Positions 1 to 64,000 of a stretch of 64,000 nucleotides of DNA are shown here, piece after piece. This DNA is from Psammoneis japonica (taxonomy: Eukaryota), in NCBI GenBank assembly GCA_008632985.1, contig QPGO01000089.1:62001-126000 (forward strand), in the 5' to 3' direction. The notes beneath the pieces are model-generated. The model was given only the letters and a program-made list of their open reading frames with translations, had not been told where the DNA came from and made no database searches. How positions within the stretch are numbered: the stretch's first letter is position 1; each line of letters starts with the position of its first letter. Both the position numbers and the translations under genes were made by a program.

Positions 1-1760
1 CTGACCTCGCAGCAAGTTGCCAGCACGCACCAGCTCGCATTCCTTCCAAGGGTCGTCAAGGTCATTGCATCCTGTCATGCAAAAACGGGAGCAGCGTTGG
101 TGACAATTCTTCGCCGCACCTGCCCACAAGGCAGTCTCCGCTCTTTGCATCTCCATTGATTGGGATTGTGGTTGGAATTGCATGAAGGTGACGGATCTCG
201 TCGCCTCGTCGCACATGACATTTGAAGCCACCCAGCTCCATTGCGTTGAGCAAAGGCTGAAGCATGGTTTTCAAAACCTTGTGGTGCTCACAAAGACTTT
301 GCCCCTTTTCCGACTTGCGTGCATTGGACTGCTGTTTTGCTGCGGAAGAAGACATTTTTTCAAGGTCGGGAGTGCATCCAAGAACTCTCCACTTGGCTTT
401 GTCGTGCCACTGTTTGAAGGCAACATGCGCGGAGGTCACTGTCACGGGTTCTCCGCAAGAAGATCCCATCGAAGCTGTCTGTCCCGTCTTGTCTGCACAA
501 ACTGTCAAACATTCCAAGAACTGTTTTAGTGGATCCTTGACTCTAGCCGAATGCGTGCTCCTGCACCACTCTCGGCCAAGACGCATTTGTCATCCAAGCC
601 CTTGGCAACGCACATGCCAAAAGGATTGTGTGTGTCCGCAAGATTGCTTTTGTCAGCCCACGTGCAAGTGTCAAGCATGTGTGATTCCCGCACCTCTTGG
701 AAGTTCCATCTTGGAACCATTGCAGTTTTCTCTCCCGTTCGCCGCTTGGAGTTTCCAGGTTGACCGGTGTCATCTCTCGTTCAGGTCCGGGGAACGATTT
801 GGAAAGAGTTTCCATCAGTGCATTGCGACGAGGCATTTTGGTCCCGAGCTTGAATGTGATGCCGCAATGTCTTTCGACAAATCCCACAATGTCGTCGCAC
901 AGGTGGAGCGGCGCTCTGCAGTCATCTGTCAGCTTGCTCAACTCCACACAGGCCCCGTTTGGGTTGCTCAATGACGACAAGCTGGCAAAGGCTGCCTCGG
1001 CGGGGTGTTGGCAGATGTTGCCCAATTGGCTGTCATCCAACAGAGAGGAAATGTTCCCTTGGGACGCTTGCGTGTCATCCGCTGCATTGCTGTCTGGAAC
1101 ATCAATGGTGACGTCCGGTGGCGCGGTGAAAGAGTTTGCTTCTGTGTCGCTGCTTTCGTCTGAAAGCATCTCCAGTGACATGAAGTGACTGTCGTCCGGG
1201 CCACAAATGGAGGAGAGAGGGGATGTGTTGTCTTCAAATGCAGGTGACCATGGAGCGTCAGAAGGTGGTTCGGACGAACGGGTGGAACCAGCCATGCGGG
1301 CATTGGAAATGGAGGCCCCTCGTCTCGATCATCTCAATCCATGTGTGGAGGTGTCGTTGGATGACGAGGAAGAATCGAGTCCCGAGAAGCCATTGAATGC
1401 AATTTGCATTCCCAGAGTTGCTCCGCCTTCCAACCACTTTGACACAAGCATCGGGCAACAAGTTGGGTCCCGTGCACCTTGTGACGCCAAGTTGGACATT
1501 CGCGAGCGACAGAGAGACATTGTGGATTGCGATTTAAGTGACCGAGCATGCGCTGGAAGGAGCGATGGCAACAGGGACAGGTGGTTGCTTCTTTGCCCTT
1601 GTTTTTGGACTGAGGAAGTTCCATTTTGGTGTTTTGGTGGAAAGAAACAGCAAAGGATCGGCGAGAACATTGTGTCAATGGTTGCGGCTGAGGTTTGGTC
1701 GTGTGGACGGTGTGTGTTGTGAGGGTTGGCGGGAAACAAGACACGAAATTGGCGCGAAAA
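1..1760 (-). mobile_element. Degenerate Plavaka-like (CMC-related) transposase pseudogene, running off the window start
   Basis: Minus-strand fragments: an N-terminal Zn-finger-like CPCCHRSFQRMLGHLNRNPQC, then 'VCADKTG...EPVTVT...KWRVLGCTPDLE...HHKVLKTMLQPL...GDAKSGDCLVGRC'. This resembles the Plavaka pattern YxDKT...EP...WRxLGY.P...YH...GD..SGD.L.GRY with Tyr replaced by Cys/His. Several frameshifts. Confidence 0.6.
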
Positions 1761-1993
1761 TGGTGATCATTGATTTTTTTGCATTGATGAATGCTTTTGC
1801 AGTTGCCTGTCAAAAGAATGCGTTGGGACAATTGAACACTTTCGTGTTGTGTGACAAATGAGAATGCAAAAATTGCCAACGGAAAGGGAAGAGCAAGTTA
1901 GAACACAGTCTTTGGAACATTTTGTGATCACCACTCACTGTCAATTCTTTAACTTGCGCGCGCAGTGAAAAGGCACGCGTTGTTCCACGTCCG

Positions 1994-4883
1994 TCAGTTC
2001 CACCATTGGGACGGTGTCAACGCATCAAAAACAACACCCGTTGTGCCACAACAGCCGTGCGAGTGACGTGCACCATGGCTTCCATTGTCCAGAACGATTC
2101 GTTGCTGGCACGCTGGCCTGATGACTGCTGGAGGAAACTGGCTGAGGTGGAGAGCATGGGACAAGAAGCAAAAGAGGAAAAGATGGAGGCGGACTGCAGC
2201 GCAGCTAAAAAAGAGCCAGGTCGATGGTTGGGCACCGGCAGGAAGGAACCATCCAACACCCCTGCTTGCAAAGAGACTGCATGGACATGTGCAGTTTAAT
2301 TGGCTCGCACAGCAAAGTCGCGCGGTGACTTGGGCGGAGAGCCCGCAGATGTCGAAGAAATTTGGGCGATTCATTTGATGATCATGGAAAGAGATGAACG
2401 GACCATCAAGGAGAAATGGAAGGAACTGTGGGAAACCAAATGCAACATCATGAGCCGGGTGTGTGAGAACATGCATGAATGGACCAGGGAAGTGAGGGAA
2501 TGCATGCACGCTGCACAGGCCATGTTCTCCATTCACGACAAGGACGAGCATTCAGGTTTGATCATCGAGCGAGCGAGGAATGCTCACAAAACATGCCAGC
2601 ATTGGAACTTGCTGGCAACACACCCGGAGAGGCAGGGAGAACAGCACGCAGCAAGCGGTTGGTTAAACGACCCAAGCGATGAGCTGTTTGATGAGTTTGC
2701 AGCTGGATCAAGGGAGGGCGAGCTTCGTCTGGCGATTGACAAGCAAGATGTTGATTCATCAAGCAGGGAATCAACCCTCAGCTTGCCCACATGTGGAATG
2801 GACCAAAGCGGGAATTGCGGACCGCTCGCATTGGACAACGGTTTGGGAGATGTGTGCAAACTGGTTGTGGACCAAAAGGGCGTCGTGTTTGATGCAAGGA
2901 AGCTAGCGCATTTGTTTGAGCGACAAGTGGAGCGAGACGCACCTTGCAGGTTGTGGCGGTGTGACGAATTGGAGTTCTTTGAATTGACACCTGGGAAGGT
3001 TGACAGTTGGATCTTGGAAAAAATCGAGAAAATGGGCTTGGGTGTGGGGTCCTTTGGCCATTGTGACAATGAAGAGAACAGGAGACTACGGAGACAACAT
3101 CTAAAATGAAAAAGGAAACGATTCGTCGCAATCACGTCGAGCGTTTCGTTGGGTGTGTCAGTGAGGCAACCAGCGCGTTTGATCGCATGACTGATTGCTC
3201 ATGTGAGGGGAGGCAGCGATTTTGTCATTGTCCATTTAGAGGAGGATGCGATGGAAGAATTGGATTGGAGATCGTTTTTGGCACCGAGTTTCTGTTGGAG
3301 TGCGCATGGAGCATGGATGCAAACTTCTGACCTGCAGTGATCAATGTTCATGTGTGATTCTGCACAATTGAAAGTTTCAAATGCAATGATCTGGTTGCAC
3401 ATCAAAATTGTCATTGACATTTAATTGTGCAATTCAAATTGAACAATTGGTCACTTGAACTGAAACAAATGTAACCAAACATGTGGTTTTCAAAGTCAAA
3501 TGATAAAAATCACTGATTGTGATGATTTGGGAAAGATTTGACAGTTGACACACACAAGGATGGGGAAGGCATCACCATAAAGTGTCAGGAACAGGTTTGA
3601 AATTTTGCAAAGACAATTTTCCTCGGAAGAGCTGTTGCACTGCATGATTGCAGACAGGAGGAACTGACAGCGACACAATGAGTCGAGGACGATGGGAAGG
3701 AGGAAGAAAGCGGCTAAGACGGATGCTGCAGGGGCAGAGGGAGCGCCCCACAGCCCGAGGCTTGTGGCGGCATTGCAGCGGACGGGGGCTGCGGCGGATC
3801 ACAAGTCACTGAAGAGAGAGGTGGAAGAGGTGGCACGGAGAGAGCTGTTCCCAAAGGCGAAATTCCTCATGAAGGCGGACATGGCGAGTGGTGGCAAGGT
3901 GTCACGGCCAATGCGCAAAAACACAGCAGATGGCAAGTTCGGCAAGTGCAAATGGGCGGGATCATGGGAGGACTGGGCTAAAAAAGCGTGCTCAATGCGA
4001 TCAACGCGAAAAGAAACACCGTGTGTCAGACGACAATGAGGAGTGCGATGAGTGGCAAGTGAGGAGGAATGGAGCATTTCCGAAGCGAGAACAGAAAGTG
4101 GTGCCACTGACAACTTGCTCGTTTTTCTGCAGTCATCACAACAGAAAAACAAGCAGAGGAAATCCAAGAAAAAAAAAGAAAGAAGCAAGGAAGCAGAGAT
4201 CCGTAAAAAAGCGGAGACAGGACAAAGCTGACATTGAGGAAGAGTTCATTGCGACTTGGGAGGATGGGACAGTGGACACAATTGTGATGGAGAAGCGAAA
4301 GGACAGAGAGGCGCGCGCATGGCTCTACAACAACGTCCTAAAATTTGCGAAGAGCACTGCGATGTGGAGGAGGATGGCAGAGTCCGGAAGCACCAAGGCC
4401 ACAGATCTGGCCACTGCAAGCGACAAGGCGCTGGCCCTGTTGATGATGGAAAACTGCTGGAAGGTTTGGGAGTGCAAGAAGATGCAGGAGTTAGATGAGG
4501 AAGGGAGCGAAGAGGAAAAACCGGCTCCATTGCACACGGACCCGTTGCGACAGCGTGACTCTTGGAAGGATGAAAGAACAAAGCGCTTCAACGATTTGCC
4601 AAAGGAGGCAAAGGAAGACAGGGCAAGAGAGCACGGTGTGCATTTTGACACATGGCACACATGCAAAAAGAAAAAGGAGACCGAAGAAAAGGGAAAAAAG
4701 GCGAGAACCACTCAAGAGCCAGCGAAAATGGAGACGAGAACGCAGGCAACATTGGAACTTTCTAGTGATGACGAGGAGGACAAAGAAAAAATGGAGACAC
4801 CAGGTGGCAGAGAAGATGAGGAGGAAGATGAAGCCAGCCAGGAAGACAGTGACGGAAGTGGAGGAAATGAGAATCCAGTGTGA
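1994..4883 (+). mobile_element. Degenerate accessory ORFs of the same DNA-transposon relic
   Basis: Broken ORFs 2300-3109, 3692-4039 and 3888-4883. The last contains 'ASDKALALLMMENCWKVW', similar to the SDEAFALL..EN..W motif I associate with TE accessory proteins, plus an acidic tail. Same TpA-depleted composition as 1-1760; the block ends at ~5520. Confidence 0.45.
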
Positions 4884-5878
4884 GCAAATTGGAGGTGCAG
4901 GACGACCAGGACTGCAGCATTGACTTGGCATTGATTGAGCATTGATTGACAACAGATGCCAAAAAGCCACAGCGATGCGTCTTGGTTGATTGAGAAGAGC
5001 TGACTGAATTCATTGTGTTCGCCCCTTTAAATTGCAAAACTGTCACATGATGTGAAAATTGACAATGATGTTGATTGTCAGCAGCTGTGGTGAATGAAGG
5101 CACATGCCAAATGGGAAAAGAGGGGGGCATTTGCACAGTTGAGGTTTGCTCCCATGGACAAAAAGATGTCTCCACAGTTAAAAAAAATTGGCTGTCACAG
5201 ATTGAATTTTTTTGCCAGCTGCGCAACCAATGAGGTTTGAAACTGCCAAAAATTTTGTCTGTCAAAGAGACAAAAATCACAATGAAAAGACAAAGCCTGA
5301 TCACTGTGTTGCGCCCTCTGATGTTTCCACAGCTGTTTTGTGCGGAACTGCGGTCAATGGTCAGAGCAACAAACAGAATGACACCTCTTCAATCTGTTGA
5401 GTTGCGTTGGGCTGTTGGTGGAGAGGCATTCATGGCCCTCTTGCGTGCGCGGCTGGTTGCGTCGGTGTGAGGCTTGTTGGTGGTCGCGTTTCTTGACTGA
5501 AACACGTCATTTTGGCACATTGAGTCGAATTAGTCCATCTCGCAACTTTCTCGCGCCTATGTTGTATGACACCGGTAGCTTCTTCAGCCTGCGCGCTTTT
5601 CACGAGCCGGCCGGCTCGCAATGCTTTGTCGTCTGCCCGCCGCAAACAAACCAACAGCATGCACAGCGCACTGCAGCATACCGGTAACAACAGCAACAGC
5701 AGATGCCGGTAGATGCTAGATGCAACCAACGAACTCTTCTGGCGAGAGCAAAGAACAACGCCGAGCTTGTAAAGCAAAACAAAGATCTAAATAGTAGTAG
5801 AGGTCGTTCTCTTTTGAGGCGAAATCAAATGGCATGCTGATGCTTTCATAAGTGCAAAGAACCTCTAGACACACAAAG

Positions 5879-8088
5879 ATGGAAGAGCTTCAAGATGCTA
5901 TTGAAGATGCCCAGTACGTCAATGCGATCTCTACCGTAAACGATGGTCCAAGACCCGTGCTGCCATGGGAGAAACCGACAGAAGAACAACTGCAGGGATG
6001 GAAAGACAGAAAAAGAAGGTCTTACGAAAATGCTTTTAGCTTTGAATGGACGCTTCAACAAGCGCTCGGATTCTTCTTATTTTCGGCATTTCTCAAAGAG
6101 GAATCTCATGATTATGTTCGAATCAATTTCGTGGAAGAAGTCTTACGATGGCGTCGGCGAAAGTCAACACAGACTGCCAAACATATGTATGCGAGACAAT
6201 TGCACGCGACGCAAATTGCAAAATACTATTTGACCTACAACTACGATGGTGGTGCGACTCCTGTAGCACCACAAGACGAAGACGCACATGATGAAAAGCA
6301 GCTGCCGCCTCAGACGGAAATTGATGAATATGATCTGGAACGACCCCGCCGAATCTCGGTATATCAAAGGAAGAATTCACAAAGCTCTGCAAAGACAGCA
6401 TTGGATCGTACAAAAACTGTCCTGTTGGACTCGAAGGACCTATCCTGAACGATATACTGGACCTTTTGCAAGAGAAAGAGGACAGCGAACATTCACAGGG
6501 CGACGCAAATAAGAACTCCAACACACATGCCCCTCTCATTGCAAACTTGCCGGATGATGTATTCGACAAAGCTGAAGCGGTTGTAATGGAATCTCTAAGA
6601 CGAGATTATTGGCATAAGTTTCTCGAGTCAGAGCAATACGAAAAGTTGCTCAACTTTTTGTGGTACCAAGATCGACGAATTGTTCCGGAAGATTTCTTCA
6701 CCATGCGTGTGTTGGGACGTGGGGGGTTTGGACTTGTGACAGGTATGAACAAGTTGTTGAAAACAAACTTGCGTAGTTTTGCAGCTTTGCAATCTAACTC
6801 TGTTGTCTGTACTGTATTCCATGCTTTTTTCGGCTCTTCAGCGTGCAAGAAGGGTACTTCTGGAAAGCTCTATGCCATGAAGATTATGAGCAAGAAACGG
6901 ATAAAAATGAAGAAGGCGCAGGGCTTGGCTCTTCATGAACGTGCGGCTCTTGCTGCCGTTCAAAGTCCTTTTGTGGTGAATCTCAAGTATTCCTTCCATT
7001 CAAAAGATGATGTTTTCTTAATACTGGACCTCATGGCGGGTGAGTATTGCTTGCAGATTATCGATTCGTTCAGCTTTTCATGTTGCAAAACTATATTGAC
7101 AACGGATTTCTTCCTCTTTTCTTATTTGCGGCGTTTCATTCCAATAGGCGGAGATCTGGGATTTCATCTTCAGCAATGTCAGAAATTTGGATATCAGCAA
7201 TGCGTTTACTACGCTGCTCGAATTATGCTTGGGTTACAAGCCTTGCATGATAAAGGATACGTCTATCGAGATCTAAAGCCCGAAAATTGTCTATTGGCGG
7301 AGGACGGCCGTGTTAAATTAACCGATTTCGGACTAGCCACCACTGTGACGCCGCACTTGCACGGTGCGGCGGGAACACGAGGTTACTGGGCTCCCGAAAT
7401 GCTACGTAGAGATGCCAAGGGCAAACGCATGTCATATGGACACACGGTTGACTGGTTCAGCTTTGGATGTTGTGTGGCCGAGTTCATATCAGGAACAAAC
7501 CCATTTCGATCCGAAACAGCACTCAAGTTCGGGCGTGATCGTGGACACGAGAAAAAGGTAAGCATCGCATAAGGAACGGTGGCAACTCCTTCTATCCTCT
7601 AGGTGCTAACACTGCATGCTTCGTACCGATTATAGGAGAGTGCATTAGACTGTGCCACGTTGGAAATGGAGGTGACGTTTGACCCTGAACATTTCGACTC
7701 GTATGCTGCTGACTTTTGCTCGCGTCTTCTCGATAAAAATGAAAATACCCGACTTGGAACCAATGGAAGCGAAGAAATCATGTCGCATCCGTGGTTCGGG
7801 GGTGCAGATTGGGAAAAGATTATGTCAGACAGAAAGAAACCCCCATTTGTCCCCGCCACTGATGTCAACGCGGCCTCACAAAGTGAAATCGGCACGTTTG
7901 CGGAAGACAAAGCCTATAAAGAAACAATTATAACAGAAAAGGACGAAGAAACGTACAAGAATTGGGACTGGACTAATCCGCAGGCCTTCGCAGCTGAGGT
8001 GATCGAGTTTCTCATTTACGAAAGAGAAACTGGTGAGCCCCTTGTGCCACAGGATCTCGCTTCAGCTTGCTGCTGTGTGATTTCCTAG
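5879..8088 (+). CDS. G-protein-coupled-receptor-kinase-like AGC kinase (RGS domain + kinase), with an apparent -1 frameshift at 6344-6347
   Basis: N-terminal MEELQDAIEDAQYV resembles the GRK alphaN helix, followed by RGS-like 'LQQALGFFLFSAFLKEE...INFVEEV'. Kinase motifs LGRGGFG, YAMK, YRDLKPEN, DFG, GTRGYWAPE, DWFSFG. GT-AG introns 6743-6841, 7040-7147 and 7558-7635. C-terminus ACCCVIS is CaaX-like. Confidence 0.88.
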
Positions 8089-8638
8089 AGGCCAACTTTA
8101 CCAGTTCCGAAGGTGCACTTTACTCTATGGGGCGTTCTAAGCAGTAACGTAGAATCAAAGGACAGGTTTCTAGCACGTCCCAGTTTAATGTTTCGCAATC
8201 GTAGGTAGCGGTGCGGCAGCGACACCTTGCCGGGGCTTCTTCTGACTATTACGGCAGAGTAGATTAGATTTCGGTAACGGGTCACCCAGCGAAAGGGCAC
8301 CACGAAACAAGCCGCATGCCGATCCTTTTTGACTGTAACTTATGGAGATGTATCTCGCTCTGTGACTTTGTCTTTGGTCAATTATTCTATGCCTTGGCGG
8401 CAAACTACTATCAACTTGACTTTGTGTTTAAACATACTGCCTTTAAATTAGTCGAGTCATTCTTTGTCCAAGTCGGCCATGTGTGGTGGCTTCAATCCTT
8501 CGTGGGTTCTCGGATAGGATTTTGGGTCACATTGCTTGAGATTGACTAAAATCTCCAAGTTCTGATATGTGATAGAAAGCTTCTTTCGCCACAGTAACGG
8601 AAGGGCGGTTTATGAACAGGTCGCCACGCGTTGTTAGA

Positions 8639-11054
8639 CTACAAGCAATAGCAAGTCAAGCCACGATATCCAACATTTGATTCTCCAATCAATTTGGCTT
8701 CTCCTGTACGCTTGTTGATCTTGATCAATGATGACGGCCATGTTTCCCCATTTTCGTTGATGCCGCCAAAAAGGTCTCCGTCTGGTCCTATATCCGTACT
8801 ACCGAAGTTGTTCACTCTCGTAGGCTCTTGGCTAGTAACATTGGCAATGAACGTTGCTCTCCCCGATTCCATATCCAGCGTTACTAACTCGGAGTGACTG
8901 TTTCCGCCGGATACGCCAAACAAGTCACCTGATCCCAAATCGTATGTGAGACCAGGAAGGGATTCCATTCCTGTTGGACCGATGACTTTGAAAGTGGATT
9001 TGATAGAATCCTGCAATGCTAAAAAAGAGTTTCGTGGATTGGTTTTTCGTTTTACCCATGTCCCGAAAAGCCCCGAGTTTTCCACGAATTCTAATCCCGA
9101 TATAGGGCCCCTGATATGGGGAGGTTCAAACTGAACGAGGGATGCGTCCGAAGCATTGACTTGACTTATTACAGAGCCACCGCACTTCTCATTCAAAACG
9201 ATGTTCTTGCCCTCGTCGTATATTATTTCCGCAGAACATGTTGGGAGTCGTCCAACGAATTGACTTTGACCGGTATGAGGATCAACAATGAAGAGATTGT
9301 TTTTGTCAGAAGCGTAGAACCTGTTACCGCAAAGAGCGGAAATCTTCTCTCTGTCAACTTGTCGGACACATTTCATGATACTCTTTTGTGATTTCTTTGA
9401 GTAACTCCGTGCTGTCGGTGCTTTCCTGAGTTTCCTTTGGCGACCCTGCACACAACCCGTGAAACTGTAATCTTCCCCTTCGGCAACTCTCATGCGTGTC
9501 CGTTTGTCGCACTTCTTCAAAACGCCCGGCAAGAGGTCGCCGATTGAGCACCCATCTTCCGTCACAGTTACGTCTGACACACCGCTATCACAATCTTGAA
9601 TTTTGACAGTCGTATCCAATTTTGTGAAGGGGCACCTATCACAGGCTTCGCCAACGCCATCTCCATCTACATCTGGAGAGAATATTCGGATCTCGTAAGC
9701 TGCTTCCTCCTCTTCGTCCTCAGGTACACCCGCGTTATCAAAAACCCCAACCACGTACTGTCCTGTGAACGGAAGGGCTCTGATGTTGAGCTGAGCATCT
9801 CTAAATGGAGCATCTTCGCCACCGCAGGATTCAGGTGGTTCAAGCTCGTCATCTCCTGATCCCACAATCACGCCAGTGTTGAAGAAGAGGTAGAAGGCTG
9901 GATCCATGCCGCAGCTTATTCGAGTTACATTGATCTGAACCTCACGTCCTGCTTGTAGGTCTACTGACCAGTAATTCCAAAGATTAGGATCTCCAAGCGA
10001 CCGAAAGGGCACTTCGCCAACATCAGGGCTTCCATCACAACCCGTAATAACACCCTCGAATGCAATTCTCGTTTCATTGGTCTATTTTTTTTTTTAGCGA
10101 GAGAGGCGCGAGACTAGTGATGAGCTTTATGTCGAGCAAAAGGAGTAGCCATAGTTCGAGTTTGGTCTTACCTCTTGTGCAGGCGACTCCTGCGGTGGCG
10201 CCATCGGCAATGGCTTGAGATAATCAGGATGCCATGATGTCGGCGTTTCATCACAGGCATCGCCAATGCCATTCCCATCCGAATCTGGGGAGTTTACTCG
10301 GATCTCGTATGAGGCTTCCTCCTCATCATCCCCGAGTAGGCCCTTGTTATCGAATACTCCTATTACGTACCGTCCAGTGTAAGGAAGTGCTTGGATGTTG
10401 AGCTGGGCGTCTCCAAACGGAGATTTAAACCCACACCAACGAGGCTTATCAAGCTCGTCATCACCAGCTCCCACAATCACTCCTGTGTTTGAGAAGACGT
10501 AAAAGGCTGGATCCATGTTGCAGCTTGTTCGAGTAACATTGATCTGTAGCTTATGGCCCTCTTGAAGGTCTAAGGACCAATAGTTCCATTTGTATGTTTT
10601 CTCTAGTGACCGAAATGGCACTTCGCCTATATCAGGACTTCCATCACACCTAGTAATATTGCCCTCATAACGAATATATAATTCATTGGGCTTTTCGTTT
10701 TGATGCGATAGACATTGCAAATAACTGAGTATCGACCTTTGCATCAAGCAGAGCACCGTAGTCGCGACAGTAGACAGTACGAGGTACGACAAGTATGATC
10801 TTACCTTTTGAGCTGGCGATTCCCTTGGAAGCACAACTGGCAGCGGTTTGCGATAGTTCTGAGTCCATTCTGGTGGCTCTTCCAGCTTACGAATCTCTTG
10901 GAGTCTCGCAAGGCCGCCTACATCGTTCGAGGAGCAGCAACACGATGAGCAACGGAAATTGCAAGAAACCGGTTTAATAGTTACATACCCCTTGTCGATC
11001 ATCCTTACCTGGAATAATGCATATGACAAGAATCGTGCGAAAAAATGTTATCAT
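8639..11054 (-). CDS. Secreted protein with two tandem PPC-like beta domains, TSP3-like Ca-binding motifs and a C-terminal beta-propeller-like region
   Basis: Signal-like MITFFRTILVICIIP. Introns 11008-10918, 10804-10691 and 10171-10082 join ORFs 10127-11029 and 8639-10012. Repeated domain 'CDGSPD.GEVPFRSL...WNYWS.DLQ.G...QINVTR.SC.MDPAFY'; motifs DSDGNGIGDACD and DVDGDGVGEACD; repeated L..vD..TG.A..IG blades. Confidence 0.7.
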
Positions 11055-12508
11055 GATTGTGATATCTATTCCTTTGGGTGAGCGCTCTCACAATTTGACC
11101 GCCACTATCGCTAACCGATAACAGAGTCAAAGATCTAAGTCAGGCGTGCTAGTGCTCCTCTTTCTCGCGTTTTTTGTTTGTGCTATGCTGTGTAACAGAC
11201 TCTTCCTGGTTTGTAACGATTTGCCTTGTTGTATTGCAAACAACTATGGACTAGAAGGGCGTAGTAGAGAGAATTCGGCACTGAGAGTGTGTGAAAAGCG
11301 GGGAAACGTGAGAGTTTACCTCCACCAAAGACTCGCATGCGCAATGTCTCGCAACAAAGTCATTCGGAATGCTCGAAACACGAGAATGCCAACCATTGTG
11401 AAAAAATTAAGCCTCGTTATGACTTTCCAGTACCGATGATTCTATCATTGACATTCATCCCTGAGGAATGTAGCAGTGGCCAAAAATACCGAGACAAAAA
11501 TCAACACTATTTGTTTTCCAGATTGAAAATACACCTTCTGGTTTTGAGTCATAGTCATTTCTACAGAGTTTGTGTTATGGGAACAACAGGCGTATGTGTC
11601 GGGCAATAATAAAAAAGGCAACTCTTTCCATAATGTTTGCATGGTTATGACCCGTCAAGAATTTGGATTCCTCACAGGTAGGAGTGATACCCCACGAGTA
11701 CGACTACCGTTTAAAGTCATGATCAAGGCAGGGGCAGGAGATCCAGGGTGTGAAGACGGTGATGAAAGTTCGTGCGGTAGTAACAGGAAATTTCGGCACG
11801 ATGGTCGAGAGGAGCCGGTGTAGCTATCATAGAGTCTGGAACTCAAACATGTAAGACACGTCCGCAGCCGCATGTATCGCAAAGGAATTAAGGGATAATG
11901 TGCGGCCGCGAGCCGATGTCATAAGCATTCCTAGTGTGAACGGCTTCTGGAACGTCAGAAAACTACTCAGTAATGTCTGTTGGGCTACGCCGGAGGTAGC
12001 ACGTGTTCATTGTAATGCCCTAGAATGATTTCTTCTCGACATAGTACACGTACCATGACTGTAGCGAACGATGCAGATATACTTCGAGCAAGAGAGGTTG
12101 CAAATTCTGTTGCAGTGCACCGCTCTCCTGAGCAAGTTGAGCGGCACCTATACTCCTTCATTTACGAACAACGAGAGTGAAATTAGCTCTTGCCATCACC
12201 AAATGCGTTGGATGAAGCAATCCTCGCGGTAGATATGTGCTGTCAGCTTGCCAAGGGAATTAAGAACAGACATCTAGCACGGTGATACCCCAAAGTAGCG
12301 CCACTAGAACGTAGGTGCTGTTCCCCGTTCCGCTGATAGCAAATGTAAAAATGAAAAGCTCATCAATCCAGTCACCACTGTACAGAAAAGGGAGGACCTT
12401 CTCTAGAGAGAGCTAGCCGCTGTTCCACTTGTACGTTTCGTGGCCGGAAACGGAAGGCCTGTCGTTCAAATTCATTGAGATAAGGAGCGGAAGCTTCCCT
12501 TTTCTAGG

Positions 12509-14293
12509 TCAGGAAGTAGCAATTTGCTCGCTATCTCGCTTCTCGCAATACTTTAGCAACGTCGTTGCATCCTGAACAACGCGATTTGCTTGCTCTGCAC
12601 GCCGATCGAAATGATTTCCCTTTTCATTTTGATTGGATGCGTCTTGAATGTTTACGGCAGACACAAAGTGGTCCGTATCAAAAATTCGAGAAAGAATTTC
12701 AACAGCTTTGTCAAATTCGTCACAATCAGCATGCCACAACCCCCAGTTCAGAAGCGCACTCCTTGCTTCAGCATTGGCGCCTTTGCATCCTGCCCTCGCT
12801 GCTCGTTCAAACAGCGTTGCTGCGGTAGAGAATTGTGTGACAATGGTTTCGTCATATGCTGGATAGTCCTGTCGAGACGAGTCTTCGAGCGTTGATAATT
12901 CCTTGAGAGCCAAACCCAAAGAGTTATAGACACGTCCATCTGCAGGATTGAGCTCTCGAGCACGTACAAGAAAATCCAACACCTCTTGGAGAGCTTTTCT
13001 CTTGTGGGTGGGAGACGCTTGAGCGGCCGACGCCGCGCCCATGAGAGCCATGCCGAGAGAAAGCCAAGTTTCCGCGTCAAGAGGATCCGCACAAGTGGCA
13101 GCTTGGTAGCAACCAATGCGATGGTCCACACCGCACAAGATTGAATCTTTCGCTCTGTTGAAGCTGGGAGATAGTGGTACCGGTATTTGCTTTCCTGGTT
13201 GTGCTAATGACATTCCCAGTGATATGCATCTCGCTACCAACTCTTGTTTTGGGCAGGCTTTAATTTTGTCCCCGTTGAGCAGATTGGCAGCCGTGACAAA
13301 CAATACCATAATGGTTCGTTTTCCCGACGTCAATGCCCCTCCAGCATGACGGTCACGACTGGAATGCACCAACGCATGTCCTGTCCCTATTGGGAGCAAC
13401 GTTGCATCACGAACCAAAGCAGACTCGTCCGTTTCACCGATATCCTTTTCCATGAGGAGTCGTTCAAACACGGTCCCACCTCCAGTAAATCCATTCACTG
13501 GACAATCCAATGCAATGTTGACAGACACGAGACCCAAGTCACTGTGAAGGGGTTGCGAGGGACACTCGTCAATTGTAGCTTGCTCGTCCAGAGACGAAGC
13601 GTCGTATTCAATAATGAGCGCATCGTACAACAATAAAGAATATCCGCTAGGAATAACGTCATCTCCAAACGATTGTCGAATTAAGGGATACACTGACTCA
13701 GACAATGCTTTGTTGACGATATGGATTGCATCTTGGTTCAGACTAGCAACGTGAAGTTCTCGCTTGCGAATTCCTTGAAGCGTAAACTTGGAGTGGGACG
13801 ACGATTCTTTTTGGTTGGCCCAGTAATCGTTTGCCGATTTCAATACGGTGCGGCAATCCCTTTCGTTGAATACTGGACCAAGTGTTCTGATTATTGGTGG
13901 CGAAAATGACGTGTCAGACCTCTCTGAGTCTAGCCGTTCAAACGGGACAGTAGTGACGCGTTGATTCTCTTTTCCGACAAGCGTTTCTGCCACGAGCGGC
14001 GATTGCTCCAGAGAGTGTTTCGCATCATTTACATGATGAGAAGTCGCGACAGACCATACTGTTCTGATCAAGTCGTCATTGATTGGTGTCCACGTCGGTG
14101 CTGTTCTTGTTTCCTCTGTATTGCACGACGCGGCGTGAAAAAGAGGGGTTTGTTTGGGGAAACACCGTGGAAGATATGGTGATCTAGGCACTGAGCATAT
14201 TGTAGAAAAAGCATTCGAAAGTAAGGTAATGCTACATAGAAGAAACAGTCGGAGAATCAAGCAGAGCGGCGGCACCAAAGCGAACTTCATCAT
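12509..14293 (-). CDS. 2OG-Fe(II) oxygenase (prolyl-hydroxylase-like) with C-terminal TPRs, probably plastid-targeted
   Basis: HxD...H facial triad: 'PLHSDLGLVSVNIALD...FTGGGTVF...HAGGALTSGKRTIMVLF'. TPR-like 'DAETWLSLGMAL' and 'PADGRVYNSLGLAL'. N-terminal signal peptide ending SNA-F, like the diatom ASAF motif. Confidence 0.8.
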   Translation of the reverse strand: MMKFALVPPLCLILRLFLLCSITLLSNAFSTICSVPRSPYLPRCFPKQTPLFHAASCNTEETRTAPTWTPINDDLIRTVWSVATSHHVNDAKHSLEQSPLVAETLVGKENQRVTTVPFERLDSERSDTSFSPPIIRTLGPVFNERDCRTVLKSANDYWANQKESSSHSKFTLQGIRKRELHVASLNQDAIHIVNKALSESVYPLIRQSFGDDVIPSGYSLLLYDALIIEYDASSLDEQATIDECPSQPLHSDLGLVSVNIALDCPVNGFTGGGTVFERLLMEKDIGETDESALVRDATLLPIGTGHALVHSSRDRHAGGALTSGKRTIMVLFVTAANLLNGDKIKACPKQELVARCISLGMSLAQPGKQIPVPLSPSFNRAKDSILCGVDHRIGCYQAATCADPLDAETWLSLGMALMGAASAAQASPTHKRKALQEVLDFLVRARELNPADGRVYNSLGLALKELSTLEDSSRQDYPAYDETIVTQFSTAATLFERAARAGCKGANAEARSALLNWGLWHADCDEFDKAVEILSRIFDTDHFVSAVNIQDASNQNEKGNHFDRRAEQANRVVQDATTLLKYCEKRDSEQIATS

Positions 14294-14751
14294 GGTGCGA
14301 TCGCCGCAAAAAAGTGAGGAGTGAGGCACTGCGTGCGGTTGTGCGCGCGCACTGTTGATAGCGCGCAGAAAGCTGCCAAAAAAAGACTCGTTCGACTCAA
14401 ATTTGTTGTTGGTGGTGAATTTCCGACAATGATGCGGATTGCTCAACCCAGTGTCGCAGCGCCCCGTCATTTTCATCATTTGCAACAAGAACAACAACAA
14501 CGTCCACACAAGCCAGCTGTTGGGGACAACATGTGCTGACTGTCTAAAGCTAGAAAGAAACGCACTTCCAAAACAGCAATCGCACACGACTCTCTCCCAA
14601 ACAAAAAGTTCTCTCTAGAGTGAACTCTTAAGAACAGAGAATGCTCTGGACCATTAGCCGACTGCGACAACTTACAATTTGAAACGTATTATCGTCATCC
14701 GTCGTCTCATTAATTGCTTCAGCCTTCGCTCTCGTTTCACAATATTTGAAT

Positions 14752-15910
14752 ATGACTCCAAAAGAAGACCAAGAGAATGAGTTCGACAGAGATCGGCATG
14801 TGCTTTACTTTTCGTACTCTTTGCGTCAATTGCCACGGCCTTATTCTTCCCTCGACACAAACCGGTTGACTTTGGCTCATTTTGCAATTCAAGCACTGGA
14901 TTTGTTGGGTGAACCTCCCAAGAATAGCAATGACGTGATTGAATGGATCTATAGCTTACAACAAAATGGAGGTTTCATGGGTGGGACTTGTACCACAGAG
15001 CCGTACAATCACGCACACATTGCCATGACGTATACCGCGCTTAGTTCACTGTTGACCTTGGGAGATGACTTGAGTCGAGTTGACAAGGAATCTATTGTAG
15101 AGAATCTACGGCACTTGCAACGACACGATGGAAGGTATGAAATGATGTTATCGTGCTCTTGTCGAGTCTCAATCCCCGGGATACTTACATGTACTTCACT
15201 TTTCGTTTTTTCGCAACTGTACGTAGTTTTCAATGCGTCCGATTCGGTAGTGAATACGATATGAGGTGAGCCATTGGAATACTGCCGGAATGATGAATAC
15301 TGGTGGAATTTTCTTTCTAGTTATTGTTTATGGCTTTTTCTTGGACTGTGTATTGTGACTGCATTTCAGGTTTCTGTACTGCGCATGTGCTAATTCTCAT
15401 ATTGTTGGGGATTGGTCGGGTGTGGACAAGGATAGAGCTGTCGATTACATTAGAGGCTGTCGCTCCTTTGACGGGGCTATTGCTCTCATTCCGAACCAAG
15501 AAGGGCACGGCGGTTCTACCTTTTGTGGTGTAGCCAGCCTTGTATTAATGAAGAGGTTGGACGTTCTGGCGGACCGTAGTTGGAAGTCGGATTTGATTCA
15601 GTGGTGTGTGTCACGACAGGTGGGTGGCATGCAGGGACGTCCAAACAAGGCCGAAGATACCTGCTATTCCTTTTGGATTGGCGGAACCTTGCGATTATTG
15701 GGTCACGATCACCTGCTCCATCATGAAAAGCTACGAGAGTATGTTCTCTCTTGCCAACACAGACACTACGGCGGCTTTGGAAAAGTTGTGGGCGCGAATC
15801 CAGATGTTCTTCACTCCTTCTATTCCTTGGCGTGGTTGAGCTTATCGTCCAAGCACTTGCCAAGTCTGGGATTGAAGGAACTTGATTGCGTCTTGGGAGT
15901 CCCAAGATAG
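14752..15910 (+). CDS. PGGT1B: Geranylgeranyltransferase type-I beta subunit
   Basis: 'LDTNRLTLAHFAIQALDLL', 'HIAMTYTAL..LLTLGDDLSRVDK', 'EYDMRFLYCA', 'EGHGGSTFCGVASL', 'GMQGRPNKAEDTCYSFWIGGTL', 'DVLHSFYSLA'. Introns 15135-15226 and 15266-15369. Confidence 0.9.
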
Positions 15911-16141
15911 AACGACTGGATGGCATCAGCCAGCGTTTCTCTCCAGGTACCAGTAGCCAGGGACAAAGCAGAATAATGATGTCTTGCTGTCCACAAAAGT
16001 TAAAATATTTTCAAATGTTATTTCATGGTGCATTACCTAATCTAAAGAGTTTTGCTCGTCGTTCGATGACTACAGTACGAGTAGACAGTGATAGTCGAAC
16101 ATAGTCTCGAGATGATGAACCAATTAACGGTTTTTTATGTT

Positions 16142-16322
16142 ATTCTACTCTCCACTGGGCTTCTCTCCCTCGTTTTGATTTCCCTGGATGCTACTACAGG
16201 GTCGACCGCATGACACTGCATGAACTAGCCCCACCACCCACCGGTATGTAAGTTGATTCTACTATCTAGAGGCTTCTCTCCTTCGTTTCGTTTTCCCTGG
16301 ATACTACTGAAGGGTCGATCGC
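16142..16322. repeat. Imperfect direct repeat, two copies of ~65 bp
   Basis: ggcttctctccctcgttttgatttccctggatgctactacagggtcgaccgc (~16158) versus ggcttctctccttcgtttcgttttccctggatactactgaagggtcgatcgc (~16271). Confidence 0.75.
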
Positions 16323-17104
16323 TTCCTTGACGCCAATCGGGAACGGGCCATAGCCAAAACCGCGATGTTAGAGGCGGTATGTGGATCATGCCTCTAGCAA
16401 TGGACATGTTTTGCAATAACAATGTTGAACGAGAAGATTGAAAAGCTACTTGAATAACAAAGTTCTATACATTTATTCTAGACGCCACGGAATGTTTTCC
16501 TTCGTTCATTACTATAGAGAGGAGCCGCTATCCTTCCTAGAGCATAAACAAAATCATTCCATGACGCCAATACTTACCTTAATATTTCCATTCTTCCACA
16601 ATTCATTCTCCACGTCCGAAATAAGTAAGGGTTTGGTTCATTGACTACCGCTAATCTTGAGCAAATACAAACAGAGTCGCCATATCGTTGAAGCACCAAT
16701 CATGCCTGGTACACATTTTGTTCCGGAAAACATAAGTCGCGGGGCGGGACCCACTGTTACTTGAACCTTGGTACTTCAACAAAGACTGACTGCCGCATCG
16801 TTCAAGTCGGGTGGTCGAACCGGTGTGAGGGTGCATTTCTATGTCGAAAAAATGAAGATGAATAGCAACGTCAGCAAACAAATCTCGAATGAAAAGAAAA
16901 ATAGACACGAAATCGACTTACATTGGGGGTGCATTCGAATGTAGCGTAGCACAACGAGCGCACCCCATGGTATTTGAATTGCACGATAAACTCGTGCAAT
17001 GTTGGCGAGTCTTTGATGCGCACAAAAGCTGCATTGTACCGTGAAACGAAAACGAGAGNCATGCACACTCGTTTCCAACGGTCCAACACAAGCCGTCAAT
17101 GAGC

Positions 17105-18856
17105 CTAGCGGCGACTCATGATCCTCGCGGATCTACGCACGACACGCCCAGCATTAGACGAAATAAAGACACTGCCCGTTACTCCACCAAGCCTTGGCGA
17201 GCGTCTCAAAGTGACAGGTTGGGTTTGTTTCTCCTTGTTTCTCACAAGTGCAGCATCAGGAACAACATCCTCCTCTGCCCCTGGATCGTTGTCAGCAGCC
17301 ATGTCCTGAACGATGACAGTATCGTCAGATTCCTCGGCTACAACTCCAAGAACGACTTCCTCATCATCGTGTGCAGCAATAGCAGGATTGTCCATGGCTT
17401 CCGCAACAGCATCCTCCTCTGTCCCTGGATCGTTGTCAGCAGCCATATCCTGAACCATGACAGTATCGTCAGGTTCCTCGGCTACAACTCCAAGAACGAC
17501 TTCCTCAACGTCGTGTGCAGCAATAGCAGGATCGTCCATGGCTTCAGCAACAGCAGCTTCCTCAATGACAGGAGCGGGAATGATTGCCTCTCCGTCGATT
17601 GCTGCATCATCCACACCCACTGCAGGATCGTCCAAGGCTTCAACGACAGGTTCCTCTACTAGAGCAACAGGAACGCCCACCTCCACATCGTCTGGTGCGT
17701 CGTCAACAGTCACAGGCTCGTTCAAGGCTTCCCAAGGCTCTTCAACAACATCAGGAACTACTTTGTCCACAGCATTTAGATTGTTTTCCGTATCCTCAGC
17801 CGGTTCCACATCCAAAATATCCGAGGCATCGTCAGCAATGGGGTTGTTGTCCGTAGCCTCAGCGGGTCCAATGGCCGCTGGAGTCCGTACCCAGCCACGC
17901 CAGTGATCACACTGAAGATCAGAGTCCCAGTGATGAATGCTTTCTTCTTGACCCGCATCAAATTCAAGCATCGCCACAGCCAACTGCTCATCATTCAACA
18001 CGGGTATCACACGGGTGTAACGTGCGCGTCGAAGAACGCGTTTGGCAGGCACACGAGTTGGGACTGGAGGAATGTCACCAACGTGAATGTCTTGAGTCAT
18101 CATTCGGTCGGGTTTCCACCTGACATGCCTTTCTACTGGATCAGCAAGAGCCTCGACCGGTTCAATGGCCGCTGGAGTCCGCACCCAGCCACGCCAGTGA
18201 TCATACCTTGGATCCGTACGATAATCACAAATGTATCGGTCTTGTTTCCGGTCAAACTCAACCAGCACTGCAGCTAGTCTCTGATCATCCAATACGGGTG
18301 TCATACGGGTGTAGCGAGGGATTCGAAGAATTCTTGGAGCAGTCACGCCGGTTGGGTTGGGAGGAGCGTCACCAACGTAACGGTTCTTAAGCATCATTCG
18401 GTCCGGTTTCCATCTGATGCGCCCACGTCCAACTAACTTACGCTTCAACAGCAGCAGCCACGGGAATAGAAACCGCAAAGGAACGTAGATGAAGTAGAAG
18501 AACCAATACACGGTCCATACAACCAATGCAACCGCGAGAGTAGCCGCAAGAGCATCGCACACTCGATCCCAAAGAAGCGTGGTGAGGTCGTCAATTTCGA
18601 TAATTTGGCGGTACCAGAAATAGACCTTAACACCAATCATCTTCAATGAGGAGTGTGCGAATATCCCAGCATATAAGGCAAGGAGAACTTCACAGATCGC
18701 AACGACAAAGGGCACGAGAGCGTGAATCGTGCAGCGAATCTTGTCCCACGCTTCCCGAAGGAAACCGCCAACGATTCGGCCGTGCTTCTGCTTACCGTGA
18801 AATACGCGTAGCAGGAGATTGATAAAGAAAATGAGTAGTGCAATGTATGCAATCAT
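17105..18856 (-). CDS. Hypothetical membrane-anchored protein with internal repeats, an acidic stalk and a basic RRSxR tail
   Basis: Intronless 583-aa ORF with a hydrophobic N-terminal region. A 98-aa duplication (294-nt period) and a 48-aa acidic duplication (144-nt period). Ends LRRSPRLGG..GSVF....RVVRRSARI. Confidence 0.65.
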   Translation of the reverse strand: MIAYIALLIFFINLLLRVFHGKQKHGRIVGGFLREAWDKIRCTIHALVPFVVAICEVLLALYAGIFAHSSLKMIGVKVYFWYRQIIEIDDLTTLLWDRVCDALAATLAVALVVWTVYWFFYFIYVPLRFLFPWLLLLKRKLVGRGRIRWKPDRMMLKNRYVGDAPPNPTGVTAPRILRIPRYTRMTPVLDDQRLAAVLVEFDRKQDRYICDYRTDPRYDHWRGWVRTPAAIEPVEALADPVERHVRWKPDRMMTQDIHVGDIPPVPTRVPAKRVLRRARYTRVIPVLNDEQLAVAMLEFDAGQEESIHHWDSDLQCDHWRGWVRTPAAIGPAEATDNNPIADDASDILDVEPAEDTENNLNAVDKVVPDVVEEPWEALNEPVTVDDAPDDVEVGVPVALVEEPVVEALDDPAVGVDDAAIDGEAIIPAPVIEEAAVAEAMDDPAIAAHDVEEVVLGVVAEEPDDTVMVQDMAADNDPGTEEDAVAEAMDNPAIAAHDDEEVVLGVVAEESDDTVIVQDMAADNDPGAEEDVVPDAALVRNKEKQTQPVTLRRSPRLGGVTGSVFISSNAGRVVRRSARIMSRR

Positions 18857-21449
18857 GATGGGGGTGATAGTATCAATAAAGATAGATTGGTAATAACAGA
18901 GTGTTGTTTCAACAAAACTTGAAATTGTGTGGTGAGCGAGACGTGGCTCGTTGTTGCGGCTGCGTCACATTCGTGAATGCGTAGAAACTGTACTGGCGAA
19001 GCCCGTAGAAAACCCGACAGCCAGTCACGCTTTTCAAGTTTTGACGGGAAGTTGCGGCACGTTTGCGTTCGGTTCCTCGTAGGCTCTCTAATAGGTGAAA
19101 CAATCAGAGGCCGAGACTAATGTTGGATTTAGCCCTATCCATAATGAATATTATCTACTTTAGAGCTCTCTACAACGACACTCATTGTTACTTCACCAGA
19201 GTTCATTCTGCATACGACGCTTGAAACATTCGATCTCACTTTGACTTTGTAAAGATCGCCAGTCAAAAAGCAGTCTTGAGTCTTCAGCTTTCGTGCTTGC
19301 TCCAGCAGCATGACGCATTCATTTCTGTGCCAGTGGTGTTCTATCACTTTGCGTTTCTGAAAGGCAACTTGTCGATCAATCAAACAATTAGCGCCAGACT
19401 CTTTGACCGCGTTAATGGAAGTATGCTTCTTTTCTTTAGCACTGACGACAAGAATTAGTATGTGAACCCCCCAGTTGAATTCACTATTTGCTCCCATACA
19501 TTGCCTCGTGTACGTCGCAGCAAAGACAAGAACAAATCCCAAATGTCGCAACTTAGCCACACCGGATAGAAGATTCAGATAGTATTCCATTATAGGCCCA
19601 AGCACGTGATATATACCCATAGCCTTACTGGCTGTTGTTGATGCAATGAGAGGGGGGGGGGGATTTCTACCGGGCATGTCATTTAGACGGCAAACAAGTC
19701 GATTGACACAAAAACTCGGCGAAAATGTAGCGCCGCCAGACTCGGAGTAGCTGTTTGCTCCATTTAGCTACCGGTATTTGCTTCGTTGCGGGTTGGTATC
19801 AAGCTAGGTTTAACTGCTCCGACTGTACGGTGAAACTGTGCTCTAGGTGTGCTCTAGGAATAGTCGCGAAAAGTGGAACCTGCGATTGGGGTTAGAATGG
19901 CTCCTCCCGAGGAAAATACAATAGCGAACAGTCCTCTGTATCTTGCGAATAGCTTCAGACCATTCTTGGGGTTATCCGTCAATGGTTCGGTTGTTCCAAC
20001 AATAGTAATTACTTGCAATTTTTATCAGACTTCTTTGGTTGTTCCGTCAATGATGGTACTTAAAATCTCGAAATACTCAGGGTGTATCTTGCACATAGTT
20101 TCAGACTTGTTGGGCCATTCCGTAAATAGTACTTATTCTGAAACACCCACGGTGACCAGATAATATATCTCCTGTCGTGTCAAGGTCTGTCACGGTCTAT
20201 AAAAGCACAAAGGTGAATGACACAAATAATAGGTTGCCCATGTTTCCCAACCAAGAATTTTCAGATTGTCACTTCGAGTCAGGCCTCATACAATAACTGA
20301 TTCTTCTTGAGGAACTCGAGTTGACGACGAGTTGTTGGGTCTGTTGAAATGTTCTTATTGCATGGGTGACGAAGCAACAGCAACAGCATTAGAAAAAGGG
20401 GCACAAGCAATCGCGTCAGACGTCTGACGTCTAACACTGTTTGTTTGTTGCTTTTTTCTCCGTCTGCAGACTGGAATACAGCTGTCTGCTACAAATGTAC
20501 AGCAGCTTGATCTACTAGCATTCACATGCAACTCCGGATCCAGCTCTTGCGACATGTGCGTTTCACATGACAGAGGCACAAAGTGTAACGCACAAAATCT
20601 TGCGCAAAAATTGTTGCTTGCGGTAGAGCACCTTGCAGTTTCGCGTCTCGGATCGCTTCCATCCTTTTCTCTGGATATCTGTAGTGTGCGGCATGAAAGG
20701 GCTCTCTCAAGCGGCATGGGCTTGCTACCGGTACTGCATGGTCGCGCTTTTCCCCATGGTGGATGGTGGAGCTTTCTTTCGCTTGATGCGTTTTGAAGCG
20801 TGGATTTTCCATGTGGATTGATTCAATATCAGATAAAAAGAGTGCTCTCAGAACAGTAATCAGATGATAGTTGTTGTACTTAGTATCAGTAAAATACACG
20901 GAATATTGCGAGTTGTTTGCTCTATTTTTATCATACAATTTTTTTTAAATTTCACCTTTATATATCCATTTAGTTATCATAAAACGCATTCACCTTACCC
21001 AATATATATGTTGTGTGTTGTGTTGCACCGGTACAGTAGAGCGAAACCACGGTGAGGTGTTGTTTCCCCGAAAACAAGTTTTGACAACACTTGTAAACCT
21101 ATCGTAAGGGTAAGACTCGATTCAACAATCAACCAATCGATTAATCAGTCATGGTGGGATATGATGATGACAATCAAACAACGTGAACAAGGGTGTGACA
21201 ATGACGCACCAGTGGAAAACGAAAAGATGGTTTTTTATTGCGATTATGACATTGTGAAATAAAGTACCAGCGTCCAAGTACTTGGGTTTTTTGTAGTGGC
21301 TTCTTGTTTGGCTCTCATTCCGTTCAAATTTATACACTAGTACTATTTTTGAGAGAAGCTTCTTCTCTTCACCTTGGTCGCACTGTTCTTGTTCTTGGTG
21401 ATGGCCTATACACAATGAAGTAATGAGCATGCAAATTTCCGTTAGAGAT

Positions 21450-23028
21450 TTAAAGTCCTTCACTGTGAAATGTTTCATAGTCACTGGTTCTTCTGGCGCT
21501 GTTGTCGCTCTTGTCAGGAGGATGGTGTTGGTTCAAAATCACGGTTTTGTTGTTTTCATGACCATTGTTGCGACGATGATCCGATCCGAGAAGAGGTTCC
21601 TGTCCTAATAACACCTCTTGACCTTGTGAACTATCCGACCGTGACGAGTAGAATAATGTCCCGTCAGTATGCTGTCGAGGGTCATTATCATCATTGTCCC
21701 TCCCGATGTCACCATCATCGCCAGATTCTGCGTCGATCCATTCATCGAATTCATCAGAATCTTCCGTCCCGAAACTCATCCCACCCATTCTAGAGGCGTC
21801 GATTGTTGGGTCTATCGATGAGACACGGTCCGCATCACGTTGTGCCTTTTCTCTCATCTTTGCTAAGTTTGCATCCCAACTGTAGATCATTCCAGTACCG
21901 GCAAACCAATCATGCAACATTCTACCATCTCTTCTGATCAATCCCATGACCAACAGAGGTGGACAAAGTGTCAATGTCAACGGCAAAAGCAACGTCCGGA
22001 TGAAACCTTGATATGACGATACTGTGTAGCTGTGTCGATGGTAGTGCCTCTTCAAGTTTCGATGCGACATGGGTCCAACATCTTCGTTTACGTTGACGAC
22101 TTTACAACCCATAACGACCATACCAAGTGTCTGACCTGTCAACCATGTACATAGGAAAAAGTAACCGAACCAGTATACGACCCAATACATGACAAGGACC
22201 CATGCGACGTTGCTTTGGTACGATTGTGCCTGACTGTGTGCCTCATCTTGTGTACTACCCAAGAAGAGCATCAGACACCATTCGACTAGCCGCCATAACA
22301 TCGCAAACAAGACAGAAATCGTTAACATGTCAATCATCATGATGAGCAGTTTCGTAACGAATCCCACATATCGTCCTTGGACAGCTACAGCTTTGTTACT
22401 TCGTCCTTTGGGATATAGTTGACGGTCCTCCCGTTGTCGCAGTCCAGTACCCGGTCGTGGTGGTAGGTAACACAATTGTCGTGTTTTTCTCGTGAAAAAT
22501 TTTCCGCGTGTGACGACCCAAAGATACAAGTCCAACAGGACGACATGAGTCCGCAAAGCATCCAAGAACAAATCGATGGCACCCGTCGAGCTCCTCAGAA
22601 CAATCGAACTTGTATCGACCTTTTTCAATATAGTATCAAAATCAATCTTGTCCATGACAGTCTTGTTCCAATCGACTTTATCTAAGAGAGCATTTATGTC
22701 AACTGTTTGAACCGCTCGATCGACGTCGACACGTTGAACAGCAGCATCAATGTCGACTCGTTCAACGATGCGATTGACGTCGACTGTTTGGTGGGAAAAG
22801 GAAGCCATAACAATAACAAGAAGGGGTGTGAGAAAGGAAGAAGAAGAAGAATCCACAAGACGCATGACAGCCACGTACAGTAGTAGCACCAAACTCACTA
22901 CGTTGAACGACCTGATCGACGTCGATTCGGGACACCAAATCATTAACGTCAATTCGTCGGACGACCCCGTCGACATCCGTAACTTCGATCACCTTCTTGA
23001 TGGTATGTGCAGCTAAAAGATTTGCCAT
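21450..23028 (-). CDS. RDD-family membrane protein with N-terminal 9-residue VDVDxxVxR repeats
   Basis: RDD core 'YVGFVTKLLIMMIDML...YFFLCTWLTGQTLGMVVMGCKVV...RMLHDWFAGT'. Intron 22898-22784 joins the repeat exon (MANLLAAH...VDVDGVVRRIDVNDLVSRIDVDQVVQR) to ORF 21450-22976. Confidence 0.8.
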
Positions 23029-23291
23029 TGTTGTTGCGTTCTTTCGTAGACTATACTCACTCCTCACTCAATCTTTACCTGCCCTGAGAAAAGGGAATCT
23101 CCGAATGTGAAAAAAGGGAATCTGTACATCATCGCGGCGTGGCGGATGTGAGAAAATCATCGATCATCGCCCATATATCGTCGTAATAACAGAGCCGGGG
23201 GGGCCGGCACCATGGTGTATTGAACCGCCACATGCTCGAATGAAACCTCTCTATGTAGAGAGAGAAGAACGCTTTGAGTTGCAGCCCTGGA

Positions 23292-24694
23292 ATGTTCTTA
23301 CGCAACATGAGGATTCCGGCATCGTCCTTGTTGTTTGCATTTTGTATTCATCAAAGCTTTCTTTCTGACAAGGTGGATGCACTTATTGTTGTTTCGAGGC
23401 AGAGCAAATCCTTTATCCCCGGTCGTTGCTTGTTTGGGTTTGATTGTATGCATACGACAAAGCACATGCTATTCTCCTCTTTGCAGCACACGACTGGTTT
23501 TGATGACGACACCTCAAGCAAAGACACTAGAGACGGGCTTCATTCGCTTGCTGGGCCGTACCTTGTAAAGATCGCTTCAAAAAATCACAGCCATCCAGAC
23601 GAGACAATTTGGTCGTTGATTCCAATAGATCACGTGATAAAGACAACACAGCGGAAGCCGTTGGTGCCAAGGCAATTGCAGCTCTGGAATCGTTTGAATC
23701 AAAACGACTTGACAACGACGACTGCTCTGCTTCTTATGTGCTGAAGGGAACGTACAACGACAAGAAGAATTCTATCCAAGTTGTTGCCACGCAGCAACCA
23801 CAACATCAAGACGAAAAGGACGACGAATTACTCTCGGTCCTTGCACCAATTATTGCGCAACTCGTAGTCTCTACGGATGACCTTGATATTCCACAAGATC
23901 TGCCGCTGTCTGTGAAACTACTGGGCCAGGATCCCATTTCTGTTGGGAGCCTTTCTTCCCCAGCAGACGTGTTGGAACTGTACGCAGCCATCAACAGTGG
24001 TGTTTCATCCAATATGGAAATTGTGGAAATGGTGGGACAGAATTCTAATGGTATCGTGGAGATTTTGGGAATGGTACCGCGCCCCTTGCTCCATACTCAC
24101 AACTTGTTGCATCGTGGGATTGGCATGGTCATCACCAAGGACAAGCCGTTTCACGTGTCTGAGACTCACTTTCCCGATTTGTACTGCCATCGACGAACCG
24201 ATACCAAACGGATATTTCCGTCTCTCTATGACATGTTTGTTGGCGGAGTGTCAACCGCAGGAGAAGATGCCTCTATAACCGCGTCTCGTGAAGTGGCCGA
24301 AGAGCTTGGACTCGTCAGAGCCTTGACCGACGACACGCCCCTCTCTCTGCCACTCTTTGATTGCACAGTCTGCACATCCTACAATCGGTGTGTTGTAACA
24401 GTCTTTAGCTATACAATGGATACGTCACAGGAATCCGTTTCGTGGCAAGAGGAGGAAGTGGCTTGGGGCGACTTTGTTTCCTATCCAATTGTTCAAGCCG
24501 CGGCAGAATTGTCCATTCAGAGATTAGTGGCGGCCAACCAGTGGCCGGGATCAAAACATTTTGCCACCGAGCCTGATACGAACCTACCTATTAATACAGC
24601 TACTTTGTTAGATTGGAAAACGTGGGATTTTGTTCCGGACGGACTTCTCGTTTGGAAGGCGTGGTTGCAGTGGATAGAGGATTCGCAACAGTGA
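23292..24694 (+). CDS. Nudix hydrolase (YfcD/IPP-isomerase-like subfamily) with a presequence; apparent frameshift near 23580-23610
   Basis: 'LLHRGIGMVI...HRRTDTKRIFPSLYDMFVGGVSTAGEDASITASREVAEELG' is a Nudix box. The N-terminal signal-like part lies in ORF 23274-23744, one frame off. Confidence 0.78.
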
Positions 24695-25014
24695 AACTCT
24701 CTTTTATTGTCTTTCGTTTTGAGACACTTTCATAACTCTTCATGACGGTTACAACAACTCCGAATGTGAGAAAGCCACTGCACAGCTACTTTGCAGATAG
24801 ATACTACATACTATTCATTCAATGACCGTCATGTCGCGTCGCGAAGACCAACTAATTCAACAACCCTCTCTACTGGCTATAAAGTTGTACTGTAGGGCTT
24901 ATGCAACTCCAGCAATGTTTAGATAGTCATACAATAGGCTACTTACTTCTGACGATGTTGTGATCGCGGGGCGCAGCTCTGGCTCCCTTTTATTACTCGG
25001 GAGATCCAATTGAC

Positions 25015-26708
25015 TCAATACCTCCTCTTGACAGGTGTTGAGATGCCACCAGACCGTTTCGTCGTAACAACCGTTCTCATGCCTGCCTCCAAGAATCCCA
25101 ACACGGTAAAGGTCCCTCCAAAAATCGCCATTAGCGATGTAATGTATTCATAAAACTTGCGTGACTTTGGCTTGTAGGATACGGCAATGGGACTCAGGTC
25201 AATGATGAATTTAGCTTCCGGGACGATATCGTTGCGATAGTATGCCAGTTCCGTCGACTGCAACACCTGGTATGCCTTGAGACCTGTTCCAACGGTGCGA
25301 CTTTGCATCCAAGCCGTTCTGATTTGATTATCAAAGTTTGTTGGGACAAGTTTAATGTAGTGGTGATAAGCTTCATGCAGATTTGGTGTCGCATAGACAT
25401 TGCCGTTCATGGGCGTGGTAGACTCGGCAAGATTTCCTGGAAATTTGAGATGCGTTTGCTGCTTCAAGTGCTTAATAAGCCGGTCGTCTCCAAAACTCAA
25501 GTGATGTATTTCGTGAGAAACGTTGGTCATGTGCGGTGCCAAGTCATGAGACTTGGACCTGGCTTGAATGAAAAAGTTGCCCGGTACCCGGTCGAGCATC
25601 AGGGTTCCTGATAACTGACATCCGGGATGGTCACTAGGATTCCATTGGCTAGACTGTGTCGCATGACGACTCCGTTCGACGCCCTCGGCCCACTGCTTTT
25701 CTTCTTCACTAACATTCAATCGCTTCTTTACTGCATCTTGAGCCAAATGGAGCCAACGCCCCTCTTGCTGCAAGTCGGAACGATGGCGTTCTTCGACATT
25801 CTCCAAATATTGCGTCATGGCCAACACTGTACGATGACCCATGTACTCGGAATGCTTTTCTCCGTCGATGAACAGTCGTAGAGTGGGATAACTCCGAATA
25901 CCTTCCGATCTGCAAAGTTCCTTGTGATCCACGCAATCAATCTTGGCCACCACAACCGGAAGTTCGAGCTGCAGCGCCTCTCTGTATTCCTCCGGGGTGT
26001 AGTCATTCTCCGCTTTAAGCTCGTCGCCGACACTTTTATCGGCAGCGTCCACCATGACTTCAGCGAGAGTCTCCCACGTCGGGGCTACAAAAGTCAATCG
26101 AGAATGTCAGCAAATGATTTGATATTACGTAGAACAAAAAGAATAAAATGATGTGTAGTATGCTTACCCAAATCACGACAATGACTGCACCATGAAGCGT
26201 AAAAGTCGACAAAAAGGTACTCGTATTCGACCTTTGCAAACTCAAACGTATCGCTGTCGAGAGAAATCGCATCCTCCCCATTTTCGTGCAAGTCTTCAAT
26301 TGACTCTGTAACCTTGGAATCGCTCATTTCAATATCATTCTGATTAAAGTTCCGCCCAAGAAGTCTCTGACGAATACCGTCACTATCGACAGTCCACTTA
26401 TTGATGTTCTTGGAGACGTTTTGCTCTGTGCCCAACACACTTACAACATCAATCGCCGCATACTCGCACCGTAAGTCCAGCATTGTTATGTTGAAATTGA
26501 CTCGAATTTTCTCGGAATCGCCCGAAGAATCCAAAGCTAGATCCGTAACGATGGACGTGGATAGAAACTGCCTCGTTTCTTGGAAGAAGAGAGTCAAGAT
26601 CAACAGCACGACAGCCCACGATAAAACTCTTCCCTCTCGAGTTCCCTCCACCAAGTCTCCGGGGACCTTACGGTACATATCGAGGTTCGCTGCCCACCGA
26701 CGTGCCAT
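25015..26708 (-). CDS. ERGIC3/Erv46-type COPII cargo receptor with an internal thioredoxin domain (PDI-C / PDIL5-4-like)
   Basis: 'LDMYRKVPGDLVEGTREG', 'RVNFNITMLDLRCEYAAIDV', 'VDFYASWCSHC', 'HPGCQLSGTLMLDRVPGNFFI', 'PEAKFIIDLSPIAV', 'YITSLMAIFGGTFTV'. Intron 26167-26085. Confidence 0.9.
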
Positions 26709-27265
26709 GTTGTTGTTGCTGATGATGAGTTATAGAATCAATACGGTTGCAAGTTGCTGTAAGATCAAACTGAGGACGATCGCTGTGGTACGGCGGTGTG
26801 CTCATTGGCTCACCACCCGCAGATTGTGCGCGCAAAAATGACCGCCGTTATTTCTGTACTGCACGACTGTAGAAATCTACGTCGTAAAGGTGGTTTCTGC
26901 ATGCGGAGGATGGCAACATGCCGGGTAGAACAACCAGACAGACCGCATGAGCTAGCTAGTAGAGATAAAATAGAATATGGTAGAGCTTGTTTCGGCTCGA
27001 CTACATTACTAGCTAGAGTAGGAACTAGGAGCCAACATCTCAAAGGAGTGTCTCTGGTTCCTGCTATCGCACCTCATGAATAGTCTCTATATGCACTGGA
27101 AACTCTCCGAATCTGAAATCAATTGACTTTGCTGCGATCATCGTCTAGGCAATGAACTACTTTTAGCCTGGTAGCAGAAGCAATCACACGGAACATGGTA
27201 CCATAGCTCACCTACCAAGAAAAGCTATGTATTCAAAGGTTAGTAGCATTTATATATTAATTACG

Positions 27266-30200
27266 TTAATCTTCAATGGTGATGATGGTATGCCCCATGC
27301 GGCGGCCATCTAGCCCCGTGTGTATTACCACCCCCAGGGAATTCGACTCAACAACTGACCAGTCGATAGTGATGGGTAGAATAGCGCCAGCTTGTGCAGT
27401 TGCAGGCGCATTGATTTGGGCGTTTCCAGCATTACTGTCTGGTGCCCAGGCGTACAAAAAGAATCTTGCATCGGGACCTTGCGTTTCATATGCGAAAACA
27501 TCGACAATGTAGACTTTAGTGCTATCGGGGTTGATCAAGTCCACCTCCTCATCGGACGTGCTAGAAGTGCTTCGCCCTACACGAATACAGCCCCCACGTT
27601 CTCCAAGAGTGGCATGGGTGCATTCCCACACATACAGATCGAGATCATGATTCCCGTCCGTGTATTGATCAAAAAGAGAAAAGCGTACGAACCCAACAGT
27701 TGGCTCGAACTCAAATTCAAAACGTCGAACCCCATCCGTCCTGTTAAAATTATAGCGGCGGACGGAACCTTCCTCCACCAGGTCCTCTTGAACAATTGCA
27801 GCGTTAAATCCATAAAAGTCTGCAGAATAGGATCCAGTGTAACCAAACTCAATGTCAAAGCTTACGGAGCCAGTCAAGTTATTGCCGACAATTTTCGTCG
27901 GAGCCTCGTACTCTTCGACAAATACGGCAATAGGGCTCCTGATGGAATACTCCGTTGTATTACCAACGCTGCGCCACGTCAATGAACCAAAAGCCCATTC
28001 ATCTGGTATCAAACCATTCGCCGAAGACAGTACAACCTCATACGTAGCCGATTCGCCGTCCGAAAGCGTAAGAGTATCGGGAGTAACAACGACACTGAGG
28101 CCCAAAGGTGCATCGATCGACACTTCAAACGTTTCCGTAGAATTTGATTCAGTCACACAAGTGACAGTTCGAACGATAGTCTTGGAGGCCAGAAACTTCT
28201 CAACACCAATTGAAGGATAGTTCAGATTGCTCTGACTCACAGTTTCGATATCAAATACTTCCTGTCTTTGACAGAGATAGAGTTGGGAAGGCTCCACGTC
28301 GCAAAGGAAGCCAATGTATTCAAAGAAGCCCGTGTCATACACTAAACCTGGATTAAAGGCTCCAGACGGGACAATATGCCCCGACCCAATATCAAAGGGA
28401 GTTGAGGGTTCATTGTCATCTCCAATGGTGATGTCTTGTCTTGCGGATGTCATAATGGCTGATTTCGCCATGGCAGCCGTCCACGTCGGATGAGCCTGCT
28501 TCAACAGAGCAAACAAACCTGCCACATGGGGAGATGCCATGCTTGTTCCACTCATGGTGATAAAACTATCATCGCCTGCTGCCAAAATGTCAACCCCTGG
28601 TGCAATTATATCGGGCTTGATTATGGAAGCTGCTCCTGCCGCATTGGGCCCTCGAGACGAGAAGGAAGCCACTCGATTTTCTTCTGAAACTGTCGAATAT
28701 GAGAATGAGACCGTCGTTTCATTTAAAGCGCTAACAAGAAGACTGCCATCATCGTGGGAAAGAAATAGACCGGGTATCGTCGTATTCTCTGCATTCATTC
28801 GCATACGACCAAAGCGATCTGGCTCAGTGCCGTCGTTGTACACAAGAATTACGGAAGCCCCTGCATTAGCTGTAAAATTAAACTTGTCAACAAACAGGCA
28901 GCCACCGCGAATTACAAGGACGACCTTTCCGGACAGATCCCCATTATTCAGCGCTTCACACGCATTGGGCGGGTCGGCTACCACCACTTCAAAAGTAATG
29001 TCGGTGGCATTTATATCCTCCATTCGAACCGGAGAATTCGCTTCTGTAGCAGAGTAGTTTCCAGCAACTGATGGTGGATTCAAAATCTCAATCATAGTCC
29101 CAACTACACCGTCATCTGTGCCTGCACCCACAGCGGTAATCCACGGTATCACAGCTGGAGATGAAATGGTGCGTGAACCTCCGCTGCCGCCATTCCCGGC
29201 AGAGGTCGCCACGAAAACCCCCGCATCAGCAGCATTCAAAAAGGCCAAGTCGTCAGCACTGGAAAATGTTATTGGGTTCAGGCTGCCAAAAGAATAATTG
29301 ATCACGTCAACGCCATCGGCGAGAGCTTTATCAATTGCCGCCACGATATCGGAAACAAAACAAGTTTGGCCTGTCTCACCCTCAGCTATCCAGCACGGCT
29401 TGTACACTGCTAGCCGAGCTCGTGGTGCCATTCCTGATATTCCTTTAACAATTTCACCATCTACCTCGGCTTCTTCGAGGAAATTCCCGGCAGCAGTCCC
29501 TGCTGTATGAGTACCGTGCGTGTCCGCATCGCGTGCAGATAAGAATTCGTTCGGAGCAATCCCTTGTCCATCGCCACCACAAGGGAGATTGCGGTTGGCA
29601 ACCTGTGAGTACCCCGCTACAAAACACTGTGCCGTTAGTAGCTTGTTGTTGCAAGAGAACGGAGCATCGTTGCTGTTGAAATTGTCAAAGCCAAATTCAC
29701 ACTCTCTCCCACTGAATCCCTCAGGTGGAGGCCCGTAAGGAACTTTTTCCCCCAAATCACCATTAATCGGGGTTGGAACGTCGCTAAAGCTCGAGATTTC
29801 AGGAATAATACCACTGTCAATTATACCCACAACAATATCTTCTCCACTGTATCCAAGAGACCAAGGTCCACCTGCACCTGAGAATCCTGAAAAGCTCGCA
29901 CTACTTTCGGTCTCGACGTGGCGAATTTCATCTGGTGTAACGCTAATCACATTTTCTTCTTTCGCCATTCTGCTGGCTTCTGCCTCCGTTAACTTTATGG
30001 AAGCACCATTGAACGCATACGTGTAGCCCCATACCTTCGTCCCACCGCATGACTCAACAGCCTCGTCTTGAATCCTCTCCAAGTACGAAACATACTCCAT
30101 AACTTTGCGGCTTCGTGTTTCAAGCTTACGGTTCTTGCTCGGTTTTGTCTCATGGTGTACACTCACTGGGTCGTCTACAAACTGAACAATATATGTTTTG

Positions 30201-30328
30201 ACAGAAGCATCGTCACCACCATCGGGGAAGGCCTTTTTCGCAATAGTTTCTGGTTCTTCCAGAGCAATCCAGTCGACGCCAAATGCCGCACGACAGAGGC
30301 TCAGCACGACCCAGAAAGAAAGCTTCAT
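27266..30328 (-). CDS. Subtilisin-like S8 serine protease, copy 1 (signal, I9 propeptide, S8 + PA, Fn3-like, PPC-like tail)
   Basis: Intronless 1020 aa. Catalytic motifs IIDSGI, HGTHTAGT and SGTSMASPHVAG; YTYAFNG propeptide; PA motif 'IRGGCLF.DK'; NLNYPSI. Confidence 0.93.
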   Translation of the reverse strand: MKLSFWVVLSLCRAAFGVDWIALEEPETIAKKAFPDGGDDASVKTYIVQFVDDPVSVHHETKPSKNRKLETRSRKVMEYVSYLERIQDEAVESCGGTKVWGYTYAFNGASIKLTEAEASRMAKEENVISVTPDEIRHVETESSASFSGFSGAGGPWSLGYSGEDIVVGIIDSGIIPEISSFSDVPTPINGDLGEKVPYGPPPEGFSGRECEFGFDNFNSNDAPFSCNNKLLTAQCFVAGYSQVANRNLPCGGDGQGIAPNEFLSARDADTHGTHTAGTAAGNFLEEAEVDGEIVKGISGMAPRARLAVYKPCWIAEGETGQTCFVSDIVAAIDKALADGVDVINYSFGSLNPITFSSADDLAFLNAADAGVFVATSAGNGGSGGSRTISSPAVIPWITAVGAGTDDGVVGTMIEILNPPSVAGNYSATEANSPVRMEDINATDITFEVVVADPPNACEALNNGDLSGKVVLVIRGGCLFVDKFNFTANAGASVILVYNDGTEPDRFGRMRMNAENTTIPGLFLSHDDGSLLVSALNETTVSFSYSTVSEENRVASFSSRGPNAAGAASIIKPDIIAPGVDILAAGDDSFITMSGTSMASPHVAGLFALLKQAHPTWTAAMAKSAIMTSARQDITIGDDNEPSTPFDIGSGHIVPSGAFNPGLVYDTGFFEYIGFLCDVEPSQLYLCQRQEVFDIETVSQSNLNYPSIGVEKFLASKTIVRTVTCVTESNSTETFEVSIDAPLGLSVVVTPDTLTLSDGESATYEVVLSSANGLIPDEWAFGSLTWRSVGNTTEYSIRSPIAVFVEEYEAPTKIVGNNLTGSVSFDIEFGYTGSYSADFYGFNAAIVQEDLVEEGSVRRYNFNRTDGVRRFEFEFEPTVGFVRFSLFDQYTDGNHDLDLYVWECTHATLGERGGCIRVGRSTSSTSDEEVDLINPDSTKVYIVDVFAYETQGPDARFFLYAWAPDSNAGNAQINAPATAQAGAILPITIDWSVVESNSLGVVIHTGLDGRRMGHTIITIED

Positions 30329-30549
30329 TGCTGGGAAGAGAAGCGATTGTTGGATTCCTTCAGTTTCTGCACGTATCGGTATTTTGTGAGACTAGATTAT
30401 GCAAGGTGTGAAGTTCGTCATGGCCAATGCGCGATTCTTTGATACGACCATACATGCGAGTAATGCAGTCGTGTTTACCAACGCGCATTCCGAGCGTTAA
30501 GCCAACCGTTGACAACCATCCAAATAGCTACAGCATTGAATGTTCTGAT

Positions 30550-33500
30550 TGACGTGACAGGAGCTCCAAAAATCATTGCATGTTGGGCCGCCCGCCTGGA
30601 CGTGAACCTCCTTTCCTCAACAAAGAAACGCTGACACTCACGCGATGTCATGGTCGACACCCCCCTTTGTGGATGGTGCACCACACAATGATTGCCAGCA
30701 CCAAACATAACATGCCACCAGTCATGGTGTCGACACCACGCTCCAGCATGAGAGAAAGCTCTCCCCTTGTTGCAGCACCTCTCTCTCTTGCACCATCTTG
30801 CACTTTTTTGAAGCAGCAGCTGCAAAGCGGCGCGGGGGTCGTCGCACACCTGTCTTGGTGTTGCACGTCTGCAAACAATGACCTGGAACGAGGTGCTTTG
30901 CTGTCAACAAGTGTTTTGTGAAGGAGCAAAAGTTGTTTTTCACTCATCACAGGCAGAGCCATGGTGGTGTGGTGTGTGGTGACTGCTCCTGTGGGTGTGC
31001 CGCACAAAGTCGGGGGCAAGTGGCAGCTCTCTTTTTTTTCAGCTGGGCTGGTGTGTGCGCGAGTGAGAAACCAAAATTGCTCCTTGTGTGCTGCATTCAA
31101 AATCATGGTGTGGCACTGCATGCTGAGAGCTGGCAGCTTTTTTTTCAACCAGGCTGTTGCTCCTTGTGCGCGGCAGCACAAAAAATCATTGTGTGGCTGC
31201 GGTGCAGCGCTCCGAGAGCTGGTGGCTTTCTTTTGTCAACCAGGACAGTGTGTGCTCTGTGTGAAAAGCCAAAGTTACTCCTCACAAGCTGCAGGCAAAA
31301 AATTCATGGCTCTGTGCCACCATGATGCCCCCTGGGGGCTGGGGCAGCTCTGTTTTTTCTCAACAAGGCTGGCTGGCGCCTGTGTGTGACACAGACTGCA
31401 AGCTTCAAAGGGGGGCTTCACAAGTGAGGCCAATGGAAAAACTCTTCCCCAGAATGATCAGTTTTTTTTTTAGACACTGCACCAGTCATGGTTGATTTTT
31501 TTCCCAAGAACAAAGCTGCCAAAGTTTTGCAGCAGGAAGGAGCATCATGTGGGTGGCACTGTGTGAGAGAGAGGGGAGAAGAGAGAGACAGTTGGCCCCA
31601 ATGACTTGATGATGTGGAACAAAGTCAGAGGAGACACTGTTTGATTGACATTGTGCTCCAAGTGAGGTGGTGAAAAATGACATCAGAGATGCCAGCTCAT
31701 CTTTGGGCACACACTTTTTTTGTTGTGGTGCTGGTGGGTGCAAGGGGGCACGGATGGTCAAAAAGAGGAGGTGCCGGGAACACCCCAGTGCTCAGCTGAG
31801 ATGCCTTGGTTTGTCTGTGGCAAAATTGCTGGCACAATGGAGCACATTGCCAACTTGTGCTTGCAACCTGCTGCAGCAGACAAGCTGCTGCCAGGCACTT
31901 GGTCAGAAGAGACTGCACTCTCAGAAGGGGAGTGCCACAGCCCATGGAGACACTGTCTCTGGCCCTTCTTTGGCACAATGCAAGAGCTCTTGCCAGCCAC
32001 CATCATGCAGCTCAGTTGTTTGCACAGGGGCAGTTGTGCCAGGATGGGTCAAATTGTTTTGGGGGAGAGAGGAGCAAAAGGGCACCAAGCTGGGAGAGCT
32101 CTCACCCCCTCTGCAGCACATGAAAAAAATGAAAGCACACACAGGGCTTGTTTGTTGCCACATCTTCCTTCAGAGTGAGCAGGCTCTGTTGTGCTCCAAC
32201 AGCTTTGGCAGAGTTGTGTGAGAACTTCCCTGTGGGGCCAAGCCTCATCCTTTTTTGTTGGTCACATCAAGAAGGCACTTGCACAGTGCGTGGTGGCAAA
32301 CCTCATGGCGATCCAGTTGAGTTGTGCAGCAAGCACATCGTTTCTTTGTGGCACTGCATCTGCATCTTGTGCTTTGCAATTTTGTGCATGAGCTCTCCTG
32401 GTGTGCTTGTGTGACCAACCTGGGCAATCTTTGTGATCACTGTGAGTCAAGGTTGCAACCACCTCCAAAAAAATCATTCACTTGACCACACCTCATCATG
32501 CAGCTCGGCTGACAGCTGCTGTTGTGCAGCACGTCTTTTTTGAGTTCTCATTCTTGCTTGCTTGCCCCACTGCCATTTTGTTTTTCAGCCCAGTTGACTG
32601 CTTGCATGCACCATCATGAAAAACAGGGAAAATGGAGCTCACCGGAGAGTCTCCAACTCCTGTTGCATCATTGTGCTGGAAACTCTCCAAATCAACTGAG
32701 GCCGCTGTGAGCCCTTCCACAGAGCTGGAGCATGTGCGAGTCTGCTGGTGGCTAGAAAAGCAAGAAAAGCACTGGAATTTGCAGCTGCAAAAGAATCACC
32801 AGCAAGCATGTGTTTGCTGGTTTGGGATGCCACAGTGTCATTGGCTGTGGCTGGATGGCTGGATGGCATGGCATGGCTGTGGAAGGGTGGGCTGGCCTGG
32901 CTGGCTGGTGGCTGAGTGGATCTTCTGTGTGGGGGTGACCATTTGGCTGGAACAATTCAACCAAATCTTTTTTTCAACGTTTGTTTGTGCCATCAGGATT
33001 CCTCGTGCTTTTTGTGTGACAAAAAAAGGATTCCAACTGTGGTGCATTTGCTGTTAAGATGTCATCAATGTTGATGTGGGAGGCTGCATCGGCGCATCAT
33101 TGTGTCCACAACCCCCATGGGAAGACATCTGCAATGCAGTGCAACTCCCCAATTTTGTTTTGATGAGCCGTTTTAACATCACTCCTTGTGTTCCTCATGC
33201 AATTTTTGCTGTGCTGTTGCTGCCTCCGACAGAGTGCAAAGGTGCCCAAGACCTCATTGAAGCAGGTTCTTTGTGCCAAGGTGAGTTCTTTTGTTGCACA
33301 TGCTTCAATGACAGTGAAGAAGGCAACTTGATGATTTTGTCCCCAGAAAATCGTTTTGGCTCACAAGCCACACTGGAAGGAGTGAAAAGGACATGATCTC
33401 TGATGTGCGCTGCACTTTGGCAAGTTCTTCTTGCAATTTGACCACAAGTCATTTTTCAGTGCATGTGGACAGCACCCTAGAAATGGGTTTGAAGAGATTC

Positions 33501-34700
33501 ACAGTCAAAGGAAGAAGACAGACAAGTGACATGTGTGGTGAAGCACACAAGCCCATGTCACAGAGCCCGGAAGAGGTGCCGCTGCTGATTTCAGCAGATG
33601 TTGAGACGGCATCTTGCAGAGCCAACATGCAAGCTAGAACACGTGCTGAAGGAGGAATTCATTGGCACAAACAAATCATTTCTTTTCTAAAAATTGTGTC
33701 CAGCAGCATCAAACCAGCAAGCAGTTCACACTTTGCTGGTCCACTTGACTTTTTCTGCATCATCTCCCTCATGTTCAGCATTTCCCACCATGGCAGCAGC
33801 CCTGCTCTTTCCACCATCGTCCACAGCTTTGTCAGCTGACCCCACAACAAACATGACATGCAACATTCAGATTCTTTGTGATCCAAGAATGTGTCATGAA
33901 ACTCACTCAGAAAAACTTGCCATCAGCAATTTCATTGTTTTTGTGGCAAATGTGTTGAACAATGGCATTTGCTGTTTTCTGCAAATCTCTGACTGAGGAC
34001 ATTGCCTGTTCATGCAACCAAGTGAGTGTTTGTTCTTGCACTTGCATGTCCCCTGCTCAAGCTGCCCAATCAACAAACATCTCAGTTGCCACGCACTTGT
34101 TGCACATGCACCGATTGCCCTCTGGCAGTGGGGCTGGTTTGCAAAGCACTTCTTTGGAAGTGCTCTCACACAATGGACTGGGTGTGATTCAAACCACACA
34201 GCAATTTTTCATGTTCAGAAATGTTGTTTGTCACTCCAGTCCCTGGGCACTTTTGAGTGTGTGTCTTCCATTCTTTGTCATTCCCTCTTTCACATTTCCT
34301 TGGCCTCTTTCTTTCATCTCCACCTCCTCTGCTCCCAACCCAGCCAAGCCTGATGATGCACAACAGCTGCAGCAATTCGCTGCACTCAGATCAAAGGAAC
34401 ACTCATGGAGCAATCTTGAAAGCATGTGCCAGCCAGGATTTCATTGAGAGCTGCCATCAAAGTGGATGACAATGGTGGGCAACCCACAGCAACCCCCCTC
34501 ATCCTCTGTCAAGTGTGTCTTTGGCAAAATTTGCACTTTGGTTGTGGCTGCAGGGTTCTTTGTTTTCACTTGCAGCCACTCTTTGCAATTCAGCCCCCCG
34601 GTTCATGCTGGCTGACTGCACTGCTGACTTGCTGCACTTGTTTCACCATTTGCTTCTCTCGTATTATGGAGGCAACATTTCCTTTGGTGTTCTCGATGAA
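30550..34700. mobile_element. Highly degenerate repeat or transposon relic, unclassified, between the two subtilase copies
   Basis: Near absence of both TpA and CpG, no credible ORF, and subterminal-like short repeats at ~30900-31390. Homology between the subtilase upstream flanks breaks down at about 30550. Confidence 0.55.
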
Positions 34701-35099
34701 GCGGACGAGATGAAATCAGGGAGACTGTTTGGACACTTGTTCTTGTTTTATGTGCTCTGTGCTAGCAGCTAGAGATTCTACTGTCCAATGCAATCAAAAT
34801 AAAAGGCCCAACAGAACCATCTTGCGCTGATATTCCGAATGTAAACTACTCGTACACGACAGCTAGTAAGTGTGGTAACAGAAGCAATCACACGTAACAA
34901 GGTACCATAAGTCACTCTCTAGGGCCCTAAACAAGAAACGGCTCTGTCCACGTACTAATAATACGGTAGAGCTATGAACTGATCCATAGTTATGGATTGA
35001 ACCGACTCCCTGGCGCGAATAAGTCTACCATAGGCAGCAGCTCGAATGAGTTGTGTAATATTTTGGATTGGATTAAGTAGTAGTTGGGTATTAAATATA

Positions 35100-38000
35100 T
35101 TACACTTGAATGGTGATGATTGTATGTCCCAGGAGGCGGCCATCTGGTCCAGTGTGTATTACCGCCCCAAGGGGCGAAGAATCAAGATTTGACCAGTTGA
35201 CAGTGATGGGCAGGACAGCGCCAGCTTGTGCAGCTGCAGGCGCATTGATTTGAGCGTTCCCAGCACTGCTGTCTAATGCCCAGGCGAACAAAAAGAATCT
35301 TGCATCGGGACCTTGCGTTTGAAATGCGTGGACATCGACAACGTAGATTTTGCTGCTGTCGGGGTTGATCAAGTCCACCACCTCATCCGACGAGGCAGTA
35401 CCACTTACCCCTACTTGAATACAGCCACCGCGGTCACCAAGAGTTGCTAAGGAGCATTCCCAAACAAACAGGTCGAGATCATGATTGCCGTCCGTGTATT
35501 GATCAAAGAGAGAAAAGCGTACGAACCCAATAGTTGGTTCGAATTTAAACTCAAACCGTCGAACGCCGATCGGGTTGTTAAAACTATAGCGGTTGAAAGG
35601 ATCGTCCTCCACCACTTCCTCTTGAACAGTTGAGCTGTTAAATCCATATAAGTCCGCAGAATAATTTCCCGTGTAACCAAACTCAACGTCAAAGCTTACG
35701 GAGCCAGTCAAGTTATTGCCGACAATTTGCGTCGGAGTTTCAAAGTCGTTTACAAATACCGCGATAGGACTCCTGATGGAATACTCCGTTGTATTACCAA
35801 CGCTGCGCCACGTCAGGGAGCCAAAGTGCCATTCATCTGGTATCGCGCCATCCGCCGAAGACAATTCAACCTCATACGAAGCCGATTCGCCGTCCGAAAG
35901 CGTAAGATTGTCAGGAGTAACCACGACACTGAGGCCCAAAGGTGCATCGATCGACACTTCAAACGTTTCCGTAGAATTTGATTCAGTCACACATGTGACA
36001 GTTCGAACGATAGTCTTGGAGGCCACAAACTTCTCAACGCCAATTGACGGATAGTTCAGATTGCTCTGACTCACAGTATCAATACCAAATACTTCCTGTC
36101 TTTGACAGAGGTAGAGTCGTGACGGCTCTAGGTCGCAAAGGAAGCCAATGTATTCAAAAAAGCCCGCGTCATACACTAAACCTGGATTAAAGGCTCCAGA
36201 CGGGACAATATGCCCTGATCCAATATCAAACGGAGTTGTGGGTTCCTTGTCCATACCAATGGTGATGTCTTGTCTTGCGGATGTCATAATGGCGGATTTC
36301 GCCATGGCAGCAGTCCACGTCGGGTGAGCCTGCTTCAACAGAGCAAACAAACCTGCTACATGCGGAGATGCCATGCTTGTTCCGCTTATGGAAATAAAAC
36401 TGTCGTCGCCTGCTGCCAAAATGTCAACACCAGGTGCAATTATATCAGGCTTGATTATGGAAGCTGCTCCTGCCCTATTGGGCCCTCGAGAAGAGAAGGC
36501 AGCCACTCGATTTTCTTGTGGGACGGTCGAATATGAAAATGAAACCGCCGTTTCATTCAAAGCTCTAGCAAGAAGACTGCCATCACCAAAAGAAAGAAAT
36601 AGACCGGGTATCGTCGTATTCTGCGCAGTCATTCGAAGACGACCAAACCGATCTGGTTCAGTGCCGTCGTTGTACACAAGAATTGCGGAAGCCCCAGCTT
36701 CAGCTGCGAAATTAAACTTGTCAGTAAACAGGCAGCCACCACGAATTACAAGGACGGCCTTTCCGGACAGATCCCCATTATCTAGCAGTTCACACGCATT
36801 GGGCGGGTCGGCTACCACCACTTCAAACGTAATGTTGGTGGCATTTATATCCGCCATTCGTACTGTAGAATCCGCTTCTGTAGCTGAGTAGTTTCCAGCA
36901 ATTGATGGTGGATCCAAAATTTCAATTACAAACTCAACTACACCAGCATCTGTTCCTGCAGCCACAGCGGTAAGCCACGGTACCACAGCTGGAGATGACA
37001 TGGTCCGTGGACCTCCTGCGCCGCCATTTCCGGCAGACGTAGCCACGAAAACCCCAGCATCAACAGCATTCAAGAAAGCCATGTCATCAATATTGGAAAA
37101 CGTTGCGAAGTTCAAGCTGCCAATAGAATAATTGATCACGTCAACGCCATCGGCAAGAGCTTGGTCAATTGCCGCCACGACGTCGGAAAGGACACACGTT
37201 TGTGATGTCCCTCCCTTAGCTATCCAGCACGCCTTGTAAACTGCAAGTCGAGCTCGTGGTGCCATTCCTGATATTCCTCTAACAATTTCACCATCTACCT
37301 CGGCTTCTTCGAGGAAATTCCCGGCAGCAGTCCCTGCTGTATGAGTACCGTGTGCGTCCGCATCGCGAGCCGATAAGAATTCATTCGGAGCAATCCTAGC
37401 TCCGTCGCCACCACAAGGGAGATTGCGATTGGCAACCTGTGAGAAGCCCGCTACAAAGCACTTTGCCGTAAGTAGCTTGTTGTTGCAAGAGAACGGAGTA
37501 TCGTTGCTGTTGAATGCGTCAAACCCGAAGTCACACTCTCTCCCACTGAATCCCGCAGGAGGAGGCCCATACGCAATTCTTTCCCCCAAATCACCATTAA
37601 TCGGGGTTGGAACGTCGCTAAAGCTGGAGATTTCAGGAACAATGCCGCTGTCAATTATACCCACAACAATATCTTCTCCACTGTATCCAAGAGACCAAGG
37701 TCCACCGGGACCTGAGAATCCTGAAAAGCTCGCACTATTGTCGGTCTCGACGTGGCGAATTTCATCAGGTGTAACGCTAATCACATTTTCTTCTTGTGCC
37801 ATTCTGCTAGCCTCTGCCTCCGTTAACTTTATAGAAGCGCCATTGAACGCGTACGTGTAGCTCCACACCTTTGTCCCACCGCATGACTCAATCGCCTCGT
37901 CTTGAATCCTCTCCAAGTATGAGACATATTCCATAACTTTGCGACTTTGCGTTTCAAGCTTACGGTTCTCGCTTGGTTTTGTCTCGTGGTGTACACTCAC

Positions 38001-38159
38001 TGGGTCGTCTACAAACTGAACAATATATGTCTTCACAGAAGCATCGTCACCGTCTGGAACAGCTTTCTTAGGAAATATTTCTGGTTCTTCCAGAGCAATC
38101 CAGTCGTCGCCGAATGCTGCACGACAGAGACTCAGCGCGATCCAGAATGGAAGCTTCAT
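35100..38159 (-). CDS. Subtilisin-like S8 serine protease, copy 2 (tandem paralogue)
   Basis: Intronless 1019 aa, colinear with copy 1 and with the same catalytic triad. Shared upstream flank (gagaagcgattgttggatt..ttcagtttctg) and downstream flank (cagaagcaatcacacg.aaca.ggtaccata). Confidence 0.93.
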   Translation of the reverse strand: MKLPFWIALSLCRAAFGDDWIALEEPEIFPKKAVPDGDDASVKTYIVQFVDDPVSVHHETKPSENRKLETQSRKVMEYVSYLERIQDEAIESCGGTKVWSYTYAFNGASIKLTEAEASRMAQEENVISVTPDEIRHVETDNSASFSGFSGPGGPWSLGYSGEDIVVGIIDSGIVPEISSFSDVPTPINGDLGERIAYGPPPAGFSGRECDFGFDAFNSNDTPFSCNNKLLTAKCFVAGFSQVANRNLPCGGDGARIAPNEFLSARDADAHGTHTAGTAAGNFLEEAEVDGEIVRGISGMAPRARLAVYKACWIAKGGTSQTCVLSDVVAAIDQALADGVDVINYSIGSLNFATFSNIDDMAFLNAVDAGVFVATSAGNGGAGGPRTMSSPAVVPWLTAVAAGTDAGVVEFVIEILDPPSIAGNYSATEADSTVRMADINATNITFEVVVADPPNACELLDNGDLSGKAVLVIRGGCLFTDKFNFAAEAGASAILVYNDGTEPDRFGRLRMTAQNTTIPGLFLSFGDGSLLARALNETAVSFSYSTVPQENRVAAFSSRGPNRAGAASIIKPDIIAPGVDILAAGDDSFISISGTSMASPHVAGLFALLKQAHPTWTAAMAKSAIMTSARQDITIGMDKEPTTPFDIGSGHIVPSGAFNPGLVYDAGFFEYIGFLCDLEPSRLYLCQRQEVFGIDTVSQSNLNYPSIGVEKFVASKTIVRTVTCVTESNSTETFEVSIDAPLGLSVVVTPDNLTLSDGESASYEVELSSADGAIPDEWHFGSLTWRSVGNTTEYSIRSPIAVFVNDFETPTQIVGNNLTGSVSFDVEFGYTGNYSADLYGFNSSTVQEEVVEDDPFNRYSFNNPIGVRRFEFKFEPTIGFVRFSLFDQYTDGNHDLDLFVWECSLATLGDRGGCIQVGVSGTASSDEVVDLINPDSSKIYVVDVHAFQTQGPDARFFLFAWALDSSAGNAQINAPAAAQAGAVLPITVNWSNLDSSPLGAVIHTGPDGRLLGHTIITIQV

Positions 38160-38939
38160 TACTGAAAAGAGAAGCGATTGTTGGATTTCTTCAGTTTCTG
38201 ATCGTATCGGTATTTTGTGAGACGAGACTAAGCAGGTTGCATGATAAGGTCTTTGTCATGGCCAAAGCTAGCGCGATTTGTTTTTGTTGCAGTTATCAAC
38301 GCGCATCCGAGCGTTGGAGTTGTGCCAACCGAAATCGCCAACGCGTTGCGAAAATACAAAAAGCTATGGCATTGAATACTTGACTTTACGTTAACGCATC
38401 CGTTGGAAAAACGAATACCGATAGTACATTTTTTTGAAATTTTGAATAAACAATCAGAACTGTTTATATATTTTTTCCGAATGACGTGAACCTCGTTATT
38501 CTCATGTGCACGAAACAGAATAAACGCCGAACCCCAAGCGAATGAATCGCAACCAAACTGTGAACACTTACTGTACTGGTGCCAAGCAACACATCACGAC
38601 GTGTGCACTCATTGACTGGGAATTTGGCAAAGCAAGCGTGCAATCTTGCAGCTTTCCTGCTGTCATCAGGATGAGCAACAAGGTTTTGCACCCAAGAACA
38701 AACTTTTCTCCTTTTTCACAGACACCAAGCAGCTGCTCTTGACCTTCACTTTGCACAACAGGTGCAGCATCATCAGAGAAAAATGTCCTTCCAATCTCTG
38801 AAGCAAGCGGGCGGCAACCGCACATTTCAAAAAAGCCCGCGAGAACACTGACTCAAAAATCTGCCAACCTCAACCATCACAAACGAGGTAATGCCATTCT
38901 GCGTTGGGCTTGTGAAAGAATAGCCCTCGTGGATTAAAG

Positions 38940-40360
38940 ATGAAGGGGAAAAGCTACATTGCGTTTGTTTTGTTCTTGATAATATCAGCCTGTTATGAAG
39001 ACGTCGAAGGGTTTTCTTCGGTCGTTGGTTCAACGAGAATCAGATGGAATTCATTGCGATTGCATGCCGACGACGGACGCTATTGGTCTTGGTGTAACCG
39101 GCATCGCTTCTGTACTGGGAGGGAGTCAGCAAGCTTCTGCCTTTCCGTTTGGCGACAAGGACTCTCCATGCAAACCCGCCACTCGGCCCATGGCATATCG
39201 CGTGGACTCCACCGAGCCACCGACACTGCTTCTTCTCAATGCGAGAAAAGAAACTGCAGCTCTCAAGGGTATCGGACGTGGACTGGGTACCAGTAAGGAT
39301 TCTGTCATTGATGATCGAATCAATTTAAACTACGTTCTCAACAAGGCGGTTTACGGAACGATTGATGCGGTCAACTCTGTCGTTGCTCCAAAGGGCGATG
39401 AATCAAAATCTGGACCGGGGTATGCGTCGTTTGTATGCATGGGAGTTCCAAAAGACATTAGCAGTGACGATATTGACTTGACTCTTAGTCTGTTGAATGA
39501 AATTGCAAAGGCACGTAGCACCAGCGATGACATGGCCTTGGGCTTGTCGTTTGCACCCCTTAGCACACAGAGTGCGCTCGACAGCTACACTCAAAATGGC
39601 AATGAACAAACTCTCACGGAAGCCATGACGAAATCGTCCGTGTCAGAATCAACTCTACAACTATACTTGCCCTTGATGAGATTTGCTCAATCTCGCAACG
39701 TTGCCCTCTTGGCGTTGGCACCCGAAGCCGAGGATATTGAGACGGTTCGCAGTCAGGGACTTCAAAATGTCAATGTCGATCGCCGTGCCAACTACGTAGC
39801 AGACTCGGAAGGCTTTATAAGTTTGACGCAGGATCCGAAATTCAAGCTGTACGCGGATGGATCTCTCTTGAAGGATTTCAACCCCGACGCATCGAACAAA
39901 CAGGATAATCAGGGTAATTTCTTTGCGGAACGAATCTTGGTGCACGAGACTGCCGCCACGCTGCCGCCAGACCCGAATCGTTGGTAGCCATGGTTGTTCC
40001 GACTCCTGACGTTCGGTTCCTTGGTGGCTTCAATGGAAGAATTCCTCGTCTTTGTCAATTCTTTAATCCAGAGACAAACGAGGTGAACGAAGAAGCAATT
40101 ACAACGATACTCTTAAACCCGACAGCCAAGGTACGTCAAGTCAGTATGTGTGCCCTAAGATTGTAGAATTGTTGTGCTTTAGCATAATTGCTGTCTGTGG
40201 TTTCTGCTGAATGCGACAGGAGACTTTGTCGTTGAGCCAATACCTGCGGCTTGAAATCGGAACAGCTCCAGACACTTGGCAATGTCAGAGCAAAGTTGCA
40301 GACTATCTTTGGTTTTTGACAATGCCCAAAGTCAACATCATCCCACGTCTAATGAACTAG
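38940..40360 (+). pseudogene. Plastid/thylakoid-type protein with a ChaN (DUF399)-like domain, with two frame disruptions
   Basis: Signal peptide MKGKSYIAFVLFLIISA. Frame changes at ~39070 and ~39965. Motifs 'LYLPLMRFAQSRNVALLALAPEAEDIETVRSQGLQNV' and 'FFAERILVHE'. Intron 40131-40219; ends KVADYLWF...PRLMN*. Confidence 0.6.
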
Positions 40361-41199
40361 CTATTACTCTAGTAGAGAGCATTTCTTTTTCACTGTCACG
40401 CGCGCCTGCAGCAAAGTAGCAGCTCGCTTGTGGTTGGACTCTAGAGTGTTGAGTCGTAGCAAAAGCACTCTCTTCTCCCAACCCAAAGCTGGACAGCAGT
40501 GCCAAAGGTAGGAGAGGTCAGAGCATTGTCTTTGCTTTTCAAAAATATGAAGAGAGGAAGCACAACAACCATGTCAGCCAGCTGCGGAGAAAAGTGCGGG
40601 GGCTCTCCGGCGTCCGCGCTTGGTGTTCAACCTTTTTTTTTTTGGCGAGACCGACATCTCTCTAGATCTCTAGTAGAGGGTACTCCGTAATCCCTCTAGG
40701 CGGTATCATCCTCCTTCAACTTGCCGTTTGTTACAAGTAGTACAGACAGTACGCCTTTCGTTGCGGTGTTCTGTCTTTCCCATTGAAGACATACACGACA
40801 AGATTCCTTCAGCATGGCAAGCCTCCTTAAAAAGCTCCCGGCGGAAGAGTTTATAAAGAATATTCTCATTTTCCGCGACGACACCGTATATCGGTTTTAG
40901 GGAAGATGATAGGTTTGAGTCCAATCGCTTTCGTGCACATGTAACGACAGCACACTGCTCGATTCTTAAGAAGAAGAAGAAGCCGAGTTCTCATCCGAAT
41001 GTGGGCAGCATGGGAAAGAACACACGCGTAGATGAATTTGGTGGATGGATAGAATGATCTTGTCAATTCTTGGTCGATTCTATTGTTTCTGACCAATCCC
41101 CCATTGCACGCAAACGCGACCTTACTGAGCTTGCCCTTTTTGAACTCAATCATGATCATTCTGACCATGACCATGGCCATTTTCTCTTTGCGCTAGACA

Positions 41200-44100
41200 G
41201 TTGCTTTCCTTCATCACAACTGCAAGCCCATCTTCTGGGGTACAAATCACCACATCCCATCAGCTGATCAAAGAATCCCAAAGAGGCATTCTTGTCAATT
41301 GGACAACCCTGGTGTTCCACAAACAGCTTGCTCTGCAGGATCATGGTCATCACATCATCAACTCCAGCCGGCTCAGCTTCTGTGCTGCTTTGGGCACTGA
41401 GCGCCTGCTGTTTGAACATTGTCTGTGCCCCTCCATCACCCATGGTCACAACTCCCCCTGTGTGGCTCTTAAAGTCCAGGTTCACTGCAAATGATGTGTT
41501 CACATGCCACTTGACAACTTGGAGGTCCTTCATTCCATGTCCAGTTCAAACATTTGACACAATGGACTGGTTTGCCCAATCCTTGTTGGTGAGTTCACTC
41601 ACTTGCATGTGCAATGCAGCAACAGTGGGGTGCACATCTGTGTGACCCCTCTTGGAAACAAACAGTCACTTGGCCACCCCTCTGTGGTGGAAGGGTTGTG
41701 CTTTCTTGGTCAGCAGTTGCGTGCTGCCAGCATCAAAAACAGGTTCTCTGCAGCTGGCATCATGGTGACATCCCCACATTCTTGATCATCTCTGGGAACT
41801 TGTCAAGCATCTTCTTGATGCAGCCACTCATGTTGACCTTCACTTTGCCCTTTGCACTGAAATCCAGCATCATCCCCAGGCAGTTGTGCCTCTTTCCTTG
41901 AATGACAATGACCTCATTGTGGCCTCTGCACATCTTGTTGAGCCAGCTCAAGAATTTGCCATTGACCTTTGGGTTCCTGTGGCTTGACAACAGGTTGCCC
42001 ACATGGAAATGAATCATGTGCTGTTTGCCATTGACATTTACATTGGCAATGCATGGATCACACAGGTTGAACTTGAGCCCAATTTTTTCCAAGTCTTTGC
42101 AGAATTGCTTGTGCCACAGCAGAGCCATGGCTGACATGCCACATGCAGCCCTGATGACTTGAACATGGAGGGTGACTCTCTTCCCTTTTCCAGCCAGGAG
42201 CACACATGGTCCATGTGGGTTGGGGATCAATGCTCACAAGTGCGTCAACCAACACTCCTGCAATCTTCATTGTGATCTGGTCTTTGCCCTTCTTGGTGGG
42301 CTTTGGTGGGGTCAAAGTCTGCACAAATGCATTGGGCACATCAGTGCTCATTGCGTCATGCCCTTCTGTGCCAGCATCAACACAGGCTGTCATTGGCGTT
42401 CTCTCTGGTGGCGACACCATTGGGCTGGCTGAAATGTCTTTGTCTGGCCATTGTCTTGTTGGGCTCTCATTGTGAGCCATTTGTGCTCTTTTCCATGACC
42501 ATCTTGCTTCTCCACAAGGAACACAAGAGCTGCCGCAGCCCTTTTCCTCTTGGTCAGAGTTGCATCTTTAACTGACACATTGGTGCAAAGCACACACTCT
42601 GTCATGGAGTTGTCCAATCTCCTGGCATCATGTGCCCTTTCTTGCCAAATGCTTTTTTGGGCCTTTGCGGCTGCAGGAAATGCTTCTGGGCAAAGGAAAC
42701 ACCCTTTCCTGATTGGAGCTGGTCATTGATCTTGCACATGGTGAACCGCGCCATTGTCATTCCCACATTTGAATTGTGCTCCATGTCATCCTTTGGGTTT
42801 GGACTCATGTTTGTTGTCAAATGGTGGCAGCACTCAAGCCACTCCATTCACACTCCACTTCAGTGGTGTTTGCCACTCCTGCAAACTAGACCTTTTTCTT
42901 CTTGTTGTTTGCCTGCAGGTGTGCGCCAGTGTGCCATCCTCTTGGGTTCATCTTCCAATTTGTTTTCATCTTGGGAATCATCATGTCTTGCAACTCATCA
43001 CTGTCCTTTTTTGCTTTGATGTCATCATCATCACAACAATTGCTTTTGGCACTTTTGCTCTCATGCTCCTGTTGACTGGGGCTAGATCTCATGTTTGTGA
43101 GCATCTCACTCACTTCCTCACATTCGTTGTCTGGGTCTTCTTCTTCATGATCTTGGCCATCTGGGTTGTCCTTATTTTCTTTCTCATTGTTGTTGCTGTC
43201 ACTGTCATTGTCAGTGTTGTCTGCTCCTGCAGTCCAATCAGCATCACACAGGTTGTCTCCACACTTGCCTGCAGATTTAACATCTTTGATGCCTTGTTTG
43301 GTGATGCCATCTTTTTGACCACTTGTGCACGTGTGTTGGCAAGGGGTGCAGCAGTGCCCTTGCAAGGGTTCTCAGGAATTTCTTCATGTGCAGGTTTGTG
43401 GTGCAGCATCTGCTTTTTGGATTGTCAAAGTGTGGTTGCAGATGAATGCTGACAGTGCCTCATGTGTCCATTGTGCTTGTTGGATCATTCTCAGCATGAG
43501 ACAGGACAAATTCTCCAAATGAAAACTAAAAGTGTTTGTTGCAGTTGAGGTTTCTGCATTGGGTGGTGGTGTGTGGGCTGTTTGAGTGTCAGAAATTCCT
43601 TCCTTTTGTGAGCGCATGTCAGCCATGACAGTGTTCTTGATTGTGGCATGCTTGCACACTAACTTGGGTCATGCCTTGTGTGGTGGGTGGTGGGTGCAGT
43701 GGCTCGAGTTTGCTCCTTGATGTTTTTGATGCTCTGCTCAACTTCCAAAACACAATCCTTGGCATTTGTGCCAAAAACATGGCCGCCGGTGTTTGCAGAA
43801 ATCAACTCCAGATTCATGCCATCAGCAACTTCCTGCAGAATCTTCTTGAACTTGGAATTGCATTCAACAAAATTGATCTTGAACAAAGCCATGTTGTGCT
43901 GTCACAGAGCTGCATCCAGGGCACAGCACACATTGTCATGCCACTTGGACTTCAGTTTCATGCTTGATTGGCATTTGACCATCTTGCAATCATGTGCTTC
44001 AGTTTAACTCTGTGTGCTTCCATGATGTCAATGCAGGGCATCATGCCCTCTCTTTGCCACTTGCAAATCTCCAGAGGAATCACAATCATGTTGTTCCTCT

Positions 44101-46300
44101 CATGGGAATGACATGCTTGTTTGATCTTGCCTTTCAAGGCATCCATTGGTTGGCTCCACACAGCCACCATCTTGTCCATGATGTCTTTGGGTGCAAAGGA
44201 CAAAAGTTCTTCTTCACCTGAATGGATCATAAAAATTGCTTCAAGTCCCTCACACTTGGAATTCCAGCCTTGTGATGCAGTCTCAGCATGTGCTCAGCAT
44301 TCGCTGCCTCCCTCTTGGAGCAGCCTGTGGCACTCTGATCCATGGCCAGAACTGTGGTTCCTGATGCACCCCTGTGCTCCTTCTTCTTCTTCTTCTTCTT
44401 CTTCAACAGCATGCTCACATGAGACTCTTTCTCTTGAAGCTCATTGACACAGCACAAAAACTTCTCATTGGGTGTGAAAGCACACAGCCTGATGTCACCT
44501 TTGACACCACAAAACCTGCTTGCCAGTCTTTGCATCCAGCAGACAGAACTCATCTGAAGTGTGGTTGTTGCATGTGATGCAGCACTTTTTTCTTCACATC
44601 CTTCAAACTCAGAACATTTGCTGTTGCATTCTCTGACCCAAGCTTTGTGTCTCCCCATGATGGCGTGGCACAGTCTTTGTCCAGTGTGCCCACTCCTGTG
44701 TTTGTGGGCAGATGAGCATTGTTCTTTGCCAGTTGCACAGTGTGCACAAACCTGCCATGCTGAGGGTCAATCATTGTTGAGGATGAGCTCATCCATCTTG
44801 ATGTCCATGTTGGCTTGCATCATGCTTGTTTCTGGTTGCTCACTTGTGAGTTGCAGCCTGTGCCATGCAGCACATCTGCTTCTGGCAGAACAGCTTGGTC
44901 TGTTGGATCTTGTGGTGTTGATGCTTGCGCTGTTGCCATCCACAAGTCTGTGCATGACTGTGTCCCCTGATGTCCAGCTTCTGTCCTGTGTCCTGAAACC
45001 AGTTGTTTTGCACTGCATTGCCCTTGTGCAAGCAGCTTGGGGACTTGTGGCCTTTTCTGCCACAACAGTGGTGCGCACTGTGGCATCACTTTGGTTGCTG
45101 TTCTGGGCATGGCTCTGGTCTTTGCTGTTGTCATTGTCACCATCCTCCTTCTTCTTGCCCTTTTCATTGCTGTTTCTTGTCCTGATGCAGCTGTCCTTTG
45201 GATGGCCCAGCAATGTGTTTGCAGCTGTCTCCATGGTCTTTGGGCAGGAGGCATCCTTGTCTGGACTGCAGTCCCTCACAAAGCTGTTCTTGAGGTCCTT
45301 GCAACAATGATTGTTGCTGTGTGATCTGAGAACAGGTGTGTCATCCACTTCTTGCATGCCCCATCCTTTGGCTGTCTCTGAGTGTCATGATCTGCTTCTT
45401 GACATTGTTTTGTGTTGGCGATGAACCCATCCAACATTGTCTTTCCCTGGACTTTGCTCACAGCATCCTGCTGGTTCTTGAACCTTGACAAACAGTCATC
45501 TCCTGTTCTTTTTTCTCTTGCTGCCTCACATCCGTCAGGAGGTTCTTCAGTGACTTGCTTGGTCAGCATGTGGAATGGATGACAACCTCTCATTGAGTCA
45601 AATGTCAGGGTCTGAATTGGCTTTGACAGCTCAATCAGATTGTCTCTGAGTGCAAGACAGGCTGGATCATGTTGCACTTGTTGCCTCATTTGCCTGGAGC
45701 AACAGTCATCCCATGTTGTGGAGAATGCAACAGCCTCGCTCTCTTTGAACTGCACAATTTTCTTGTGGCTGTCATGCAATTCCTCCATGCACCTCCACTC
45801 CAGCTCCTCGTTTTTGCACTCACACTGTTTTGGCAAGCTTTGGCAATTGGCATTTCCTGGACCTGGTGCTGTCTTTTGGGACATCTTCAGAGCAGGCTTC
45901 TTGGAGTTAAAGTCCTTGCATTTTGTGTCCTCTGGCAATCTTGCCAGATGGACTCCTTGCTCATTTTCCTTCTGCACATGTCAAATGATCCATTCAACAT
46001 TGAAGGATGGAAGTTCAGCTCAGACTGAGAGCACTTCTTGTTGTTGGGACTGTCTGACCTGTGACTCTTGTCTCAGCCATCTCTGTCTTGGCTGCCAACT
46101 TGGCCAGATTGCTTGCCACTCCCTCTGCCGCTCATGGCACAGGAGATCTCAGCTCATCTTTGGAGTGAATGTTAAACCAGCAAGTTGGTGTTGCCAAAAA
46201 GGAATCCTGCTGGGCTTCCTGTGCTGCTTGTTGTTGCACTTGCCTCAGTTTCTGCATTGGCTTTGGGTTGCCTGTGTCGCCAATGCAAAACCTCCAAACT
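41200..46300 (-). mobile_element. Old, heavily mutated Ty1/copia retrotransposon (gag-pol remnants)
   Basis: RNase H 'KWHVNTSFAVNLDFKSHTGG...SAQSSTEAEPAGVDD'. RT 'STDVPNAFVQT...LHVQVIRAACGM...LLWHKQFCKDLEKIGLKFNLCDPCIAN...FHVGNLLSSH...HNCLGMMLDFS'. gag-like remnants at 45276-45977. LTRs not identified. Confidence 0.8.
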
Positions 46301-46309
46301 GACAACACA

Positions 46310-46420
46310 ACAGGCACCTGTTGATGCTGCACAAACCAACAAATGGCTCACTTGAAAGAACAAAAAAAAAAACAGGCACCTGTTGATGCTGCGCAAACCA
46401 ACAAATGGCTCACTTGAAAG
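46310..46420. repeat. Tandem ~62-bp duplication
   Basis: acaggcacctgttgatgctgc(a/g)caaaccaacaaatggctcacttgaaaga occurs twice, separated by an A-run. Confidence 0.8.
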
Positions 46421-47835
46421 AGCAAAAACAAAACAAAAAAAAAGGCAGGGGATCAATGACAGTGGCACACTCTTGTCAAAGATCACCATCATTCTTTGCT
46501 GTGCCAGGATTCAAAATTTCTTTTTTTTCAACATTTCCAGGTCCCACATCTGGGTGTCCCAACAATTTCACCCAGTCAACTTTTTCTCTCCTCTCTCAGC
46601 AAAGTCTGATGCAGTGTCAGCAGGCAACCACAAATTCACTTGGTCCATTGTGTGCTGTGACTTGTGCCGCAATTGTTTTTTTTGTCATTTCTGTGAGACT
46701 TTCTCACAAATTTCATTTGATCAATTTCTGCTTTCTTTGTCCCAACTCAAGTTGACAGGGTGGGAGTTGTGTGCACACCCCGCAGGTGAGGAGCACTGGA
46801 TGCAGCCATGGGGAATTCTCCTGAGCACCTTGTGACTCCCTTTCTCAGTTCAAGAATGGCAGCAGACAGAGAGGAAAAGTGCCAGATCCCTTTTCCAGCA
46901 ATTTTGAAGACTTTGCTGGTGATGAAAAAGAGCAAGAGGCCATTTCTTCTCACTGATCACAGCACAGTGCAGGGAGAATGTGGAGCTGCTGCTGGCAATG
47001 ACTCTCTTTGCAAACAATGAGCAGAAGGTGTGATGTTGCAAGGAAAAAGACATTTGCGCTTGTGTTGCTCTCAAATGCAGTCACAAACAACTGAAATGTT
47101 TTTGAAAATGGGGGGGGGTGCAATTTTGAATCTGCGCAATTTTTTTCAGGTCAACATAAAACACAAAACAGGGAGGCCAACTTGCAACAATGCAAAGCAG
47201 TGCATGCCACAGCATGTGTGGGCAAATGAACAACACAAAAGCAATGAGAAAACACAGCAATTGCAGCTCAGAGACAGACCAGTCTCTGAGTGAGCAGACA
47301 CCAATGATGACAAGGCATGCAGAGACATTGTCAAGGGCAAGAGACCACATCAAAGAAAAAGCAATGCAAACATCATGCTTGAATTTGATGCAAAGCAATT
47401 GGAGGAAACAGCCATGCTGTGTGAAGACAAAATTTGCTGCAAGTGTCACTGGGAGATTGTCGTCAAGCAAGATGGAAAACTGACTCCCACATTTTGCTTT
47501 TTCTCACAAGAGTGCAAGGGTGCAAGAAGACAAAGCAGCAACTCTCTGCTCTGAGGCCAACAGATGTTGCAAGCAAGCTTGAGAGCATCACCAAGAACAA
47601 GGGGTTCACAGAAAAAGAAGTTGTCACAAAGAAGGGAAAGTGTGCAAGAAACTTGAGCACTTTGCAGCAAGCAACTGGAACCCAGCAGAAGAAGACACAG
47701 GTGCAGGAGATGATGCAAAATGCCAAGAAAAAGCAAAGGATGGTTGATGAGAGCCAACAAGTTCTTCTGCAAGATGTTTGCAGAATGCAAACAAGATGTT
47801 GCTGCTGCAAGTGAATGGCTGCTCCTCTGCTGACA

Positions 47836-48111
47836 TGACAGGATTTGAACAGGATTTAGGTGCACGAGAAGCATCGCGCGCTGTTTGGTTTGCCGTGCAC
47901 AGTTTTGTGTGCTTTAGTTCCGCGCGTTCACGCACGATGTAGTTTGCTTTCGAGCCACAAGGCTCACAAGAATGATGACAGCAGCCCGATTGTACCGACT
48001 CACACGTCTTTCGGCTCCTGCAACGGTCTCTGAGCGGAGACTCATCTGCCATTTAGACAGCAGCAAGGAGCCATTGTTTGAATTTTTGCCAATTGCCTTC
48101 AATTTCTGTCA
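47836..48111 (+). repeat. 5' LTR
   Basis: Colinear with 54671-54946; TG...CA ends with a 6-bp terminal inverted repeat. Confidence 0.95.
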
Positions 48112-49052
48112 GATTGACAGTCTTGCTCATTGTCAACCCATTGAGCAACCGCCATCGTCGTCGTTGATTTACCAACGACGCTGTCTCAATTCTGCGTGGA
48201 CCTCCGTGTGTGTTCTACACACATCGGCAAGTCTGCGCGCATTCAACACCAGGGCATCGGCAGGAAGTTAACGTCACCGTCAAGTCTCCTCACCGCTGGA
48301 TGTCTGGATTGATTGTGCTGCCTTTGATCGCTGAAGACTTACATTCAACGGTCACATCCAAGTCTGTCCTTGATCAACATCCCTTGACACACCTGTTCCT
48401 TGGTCAACGGTCAAGAACCCCACATGTTCAAGGATCTCAGTCGCTGAAGACACATGTGTGCATGTGCATGTCTTCACGGCCAAGAACCTTTATCCACTCT
48501 TCGGACTGCGGTTTTGCCACCACTCTACAAGCACACCGAGTCCATTGCACCTGATCCACCCCGGACTGCTGGTGCTCTGCAGTTCCACCAGGTCCACGAG
48601 GACGACTGTGAGAGCAGGTGGCCGTGATTACAGCCTACGTTGGGGCGAGGGTGCTTTCCCGCGTTTGTTCGTTCGTCCACAGCGCCTGACGCCTACGTCA
48701 ACTGGCCAGCCTGATCGGGAAATCCAACCGACATAAAACAAGAACGGTTCGGGGGTCTTGTCCACCTCTAGTCAGCTCACCTGCAGGGGTTTACAACCCG
48801 CTACTCCGCTAGCAAGCAACCCAAAGCGCCACTGGCTGCGGGTTCGGACGTGCCGGCACAACTCTACGGACCGGATGGGAAGTTTAGCACTCAACAACGA
48901 ACGGGACAACAAAGCCCGGCGACTTCTGATTTTAAGACAGTTCAAGATTTCAAGTCAAGTCTGTTTCAAGTCAAGTCTATTCTCACCCAAGTTTCGAGTC
49001 TACCTTCGCTTCCCAACCAGAATTGATTGTCCTGACACCACTTTTGTCTACC

Positions 49053-52000
49053 ATGGTTCTCACTCGTCAGCAACAAACCGATGGTTTCGAGCACGTGGTT
49101 GGAACCGTGCTTGCCCAAGGTGCTGGGAGTCCTCTTCGTTTGGCTTTGGCCCAAGACGGCACGGACTCGCATCAGGAACTATTCACGTTCACACCGTCCC
49201 AAATCGACTCGCTTGAGTGCGACAACGGCACTAATGTAATCCCTTTGCCCCGTGGTTATAAGAACATGTTAGCAGCACTGGTCAGTCTGCACATTGTCAA
49301 AGCACACAAAGGTCTTGACGTTGCCAACGACTCCTCTTTGTTCACGCATGACGAGTTCCTTGCCTGCCGCCTCAGCCCCGACTGCATGTCTTCTGTGTCC
49401 ATCGGCAGCTCACCCCTTGCACCTCCACATGTCACCAACCCGACCAAGGCACGCGACCCGGTGCGGGACTTCAAGCGAGGCATCAAGCGTGATCCCACTG
49501 CTTTCACGGCTCTCAAATCCAACAAGCAGTGGCACACTTGGCACACCTCACTTGTGGCACAAGCCCGTGCCCAAGACGTCGAGTGCATTCTAGACTCGTC
49601 GTACAAACCGACCAGCCCCGAAGACAAACTGCTCTTTGCTGAACAGCAAAAGTGCATGTTCGCCGTCTTCGAACGCATCCTTCTCACCGACAAGGGCAAG
49701 GCTCTCATTCGCGAAAATGTGGGGTCTTCTGATGCACAGACCGTCTGCCGCTCCTTGTCTGAGTGCGCGCTTGCCTCCACCCGCGCATCTGTCGAGTCCT
49801 CCACCCTGCTCACGCACCTCACCACCGCGCGTCTTGGTGATGGCACTTGGAAAGGTCCGACCCACGGGTTCATCCTTCATTGGCAAGATCAGTTGCGCAA
49901 GCACGAGGCACTCATCCCGGCCAGTGACCACTTCTCTGAAGGACAGAAGCGCGTCATGCTCGAGAATGCCGTGCACCCTGTCGAGGAACTCCGTGCTGTC
50001 AAGAACCAAGCTGATCAGCATCGTACGCAGAGTGGCGAGAGCCTCACATGCGATCAATGCTGTGGCTTGCTCCTCTCCGTGGCAGCTCAGCACGACAGCA
50101 TGTTTCAACCCAAGACGACACCTCGAGCTCCCCGACGCGCCACACACGCACACAACGTCCACTCCGAGGAACCGTCCGACGATGTGTTCTACGACATTGA
50201 CAGCGACGTTGACGTCCTTCAAGCCAATGCTGCCCACACCCGCGGTCCCAGCCTCACCGGTGTCCAATGGAGACGTCTCCCTCCTGACCACCAACGGCTC
50301 TGGGATTCGTTGCCCGATTCCTCCAAGGCGATCATCCTTGAGCATTCTCGTCCACCTCCCCGCAACCCGCGAGCCAGTGACTGCCATGAGTCTGTTACGG
50401 CCAACCTTCACGACCAACGCCTTGGGAGTGACGGTGATGTCAACTTGTCCAACACGACTCCTGCTGACTCTGGTGACTCCGCTCCACATGTGGACGCCAC
50501 TTCGGACAATCCCATCCTGGCGCACCTCACCAAGCGCAAGCCACTGCCACCCGGTGATCTGCAACGTCTGTTGTCTCCTAACCAAGCCCCCAATGCCAGT
50601 CGACCGGGGCCATCCGCCGCTTCCTCTACCCCGCCAGCTTCTGCAGATGACATGGAACTTAACGGCCGCACTCACCGCCGCGTTGACAACCACAATGTCA
50701 TTTGCTCTGCCTCTGCTCATCGCTCCACATGCACTGGCGCTCCAGTCGATCGTGGGGCCAACGGCGGCATTGCTGGCGACGACGTTCGCGTCATTGCACG
50801 CACCTCTCGCCAAGTCGACGTTCAGGGCATTGACGATCATCAATTGGTGGACATCCCCATTGTCACCGCTGGTGCCGTCATTGAGACCCAGCGTGGTCCC
50901 GTCATCGCCATCCTCCATCAGTGCGCATGCACGGGAAAGGGCAAGACCATCCATTCCTGCAGCCAGCTCGAATGGCACAAACAGGATGTCAACGATCGCT
51001 CTGTCAAGGTGCCCAACGGCTTGCAACGCATTGCCACTCCTGATGGCTATGTCATCCCCATTGACATCAAGGCTGGCCTGCCTCATGTTGCCATGCGACC
51101 TTGCACTGACGCCGAATGGGACACCCTGCCCCATGTCATCCTCACCGGTGATGACACATGGGACCCTTCCGTCCTCGATCACTCTGTCACTGACGACGAC
51201 CAGTGGCACGACGCAATCTCTGACCCACAGGACGATCCCACTGCCAACCTGTTTGACGAATGCGGCAACTACCGTCATCGTGTCGTTGTCAACGAGACCA
51301 TCATGTCCGCTTCCTTGTCTGCCGATCACGCGTCCGCCCTCGATGATCACCTCATTCCGAACGACGACGTGTTCTACGAGTGTCATCTGCATGCGATTGG
51401 CCCCCAGGGCGATGACGTTCCACCTCCGGAGCGCACTGTACAGCCCAAGGACCCCCCCTTCGAGTCTCTTCGGCCTTGCTTTGGCTTCCTACCCACCGAT
51501 GCGGTCCATCGTACTTTTGACTGCACCACGCAGTGCGCCCGCATGCCCGCCGGTACACACCTTCGCAAGGCCTGCAAATCACCCAACCCCGCCCTTAATG
51601 TGCACCGCCGCAACGAGCCTGTCGCCACTGACACCGTTCATGCCGACACCCCGGCCGTCGACTCTGGTTGCACCAGCGCCCAACTGTTTGTTGGCACCGA
51701 GTCTACCGTCACTGACGTCTACGGCACTAAGACGGACAAAGAGTTTGTCAACACACTCGAGGATCAGATCCGTGAACGTGGTGCCCCATCCAAACTCATT
51801 AGCGACCGTGCTCAAGTTGAGATCAGCAACAAAGTGCTCGGGATCCTGCGCGCCCTCTTCATCTCTAGCTGGCAAAGTGAGCCTCACCAGCAACACCAAA
51901 ACTTTGCCGAGTGTCGACACCAGACCGTGAAGCGCATGGCGAACACTGTCATGGATCGTTTTGGTTCGCCCGCCCATGCATGGCTGCTGGCGCTCATGTG

Positions 52001-54723
52001 CGTGTGCTTCACACTCAACCATGCAGCGTCCCCACGTCTCCACTGGTGCATGCCCCTCGAGACTCTCACTGGCTCCACCCCGGACATCAGCCCATTGCTT
52101 CGCTTTCACTGGTGGGAACCCGTGCACTTCCACCTCGATGACTCCGATTGGCCGTCTGAATCCCGTGAGTTGCGTGGACGCTTCGTTGGCATTGCTGAGC
52201 ACGTCGGCCACCAGATGACCTTCAAGATTCTATCTGACGAGACTCAGAAGATCCTCTGCCGGTCCAACGTCCGCTCCGCCACCCCCGATCCTGCCGTTCG
52301 AAACCTGCGTCTTGATCCTCCTGATGGGGAGCCACCTGAACCCATCATCAAATCTCGCCATGACGACAACCCCGTCGACTCTCCTGATGGGGAGATCAGG
52401 ACACCCAAGATGCCAGTTTTTGATCCGCAAGACATCATTGGACGTACCTTCCTCATGCAGCCACAAGAGGATGGACAACGCCACAGAGCTCGCATCGTCA
52501 AGGCCGTCGAAGACCACGAATGGAAAGTGAACGGCAATCCCGAGCTCACTGAGTTCGTCTGCTCTGTCAACAATGACGAATACGAGGAAGTCCTTGCCTG
52601 CAATGACATCATGAATCACATTGAGCAAGAAGACGAAGACACCACTGTTTGGAAATTTTGACGCATCGTGTCACACGAAGGACCTCTGAAGCCTCACGAC
52701 CCAACCTGGAAAGGCTCCAGCTACAACATCATGCTTGAATGGGAAAGTGGGGAGATCACGTCCGAGCCTCTTGCCATCATCGCCAAGGACGACCCCGTCA
52801 CCTGTGCCATCTATGCACGAGAGAACGGACTCCTCGACACGGATGGCTGGAAGCGGTTCCGCACCATCGCGAGGCGCCAAAAGAAGCTGTTTCGCATGGC
52901 CAACCAAGCCAAGCTTCGCTCCTTCCGCACTGCACCTCGCCACAAGCATGGATGCGAAGTTCCCCGGAACTACAAACACGCCATGTCACTAGACAAACGC
53001 AACGGCAACCGCAAGTGGGGAGACGCAACTAATCTCGAGATGGACCAACTCGACGAATACAAAGTCTTCCATGACTGCGGGCCCTTCAAGTCTTCCACTC
53101 CTCCTGCGGGACACAAGAAGATCCGAGTGCACCTGGTGCACGACGTGAAACACGACGGTCGCCACAAGGCATGACTCGTAGCCGACGGGCACCTCACGGA
53201 CGTACCCATCGACAGTGTCCACTCCGGAGCAGTCTCCCTCCGTGGCCTTCGGCTGATGATTTTCCTGGCCGAACTCAACGAGTTGGAGACATGGGCCACC
53301 GACATTGGCAATGCCCACCTTGAAGCCACCACCAAGGAGAAGCTGCACATTGCAGCTGGACCCAAAATTTTGCAAACTCGAAGGACACATCCTTGTCATC
53401 CACAAGGCACTGCATGGACTGCGCAGCTCCGGTCTCCGCTGGCACGAGCGCTTCGCCGACTGCCTGCGAGCTGAAGGCTTCTTCCCCTGCCACGCCGAAC
53501 CCGACATTTGGATGCGCAGGAACGGCGACCACTGTGAATGCATTGCCGTTTATGTGGATGACCTCGCCATTGCCATGAAGGACCCTCAATCTTTTGTCGA
53601 CACTCTCACGGAAAAGCACAAGTTCAAGCTCAAGGGTGCGGGACCCATTGAGTTCCATCTGGGTTGCGACTTTTCCCGGGAACCCGACGGAACCTTGTGC
53701 TTGTCTCCGCGCAAGTACATCAAGCGCATGGTCGACAGCTGTGCCCGACTGTTTGGGGAGAAACCTGCCACCAACGCCCTGTCACCTCTAGAGAAGGGTG
53801 ACCACCCCGAACTGGACACTTCCGAACTGCTGGGACCCGATGGCATTCACAAGTTCCAGTCTCTTGTTGGTTCACTCCAATGGGCAGTGTCCCTTGGTCG
53901 AATTGACATTGCCACGGCCGTCATGTCACTCTCTAGCTTCCGAGCTGCGCCCCGTCAAGGCCACTTGGATCGTGCCAAACGCGTCTGTGGGCACCTCTCC
54001 AAGATGCAACACGGTGCTCTCCGCGTTCGCACGGAAGAGCCCGACTGTTCGGATCTCCCTGCTCCGGCCTGTGAATGGATGCATTCCGTGCATGGTGAGG
54101 CAGAAGAGATGATCCCGAAGGATGCTCCACCGCCCCTTGGCAAGTTCGTCACTGCCACCCACTACGTCGATGCAAACTTGCACCATTGCATGCTCACCGG
54201 ACGCTCTGTCATGGGAATGCTCCACTTCCTCAACAAATTCCTGGCTGATTGGTTCTCTAAGAAACAAGCCACCGTAGAGACTGCGACCTGCGGGTCTGAA
54301 TTTGTTGCCGCAAGGACTTGTGTTGAGCAGATTGTCGACCTGCGCATCACCCTGCACTGCCTTGGCGTCCCGATCCGTAACGTCAGTCACATGTTCAGTG
54401 ACAACAAGTCGGTTGTAGACAGTGCCACCATCCCGCACTCCAAGTTACACAAGCGACACACCGCACTGTCGTTCCACCGTGTGCGTGAGGCAATTGCCTC
54501 TGGTTGCCTTGAGTTCCACTTCATCGAAGGCTCCCGCAACCCTGCTGACATTCTCAGCAAGCATTGGGGTTGCTCCCAAATCTGGGACCTTCTCCGCCCC
54601 CTCATGTTCTGGAACTTCATTCCATCCGAAGTCGAATCTGTTTCTGTGGCTCCTCAAGCAAACTGGGGAGTGACAGGATTTGAACAGGATTTAGGTGCGC
54701 GCAAAGTATCGCGCGCTGTTTAG
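49053..54723 (+). pseudogene. Copia gag-pol polyprotein pseudogene
   Basis: Protease-like VDRGANGG; integrase 'ATDTVHADTPAVD...LISDRAQ...SEPHQQHQNFAE'; RT 'DIGNAHLEA...KALHGLRSSG...YVDDL'; RH 'YVDANL...SDNKSVV...NPADILSK'. TGA stops at 52659 and 53172, both at expected Arg (CGA) positions; +1 frameshift at ~53365. Confidence 0.92.
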
Positions 54724-54946
54724 TTTGCCGTGCACAGTTTTGTGTGCTTTAGTTCCACGCGTTCACGCGCGATGTAGTTTGCTTTCGAGCCACAAGGCTC
54801 ACAAGAATGATGACAGTAGCCCGATTGCACCAACTCACACGTCTTTTGGCTCCTGTGACGGTCTCTGAGCGGAGACTCATCTGCTGTTTAGACAGCAGCA
54901 AGGAGTCATTGTTTGAATTCTTGCCAATTGCCTTCAATTTCTGTCA
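54671..54946 (+). repeat. 3' LTR
   Basis: Preceded by the PPT and followed by the TSD TGACA. Confidence 0.95.
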
Positions 54947-54951
54947 TGACA

Positions 54952-57700
54952 GGAAGATTTGCACAGGAGAACTGCAGCCAACTGTTGAAAGCAAACAGGA
55001 AAAGGGCTTGATGGCTTGGGTGATGAGGGAGACCACATGATGAGCTGTGCCAAGACATGTGAGCTGGAGTCAGTTGTGGCAGTTTTGCAGACAAAAACCC
55101 ACAAGCAGAATTTTTTCATTGTTCAACATGAGATTCCAAGGCAACACTCCACTCCAGAAACCGCATTTTAGACAGCAACCATCAAGTTGAACATTTTGGG
55201 GATGCAAACTTGGTGAGTTTTGCTGCACACTGACTGGGTTGATAAGATCTTTGCTTGCAACCTTGGACATCTGTTGGAAAAATGGGCACTCATGTGTTTT
55301 CAAATCTTGCACCAACTCATGATGAAAGGGGTGGTTTGTGACAAATCTGACTGATTTGTCACAAATGAAATCATGCGCTTGCACTCACACATCTTTTCTT
55401 GGACTTCAGTCCACTCATCAGTCAGGGGGGGGACTCCCAAATTTGCCCCCCTCCCCCCCGATGCCATGCCGTGGCTTCAGCCAATGCTCAGCAGACAACA
55501 CAAACACTCAAAAAGTGTGCTGGTCAGCAACACAACAACTGCTCTTTGGGCACGCACAAGCATTTTGCAAGTGCATGAAGCAAAGTTCTTGCTGGACATT
55601 GTGGCATGTCTCCATTGGAAACATGGGCAGCTTTGACAGACAGCTGCTGTTTCACCTTGAGCTTGCTTGTTCCAAAGACATGTGCAGTCAAGTGCACGCA
55701 GAGAAAAGCACCAACAAGCCTTCAAATTTGCACAGCAATCATGTGTGGATGATGTTCAATGACTGAACTCCAGCAGATTTGGCTTGCAATGAGAGTGAGA
55801 CAATCAACTTGCGTGCTTTTGGCAAAGAGCTGAAGTGGCCACATCAACAAAAGATGATGATGTGTTTTTCAAAACATCAAACAGAGATTTTTGTGAGCTC
55901 CGCGCGGCAACAACAAGAAGTGATTCAGAAACCCACATTGTTCCTGTGGTGTTTGCCAATCCAAATTTTTTGAGAGTGGTGGGGGAAACCAGTGATGTTT
56001 CACTCTCACATTTGTGCGGCTTTTGCAAACCCCAATGCGGCGCATCAGTCCATTTGACACAGCGCAAGCTCCAAACTCCAAGATTTCTTTTCCTCTGCTT
56101 CATGCACCTCACTGCATTGTTGCATCATGTGTCACCCCTCACACACCCACGATGGCAGAAAAAACCACAAACCCTGCCAACGCTGCAGTTGCATCACACC
56201 ATGTCAGTTTGGGATGATCAAGCTCAATCAATTCCATGGTTGCATGTTTGTGAAATTAACAGAGATGGTGCTGACCACCAAAAGCAAATGCTGAGTCAGA
56301 ATTTGACCACAGCAGCACACAAGATGCAGAAAAAGAGCCCAAGAGGCAGGAATTGGAGGCAGTGCAAAAGACAAGCAACAAAACATTAACACAGCAGTGG
56401 CTGTTCAAGACTTCTGAATTGTTCAAAATGGCAGCCTTGGTGCATGCATTGGCGCCATTGTGGGGTCAGTGTTTGAATTCATGGATGGCGTGAAAACAGC
56501 AGGAAAATCAGAGGTGTTGAAAAAGATGTCCAGCTTGGCAAAAAAGCAAGCATGTTTTGCAGGGCACAATGCAATCGGCAAGCTTTTTTGTGGTGGCTTT
56601 TTTGGTGGACATCATGTTGCAAGTTCTGCACAAAGCTGCCCAATGCATGTGATGCACAGCTTGTCATGGAAATGGCAAGTTTGTTTTGGGCAAGAAAAAT
56701 CAGAGTGCATGTGAGCCATCCTCTTTTGCATTGCAAACACATTGGCGCACCTTTCCTCTTGTTCAAAATGCAGTCTGTCTCATTCAATGCCTTTTTTGGA
56801 ATTGCACAAATGTGGATTGTGTGCTGCAATGGATCCTGGCACTCCAGATGAGATTTGTCAAGCCTGGCTGACATCCATGGGGATGACAATGTCTTGGCTG
56901 GCACTTTGTCCATTCTTGCCCTGTGCTGGTGTGCACATTGCTGAGTTTTGTCCTTCACTGAAGACATTGTTTGGAGATGTGCAACCCAAAAGTGTCTTTC
57001 TTTGGTTGCCAACTGTCACGAAATTTAATTCTAGCCTCGCTCTTCACTCTGTTGCCATTCATTTCCAATCACAGTCAGCATCTTCATGCAAGAAATGGAC
57101 AAGCAGTGGTGCAGTGGTTGGCAAGCTGCAGAGAGATTTGATCCACAAACTGCTTTGTGTTTGATTCCAGCACCACTTTGCCCCATGATGCACAAGAGAG
57201 TGAGGGACTGGTTTGTTCCATGAAATTGTTGCAGCAGTTGGCAGGGAAGTCATCAGTGAATCCACAATGTTCACATCAAACAGTTGCTGTCATGCAAGCA
57301 ACATCAGCACCTCCCGCTCCATCACTGGGCAGGTGAAATTCAATGAGTTGGTTGTGTGGAAACAGAATTGCAAGTCATTTGAGCCACTCACAAATGCCAA
57401 TGATTTTCACAGCCAGGAAGAAAATGAGTTGGCAATGATGCATGCAAGCATGTGGCTGGCAGAATCATGAAACTCTCACAAGCCTTGAAAGAGCCCTTCA
57501 TGCAGCAGAAGCAGCCCAAGGAGTTGCAACAAGAATTTGAAGCCATGCTCCACTGTTTTGAGAAACTCCATGTCAAGCAACATCAACAAAATGGCACTGA
57601 GTCACAACAAGAGTTTGATGCAATTGAGTCTGCCGAGGAAGTTTATGACACATGTCCCATGAGGAATTTGATGCCCCACAAAAAACTGTTTAATTCTTCA
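54952..57700. mobile_element. Unclassified degenerate repeat relic, continuing the 46300-47835 sequence that the copia inserted into
   Basis: TpA- and CpG-depleted with no credible ORF. The TSD shows the two flanks were contiguous before the insertion. Confidence 0.45.
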
Positions 57701-57739
57701 CAATTGTTCATGCTCTAGACGCCTGTAAAAGCCAATCCG

Positions 57740-58884
57740 TTTGAGCATTTTTTATGAAAACACTTCACGTGCTAATGTGTGCACACCTTACATTCAAAAT
57801 CGATTGTCGTTTTGTGTGTCACCTGGGGCTGGAACACGTCGTGGAAAAAGAGAACACTGGGATTTGTTGGCCGCCATGGTCACCTTGATTCTTCTTGATC
57901 ATGAAGCCCAATCTGCAGTGCTTGGTGCATGTCTTTCCTTTGGCTTGATCCGCAAGCCTGTCATGAGAGTCGTTGGCTCAATGTGTGGTTTGGACTTTCA
58001 AATGGGAGACAGCAAGCGCAGAATGTTGAGGCTCCATTGGCTGTGTTCAGGGATTTGAACAAATGCATTGGACAAATGGCGCACAAGCACATGTCTGCAC
58101 TCTCAGCTTCTTTCTGCTGGAGTTTGCACCTGAAGGATCTGTGTCAAGTGCATCAGCACTTGTGGCGCCCAAAGCACAGATGCTTGACGTGTCCAAGAGC
58201 ATCAACCTCATCAACGGTTTGCACAGCTCAGTTCAATGTGGCCTCTCTCCTTGTTTCCATGACATGAGAGCTGGGCATCAGCTTGGTTTTGGTGCCTTTT
58301 CTGACCCTCTGGTGGGCTGTGGAGGCTGCCGAGATGGGGTGACAAGAAGTTTGGCAGAGCTTCAGAAATGTTCATGCACGAACCCTCAGGTGAAACTTCT
58401 GGAGCAATTGTTGATGAGCTCGCCACTCTTTTGACATTGGGAAGGCTCAGCACCAAGAACAAGAAGCATGCTGCAGCTGCTTTTGATGCTGCAGTGGTCA
58501 ACGTTGAAATCCAAGGATTTGTGAGACAATGTGGCCACATTGCAAACCTTGCAATTTGGTTGAACACTCCCTCAAAACTCTGGCAATGGCGTGGAACATG
58601 CCTGGGGTGGCAACTGCTTTGTGGCTGGTGGAGCCATCAAGGGTGGCAGAATCTTGGGAGAGTGTGGTCCTTCCGACATGTCTGAGAACAGCAAAGTTGA
58701 TGTTGAAAGAGGGCAGCTCATCCCGACAACTTCTTGGGATCTGATCTGGCCCGGCATTGCACAATGGACCGGCATCACCAATGCTGAAGATTTTGACCAT
58801 GTCTGCCCAAATCGTGGCAATTTTGTTTCCACATTTGCTGCATTTGATTTGTTTGAGAATGCACCTCAAGATTCAATCCCATGA
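57740..58884 (+). pseudogene. Deleted and mutated fragment of a DUF1800-DUF1501 fusion gene
   Basis: 'DLLAAMVTLILLDHEAQSAVL...KPVMRVVGSM', 'IGQMAH', 'APKAQML...INGL', 'IVDELATLLTLGRLS', then the DUF1501 C-terminus 'HAWGGNCFVAGGAIKGGRILGEC...RGQLIPTTSWD..W.GIAQW.G...PNRGNF'. Confidence 0.75.
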
Positions 58885-59637
58885 CCCATCCCCAGAGGCA
58901 ACAGAGAGATGTCTGCACCTGGAGAGCAGCAGCCTGGCAAAAGCCCCTCTCCACCACCCATGATGCACCCCAACGCAAACTTGGAATCATCTGCAGTGCC
59001 CCACATGGTTGTCGCCTTTGCTTCCAGCATGCTGGTCCTGTCAGTCCCAACTGGGATTCAGCCAGTTTGGCGCCTTTCCGCAAGTGCGCATTGGATGCCC
59101 ATTTGTGCATTGGATGCCCATTTGCAGGAGACAAGTTGGTGAGTGACATTAGAATGAGTAACAACAAGAAGAAGCTGCTGCTTCTCAATGGACAGTTCGG
59201 AGATGGAGTGCGCTCAACAGACAAAACCTCACACAATTGAGTTTGTCGAAAGACAACTGCGACGAGACGCGGTCTGCAAGAATTCGCATCAACCGGAGCA
59301 CCCTTTTATCGCACTGTGCTCCCAACAAGGCCACCACTGGCAACCAACACAATGACAAAACAGATCACAAGCTCTACTTGCACAGCACAAAACAAGAGGA
59401 GGCAGTTCCCACCTACATGATGCGAATCGAAAAAGAAGCAGCAGCAAGACCCGCCTGAGCAATGGCAAATTCTATGGCCACCATCGCAATCACTTGCGAA
59501 CGGAATAGAGTAACCCCCCAAAACCCCCGCTCTGCATTATATAATTTAGACCGCTGCTTTATTATGCATGAGTCGCAATGGTGAAGCATGCGCTCGCAGT
59601 GCCGGTACATCCATTGGTCGTCCCTCTCTGTGCCCTG

Positions 59638-62600
59638 CTAGACACTGAAACCTTCAGGATTTGATTCCTCAATTGAACAAATAATAACGAAGGACTCATG
59701 CCATGTAGATTTTTGGCATGAAAGGACAGTTTCAGCACTCGCAGTCCTAGATGTCCATGCTGAAAAAATGACAGGTATAATGAAAATATAGCTCCTCATC
59801 GAACGAGAACTGCGGACACTCCCGACTTCACCTCCTGGAGTCGGCTTGGGAAGTCTACTACTAGCAGGCTTGGAGCCACCTGCCGACTGAACACCGTTCA
59901 ACTGGTTTTCGTCATTTGTGCTGTCGCTGTGACCACCTGAACTTGACGACTTGATGTTTAAAGCTGCGTCTCGCGGCGGACGAGAACTAGTACCATGGCG
60001 GAAGGAATCCCTCTCCTCAGAAAGCTTCTCCTCAAACGAAGGCTTATTCTCAATCTCCAACTTCCCACCAGTGAACAAAGGGTGTTCCAAGACTTCCCTC
60101 ATCGACTGGACGCGTTGGTCAGGGTCATGATGCAAGAGTTTCCTCAACAAGTGACGGGCCACCTCATTCTCCTGGGGTACATGTTTGAGCGCCTTCCTCA
60201 GGCTTCTATCATCCCAAAGACCGACCTTACTAACTTTCGAAGAACTCATGGCTCGCTTGCCTCGGCATGCATACGGGGAGAGTGGGAGACCCGCAATAGC
60301 CTCGTATACAACGACCCCCTATGCCCAAATATCGTACGTTGTGTGGGACGAGATCGAGACTACGCAGGCGGAGACATTCTTCTTACCAATCGCAGCGCGC
60401 TTGTTGTCGACTACGATAGCTTCTGGCGGGTGGTAAAATCCACGATTTGGATCTGTCGGTTCTCCAATCCTGACACTCCCACCGACTCCCAGCAACTTCC
60501 ATCGGCTTCCAAACTTGCCAATATTGTGAGTTCCAAAGTCACCATGAATAAGTCCGTGCTCGTGCATGTGCAGCAGCGAAATACCAATCCTCTTTAGCGC
60601 CTTCTCGGGGAACTTTTTCCCGGACTTGCGAGTGTCCAGCATGAGATTCTCGGCGGTTGTATCAACGCCTTCCATCGTGATGCAGTATCCAGGCTCCGCC
60701 ATAGCCTCCGAGTACGCAGCATGCTGCACTGTGTGGTGGACACTAATAATGGCTGGCACATAGTGCCTCGACAGGTGGTAATCTTTTCGGACTTTCAGTT
60801 CACGTTCAACGACATCAGACCTTGAAGTCAACTTCGCAATAACTTGTTGCCCCTTCTCTTTGCGAATTCGGCGCAGCTTGTCCTCGATACTCTGTTGGGA
60901 CTTAGTGCTAAGCGTAGATCTCATGCTATTCCGAGATACCGCAGAGACCTGAGACGAATCGTCCCAATCTTCCACATAGTCATTGTCCCCGCCGTCGACT
61001 CTGTCATCGTGGAGCACCGTAAAGCCACTGCCTTGCTGCTTGGGTGGTTCGTAGCGCAGCGCATAAAAGATCTGCGTATCGCTCACTGGATTCGTATACG
61101 CCGGTCGTTGATTCACGACTTCCAAAGTATTGAACAGACGGCGCATGACACGAAGCTCATGTTTGCAAACAGGCGAAGCGGCCGTAAGAGCAATCCTACC
61201 ATCGGGACCCTCGACGTGCGCAAGGGCAAGCACCTGGGGCTGCGTACAAGTTTGCATGATTTTCGTTACAACCTGGTGATAGAGGTCGTCGGTGTTCGAG
61301 ACAATGTGGTTCCACGAATAGTGGTGAGGGAGGAGCTGGGCCCGAACCTTTTCCTTAAGGTCGATCGGCATGTCACGCTTCAACAAATTGTGAACAATAA
61401 AGTGAGAATGCTCATTCTCAGTAGCGACCTGAATGGGAAGTAAGCCAGTCTTCCGATCAACGGAAGTTGCAAGCTGTAGAAGGAGAACAAAGAGGCGGCT
61501 AGTGAGAATACGAAGAAGGAAACTCGATCTACATAGGCGACCGTTCCAACACGTACCTCTGGTGCATGATTGAGCAAGCCCATAATCGTCCTGTCGTCTG
61601 CATTGTGCTGGAACGCCAAAAAGAGCGGGCTGTGACCGTCTCCGTTTAGAACTCCAGCACCCTCTGGGAACCGCATGATAATCGTGTTGATCACTGCCGA
61701 TGTGCATTGATTCTTAATTGAAATGTGCAGAGGCAGGTCTCCATTCATATCGGTTCGCGACACCGCCGAAGAAAAGCAAGTCAACAACGTCTTGACCACA
61801 ACCTGATCAACGACTTCGCCACAACGAAGAAGTAGGTGTAGCGGAAGATCGCCGTTTTCGTCAAGCAATGTGAAGAGGAAGGCCTCCACCTGAGTTATTG
61901 GGAGGACGATACACCATCGTATAAGTCTCCTGACGGTTCGCGACACCGCCGAAGAAAAGCAAGTCAGCAACGTCTTGACCACAACCTGATCAACGACTTC
62001 GCCACAACGAAGAAGTAGGTGTAGCGGAAGATCGCCGTTTTCGTCGGTCCTCTTGGCCGACGCAAAGTTCTCCGCAAGAAGAGCCGTGATGACACCGATA
62101 GAAGCATAATTACGACAAGCAATGTGAAGAGGAAGGCCTCCACCTGAGTTATTGGGAGGACGATACACCATCGTATAAGCACCTTCAGGAGACTTTGAGA
62201 GCAAGAACTTAACCGTATCTACGGCGTCAAACTCAGCGGCAACATGAATAGGAAGGCGTCCCTTTTTATCGGTGTCGTTGATTCCCTCCTTGTAGGCACT
62301 GTAGATAATCTCCAAGGCTGCCAAGTTGTCGTGGGCCGAAGCATGGTGGATGGGAAGAGCGCCCATATTATCTCTGTGGATAAGAGCTTTTGGATACAAA
62401 ACGAGCACCATGTCGATTAGAAGAGTCCAAGCCCCGTTGTGTCGCGCAATCATATGAAGCGGTAGTTCTCCGCTCTTGGGTTCAGGGGCCTCTGATAGCT
62501 CTGGATGCTTGTCCAGCACACTCTCAACCATCGCCCAGTTCTCTTCTTGAATGTGATGAAATAGCTCCTGTTGCATATCAGAAGAAACGGCAAGGGCGTC

Positions 62601-64000
62601 CGTAGGAGTAGGAGGGGGCAACGAAGGCGTGATTTCGAGCTGAATCGGTTCGGGCGATTGGAACATTACGACCGGCGATCTGACTTTCTGTTTGACCTCC
62701 TCTTCTTCCACGGCCTTAAGCAAAGCCTCACGTGTCCGACCACCCCGATAGATCGCTTGCATGGCAGTCACTGCCATCACAATATCTTGTTCTGTCATTG
62801 AGTTGGATTCTTGCGCAATGAGCTGCATTCTGTGGTTTCTGTAGGAGCGCTGGATCTTAGTTGCAGCATTCGAACGCGTACTGACAATGCTATCCACAGA
62901 CTTTCGCGCGGAATGCCCTCTCCATAATTTCTGCACCGTAGTCGCGGCACCATCCGTTCTCATCCGGCTCGCCCGCATGGCGGAAAGCTTCATGCGGAGG
63001 ATACTTTGAATCATAATAGCTGCTCCCTTCATCGTGAGGAAGTATGTGCGAACAATCTTGCCTCGAACAATCTTCTGAATCGCACTCGCAGCAAAGAAGA
63101 ATTTGTCCGACCTCAGCGCCTCGATTCTGTCAAACGCTTCACGTCGGAGAAACGCCTTTGTGCGTCCTAGCTGTAGACCAGCGACCGCACAACGGGAAGC
63201 AAAGTCCAGGGACAGAAATTCCTCTTCGGAGGTAGGACGAGCGACATTGTGCCCCTCTGTTTTACCTCCTCTCGAAGTTCTGCCGTTGCTGTCCCTTTTC
63301 TTTCGTTGCTTATCTTCTGGCGTCTTTACTGAACTTTCGACAACCAAGGAAAAGGCAGGACCTCGTGGACCTGTCATTTGCTTCGTTTGCTGATCGGATT
63401 GCCGCTGTTTAGAAGCGATAACGGAATGAAAATGTCAGCGACACGAATCGATTCAACCTATAATTCGAATATTCAAAAGTAACTTACATGAGCATATTTC
63501 GGAGACGACAAGAGAGTTTCTCTACGCTTCTCCTCCATCTCCAGAAGCGCAACAATGTGCTGATGGTCGGCTTCCCACAAATCAAATGCAATTTTCGAAA
63601 TGAGACGCTTGAGCTCGGACACTTGTTCGGTTTTGGACCGTGGCGAAAACATGGGAGACACAGGGCTAGTATCTTCAAAGTCACCAAGGATGTAGTATCG
63701 AGCCATAAACACATCGTGGGCGTATCGTGTTGGGTAGCCTGCACGACTTACACGGACAGCTTCCAGTACACCTCCACAACGAAGCTGTTCGACAATGTTT
63801 TTGGGTTCAAAGTAGTCCGGAACTAACTCATCGTTCGGTTTGAGGCAGCGAATGTAGTAGGGTACGGTAGTGTCAATCCTCGCACGAAGCGTACGCAACT
63901 GCTCGGAGAATTGGGCACCAACAGACTTGGTGGCAATTGTGCCGCGTCCCTCGCGATCTTCTGATCTGACATACTTTTGAATGTCCGAGATGAGGTGAAA
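59638..64000 (-). CDS. Myosin heavy chain with IQ motifs, ankyrin repeats and a kinase-like tail; 5' part beyond the window; in-frame stop at 60319-60321 (possible pseudogene)
   Basis: End of motor domain 'YYIRCLKPND...EQLRCGGVLEAVRVSRAGYPTRY' and 'LQLGRTKAFLR'; IQ motifs IQKIVRG, IQSILR, VQKLWRG; ankyrin GxLPLH repeats; kinase-like 'HGDFGTHNI...YHPPE...YDIWA'. Introns 63487-63405 and 61556-61474. Confidence 0.85.

Follow-up and report, generated by a model that had tools for sequence, protein, structure and literature searches.

Directional TpA loss in mobile DNA of a 64-kb contig stretch: evidence for a probable TpA-specific A-to-G hypermutation

Why is the dinucleotide TA almost missing from several long blocks of a contig while the genes beside them contain it in plenty? 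This question is raised by a stretch of 64 kb (the window), for which the initial annotation had proposed that an A-to-G process strips TA from repeats. TA and the other dinucleotides were scored as observed/expected ratios (o/e) in 1-kb windows along the 64 kb, complemented by segmentation. The analysis is based on four blocks, of which one, block C, is in two parts:

1..5530, no strand assigned: block A, TA-poor (TA o/e 0.07, CG o/e 0.72), running past the start of the window
30530..34661, no strand assigned: block B, TA- and CpG-poor (TA o/e 0.03, CG o/e 0.19), between two subtilase paralogs
41200..47830, no strand assigned: left part of block C, an old TA- and CpG-poor element (TA o/e 0.04, CG o/e 0.16)
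54952..59450, no strand assigned: right part of block C, TA- and CpG-poor, separated from the left part by the Copia insertion
47836..54946, plus strand: Ty1/Copia-type LTR retrotransposon, assigned from RVT_2, polyprotein colinearity and an LTR pair (TA o/e 0.23, CG o/e 0.88, GC 56%)

In the 1-kb windows, TA o/e is 0.00-0.14 at 1-5000, 31001-34000, 41001-48000 and 55001-59000 and 0.15-0.34 at 48001-55000, compared with 0.37-0.87 in the gene stretches of the window. Segmentation yields 1-5679 (TA o/e 0.084), 30477-34770 (0.059), 41051-48694 (0.061) and 49233-59506 (0.125). Summed over the four blocks, 146 TA are present where gene density predicts approximately 1196: 25 against 238 in block A, 8 against 171 in block B (counted over 30709-34661), 15 against 286 and 18 against 194 in the left and right parts of block C, and 80 against 307 in the Copia element. 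The longest TA-free run, 1678 bp in block C, lies between TA at 44230 and TA at 45908, precisely where no TA had been seen by eye (44232-45907), and has a probability of ~7e-33 at gene density; further TA-free gaps measure 1361, 1282, 1014, 991 and 984 bp. The block edges are sharp, TA content shifting within ~100-300 bp, with a zone of intermediate TA density at 59150-59500 at the right end of block C. Thus, the near-absence of TA from the blocks and its abundance in neighbouring genes are both confirmed by counting.

The depletion is specific. Among the 16 dinucleotides only TA is depleted (o/e 0.03-0.23 in the blocks versus 0.63 in genes), together with CG in the older blocks, and TG/CA are the only ones clearly raised (1.39-1.84 in the blocks versus 1.16 in genes). 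AA is not lowered (1.07-1.32) and AT is mildly low (0.73-0.90). GC-biased gene conversion was considered as a cause of the TA loss, but AA/TT and AT show no depletion and it was rejected on that ground. Blocks B and C show CpG depletion accompanied by TpG/CpA excess (CG o/e 0.16-0.19), which is weak in the Copia element (0.88) and block A (0.72); CpG decay in blocks B and C is a second process that leaves the TA loss unexplained.

Two mobile elements can be recognized in the blocks, and their parts are as follows:

47831..47835, no strand assigned: left copy of a probable 5-bp target-site duplication, with the identical five letters at 54947-54951
47836..48111, plus strand: 5' LTR of the Copia element, with TG...CA ends (TA o/e 0.28)
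54671..54946, plus strand: 3' LTR of the Copia element (TA o/e 0.39)
48936..52661, plus strand: Copia ORF 1 of 1241 aa, spanning the gag to integrase part (0.7% Tyr, 5.0% His, 2.5% Cys)
53260..54723, plus strand: Copia ORF 2 of 487 aa, with the RT/RNase H part and a retained YVDD motif (0.6% Tyr)
45279..45980, minus strand: gag-like relic ORF in block C

Judged by its sequence features, 47836-54946 is a Ty1/Copia LTR retrotransposon: (i) Pfam reports RVT_2 at E 1.4e-13, (ii) the element can be aligned over its full length to polyproteins of ~1850 aa and is colinear in tblastn with a homolog of 1845 aa, and (iii) it has LTRs with TG...CA ends and a probable 5-bp duplication. No Pfam match was obtained for its integrase or gag part. 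This copy carries one in-frame TGA and one frameshift, and the summed contig depth over it is very high. The gag-like relic has 33 homologs at E<=1e-3 (best 9.8e-11), one of which contains a borderline CCHC knuckle. Searches of the older blocks gave little else: Pfam assigned no family above noise at E<=0.05 to any of 111 stop-to-stop ORFs (90 aa or longer); tblastn with 25 Copia polyproteins matched the Copia element and nothing in the old blocks; a homolog search with the block A ORFs at 2300-3106 (plus strand) and 546-1328 (minus strand, longer proteins) found none; an Atlas search with 3873-4880 of block A returned no usable match; and self-comparison in purine/pyrimidine coding revealed neither LTRs nor TIRs in any of the three blocks A, B and C. 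The proposal that all blocks derive from transposable elements therefore holds for the Copia element and for the gag-like relic at 41-48 kb, while blocks A and B are without family or homolog, and the DNA-transposon relics claimed among the blocks were identified nowhere in the window.

The identification of the Copia element makes it possible to read the direction of change from its proteins. At the 40 columns in which at least 70% of 40 full-length Copia homologs have Tyr, the copy has Cys 17 times, His 11 times, Tyr 6 times, Phe 5 times and Thr once, whereas the homologs themselves keep Tyr at 80-98%. At the other conserved columns it retains 618 of 704 residues (88%), and the homologs retain 85-95% of these. 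A tblastn-based version with 48 Tyr columns gives 10 kept and 32 changed to Cys or His. Composition agrees with the initial description of these ORFs as poor in Tyr and rich in Cys and His: the Copia ORFs have 0.6-0.7% Tyr, 5.0-5.7% His and 2.5-3.7% Cys against medians of 3.8, 3.5 and 0.9% in 120 homologs, and the gag-like relic, without a single Tyr in 234 residues, has 0, 4.3 and 5.6% against homolog medians of 4.2, 2.3 and 1.1%. At 7 majority-Tyr columns, the relic has Cys at 4, His at 2, Phe at 1 and Tyr at none. Among 79 related metagenome loci, 78 have TA o/e 0.35-1.00, the sole exception being L059 with 0.04; in the 74 loci with at least 8 Tyr columns Tyr is kept at 59-100%, and among the matches listed, which cover 17 loci outside the window, each has 0-1 Cys/His except L059 with 2. 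With ordinary TA content in all but one of these loci, the Copia family, to judge from its relatives, is not TA-poor by nature. Contigs matched to the window, from four runs on one sample, with no RNA run being listed among the matching ones, differ from the window copy mostly by transitions (232:15 in X2, 207:14 in X3, 194:17 in X4 and 1234:374 in X1); diverged contigs also match the left part of block C. The loss is mutational and directional, TA being changed to TG or to CA on both strands, which bears out the earlier suggestion that the A of 5'-TA-3' becomes G on either strand.

Which of the two strands is changed appears to depend on the neighbouring base. Both outcomes occur, Cys at 17 and His at 11 columns, with TG and CA both raised, and inspection by eye along the Copia element reveals no evident runs of Cys or His, the outcome tracking local context. 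Where the Tyr codon is preceded by C, so that the other strand reads TAG, His is found at 0 of 12 sites, and where it is preceded by G (TAC) at 7 of 11 (Fisher p = 0.0013). Relative to genes, the density of surviving TAN in the old blocks is 1.8% for TAT, 2.6% for TAC, 10% for TAG and 19% for TAA, a comparison that presumes ancestral contexts like those of genes; the Tyr-codon test does not presume this and rests on 34 sites. Together, we infer that the favoured context is 5'-TAY.

The paralogs that flank block B serve as a duplicated control for how the affected DNA might be chosen:

27242..30430, minus strand: subtilase paralog 1, unaffected duplicated control
35076..38268, minus strand: subtilase paralog 2, unaffected duplicated control

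These paralogs (3.2 kb, 88% identical) are unremarkable in both TA content and substitution spectrum, with 212 transitions and 177 transversions over 3186 aligned bp and differences at 26% of TA sites and 30% of CG sites. With regard to the host, an Atlas search with the subtilase gave exclusively clusters that are bacterial or have no recorded taxon, and scans for Rfam families and tRNAs yielded nothing. Given that a 3.2-kb duplicate is untouched, duplication as such is not the trigger, and the initial view of a process directed at repeats in general is not supported. The change is restricted to blocks with sharp edges beside genes at o/e 0.63, and the mobile DNA recognized in these blocks consists of the Copia element and the gag-like relic; the target would seem to be mobile or foreign DNA.

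The timing of the change can be read from the LTR pair. The two LTRs are 99.6% alike in purine/pyrimidine coding and differ at 17 places, 16 of which are transitions, almost all at TA or CG sites: 4 of 8 TA sites differ as TA versus TG/CA, 5 of 19 CG sites differ, and there are 2 additional CA/TG doublets. Because the differences fall at TA or CG sites, part of the TA loss occurred after insertion. However, the LTRs were already TA-poor when inserted, having only 4 TA in common at TA o/e 0.28-0.39, and in-situ decay of this Copia copy alone is not the whole story. Approximately 80% of the conserved Tyr were lost while CpG o/e is still 0.88, and therefore most of the loss took place either earlier than this insertion or ahead of integration. 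The claim that the process acts on chromosomal DNA is supported for one part of the loss. The older blocks are more depleted of TA than the younger Copia element.

Combining these data, we consider it probable that mobile or foreign DNA is specifically subject to a host process in which the A of 5'-TA-3', on either DNA strand, is turned into G. In the simplest chemistry, adenine would be deaminated to hypoxanthine, which replication would read as G, and TA would be turned into TG or CA until nearly none remains. TAA would become TGA or CAA, and TAG would become TGG or CAG; the process would therefore never create a new in-frame stop and what inactivates the elements would be missense change en masse, mostly replacement of Tyr by Cys or His, with the loss of TA-rich signals probably adding to the inactivation. 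Long ORFs would stay open in several frames, and ordinary CpG decay would be overlaid in the older blocks. With TAA and TAG deleted and no new stops made, dead elements would resemble long intact ORFs in several frames on both strands, and such GC-enriched elements would mislead gene callers as well as estimates of transposable element age.

The loss could also reflect an adenosine deaminase that edits the RNA and/or the single-stranded cDNA of an element before integration, following the logic of APOBEC3 with A-to-I in place of C-to-U, such that copies arrive hypermutated and chromosomal DNA is not the main substrate. The TA poverty shared by the LTRs, the Tyr loss with CpG intact and the retroelement nature of both identified elements favor this scenario, and the sharp edges fit it as well as they fit precise targeting. 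Still, we regard it as unlikely: in Bigelowiella natans, integrated viral DNA of single copy acquires this signature de novo (Mettrop et al., bioRxiv 10.64898/2026.01.13.699255), the 4 TA sites and 2 doublets differ between LTRs that are identical once synthesized, and TA depletion is much deeper in the old blocks than in the young Copia element. A chromosomal change in an ancestor copy that later transposed would, in addition, give the same LTR pattern. Alternatively, the loss could be the by-product of a chromatin mark, a modification at the palindromic TpA such as N6-methyladenine (6mA) raising A-to-G change, via deamination or defective repair, in the way that 5mC acts at CpG. A palindromic target, action on both strands and silenced mobile DNA mirror the CpG decay that co-occurs in blocks B and C, and since insertion the rates of LTR divergence at TA and at CG sites have been of similar order (4/8 versus 5/19). 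Yet we know of no TpA mark of this kind, eukaryotic 6mA sits at ApT, which is only mildly low here, in block A and the Copia element TA has been lost to a far greater extent than CpG, and the B. natans mutation bursts, seen in some lines only, argue for a regulated activity; we therefore judge a chromatin by-product improbable.

Two further explanations carry even less weight. The families might avoid TA/UA intrinsically, through UpA-sensitive RNA decay, avoidance of target sites or codon bias, and mild under-representation of TA/UpA is indeed general, with genes at o/e 0.63 and some relatives down to 0.35-0.5. This very improbable explanation is already contradicted by the ordinary TA content of 78 of 79 related loci, by the 28 of 40 conserved-Tyr columns that hold exactly the two residues one transition away, and by the TA poverty of the non-coding LTRs. 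An artefact of assembly or base calling at modified bases we consider the least credible of all. Nothing specific speaks for it, other than that all runs matching the stretch derive from a single sample, from which the assembly may itself have been made, while X1 contigs match TA-free stretches without any difference (e.g. 42247-42534 and 55520-55851), the pattern is near-complete and obeys codon and context rules, and the unrelated metagenome contig L059 displays the same pattern.

How does the TpA-directed host process that we favor relate to known systems? Where the initial annotation knew of no published description, a 2026 bioRxiv preprint (10.64898/2026.01.13.699255) reports TpA-only A-to-G/T-to-C hypermutation of integrated foreign DNA in B. 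natans by mutation accumulation. Of the 231 de novo mutations that it records in two regions of integrated viral DNA, 230 are A-to-G or T-to-C, all 230 on TpA; the targets are NCLDV and virophage insertions that still have many TpA (Rho 0.45); and RT and DDE Pfam families are enriched among TpA-depleted CDS. It was the only account of TpA hypermutation found in a literature search conducted mostly outside subscription journals, which returned nothing for diatoms; a paper on diatom Copia elements (PMC2806351) makes no mention of hypermutation, point mutation, dinucleotide or tyrosine, and PMC4504042 brings up TA only concerning nucleosomes. As in B. natans, only TpA is changed, to TpG or CpA depending on the strand and with a bias towards GC, and the affected DNA of the window appears to be foreign or mobile, beside a neighbouring genome that is normal; the TpA-depleted, CpA- and TpG-rich clusters of B. 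natans include RT and DDE genes. Unlike in B. natans, where change was seen de novo in accumulation lines, the window preserves the end state alone, near saturation (o/e 0.03-0.23), on LTR retroelements and with CpG decay superimposed, and we suggest a 5'-TAY context where the main text of the preprint apparently reports no flanking preference. The window probably records the same kind of process in a second host, which is intron-poor and hence probably different from B. natans. TpA-specific A-to-G hypermutation has so far been represented by one preprint on one chlorarachniophyte; a second, apparently unrelated host, in which the process has run to near-completion on retrotransposons, would make it more than a curiosity of one species. 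More tentatively, and with somewhat less than even confidence, we suggest a natural 5'-TAY DNA adenine-deaminase defence that would be guided to mobile DNA, would be shared by algal lineages as far apart as Rhizaria and the presumably stramenopile host, and would silence purely through missense, leaving hypermutated copies with long ORFs and letting them escape pseudogene detection; the persistence or amplification of a very abundant Copia family almost free of TA would then suggest that element and mutator are locked in an arms race.

RIP (repeat-induced point mutation) in ascomycetes converts C to T, mainly CpA to TpA, and in that way enriches TpA, lowers GC and creates stop codons; it senses duplication and targets any duplicate of sufficient length and identity. 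Both processes make transitions confined to mobile or repeated DNA, leave a dinucleotide signature and permanently disable elements. However, the signature of RIP, with TpA up and CpA/TpG down, is the opposite of that in the window, where TpA is removed, GC is raised, no in-frame stops are created and a 3.2-kb duplicate is left alone. CpG decay driven by 5mC likewise has a palindromic dinucleotide target and TpG/CpA products on either strand, but it acts on C and cannot remove TA, and in block A and the Copia element TA was lost with little loss of CpG (CG o/e 0.72-0.88). The dinucleotide spectrum thus agrees with the earlier argument that neither RIP nor CpG decay accounts for the TpA loss.

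Clustered transitions made by deaminases and fixed in integrated retroelement copies are also known from ADAR, which acts on double-stranded RNA, accepts a 5' U or A and favors a 3' G, and from APOBEC3, which converts C to U on minus-strand cDNA. In the window, by contrast, the 5' base is strictly T and a 3' pyrimidine is favored; AA is not lowered, 3' G is disfavored and TAG outlasts TAT and TAC, which does not match the neighbour preference of ADAR, and unlike in ADAR or APOBEC3 editing of retroelements part of the change is post-integration. The candidate 5'-TAY motif and the protein read-out of Tyr to Cys/His narrow the search for the enzyme, which would be a natural DNA adenine editor. 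tRNA adenosine deaminases of the TadA/ADAT2 type have A34 following U33 as natural target, and to our knowledge natural activity of such enzymes on chromatin-embedded double-stranded DNA is unproven; TadA of E. coli recognizes UACG and in mRNA recodes the Tyr codon TAC as Cys, and both this motif and this recoding match the 5'-TAY context and the Tyr-to-Cys outcome in the window.

The scarcity of TA in the blocks relative to the neighbouring genes, from which the initial annotation had started, is borne out by a 1-kb profile and segmentation of the whole window. Four stretches are nearly devoid of TA, with observed/expected (o/e) ratios of 0.059-0.125, whereas the gene stretches have ratios of 0.37-0.87 per 1-kb window and of 0.63 when pooled.

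TA-poor segments of the window (positions, TA o/e)
1-5679, 0.084
30477-34770, 0.059
41051-48694, 0.061
49233-59506, 0.125

TA dinucleotides found in the blocks and expected from the density in the window genes (1528 TA per 35,403 nt)
Block A (1-5530): 25 found, 238 expected
Block B, refined (30709-34661): 8 found, 171 expected
Old element C, left part (41200-47830): 15 found, 286 expected
Old element C, right part (54952-59450): 18 found, 194 expected
Copia element inserted in C: 80 found, 307 expected

The TA-free run that had been spotted by eye is real: it extends over 1678 bp between the TA at 44230 and the next TA at 45908 (P ~7e-33 for 1678 nt at gene TA density) and is the longest in the window, five more TA-free gaps measuring 984-1361 bp each. 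The block borders are sharp, within ~100-300 bp. At the right border of old element C, positions 59150-59500 have an intermediate density (7 TA in 350 bp), which could mean that the process spread a little way into the flank or that this fragment was mutated less.

Comparing all 16 dinucleotides, symmetrised across both strands, TA is low in every block and TG/CA is the sole dinucleotide that is clearly raised (1.39-1.84 versus 1.16 in genes), with AA/TT slightly up in the three older blocks (1.22-1.32 versus 1.11 in genes). CG drops to 0.16-0.19 in 30.7-34.7 kb and in old element C; at 0.72 in 1-5.5 kb and 0.88 in the Copia element, it is only slightly low. A general AT-to-GC drive, e.g. biased gene conversion, is disfavoured because AT is not strongly lowered in the blocks (o/e 0.73-0.90).

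Mobile features recognised in the TA-poor stretches
47836-54946, LTR retrotransposon of the Copia type with RVT_2 (E 1.4e-13), an intact YVDD and an LTR pair
47836-48111 and 54671-54946, Copia LTRs of 276 bp each with TG...CA ends
45279-45980, minus strand, ORF read as a gag-like relic, for which a full HMMER scan lists 33 homologs, the best at E 9.8e-11 and 29% identity

The Copia element, probably flanked by a 5-bp target duplication, was inserted within an older element poor in both TA and CpG (41200-47830 and 54952-59450). Its reading is colinear with full-length polyproteins of ~1850 aa and is broken twice, by an in-frame TGA at 52659-52661 and by a frameshift near 53320-53369. In one homolog of the gag-like ORF a borderline CCHC knuckle lies behind the matched region. 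The old TA-free element also holds a short tandem repeat (46309-46433, unit ~62 bp).

The direction of change can be read from tyrosine codons. A search with the Copia polyprotein gave 896 relatives at E<=0.001; among the best 120 of them the closest is 61% identical, so that copies of the same family are absent from the protein database searched. Tyr makes up 2.8-4.8% (median 3.8%) of these 120 relatives and 0.7 and 0.6% of the window Copia ORFs. Tyr is conserved in >=70% of 40 full-length relatives at 40 columns; there the window copy carries Cys 17 times, His 11, Tyr 6, Phe 5 and Thr once, and it keeps 618/704 (88%) of all other conserved columns. When each of these relatives was left out in turn as a control, they kept 80-98% of Tyr and 85-95% of other residues. 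Extended to the whole element by tblastn, the comparison comprises 48 Tyr columns, of which 10 remain Tyr and 32 are Cys/His. No Tyr occurs among the 234 residues of the gag-like relic, whose seven majority-Tyr columns hold Cys four times, His twice and Phe once. Cys (TGY) and His (CAY) are precisely the two residues that lie one transition away from TAY (Y, pyrimidine), Cys implying A->G in the coding strand and His A->G in the opposite strand. Thus, the claim of a directional TA->TG/CA change on both strands is well supported, and since the protein is otherwise preserved as well as in its relatives, the pattern points to specific hypermutation and not to general decay.

The bases next to TA suggest a further preference. 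Tyr columns whose codon follows a C (opposite-strand context TAG) now hold Cys in 8 cases, Tyr in 4 and His in none, and those whose codon follows a G (opposite-strand context TAC) hold His in 7, Cys in 3 and Tyr in 1 (Fisher p = 0.0013). Combining this polarised test with the densities of surviving TAN, expressed relative to genes on the assumption of gene-like ancestral contexts, we infer that 5'-TAY is favoured on the strand being changed.

TAN surviving relative to genes (old blocks, Copia)
TAT: 1.8%, 7%
TAC: 2.6%, 30%
TAG: 10%, 43%
TAA: 19%, 28%

The signature does not appear to be a property of the element family. In a scan of environmental metagenomes, 78 of 79 related loci have TA o/e of 0.35-1.00, and many are strongly CpG-depleted (o/e down to 0.03) with ordinary TA; L039, L061, L076, L079, L058, L020 and others have CpG o/e of 0.03-0.25. 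Tyr is kept at 59-100% (median 83%) in the 74 loci with at least eight Tyr columns, and each of the 17 non-window loci listed has 0-1 Cys/His at Tyr columns, L059 excepted (2). L059, a 1025-bp environmental fragment of a related but different Copia element, is the sole low-TA locus (TA o/e 0.04, CG 0.52, TG/CA 1.51; Cys/His at 2/5 conserved Tyr columns) and constitutes another case of the signature, independent of the window. The scan therefore suggests that methylation-type CpG decay is common among the hosts of this Copia clade and that TA loss is rare and host-specific.

With respect to timing, the LTRs of one element are identical when reverse transcription completes. The present pair differs at 17 of 282 aligned places, 16 by transitions, and is 99.6% alike in purine/pyrimidine coding; 4/8 TA sites differ by TA<->TG/CA, 5/19 CG sites differ, and two further differences are CA-versus-TG doublets whose ancestor may have been TA or CG. 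TA sites thus kept mutating after synthesis, by our own estimate from small counts ~50 times as fast as ordinary sites. The larger part of the TA loss in Copia appears to predate the insertion in the window: both LTRs are TA-poor (o/e 0.28-0.39 versus 0.22 for the internal part), ~80% of the conserved Tyr is gone with CpG o/e still at 0.88, and TA and CG sites of the LTRs diverged at same-order rates after insertion. Such early loss might have arisen in one of three ways: (i) an ancestor copy was mutated yet still transposed, (ii) a burst occurred, or (iii) pre-integration intermediates were hit.

Contigs of four sequencing runs (X1-X4) of one sample, possibly the source of the assembly itself, were matched to 41000-60999. 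Summed word depth, which is not a copy number, is 68,000-172,000 over Copia and ~160-700 over most flanking bins, and we take it as evidence that the Copia family is very abundant. X1 alone placed 15,244 contigs, and diverged contigs also match the flanks of old element C. The window copy differs from the contigs mostly by transitions, the transition:transversion counts being 232:15, 207:14 and 194:17 places for X2-X4 and 1234:374 for X1. One X1 contig connects 47744 to 55018 across short alignment sides, omitting 7273 bases, and may represent an empty site, on an allele or in a further copy of the old element that lacks Copia.

The process had been proposed to be repeat-targeted, and the genes next to block B speak against this.

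Genes flanking block B
Large subtilase paralogs in tandem on the minus strand, at 27242-30430 and 35076-38268, of 1041 and 1051 aa (Inhibitor_I9, Peptidase_S8, PA, fn3_6)

These duplicates (3186 aligned bp, 88% identical) have a normal TA content and an ordinary spectrum (212 transitions, 177 transversions), with 26% of TA sites and 30% of CG sites differing. A RIP-like duplication sensor would have struck the copies while they were identical. As they are untouched, and as the target in Bigelowiella natans is reported to be single-copy as well (10.64898/2026.01.13.699255), the trigger seems to be foreignness or silencing state rather than repetition. Among Atlas clusters for which a taxon is recorded, those closest to this pair are exclusively bacterial. 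The pair may belong to a gene family of bacterial type in a eukaryotic genome, but matches of this kind do not indicate transfer.

Confinement of the change to mobile DNA appears likely, with mobile identity recognised for Copia and the gag-like relic. Derivation from transposable elements, proposed for all blocks, was verified for these two and, by the searches run, not for blocks A and B: Pfam searches of 111 ORFs, blocks A and B included, found no family, two block A ORFs had no homologs, block A had no Atlas match, and no terminal repeats were found in either block, also in purine/pyrimidine coding. By these Pfam, homolog and terminal-repeat searches, none of the supposed DNA-transposon relics was recognised.

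The gene stretches contain repeats of their own. Internal tandem repeats (17249-17611 and 17855-18467) lie within a 619-aa ORF without a Pfam family (17105-18964, minus strand), and the kb holding them has the lowest TA o/e of the gene windows, 0.37; a single N stands at 17059. Near-identical internal repeats (61744-62047) occur in an ankyrin/IQ gene (61380-63434), and diverged repeats (9635-10858) extend across ORFs 8639-10081 and 10127-11047.

In the most economical chemistry, an adenine that follows T and precedes a pyrimidine would be deaminated to hypoxanthine, whichever strand it lies on, and hypoxanthine would be fixed as G upon replication. TAA and TAG would be erased or made TGA, new in-frame stops could not arise, and damage would fall on Tyr, ATA, TTA, CTA and GTA codons and on NNT|ANN junctions; TA-rich promoter and polyadenylation signals would likely also be lost. 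Such a mutator would explain the abundance of long ORFs in the blocks, where they occupy both strands and several frames, and the stops of block A fit it (27 TAA, 17 TAG and 230 TGA, both strands). Because ORFs would be left open, their length is no sign of activity in these blocks.

Among known systems, RIP has a chemistry and outcome opposite to those of the window process, CpG decay runs alongside it as a process of its own, and editing of the ADAR or APOBEC type disagrees with the window in context or in the base altered. B. natans genes are intron-rich, whereas those in the window are long uninterrupted ORFs (412-1051 aa). TA accounts for 4.3% of dinucleotides in the window genes, as opposed to 6.0% reported for B. 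natans (10.64898/2026.01.13.699255). On both counts the window probably does not derive from B. natans. The initial annotation knew of no published description, and here the preprint on B. natans (10.64898/2026.01.13.699255) corrects it. As reported there, two integrated viral regions received 231 of the 302 nuclear single-nucleotide mutations that arose de novo, in some lines only; 230 of these 231 were A->G or T->C, all 230 on TpA. The preprint also describes genomic clusters depleted in TpA and enriched in CpA and TpG, an over-representation of RT and DDE domains in TpA-depleted coding sequences, and ADAT2/3 homologs as candidates. Its main text has no wording on flanking or trinucleotide context. 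Full-text literature searches yielded no other description of TpA hypermutation and none for diatoms, and the main diatom Copia paper (PMC2806351) makes no mention of such a bias. The window bears the same TpA signature as B. natans, so that the kind is already in print. The window case probably belongs to this very recently described kind of TpA hypermutation, to which it adds (i) near-saturation on LTR retroelements, (ii) a candidate 5'-TAY motif, (iii) a simple read-out, Tyr to Cys/His, and (iv) a mutator that would leave ORFs open.

Follow-up and report, generated by a model that had tools for sequence, protein, structure and literature searches.

TA-poor blocks in the window

The window, a 64 kb stretch of DNA from the diatom Psammoneis japonica, contains regions in which the dinucleotide TA is nearly erased; all results concern this one window, from a single genome and a single sequencing sample. 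Blocks A, B, C and E have a TA o/e of 0.04-0.07 and block D has one of 0.23, compared with 0.63 in the flanking reference DNA (35,998 bp, 1549 TA); the value for 1-5200 is 0.079, against 0.625 in flanking genic DNA. The erasure is confined to bounded regions, with edges resolved to within 500 bp, and adjoining genes are normal: in a 500-bp map, TA o/e steps between 0.0-0.1 and 0.5-0.7 at approximately 5500, 30500, 34500, 41000 and 59500.

Block A (1-5500) is TA-erased and CpG-retaining (TA o/e 0.074, CpG o/e 0.74). It extends beyond the left end of the window, and its right edge is sharp, at 5001-5501. A decayed coding remnant lies on its forward strand at 4200-4700 and belongs to an uncharacterised protein family with 82 homologs at E ≤ 1e-3 (best 7e-32); no Pfam family was found at the curated level in 12 of these 82 homologs. 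Three further blocks are both TA- and CpG-erased: block B (30500-34500; TA o/e 0.043, CpG o/e 0.22), which is flanked by two subtilase paralogues, block C (41000-47835; TA o/e 0.043, CpG o/e 0.11), to the left of a Copia element, and block E (54947-59500; TA o/e 0.060, CpG o/e 0.27 as counted over 54953-59500), to its right. The right edge of block E maps to 59001-59501 at 500-bp resolution. Blocks C and E are both low-copy (summed contig depth 210-700 for block C), and probably represent one unit split by the Copia insertion. No recognisable gene was found in blocks B, C and E, with 0 credible Pfam matches among the 108 ORFs scanned. A deaminase family was likewise absent from every scanned ORF of the window, in keeping with the first-pass annotation, which saw no candidate enzyme gene there.

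Block D (47836-54946, forward strand; TA o/e 0.23, CpG normal) is a Copia-type LTR retrotransposon. Its LTRs, at 47836-48120 and 54671-54952, share 93% identity, and a 5-bp target-site duplication, TGACA, is present at 47831-47835 and 54947-54951. The element has an RVT_2 match at 53260-54723 and, on the forward strand at 48936-52661, an open gag-protease-integrase frame with 610 homologs, the best of which are 50-62% identical. Copia is very high copy, with a summed depth of 60,000-180,000. The earlier description of the targets as silenced repeats holds for this element only, blocks C and E being low-copy.

Products and strands of TA loss

The gag-protease-integrase frame is poor in tyrosine relative to its homologs (0.73% versus 3.87%) and rich in cysteine (2.50% versus 0.90%) and histidine (5.00% versus 3.51%). 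Tyrosine was followed over the whole element in 42 columns in which at least 80% of 40 homologs carry this residue. Block D has tyrosine in 9 of these columns, histidine (CAY) in 15, cysteine (TGY) in 13 and phenylalanine in 5; because copies of the element were probably under selection during the spread of the family, the His and Cys counts are not neutral. Other conserved residue classes were kept at 638 of 680 positions (His 27/27, Cys 4/4, Phe 28/29), and the contrast with tyrosine is highly significant (Fisher p=4e-28): 28 of the 42 conserved Tyr codons became CAY or TGY, compared with 42 changes of any kind at the 680 other positions. In the alignment of the block A remnant (A2), a nearly invariant tyrosine is now histidine (CAC), and two positions of the ENYW/WEYK type are now cysteine (TGC). 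TG and CA are in excess in the blocks (o/e 1.3-2.3). Judged from this excess and from the conserved tyrosines that now read His or Cys, TA is lost through mutation to TG and CA, as had been proposed.

The ratio TG/(TG+CA) is 0.45-0.54 in every block, showing that both strands are hit. The product classes of blocks A, B, C and E favour change from T-A-Y to T-G-Y, the gain of YTGY+RCAR exceeding that of YCAY+RTGR when flanking DNA is taken as a proxy for the ancestral sequence. At YTAY tyrosine codons of block D, which have a 5' pyrimidine, cysteine (A>G) occurs 8 times and histidine (T>C) 6 times; with Cys about as frequent as His, the 3' pyrimidine shows no clean link with the strand on which A changed. 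If T-A*-Y were a strict same-strand rule, most such codons should read Cys.

Depletion is limited to TA: AA o/e is 1.1-1.4, AA and TT together are at 1.1-1.5, CA is over-represented and AT stands at 0.7-1.06. These values bear on the alternative that the first-pass annotation itself had offered, an error-prone polymerase or patch repair recruited to heterochromatin, in which A>G errors would arise at TA as they do with polymerase eta at WA. TA belongs to the WA motif of polymerase eta, and chromatin-bound repair could give the regional limits. The WA>WG hotspots of this polymerase include both TA and AA, however, and its signature was rejected on the undepleted AA; moreover, the most influential base is the one 3' of A, which a polymerase has still to synthesise, and erasure is near-total (TA o/e 0.04). 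We consider a polymerase or repair origin quite improbable.

TA erasure is independent of CpG decay. Despite the loss of TA, CpG o/e is kept at 0.74 in block A and 0.90 in block D, and the earlier link to DNMT5 and CpG methylation is therefore unneeded. In blocks B, C and E, the context skew of residual CpG runs counter to that of TA (RCGY 63/164 versus 422/2008).

The two LTRs differ as TA versus CA/TG at 4 sites (GTAT, GTAG, GTAC and TTAG) and as CA versus TG at 2 sites, and a conserved tyrosine at 49902-49903 reads CA in this copy and TG in 12/12 other contigs. At the level of sequence, these LTR and copy differences show that TA changes continue after integration. RNA-level A-to-I editing of element transcripts by an ADAR- or ADAT-like enzyme, fixed by reverse transcription, would suit a retrotransposon such as block D, but the LTRs, identical at insertion, now differ at TA sites, the strands are equally affected, and the ORF Pfam scan found no reverse transcriptase in blocks A, B, C and E. 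ADARs favour a 3' G, whereas TAG survives here. A 5' U preference is described as common to known RNA editors in a study of Bigelowiella natans by Mettrop et al. (bioRxiv 10.64898/2026.01.13.699255); the same text places the B. natans events in single-copy integrated DNA, and RNA editing appears highly improbable.

Scarcely any credence is given to an artefact in which the blocks would still have TA but carry a dense base modification there that the sequencing platform misreads. The runs found come from one sample of one study, are possibly the assembly's own data, and carry no record of library type. Against this, contigs assembled anew and independently from the run match, with 0-1 differences across 288-332 bp and 70% of the sampled words in agreement, separate copies bear different products at the same site, and the reading frames in the blocks are decayed, consistent with real change; a real process of this kind has also been shown by short reads in B. 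natans, as described by Mettrop et al.

Contexts of the surviving TA

A recount of 1-5200 gave 25 TA, comprising 19 YTAR (TTAA 7, CTAA 5, TTAG 4, CTAG 3), 6 half-sites (CTAC 2, GTAA 2, ATAA 2) and 0 RTAY, in agreement with the first-pass tally of about 19 YTAR among about 25 and no RTAY. The same skew had been noted in 41250-47830, and is present: the 14 TA there are 10 YTAR, 4 half-sites and 0 RTAY. By block, YTAR, half-sites and RTAY number 19, 6 and 0 in block A (25 TA), 7, 4 and 0 in block B (11 TA), 11, 8 and 1 in block C (20 TA), and 9, 10 and 0 in block E (19 TA), which pooled gives 46, 28 and 1 among 75 TA. YTAR makes up 16.1% and RTAY 30.3% of TA in flanking DNA; the YTAR excess relative to this is significant both for block A (19/25, p=5e-11) and for the pooled blocks (46/75, p=1e-18), and RTAY was observed once in the pool against 22.8 expected (p=6e-11).

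The excess was also compared with stricter nulls. With the TG/CA contexts within the same blocks (21-23% YR), block A gave p=3e-8; with non-ORF flanking DNA only (YTAR 19.9%, RTAY 25.4%), the pooled p was 6e-15; and with the product of flank marginals (29-33%), p was 2e-6 for A, 0.04 for B, 0.02 for C and 0.10 for E. The signal of a single block can thus be weak under the strictest null, as in block E. These results confirm that the YTAR skew is real and not due to chance. In 79 related metagenome Copia loci (21,982 TA), YTAR accounts for 17.6% (per locus 5-35%) and RTAY for 32.6% (18-46%). TA o/e in these loci is 0.35-1.02, and TA erasure is not a property of this Copia clade; the loci came from a best-80 choice biased to intact copies and so are no evidence that the process is absent from other hosts.

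Relative to flanking density, again with flanking DNA as a proxy for the ancestral sequence, survival in blocks A, B, C and E is 0.22-0.50 for YTAR, 0.01-0.10 for half-sites and 0-0.016 for RTAY. The younger element D has the same order at an earlier stage (YTAR 0.54, half-sites 0.26, RTAY 0.13). This order bears out the TAY (equivalently RTA) target proposed earlier, and agrees with a TA-specific process that a 3' pyrimidine speeds up several-fold. TAC occurs at 0.3-0.6 per 1000 in the blocks against a reference value of 12.2, and TAT at 0.2-0.6 against 12.4.

Among the 75 surviving TA, 36 adjoin a 3' AA or 5' TT, and CAA is the commonest trinucleotide in the TA-poor blocks. Both observations would suit context-blind TA loss with the YTAR excess arising from selection or from preferential formation of TA anew at certain CA or TG (by C>T or G>A), and many of the TA in old blocks close to equilibrium may be newly formed. 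However, the TG/CA source contexts are just 21-23% YR, RTAY is found at 1 of 75 TA despite abundant RTGY+RCAY sources (43-57 per kb), and element D, which is far from equilibrium, has the same order; frame-broken blocks in which 0/108 ORFs have a credible Pfam match show no sign of selection. Context-blind loss is, in our judgement, very unlikely.

Proposed process and known systems

We think it reasonably probable that decayed mobile or foreign blocks undergo region-targeted, flank-dependent hypermutation at the DNA level, in which TpA on both strands would be turned into TpG or CpA, as captured by an A-to-G kinetic model. The rate would be set by the flanks: RTAY would be lost first, half-sites with one favourable flank next and YTAR last, with TTAA and TA adjoining A-runs slowest. 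Since YTAR would be lost most slowly, the surviving TA would simply be the slowest class. In the simplest kinetics, A-to-G change would act on either strand at 5'-T-A-N-3', with a pyrimidine at N raising its rate a few-fold, and conversion of A to inosine would be chemically the most likely route. We infer that adenine is the changed base; the data fit equally well a duplex-level flank effect striking either base.

Finished sequence cannot separate A>G from T>C on the opposite strand, and an unlikely alternative is that thymine is changed. TET/JBP-type oxidation or modification of T in 5'-R-T-A-3' (for example to 5-formyluracil) would cause mispairing with G and hence T>C, and the A>G changes would be the same event on the opposite strand. 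T modification at T-A steps exists in other protists, and histidine, the sense-strand T>C product, is about as frequent as cysteine at Tyr codons (15 versus 13). On the other side, neither an enzyme nor a modified base of this type was seen here, products in blocks A, B, C and E point more to TAY>TGY than to TAY>CAY, although R-T*-A mirrors that event, and Mettrop et al. favour adenine deamination in B. natans.

TpA-specific hypermutation at the DNA level, as envisaged in the first-pass annotation, has since been reported in B. natans, where ADAT2 is named as the candidate. In the text of Mettrop et al., change from TpA to TpG/CpA was measured in integrated viral DNA of mutation-accumulation lines: across two viral regions, 230/231 de novo mutations were A>G or T>C, and 230/230 of these fell on TpA. 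The two cases are alike in the TpA to TpG/CpA change on both strands, in bounded regions, probably non-host here, beside normally evolving genes, in long-term TA depletion with CA+TG gain, and in enrichment in transposon-type genes. They differ in host (a chlorarachniophyte versus a diatom, a stramenopile), in depth (TA o/e 0.45 in the NCLDV region versus a far deeper 0.04-0.07 here) and in targets, which here include a high-copy Copia element. The rate in B. natans was measured across generations; here, the same A:T>G:C change at TpA is read from the end state, and from LTR and copy differences. The flank rule (RTAY, then half-sites, then YTAR) is seen here, whereas the main text of the preprint reports none and does not contain the words context, flanking or trinucleotide.

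Fungal RIP resembles this process as a dinucleotide-specific transition hypermutation with sharp regional limits that degrades repeated or foreign DNA and ruins reading frames. RIP converts C to T, with CpA as its main target, and thereby creates TpA. It was rejected as the process here, the outcome being opposite: TpA is lost, CpA/TpG gained and G+C raised, in place of TpA excess and lower G+C. RIP also acts on duplications, whereas blocks C and E are low-copy. In animals, APOBEC3 and ADAR inactivate mobile elements by deaminase-type editing that leaves a neighbour-base signature, but their substrates are single-stranded cDNA or double-stranded RNA in the course of replication, and the marks fall on one strand; here the changes are on both strands, change continues after integration, and base change and context differ. 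ADAR-type hyperediting before integration was rejected on the strand balance of 0.45-0.54 and on the LTR pair differing at TA sites.

The proposed likeness to TadA/ADAT proved weak. The TadA site is UAC(G) in the loop of tRNA-Arg. The U/T 5' of the target A in TadA and ADAT2-ADAT3 has its counterpart here in a depletion limited to TA, but the 3' C does not: any pyrimidine serves, and the loss of TAT is as complete as that of TAC. His about equals Cys at YTAY codons (6 versus 8), which also speaks against it. For a TadA-derived editor variant, the context described for the edited A is YAC (PMC13109818), whereas CA, which makes up the other half of that motif, has increased here. ABEs are described as broadly context-compatible for A, and the only natural ADAT2 shown to deaminate adenine in DNA, amphioxus BjADAT2, as preferring GAA and hairpin loops (PMC10354150). 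As a whole, the earlier interpretation is partly supported.

A diatom 'adenine RIP' is suggested tentatively, as possible rather than probable: a candidate DNA adenine deaminase or other TpA-specific modifier with 5'-T-A-Y preference and CpG-methylation-independent recruitment, shared with B. natans. If it exists, it would target integrated foreign and mobile DNA and drive near-total TA loss, and with it the loss of tyrosine codons. TpA hypermutation would then be a genome defence common to SAR lineages, and the flank rule would be the fingerprint of its enzyme. The survival of protected contexts gives a sequence rule that every candidate mutator enzyme has to fit.

TA-poor blocks of the window and the genes between them

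A 500-bp map of TA content resolved five TA-poor blocks with sharp bounds across the window. Their observed/expected (o/e) ratios for TA and CpG, respectively, are 0.074 and 0.74 in block A (1–5500), 0.043 and 0.22 in block B (30500–34500), 0.043 and 0.11 in block C (41000–47835), 0.23 and 0.90 in block D (47836–54952), and 0.060 and 0.27 in block E (54953–59500). At positions 1–5200 the TA o/e is 0.079, compared with 0.625 in the window DNA outside the blocks (flanking DNA), and TG and CA are in excess (o/e 1.3–2.3) in every stretch from which TA is missing. The sole N of the sequence is at position 17059.

Ordinary genes lie between the blocks, encoding a kinase, two subtilases, a prenyltransferase, a NUDIX protein, an ER-vesicle/thioredoxin protein, and a myosin with ankyrin and IQ repeats. 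The first-pass annotation saw no candidate enzyme gene in the window, and indeed none of the between-block genes or block ORFs matches a deaminase family. A conserved protein of the window shares at most 59% identity with database proteins, and its named best hits all come from diatoms (Epithemia, Trieres, Thalassiosira, Pseudo-nitzschia and Cylindrotheca), as expected of a diatom host. The subtilase genes (27242–30430 and 35076–38268), each with Inhibitor_I9, Peptidase_S8, PA and fn3_6 domains, are 88% identical over 3.2 kb in the same orientation, and TA-erased block B lies between them. Internal direct repeats were also found in the ORF at 17105–18964 (17253–18417; 167 bp at 92% and 270 bp at 72% identity) and in the ankyrin/IQ ORF (61751–62179; 112 bp at 99%).

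A Pfam scan of 108 ORFs of at least 90 aa from blocks A, B, C and E returned only three sub-threshold chance matches, and no recognisable gene in B, C or E. Within the window, no DNA copies common to these four blocks were found, nor any common proteins among 210 ORFs compared. One frame of block A (4200–4700, plus strand) has 82 homologs (best E 7e-32) and represents what is left of a real gene. Its family matches no Pfam model; it comprises at least 82 proteins of about 160–350 aa with a conserved SDEALALL..EN.W..W motif, and members also carry a K/R-rich stretch and an acidic tail. A weak lead assigning the ORF at 2300–3106 to the plant NAM-associated domain (score 0.88, atlas search) was set aside.

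Flanking bases of the surviving TA steps

TA steps were classed by their 5' and 3' neighbours as YTAR, RTAY, or half-sites with one such flank. By direct count, positions 1–5200 hold 25 TA: 19 YTAR (TTAA 7, CTAA 5, TTAG 4, CTAG 3), six half-sites (CTAC 2, GTAA 2, ATAA 2) and no RTAY, which matches the by-eye tally of the first-pass annotation to the site. The same skew, claimed there for 41250–47830, was recovered as ten YTAR, four half-sites and no RTAY among 14 TA. Flanking DNA (35,998 bp, 1549 TA) contains 16.1% YTAR, 53.6% half-sites and 30.3% RTAY, compared with 46, 28 and 1 of the 75 TA in blocks A, B, C and E pooled (20,885 bp). The pooled YTAR excess has p = 1e-18, and the single RTAY stands against 22.8 expected (p = 6e-11). 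YTAR is in excess in each block alone (A 19/25, B 7/11, C 11/20, E 9/19).

Because the genic background is YTAR-poor through stop-codon avoidance, stricter nulls were applied. Against non-ORF flanking DNA (627 TA; 19.9% YTAR, 25.4% RTAY), p was 6e-15 for the pooled blocks and 2.5e-9 for block A. Against the product of flank marginals (29–33%), p was 2e-6, 0.04, 0.02 and 0.10 for A, B, C and E. The TG and CA contexts within each block, being the sources of any back-mutation, served as a third null (21–23% YR), giving p values of 3e-8, 0.002, 0.001 and 0.02 in the same order. This null also bears on the possibility that TA was lost regardless of context and then re-created with bias, which is unlikely: the source contexts are merely 21–23% YR, RTAY is nearly absent despite abundant RTGY and RCAY, and the Copia element of block D, far from equilibrium, has the same flank order.

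As an outside control, 79 related metagenomic Copia loci (435,263 bp, 21,982 TA) contain 17.6% YTAR (5–35% per locus) and 32.6% RTAY (18–46%). None of the 79 is TA-erased or has a TA o/e below 0.35; they come from the best 80, a choice that favours intact copies and so says little about other hosts. CpG is strongly depleted in many of these loci, with o/e down to 0.03–0.25 (L074, L058, L021 and L024, for example). The YTAR excess among surviving TA is confirmed as real and highly significant, and within the window NTAN contexts in the blocks are not proportional to those of flanking DNA.

Survival, taken as tetramer density in the blocks relative to flanking DNA, was 0.50 for TTAA, 0.30 for CTAA, 0.24 for CTAG and 0.22 for TTAG. 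The eight half-site tetramers survived at 0.012–0.096, GTAC at 0.016, and ATAT, ATAC and GTAT at 0. Residual TA in A, B, C and E often has AA directly 3' or TT directly 5', as in TAAAAA (36/75 vs 168/1550 in flanking DNA), and A-tracts seem to protect TA even where the other flank is unfavourable. The resulting flank rule is that RTAY is lost first and YTAR last, a 3' A being most protective. Densities in block D (YTAR 3.7 vs 6.9 per kb in flanking DNA, half-sites 5.9 vs 23.1, RTAY 1.7 vs 13.1) show the same order in a younger element, at an earlier stage than in the old blocks. The core proposal of the first-pass annotation, flank-dependent TA loss that spares YTAR, is supported. Values of -ln(survival) are about 1.2 for YTAR, 2.8 for half-sites and 5.3 for RTAY. 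This spacing fits a model in which each strand is an independent target and T-A-Y mutates some four times faster than T-A-R, and it fits equally well one in which each flank acts multiplicatively on the entire TA step.

Mutation of TA in an integrated Copia element

The element in block D is an LTR retrotransposon of the Copia type, with LTRs of 285 bp at 93% identity, a 5-bp target duplication (TGACA), an RVT_2 match, and an open frame of 1241 codons (gag-protease-integrase) with 610 homologs. Contigs were available from the only sequencing sample found, belonging to one study. Although all reads came from that sample, a base-calling artefact is unlikely to be the origin of the pattern. Summed contig depth was 60,000–180,000 over D, compared with 200–700 over C and E and 60–190 for single contigs; D thus belongs to a family of hundreds of copies or more, C and E being low-copy. 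Transitions were in excess among about 1430 contig-versus-window variants, with 280 A>G, 288 T>C, 270 C>T and 257 G>A compared with 33–46 for each transversion. In run X1 a single contig connects 47744 directly with 55018, leaving out 7273 bases; this joint may represent an allele or copy of C and E without the Copia insertion.

Tyrosine is the one amino acid with TA in all its codons. Forty homologous polyproteins were aligned and their columns placed on D by tblastn. At 42 columns with tyrosine in at least 80% of homologs, D encodes Tyr 9 times, His (CAY) 15, Cys (TGY) 13 and Phe 5. Other conserved classes were kept at 638 of 680 columns (Fisher p = 4e-28 vs Tyr), including His 27/27, Asn 20/20, Phe 28/29 and Leu 66/68. 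Over the open frame, Tyr makes up 0.73% of residues vs 3.87% in homologs, Cys 2.50% vs 0.90%, and His 5.00% vs 3.51%. In the block A remnant a nearly invariant family tyrosine is CAC, and two ENYW/WEYK-type positions are TGC. TA is lost by mutation, to TG as well as to CA. In-frame Tyr codons account for 9 of the 33 TA in the Copia open frame. Over the element (47836–54946) YTAY outnumbers RTAR by 30 to 4, a sense/antisense asymmetry; the ratio in the 79 relatives is 1.9:1 (7185 vs 3769).

The LTRs of one element are identical when inserted. The D pair now differs at four sites of TA vs CA/TG (GTAT, GTAG, GTAC, TTAG), two of CA vs TG, and five of CG vs CA/TG; TA loss thus acts on integrated DNA. 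At 49902–49903, a conserved Tyr codon, this copy has CA and 12 of 12 other covering contigs have TG, indicating that one ancestral TA was struck independently in different copies. Plus-strand TG/(TG+CA) is 0.45–0.54 in every block, an even strand balance that speaks against edited RNA having been fixed through reverse transcription.

CpG is kept in A and D although TA is lost. Among surviving CpG in B, C and E, RCGY is enriched (63/164 vs 422/2008 in flanking DNA), the mirror image of the YTAR skew in residual TA. The retention of CpG and the opposite skew indicate that TA decay and CpG decay are separate processes, and the RCGY enrichment that CpG decay has a flank rule of its own.

Candidate chemistry and a known TpA process

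The flank dependence is itself independent of which base changes. The first-pass annotation proposed 5'-TAY-3' as the target, and the product classes lean towards TAY>TGY: YTGY+RCAR reaches 56.9–76.4 per kb in the four old blocks (42.4 in flanking DNA) vs 43.1–51.2 for YCAY+RTGR (34.3), the larger gain being that of YTGY+RCAR. If flanking DNA is taken as the ancestor and CpG decay as symmetric, TAY>TGY makes up 63–90% of the losses at half-sites. The tyrosine columns of D speak less clearly for an adenine with a 3' pyrimidine. Those 3' of a pyrimidine comprise 8 Cys, 6 His and 7 kept, and those 3' of a purine 5 Cys, 9 His and 2 kept; 8:6 is only marginally compatible with about 4:1, and a duplex-level effect fits as well. 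Selection on the spreading element may have shaped this split.

In most eukaryotic ADAT2/3 substrates A34 is followed by a purine, and A-to-I editing of fungal mRNA likewise prefers one on the 3' side, neither of which fits the pattern in the blocks. The likeness to TadA/ADAT enzymes suggested by the first-pass annotation is not supported beyond the 5' T. TA loss in the window requires a 5' T, and the YAC preference described for a TadA-derived editor in PMC13109818 can be counted as fitting. However, erasure in the blocks is as complete for TAT as for TAC, and CA is gained rather than lost, unlike the expectation from a YAC editor. In PMC10354150, adenine base editors are described as broadly context-compatible for adenine, and amphioxus ADAT2, presented as the one natural enzyme for which deamination of adenine in DNA has been demonstrated, is reported to prefer GAA and hairpin loops, a preference that differs from TA. 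The signature works like that of a 5'-T-specific adenine deaminase, yet does not match the TadA type. The agent may be a novel or retargeted deaminase, or a chemistry that targets thymine and is seen from the opposite strand. The first-pass annotation also put forward an error-prone polymerase; a WA>WG process like that of polymerase eta is improbable because AA is not depleted in the blocks and the main effect comes from the 3' base.

TpA hypermutation has been measured directly in mutation-accumulation lines of the alga Bigelowiella natans, where two integrated viral regions received 231 of 302 nuclear mutations; 230 of the 231 were A>G or T>C and every one of these hit TpA, at a rate of about 6e-7 per site per generation (Mettrop et al., bioRxiv 10.64898/2026.01.13.699255). 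According to the same preprint, transposon domains are enriched in other clusters of that genome that are poor in TA and rich in CA+TG, and an ADAT2 homologue was proposed as candidate. To date a single preprint, on one rhizarian alga, has described TpA-directed hypermutation of foreign DNA. A literature search aimed at diatoms found no report of TpA hypermutation there, so the window would represent a second, distant lineage with the end state of the B. natans process. The preprint's main text uses none of the terms context, flanking, trinucleotide, tetranucleotide or logo, and relative to it the flank rule appears to be new; a supplementary table may already cover flanks. The phenomenon belongs to a kind described in 2026, the lineage and the sequence rule being new.

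Its occurrence in a diatom, a distant and ecologically major lineage, suggests that TpA defence is widespread, and the window illustrates how far it can go, with TA o/e down to 0.04 and Tyr codons converted to His or Cys. The flank rule makes a concrete biochemical prediction for any candidate deaminase, thymine modifier or polymerase acting on NTAN oligonucleotides. For annotators, TA-poor, TG/CA-rich sequence with a YTAR residue is a signature of old invaded protist DNA, and it explains the long spurious ORFs found there.

Follow-up and report, generated by a model that had tools for sequence, protein, structure and literature searches.

The locus studied here raised the question of what had removed tyrosine from a retrotransposon polyprotein. 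In the original prediction, made for a 64,000-nt stretch of DNA (the window), it was claimed that Tyr had been changed to His or Cys throughout a copia gag-pol by single transitions in TAY codons.

The locus was identified as a 7111-nt Ty1/copia LTR retrotransposon (47836-54946). As is typical of Ty1/copia elements, the direct LTRs had TG...CA ends and were flanked by a 5-bp target-site duplication, and a copia-type reverse transcriptase (Pfam RVT_2) was recognized in the window ORF (E=1.4e-13). The same domain was found in the relatives P0006 and P0084 (E=3.8e-31 and 2.4e-27). The Pfam rve domain gave no match in the window ORF, nor in intact relatives, and an integrase-like part was detected weakly (E=0.004-0.005) upstream of the RT, at positions 909-1011, when an 11-relative profile was compared with retroviral integrase chains. 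Two in-frame TGA stops (52659-52661 and 53172-53174) interrupted the frame-0 ORF; both look like CGA>TGA changes, since the relatives carry Arg at both places. A loose end of sister copies at 53363 (11 reads) continued in frame. The only named organism among the relatives was the diatom Cylindrotheca (~64-65% identity). The GC content of the element was 0.56, versus 0.47-0.50 in its surroundings.

Table. Features of the copia element and of the TA-poor regions of the window
Feature	Position	Strand	Evidence and remarks
Target-site duplication TGACA, left copy	47831..47835	+	LTR alignment; identical 5 nt after the 3' LTR
5' LTR, 276 nt, TGACAG...CTGTCA	47836..48111	+	5 TA and 17 CG inside
gag-protease-integrase and first part of RT, frame 0	48936..53393	+	tblastn with P0001/P0006 spans 49053-53369
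1-nt frameshift, approximate site, GPEFG motif region	53394..53397	+	alignment to relatives
Rest of RT (Pfam RVT_2) and RNase H, frame 1	53398..54723	+	stop TAG at 54721; end overlaps the 3' LTR
3' LTR, 276 nt	54671..54946	+	7 TA and 16 CG inside
Target-site duplication TGACA, right copy	54947..54951	+	LTR alignment
Region A	1..5500		TA 4.5/kb; CG 45/kb, mostly kept
Region B, spacer between two subtilase paralogues	30700..34660		TA 2.3/kb, CG 11.6/kb
Region C, left flank, copia insertion target	41250..47835		TA 2.1/kb, CG 5.2/kb
Region D, right flank of copia	54947..59150		TA 3.1/kb, CG 12.8/kb

The polyprotein was compared with 75 full-length relatives (1800-1990 aa) out of 120 listed proteins, 45 being left out for length. 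At the 567 columns that were at least 90% conserved, Tyr was kept at 7 of 29 positions and replaced by Cys (11), His (9) or Phe (2) at the others, whereas retention of every other residue type was at least 86% (Fisher p=2.5e-20). Tyr to His or Cys accounted for 20 of the 49 replacements at these columns, the opposite of the outcome named beforehand as contrary to the prediction, namely that such changes are no commoner than other replacements. Tyr retention was 10/37 at columns at least 80% conserved (12 His, 12 Cys) and 11/54 at those at least 60% conserved (19 Cys, 18 His). Each of the 75 relatives retained 25-37 of the same 37 tyrosines, and the active relatives do not share the His and Cys residues of the element. 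The His and Cys codons at these columns were CAC/CAT and TGC/TGT, all of which a single transition in TAY can produce, as had been stated.

All nine peptides quoted in the prediction were present in the window translations. The His of DIGNAHLEA and of KALHGLRSSG stood at columns with Tyr in 75/75 relatives, and the Cys of ETATCGSEF and of KHWGCSQIW at columns with Tyr in 73 and 69 of 75, respectively. In DHCECIAVYVDD both Cys residues lay over Tyr (74/75), but the first His lay over Val, Ile or Leu, so the motif 'HYEY' given in the prediction was wrong at this position. The first Cys of HQCAC likewise replaced Tyr (72/75), and its second Cys fell on an ambiguous column (L35/Y17/H17). The columns of RHKHGC were, in order, Y52/F23, Y65 and F53/Y19. 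The His in VHDVK (F52/Y23) and the column in DANLHH (M43/Y20/F12) were ambiguous as Tyr losses, and GYKN, cited as a surviving Tyr, fell on a column where Tyr is not conserved (D35/E17).

The loss was not limited to one phase of the codon. Each codon phase of the element showed a 4-6 fold reduction in TA, to 8.3/8.3/10.9 per 1000 codons in phases 1-2/2-3/3-1, versus medians of 37.4/36.4/65.6 and minima of 27.8/13.2/36.0 in 42 relatives. Ancestral dinucleotide sites were inferred from the coding DNA of these 42 relatives: 43 were TA, of which 11 were kept, 17 had become CA, 13 TG and 2 TT, whereas the 15 remaining dinucleotides were retained at 68-95%. The target is therefore the dinucleotide TpA, not the codon. 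These sites and the columns of the relatives supported the predicted direction, from ancestral Tyr and TA to derived His and Cys, and the near-equal CA and TG outcomes the claim that both strands were affected; the surviving TA agreed with an incomplete process. CpG was abundant, as predicted, with 490 CG in 7111 nt and an observed/expected ratio of 0.89 in the internal part, and TA loss did outpace CpG decay, ancestral CG being kept at 32/37 sites. Methyl-CpG decay was thus rejected as the main change in the copia copy. The TA observed/expected ratio of the element was 0.22, versus 0.41-1.02 in 78 of 80 relatives' loci, many of which were depleted of CpG with normal TA (e.g., L068, CG 0.03, TA 0.61). 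The TA depletion is specific to this host.

The flanking bases affected the outcome. Among 153 surviving TA sites in the depleted domains, 13 were in the R_Y context, 68 were mixed and 72 were Y_R, versus 470, 830 and 249 in host DNA (chi-square p=1e-21). The loss is heaviest at RTAY sites and lightest at YTAR sites. When a purine stood on the 5' side of TA, CA was the outcome 14 times and TG 4 times; with a pyrimidine, 6 and 11 times, respectively (Fisher p=0.018). The CA and TG outcomes formed 21 runs, versus 18.1 +/- 2.9 expected, hence there were no strand runs.

The effect was found to be wider than had been predicted: it concerned TpA whatever the codon phase, extended to non-coding DNA, showed a flanking-base preference and involved several unrelated repeat domains. 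Besides the element, four window domains (A-D) were nearly free of TA, region A retaining CpG and regions B, C and D having lost both dinucleotides. The copia copy (TA 11, CG 69 per kb), region A and regions B-D (2-3 and 5-13) formed a graded series, host DNA having 38-44 TA and 54-65 CG per kb. The TA observed/expected ratio in domains A-D was 0.02-0.2, and the domain borders were sharp. The longest TA-free stretch was 1678 nt, whereas host DNA had one TA per 22 nt. A remnant ORF of region A (2300-3109, + strand), which belongs to an uncharacterised protein family, carried Cys, Cys, His and His at four columns with Tyr in 2 or all of its 3 homologues. The sum of TA, CG, CA and TG was 236-252 per kb in every domain. 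No homologues of regions B, C and D were found, and for these we infer the direction of change from composition and this mass balance. Host genes, intergenic DNA and a subtilase gene duplicate are unaffected by the TA loss: the 3.2-kb subtilase paralogues, 87.7% identical, had normal TA and a transition:transversion ratio of 212:177.

The two LTRs were compared with each other. They differed at 17 positions (16 transitions and 1 transversion), a small number. TA-type differences comprised 4 single TA/CA-or-TG sites and 2 CA-versus-TG double sites; the remaining ones were 5 CpG-type sites, 3 other transitions and the transversion. The LTRs held 4 TA and 14 CG in common. Since the LTRs differ at TA-type sites, at least part of the TA loss came after integration, though ectopic conversion among the many copies could be the source of some LTR differences. 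TA loss was about 0.75 inside the element versus about 0.4-0.5 per LTR, and among the places listed some losses were common to both LTRs or to most copies (48001, 49902-3). Therefore, part of the loss is older than this insertion, and an RNA-stage contribution to it is possible. In sister copies from the same organism, covered by reads of four runs from one sample that is possibly the source of the window's assembly, A>G was found at 280 places, T>C at 287, C>T at 270 and G>A at 257, and each type of transversion at 33-46; most differences were transitions, running in both directions. Among the places listed, the window had CA at 49902-3 versus TG in 12/12 covering contigs, and C(A) at 48001 versus T(A) in 58 contigs.

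It was proposed that an enzyme-driven T:A>C:G hypermutation acts at TpA, confined to transposon and repeat DNA and faster than CpG decay, a reading to which we assign a probability of roughly three in four. T:A pairs at the palindromic TpA would be turned into C:G only in such DNA, and TA would become CA or TG because either strand may be struck. The process would act on chromosomal DNA after integration, with 5'-RTAY-3' preferred and 5'-YTAR-3' spared, striking sites singly, without long single-strand runs, at a per-site rate several-fold to more than ten-fold above that of the CpG>TpG/CpA decay that this DNA also undergoes. In this view, the copia copy would represent a mid-stage, with roughly three quarters of TA lost and CpG intact, region A a later stage, and regions B, C and D an end state in which TA and CG have disappeared and CA+TG has doubled. 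Tyr codons would be erased to His or Cys, any TA-containing signal would likewise be lost, and GC content would go up; TAA and TAG stops would also be erased, so that long ORFs would survive. The data show the signature, its restriction to certain domains, its context preference and, for at least part of it, an origin after integration. The process itself is probably carried out by an enzyme and directed at the chromatin of silenced transposons.

An RNA-stage origin was considered improbable. In this scenario, an ADAR-, ADAT- or TadA-like enzyme would convert A to I at UA in both sense and antisense transcripts of the transposon, and reverse transcription over repeated rounds of retrotransposition would fix the changes. 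The changes do amount to A>G on either strand with a 5' T, with a 3' pyrimidine preference like TAY and Tyr>Cys as a typical coding outcome, and the retrotransposon family is very high-copy. Fungal mRNA editing prefers UA, the substrate of tRNA adenosine deaminases is U33-A34, and UAC codons are recoded from Tyr to Cys by bacterial TadA. Furthermore, the losses common to copies or to both LTRs, among the places listed, would have been inherited through retrotransposition. However, A-to-I edits affect RNA and are not inherited, whereas the changes seen here were fixed in DNA on both strands, at least in part after integration, and LTRs that are identical at integration differed at TA-type sites. 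Non-coding LTRs and flanks were depleted as much as coding DNA, the sharply bordered domains A-D were nearly free of TA, and the CA and TG outcomes were interleaved, unlike those of hyper-edited RNA. ADAR-type hyper-editing fixed by reverse transcription was rejected based on the LTR differences and the run count.

An artefact of sequencing or assembly, i.e., a modified T or A at TpA misread as C or G in a genome that is truly TA, was judged highly improbable. In some long-read assemblies, modified motifs do produce systematic errors in the consensus, and no sequencing platform is recorded for the window or for runs X1-X4. Against this, the same pattern recurred in two metagenome relatives from a different assembly, which kept Tyr at 1/26 (L023; 12 His, 7 Cys, 6 Phe) and 2/16 positions (L034; 7 Cys, 5 His, 2 Phe), versus 22/22, 34/37 and 28/29 in three control loci; the protein P0107 had His or Cys at 11/37 Tyr columns. 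The pattern also differed by copy, as at 49902-3, and 20-25% of TA survived in a context-dependent manner. The old domains were also CpG-poor, and the two stops and the frameshift represent ordinary decay in the element.

It was hardly credible that an untargeted host mutation bias or GC-biased gene conversion, visible only without selection, produced the loss. The AT>GC direction and the raised GC content of the element would suit it, but host TA was higher in intergenic DNA than in ORFs (54 vs 38.8 per kb), other AT>GC replacements showed no increase (retention was 74-100% at Phe, Asn, Ile, Lys and Met columns), the 88%-identical paralogues had an ordinary spectrum and the domain borders were sharp. 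Functional recoding, with an active copia lineage bearing His or Cys in place of Tyr, has a negligible probability: long ORFs are preserved and some losses are common to most copies among the places listed, but at least 20 invariant tyrosines were replaced, RT motifs included, in an element with two stops and a frameshift, TA loss was equal at synonymous and codon-boundary positions and in the LTRs, and sister copies were unlike one another at the same site.

The proposed TpA hypermutation was also compared with known systems. Repeat-induced point mutation (RIP) of filamentous fungi responds to duplicated DNA, which it leaves AT-rich and with new stop codons, the changes lying in strand-coordinated runs. 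It shares with the present case dense transitions at one dinucleotide on both strands, confinement to transposon or repeat DNA, permanent crippling of the element and a dinucleotide-ratio footprint with sharp borders. As commonly described, and in the part of the source consulted (PMC2621366), RIP is a C:G>T:A change, mostly at CpA, that makes TpA. Here, in contrast, T:A>C:G changes destroyed TpA, removed stops and raised GC without strand runs. RIP was rejected, as TA observed/expected of 0.02-0.22, CA/TG excess and the GC content are the reverse of its footprint, and the 3.2-kb duplicate was untouched.

Methyl-CpG decay resembles the process in turning a palindromic YpR dinucleotide into TG/CA in silenced repeats, and differs from it in target, direction and speed: the TpA change runs AT>GC and outpaces the loss of CpG from this DNA. 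CpG decay is also active here, as seen in the apparent CGA>TGA stops, the CpG-type LTR differences and the low CG of regions B-D; in the copia copy it is a second, slower process. Spontaneous 5mC deamination cannot be the source of the TpA changes. APOBEC3 editing is similar in that host-inflicted hypermutation is kept in genomic retroelement copies. APOBEC enzymes act before integration and with strand bias, changing C to U in TC/CC contexts of minus-strand cDNA, which yields G>A; none of these features was found here.

To our knowledge, transposon-directed hypermutation known so far is either C>T (RIP, methyl-CpG decay, APOBEC) or RNA editing, and no description of TpA-directed transposon hypermutation was found in the literature searched. 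If correct, the TpA reading would define a new mutational signature, DNA-level and AT>GC. A new kind of enzyme acting on DNA would probably stand behind it, namely a natural adenine deaminase or a mutagenic thymine oxidase. Such a process would also account for old repeats that are invisible to homology searches yet contain long ORFs. TA and CG against CA+TG would serve as a simple genome-wide index for dating and finding silenced DNA.

We lean slightly towards a photosynthetic stramenopile, probably a diatom, with its own RIP-like defence, in which a putative enzyme on transposon chromatin modifies TpA, most readily at RTAY, and drives T:A>C:G. The enzyme might be a 5-methylpyrimidine dioxygenase (forming 5hmU/5fU, possibly acting also on 5mC at CpG); alternatively, it might deaminate adenine in DNA. 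The process would end with every TA gone, together with Tyr codons, TAA/TAG stops and TATA-like signals. In that case TpA would join CpG as a dinucleotide that is epigenetic, heritable and mutagenic. The modified base at TpA and the responsible protein are a question directly testable in a culturable alga.

Two candidate chemistries fit the data about equally: oxidation of the TpA thymine to 5hmU/5fU by a TET/JBP-type dioxygenase, with occasional G pairing, and hypoxanthine formation from the adenine of 5'-TAY-3', catalysed by a deaminase that acts on DNA. In dinoflagellates, 5hmU formed by TET/JBP homologues is an enzymatic thymine modification enriched on transposons, which it silences; older work cited in the same sources reported that T was preferentially replaced in TA and TC, and the parts of these sources consulted describe neither a T>C mutational footprint nor a depletion of TA (PMC11572971; PMC11071213). 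Base-resolution 5hmU mapping in Breviolum gave no motif, in the part of the source consulted (PMC11071213). Unlike dinoflagellates, this host has dense, mixed-orientation, intron-poor genes. Separately, it was observed that the RTAY preference is compatible with a DNA-acting adenine deaminase.

The replaced tyrosines were located in the gag-pol of a copia element, the coordinates of which are collected in the table below, and the element was flanked on both sides by a 5-bp target-site duplication TGACA. Its reading frame was interrupted by TGA at 52659 and 53172 and by a 1-nt frameshift near 53395. Relatives carry Arg at both stops, and these therefore look like CGA>TGA changes. A Pfam search of the ORF recognized the copia-type reverse transcriptase alone (RVT_2, E=1.4e-13), as was also the case for intact relatives, and a profile of 11 relatives gave a weak match to retroviral integrase (E=0.004-0.005) upstream of it. 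The protein search returned 1685 relatives, many of them uninterrupted and 1850-1920 aa long; the best was 73% identical over the reverse transcriptase part, and two bore the name of the diatom Cylindrotheca. No other copia pieces were detected in the window by tblastn with three copia proteins or by self-blastn, and no sister copies, i.e. other copies of this element, were present among the 120 matches listed in a search for near-length homologues (best 69% identical).

The translation of the window (X at stops, the two frames as separate pieces) was aligned to 75 full-length relatives from the 120 proteins listed, the other 45 being left out for length. At columns conserved to at least 90% (n=567), 7 of 29 tyrosines were kept, and the others were replaced by 11 Cys, 9 His and 2 Phe. 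The corresponding values were 10 of 37 at the threshold of at least 80% (n=746; 12 His, 12 Cys, 2 Phe and 1 Trp) and 11 of 54 at that of at least 60% (n=1039; 19 Cys, 18 His, 5 Phe and 1 Trp). Every other residue type was kept at 86-100% of the at least 90% conserved columns (Fisher p=2.5e-20 for Tyr). As the original prediction had proposed, Tyr>His/Cys was commoner than other replacements, accounting for 20 of all 49 at these columns, and the new residues were not common to the relatives, which retained 25-37 of the 37 Tyr columns. The window codons at Tyr columns were CAC/CAT and TGC/TGT, in agreement with a single transition from TAY per change. Six of the motifs named in that prediction were borne out by the relatives, with Tyr in 75/75 for both AYL and LYGL, in 74/75 at either Tyr of YEY, in 73 for TYGSEF, in 72 for HQY and in 69 for WGY. 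For VHDVK and DANLHH, and at the final residues of HQCAC and RHKHGC, the columns were Y/F/M mixtures. Neither the H of 'DH' nor the Y of 'GYKN', taken as a surviving tyrosine, stood at a column that is Tyr in relatives.

Further, the dinucleotide content was compared with those 42 of 80 relatives' loci in which an ORF reached 1000 codons or more. TA per 1000 codons in phases 1-2, 2-3 and 3-1 was 8.3, 8.3 and 10.9 in the window, while the medians of the relatives were 37.4, 36.4 and 65.6, and their minima were 27.8, 13.2 and 36.0. Hence, the target is the dinucleotide TA and not the Tyr codon, and codon-level selection against tyrosine was rejected. The frequencies of CA (91.9) and TG (43.6) per 1000 codons in phase 1-2 exceeded every relative's maximum. 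Functional recoding of the protein was considered less likely, because the frame of the copy is broken by stops and a frameshift, and the changes extend to LTR sites and to synonymous ones.

The comparison of ancestral TA sites with other contexts was performed at nucleotide columns with 70% or more conservation among the coding sequences of the 42 relatives. TA was kept at 11 of 43 sites and became CA at 17, TG at 13 and TT at 2, when the other 15 ancestral dinucleotides were kept at 68-95%. The survival of these 11 sites, together with that of 7/29 tyrosines, agreed with the incomplete process that had been proposed. CpG was indeed still abundant, as predicted: CG by phase (59.7/34.8/117.8 per 1000 codons) was higher than the medians of the relatives, and ancestral CG was kept at 32 of 37 sites, so that plain CpG decay was rejected. 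The observed/expected ratio of TA was 0.22 within the element and 0.29-0.40 in its LTRs, and 0.41-1.02 at 78 of the 80 relatives' loci. Many relatives (L068, L026, L073, L032 and others) were strongly depleted of CpG (observed/expected 0.03-0.25) with normal TA (0.57-0.72); the TA loss is thus no mere companion of methylation decay, and copia elements in other hosts decay via CpG loss alone.

When the window was classed by 500-nt bins, TA-poor domains with sharp borders were found in addition to the element (regions A-D). TA-free stretches were as long as 1678 nt, when host DNA contained one TA per 22 nt, and CA+TG observed/expected reached 1.6-2.0 where depletion was complete (2-kb bins). The sum of TA, CG, CA and TG remained at 236-252 per kb across all domain classes, as is predicted by the conversion of TA and CG into CA/TG. 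The window displays the whole course of the process, from copia through region A to regions B, C and D. The element with its intact target-site duplication inside C and D represents a younger insert within an older, fully converted repeat.

Features and domains of the window
Feature	Position	Strand	TA per kb	CG per kb	Description
Host DNA			38-44	54-65	
Region A	1-5500		4.5	45.3	
Region A ORF	2300-3109	+			remnant; three uncharacterised homologues, P0121-P0123
Tandem subtilase genes	27242-30430 and 35076-38268				Inhibitor_I9 / Peptidase_S8 / PA / fn3_6; long open frames in both
Region B	30700-34660		2.3	11.6	
Region C	41250-47835		2.1	5.2	
Copia element	47836-54946		11.3	68.9	Ty1/copia-type LTR retrotransposon; encloses the Tyr loss
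5' LTR	47836-48111				276 nt; termini TGACAG...CTGTCA
gag-pol	48936 to TAG 54721				single long reading frame with two in-frame TGA and one 1-nt frameshift
3' LTR	54671-54946				276 nt; termini TGACAG...CTGTCA
Region D	54947-59150		3.1	12.8	

Region A was unrelated to copia, and no similarity among regions A-D was found by self-blastn. The homologues of its ORF were proteins of 460-496 aa with 33-38% identity (E=6e-17 to 6e-11), for which no Pfam family was found; the ORF had C, C, H and H at four columns that are Tyr in two or all three of them, and it possibly encodes a mobile-element or viral protein. Pfam gave no family above the cut-off for 12 ORFs of the depleted and border regions. No homologues of B, C and D were found by Pfam on ORFs, tblastn or self-blastn, and the direction of mutation there is therefore deduced from composition. 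A 315-nt TA-free patch (38574-38889; TA 10, CG 17 and CA 54 in bin 38501) was noticed between the second subtilase gene and a ChaN-like gene, and may represent either a solo LTR or a small insert that has been converted.

The rest of the window consisted of dense, mixed-orientation, almost intron-free host ORFs, including a kinase, two subtilases, a NUDIX, an ERV/thioredoxin and an ankyrin/IQ protein. The host is probably a diatom or a close relative of diatoms; a look-up with one host protein gave 'Eukaryota' and one cluster dominated by Bacillariophyta. The subtilase genes, separated by region B, were 87.7% identical over 3197 nt and had normal TA. Their 389 differences (212 transitions and 177 transversions) included 36 of the TA<>CA/TG type, and, with such an ordinary spectrum, duplication at 87.7% identity alone was not the trigger. 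The process is targeted. A genome-wide bias or biased gene conversion was less likely, since host intergenic DNA was richer in TA (54 per kb) than host ORFs (38.8 per kb), and other AT>GC changes were not elevated. Two other features were noticed among these ORFs. A 144-nt tandem repeat (17256-17563; 2.1 copies, 92% matches) lay within a 619-aa ORF (17105-18964) with no Pfam family. Two adjoining same-frame ORFs split by a single stop (59638-61713, minus strand) adjoined the right border of region D; the downstream one matched a protein kinase domain in its C-terminal part (E=0.003), and the pair could be a pseudogene or contain a short intron.

Both strands were affected about equally, as had been predicted, with 17-20 CA and 13-15 TG at ancestral TA sites. 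These outcomes formed 21 runs along copia (18.1 +/- 2.9 expected), unlike processive single-strand action. Ancestral TA with a 5' purine yielded 14 CA and 4 TG, whereas a 5' pyrimidine gave 6 CA and 11 TG (p=0.018), so each change acts as T>C in 5'-RTA-3' or, equivalently, as A>G in 5'-TAY-3' on the opposite strand, and the data fit an attack on either base. The TA that survived across the five depleted domains (n=153) occurred in R_Y, mixed and Y_R contexts 13, 68 and 72 times, versus 470, 830 and 249 in host DNA (chi-square p=1e-21).

The LTRs of an element are identical when it integrates. Here they differed at 17 positions, comprising 1 transversion and 16 transitions, of which 5 were CpG-type, 4 were single TA-vs-CA/TG sites, 3 were other transitions, and 4 belonged to two CA-vs-TG doubles; 4 TA and 14 CG were common to both. 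Two such doubles are what independent TA>CA and TA>TG changes in the two LTRs would produce, when about 0.1-0.2 CpG-derived doubles would be expected from the CpG loss observed in each LTR, about 0.13 per site (own arithmetic). The TA loss thus occurred at least partly in the chromosome, after integration. RNA-stage editing fixed through reverse transcription was less likely because of these LTR differences, the changes in non-coding DNA and the lack of strand runs; ADAR-type hyper-editing was rejected on the LTR differences and the run count, and APOBEC editing was rejected as well. Rough rates per site and lineage in the LTRs were 0.5-0.7 for TA, about 0.14 for CpG and about 0.009 per nucleotide for other sites (own arithmetic on small numbers). 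The proposed outpacing of CpG decay was therefore borne out, about 4-5 times in the LTRs and about 10-25 times by region A and conserved coding-site counts. TA loss within the element, about 0.75, was greater than in the LTRs.

Based on these results, it was concluded that a T:A>C:G process specific to TpA, confined to repeat domains, context-dependent, partly post-integration and faster than CpG decay had acted on this DNA. We inferred that the process was enzymatic and tied to silenced transposon chromatin, as it is hard to explain otherwise how a single dinucleotide should mutate at tens of times the background rate, with a flanking preference and domain borders. Two chemistries were about equally favoured. 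Thymine could be oxidized at TpA; 5fU pairs with G, and the palindromic target would permit a maintained mark with T>C as a by-product, as 5mC at CpG leads to C>T. Dinoflagellates form 5hmU by means of a TET/JBP homologue; their transposons are enriched in this base and silenced by it, and a preference for TA and TC is reported in older work (PMC11572971; PMC11071213). Alternatively, the adenine in 5'-TAY-3' could be deaminated to hypoxanthine. The tRNA adenosine deaminases act in a U-A context, which resembles this site. RIP is likewise a dinucleotide hypermutation confined to transposons, but it was rejected due to the wrong direction and dinucleotide and the normal TA of the subtilase duplicate. 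No TA>CA/TG hypermutation of transposons was found in the literature searched, although an account may exist elsewhere, e.g. in the genome paper of the organism; the available parts of two diatom transposon papers mentioned no transitions, RIP or dinucleotides. Transposon-directed hypermutation is a known kind of process, and its chemistry here would be new if confirmed.

Sister copies were assessed using contigs of four runs from one sample, possibly the assembly's own data, placed on the stretch at no less than 80% likeness. The summed contig depth was 68,000-132,000 on copia and 190-2800 on its flanks, hence the family is highly repeated. In one run (X1; 15,231 pieces placed), the places with differences were A>G 280, T>C 287, C>T 270 and G>A 257, with 33-46 for each transversion; the copies thus differ chiefly by transitions in both directions. 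Among the best-supported differences listed, the site 49902-3 (Tyr in 97% of relatives) was CA in the window and TG in 12/12 covering contigs, position 48001 was C(A) in both window LTRs and T(A) in 58 contigs, and a 29-nt loose end at 48172 had three differences, two of them TA in the sister versus TG in the window. Some TA losses were therefore inherited via retrotransposition of already mutated copies and others were private. The part between the 5' LTR and gag (48500-49000), with 13 TA per 500 nt, was above the rest of copia in TA. It was also where sister copies varied most, the run contigs showing 49 differences over about 620 nt. One X1 contig joined 47744 to 55018, omitting 7273 nt; since its joints lay beyond the LTR ends, by 92 and 72 nt, it is no clean empty site, and may come from a paralogous flank that lacks copia.

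The same loss was observed in relatives from other assemblies. Two metagenome contigs with one accession prefix in common had TA observed/expected of 0.02 (L023) and 0.13 (L034). Conserved Tyr was kept at 1 of 26 positions in L023 (12 H, 7 C, 6 F) and at 2 of 16 in L034 (7 C, 5 H, 2 F), and at 22/22, 34/37 and 28/29 in three control loci. The two depleted contigs suggest that the TA loss is not unique to one strain. A base-calling artefact at a modified base was less likely, given the same pattern in other assemblies, outcomes specific to each copy and the ordinary decay accompanying the TA loss. One further protein (P0107) had His or Cys at 11 of the 37 Tyr columns and kept 93% of other conserved residues. 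The six Tyr>Phe replacements of L023 were listed as a feature that the window did not show.
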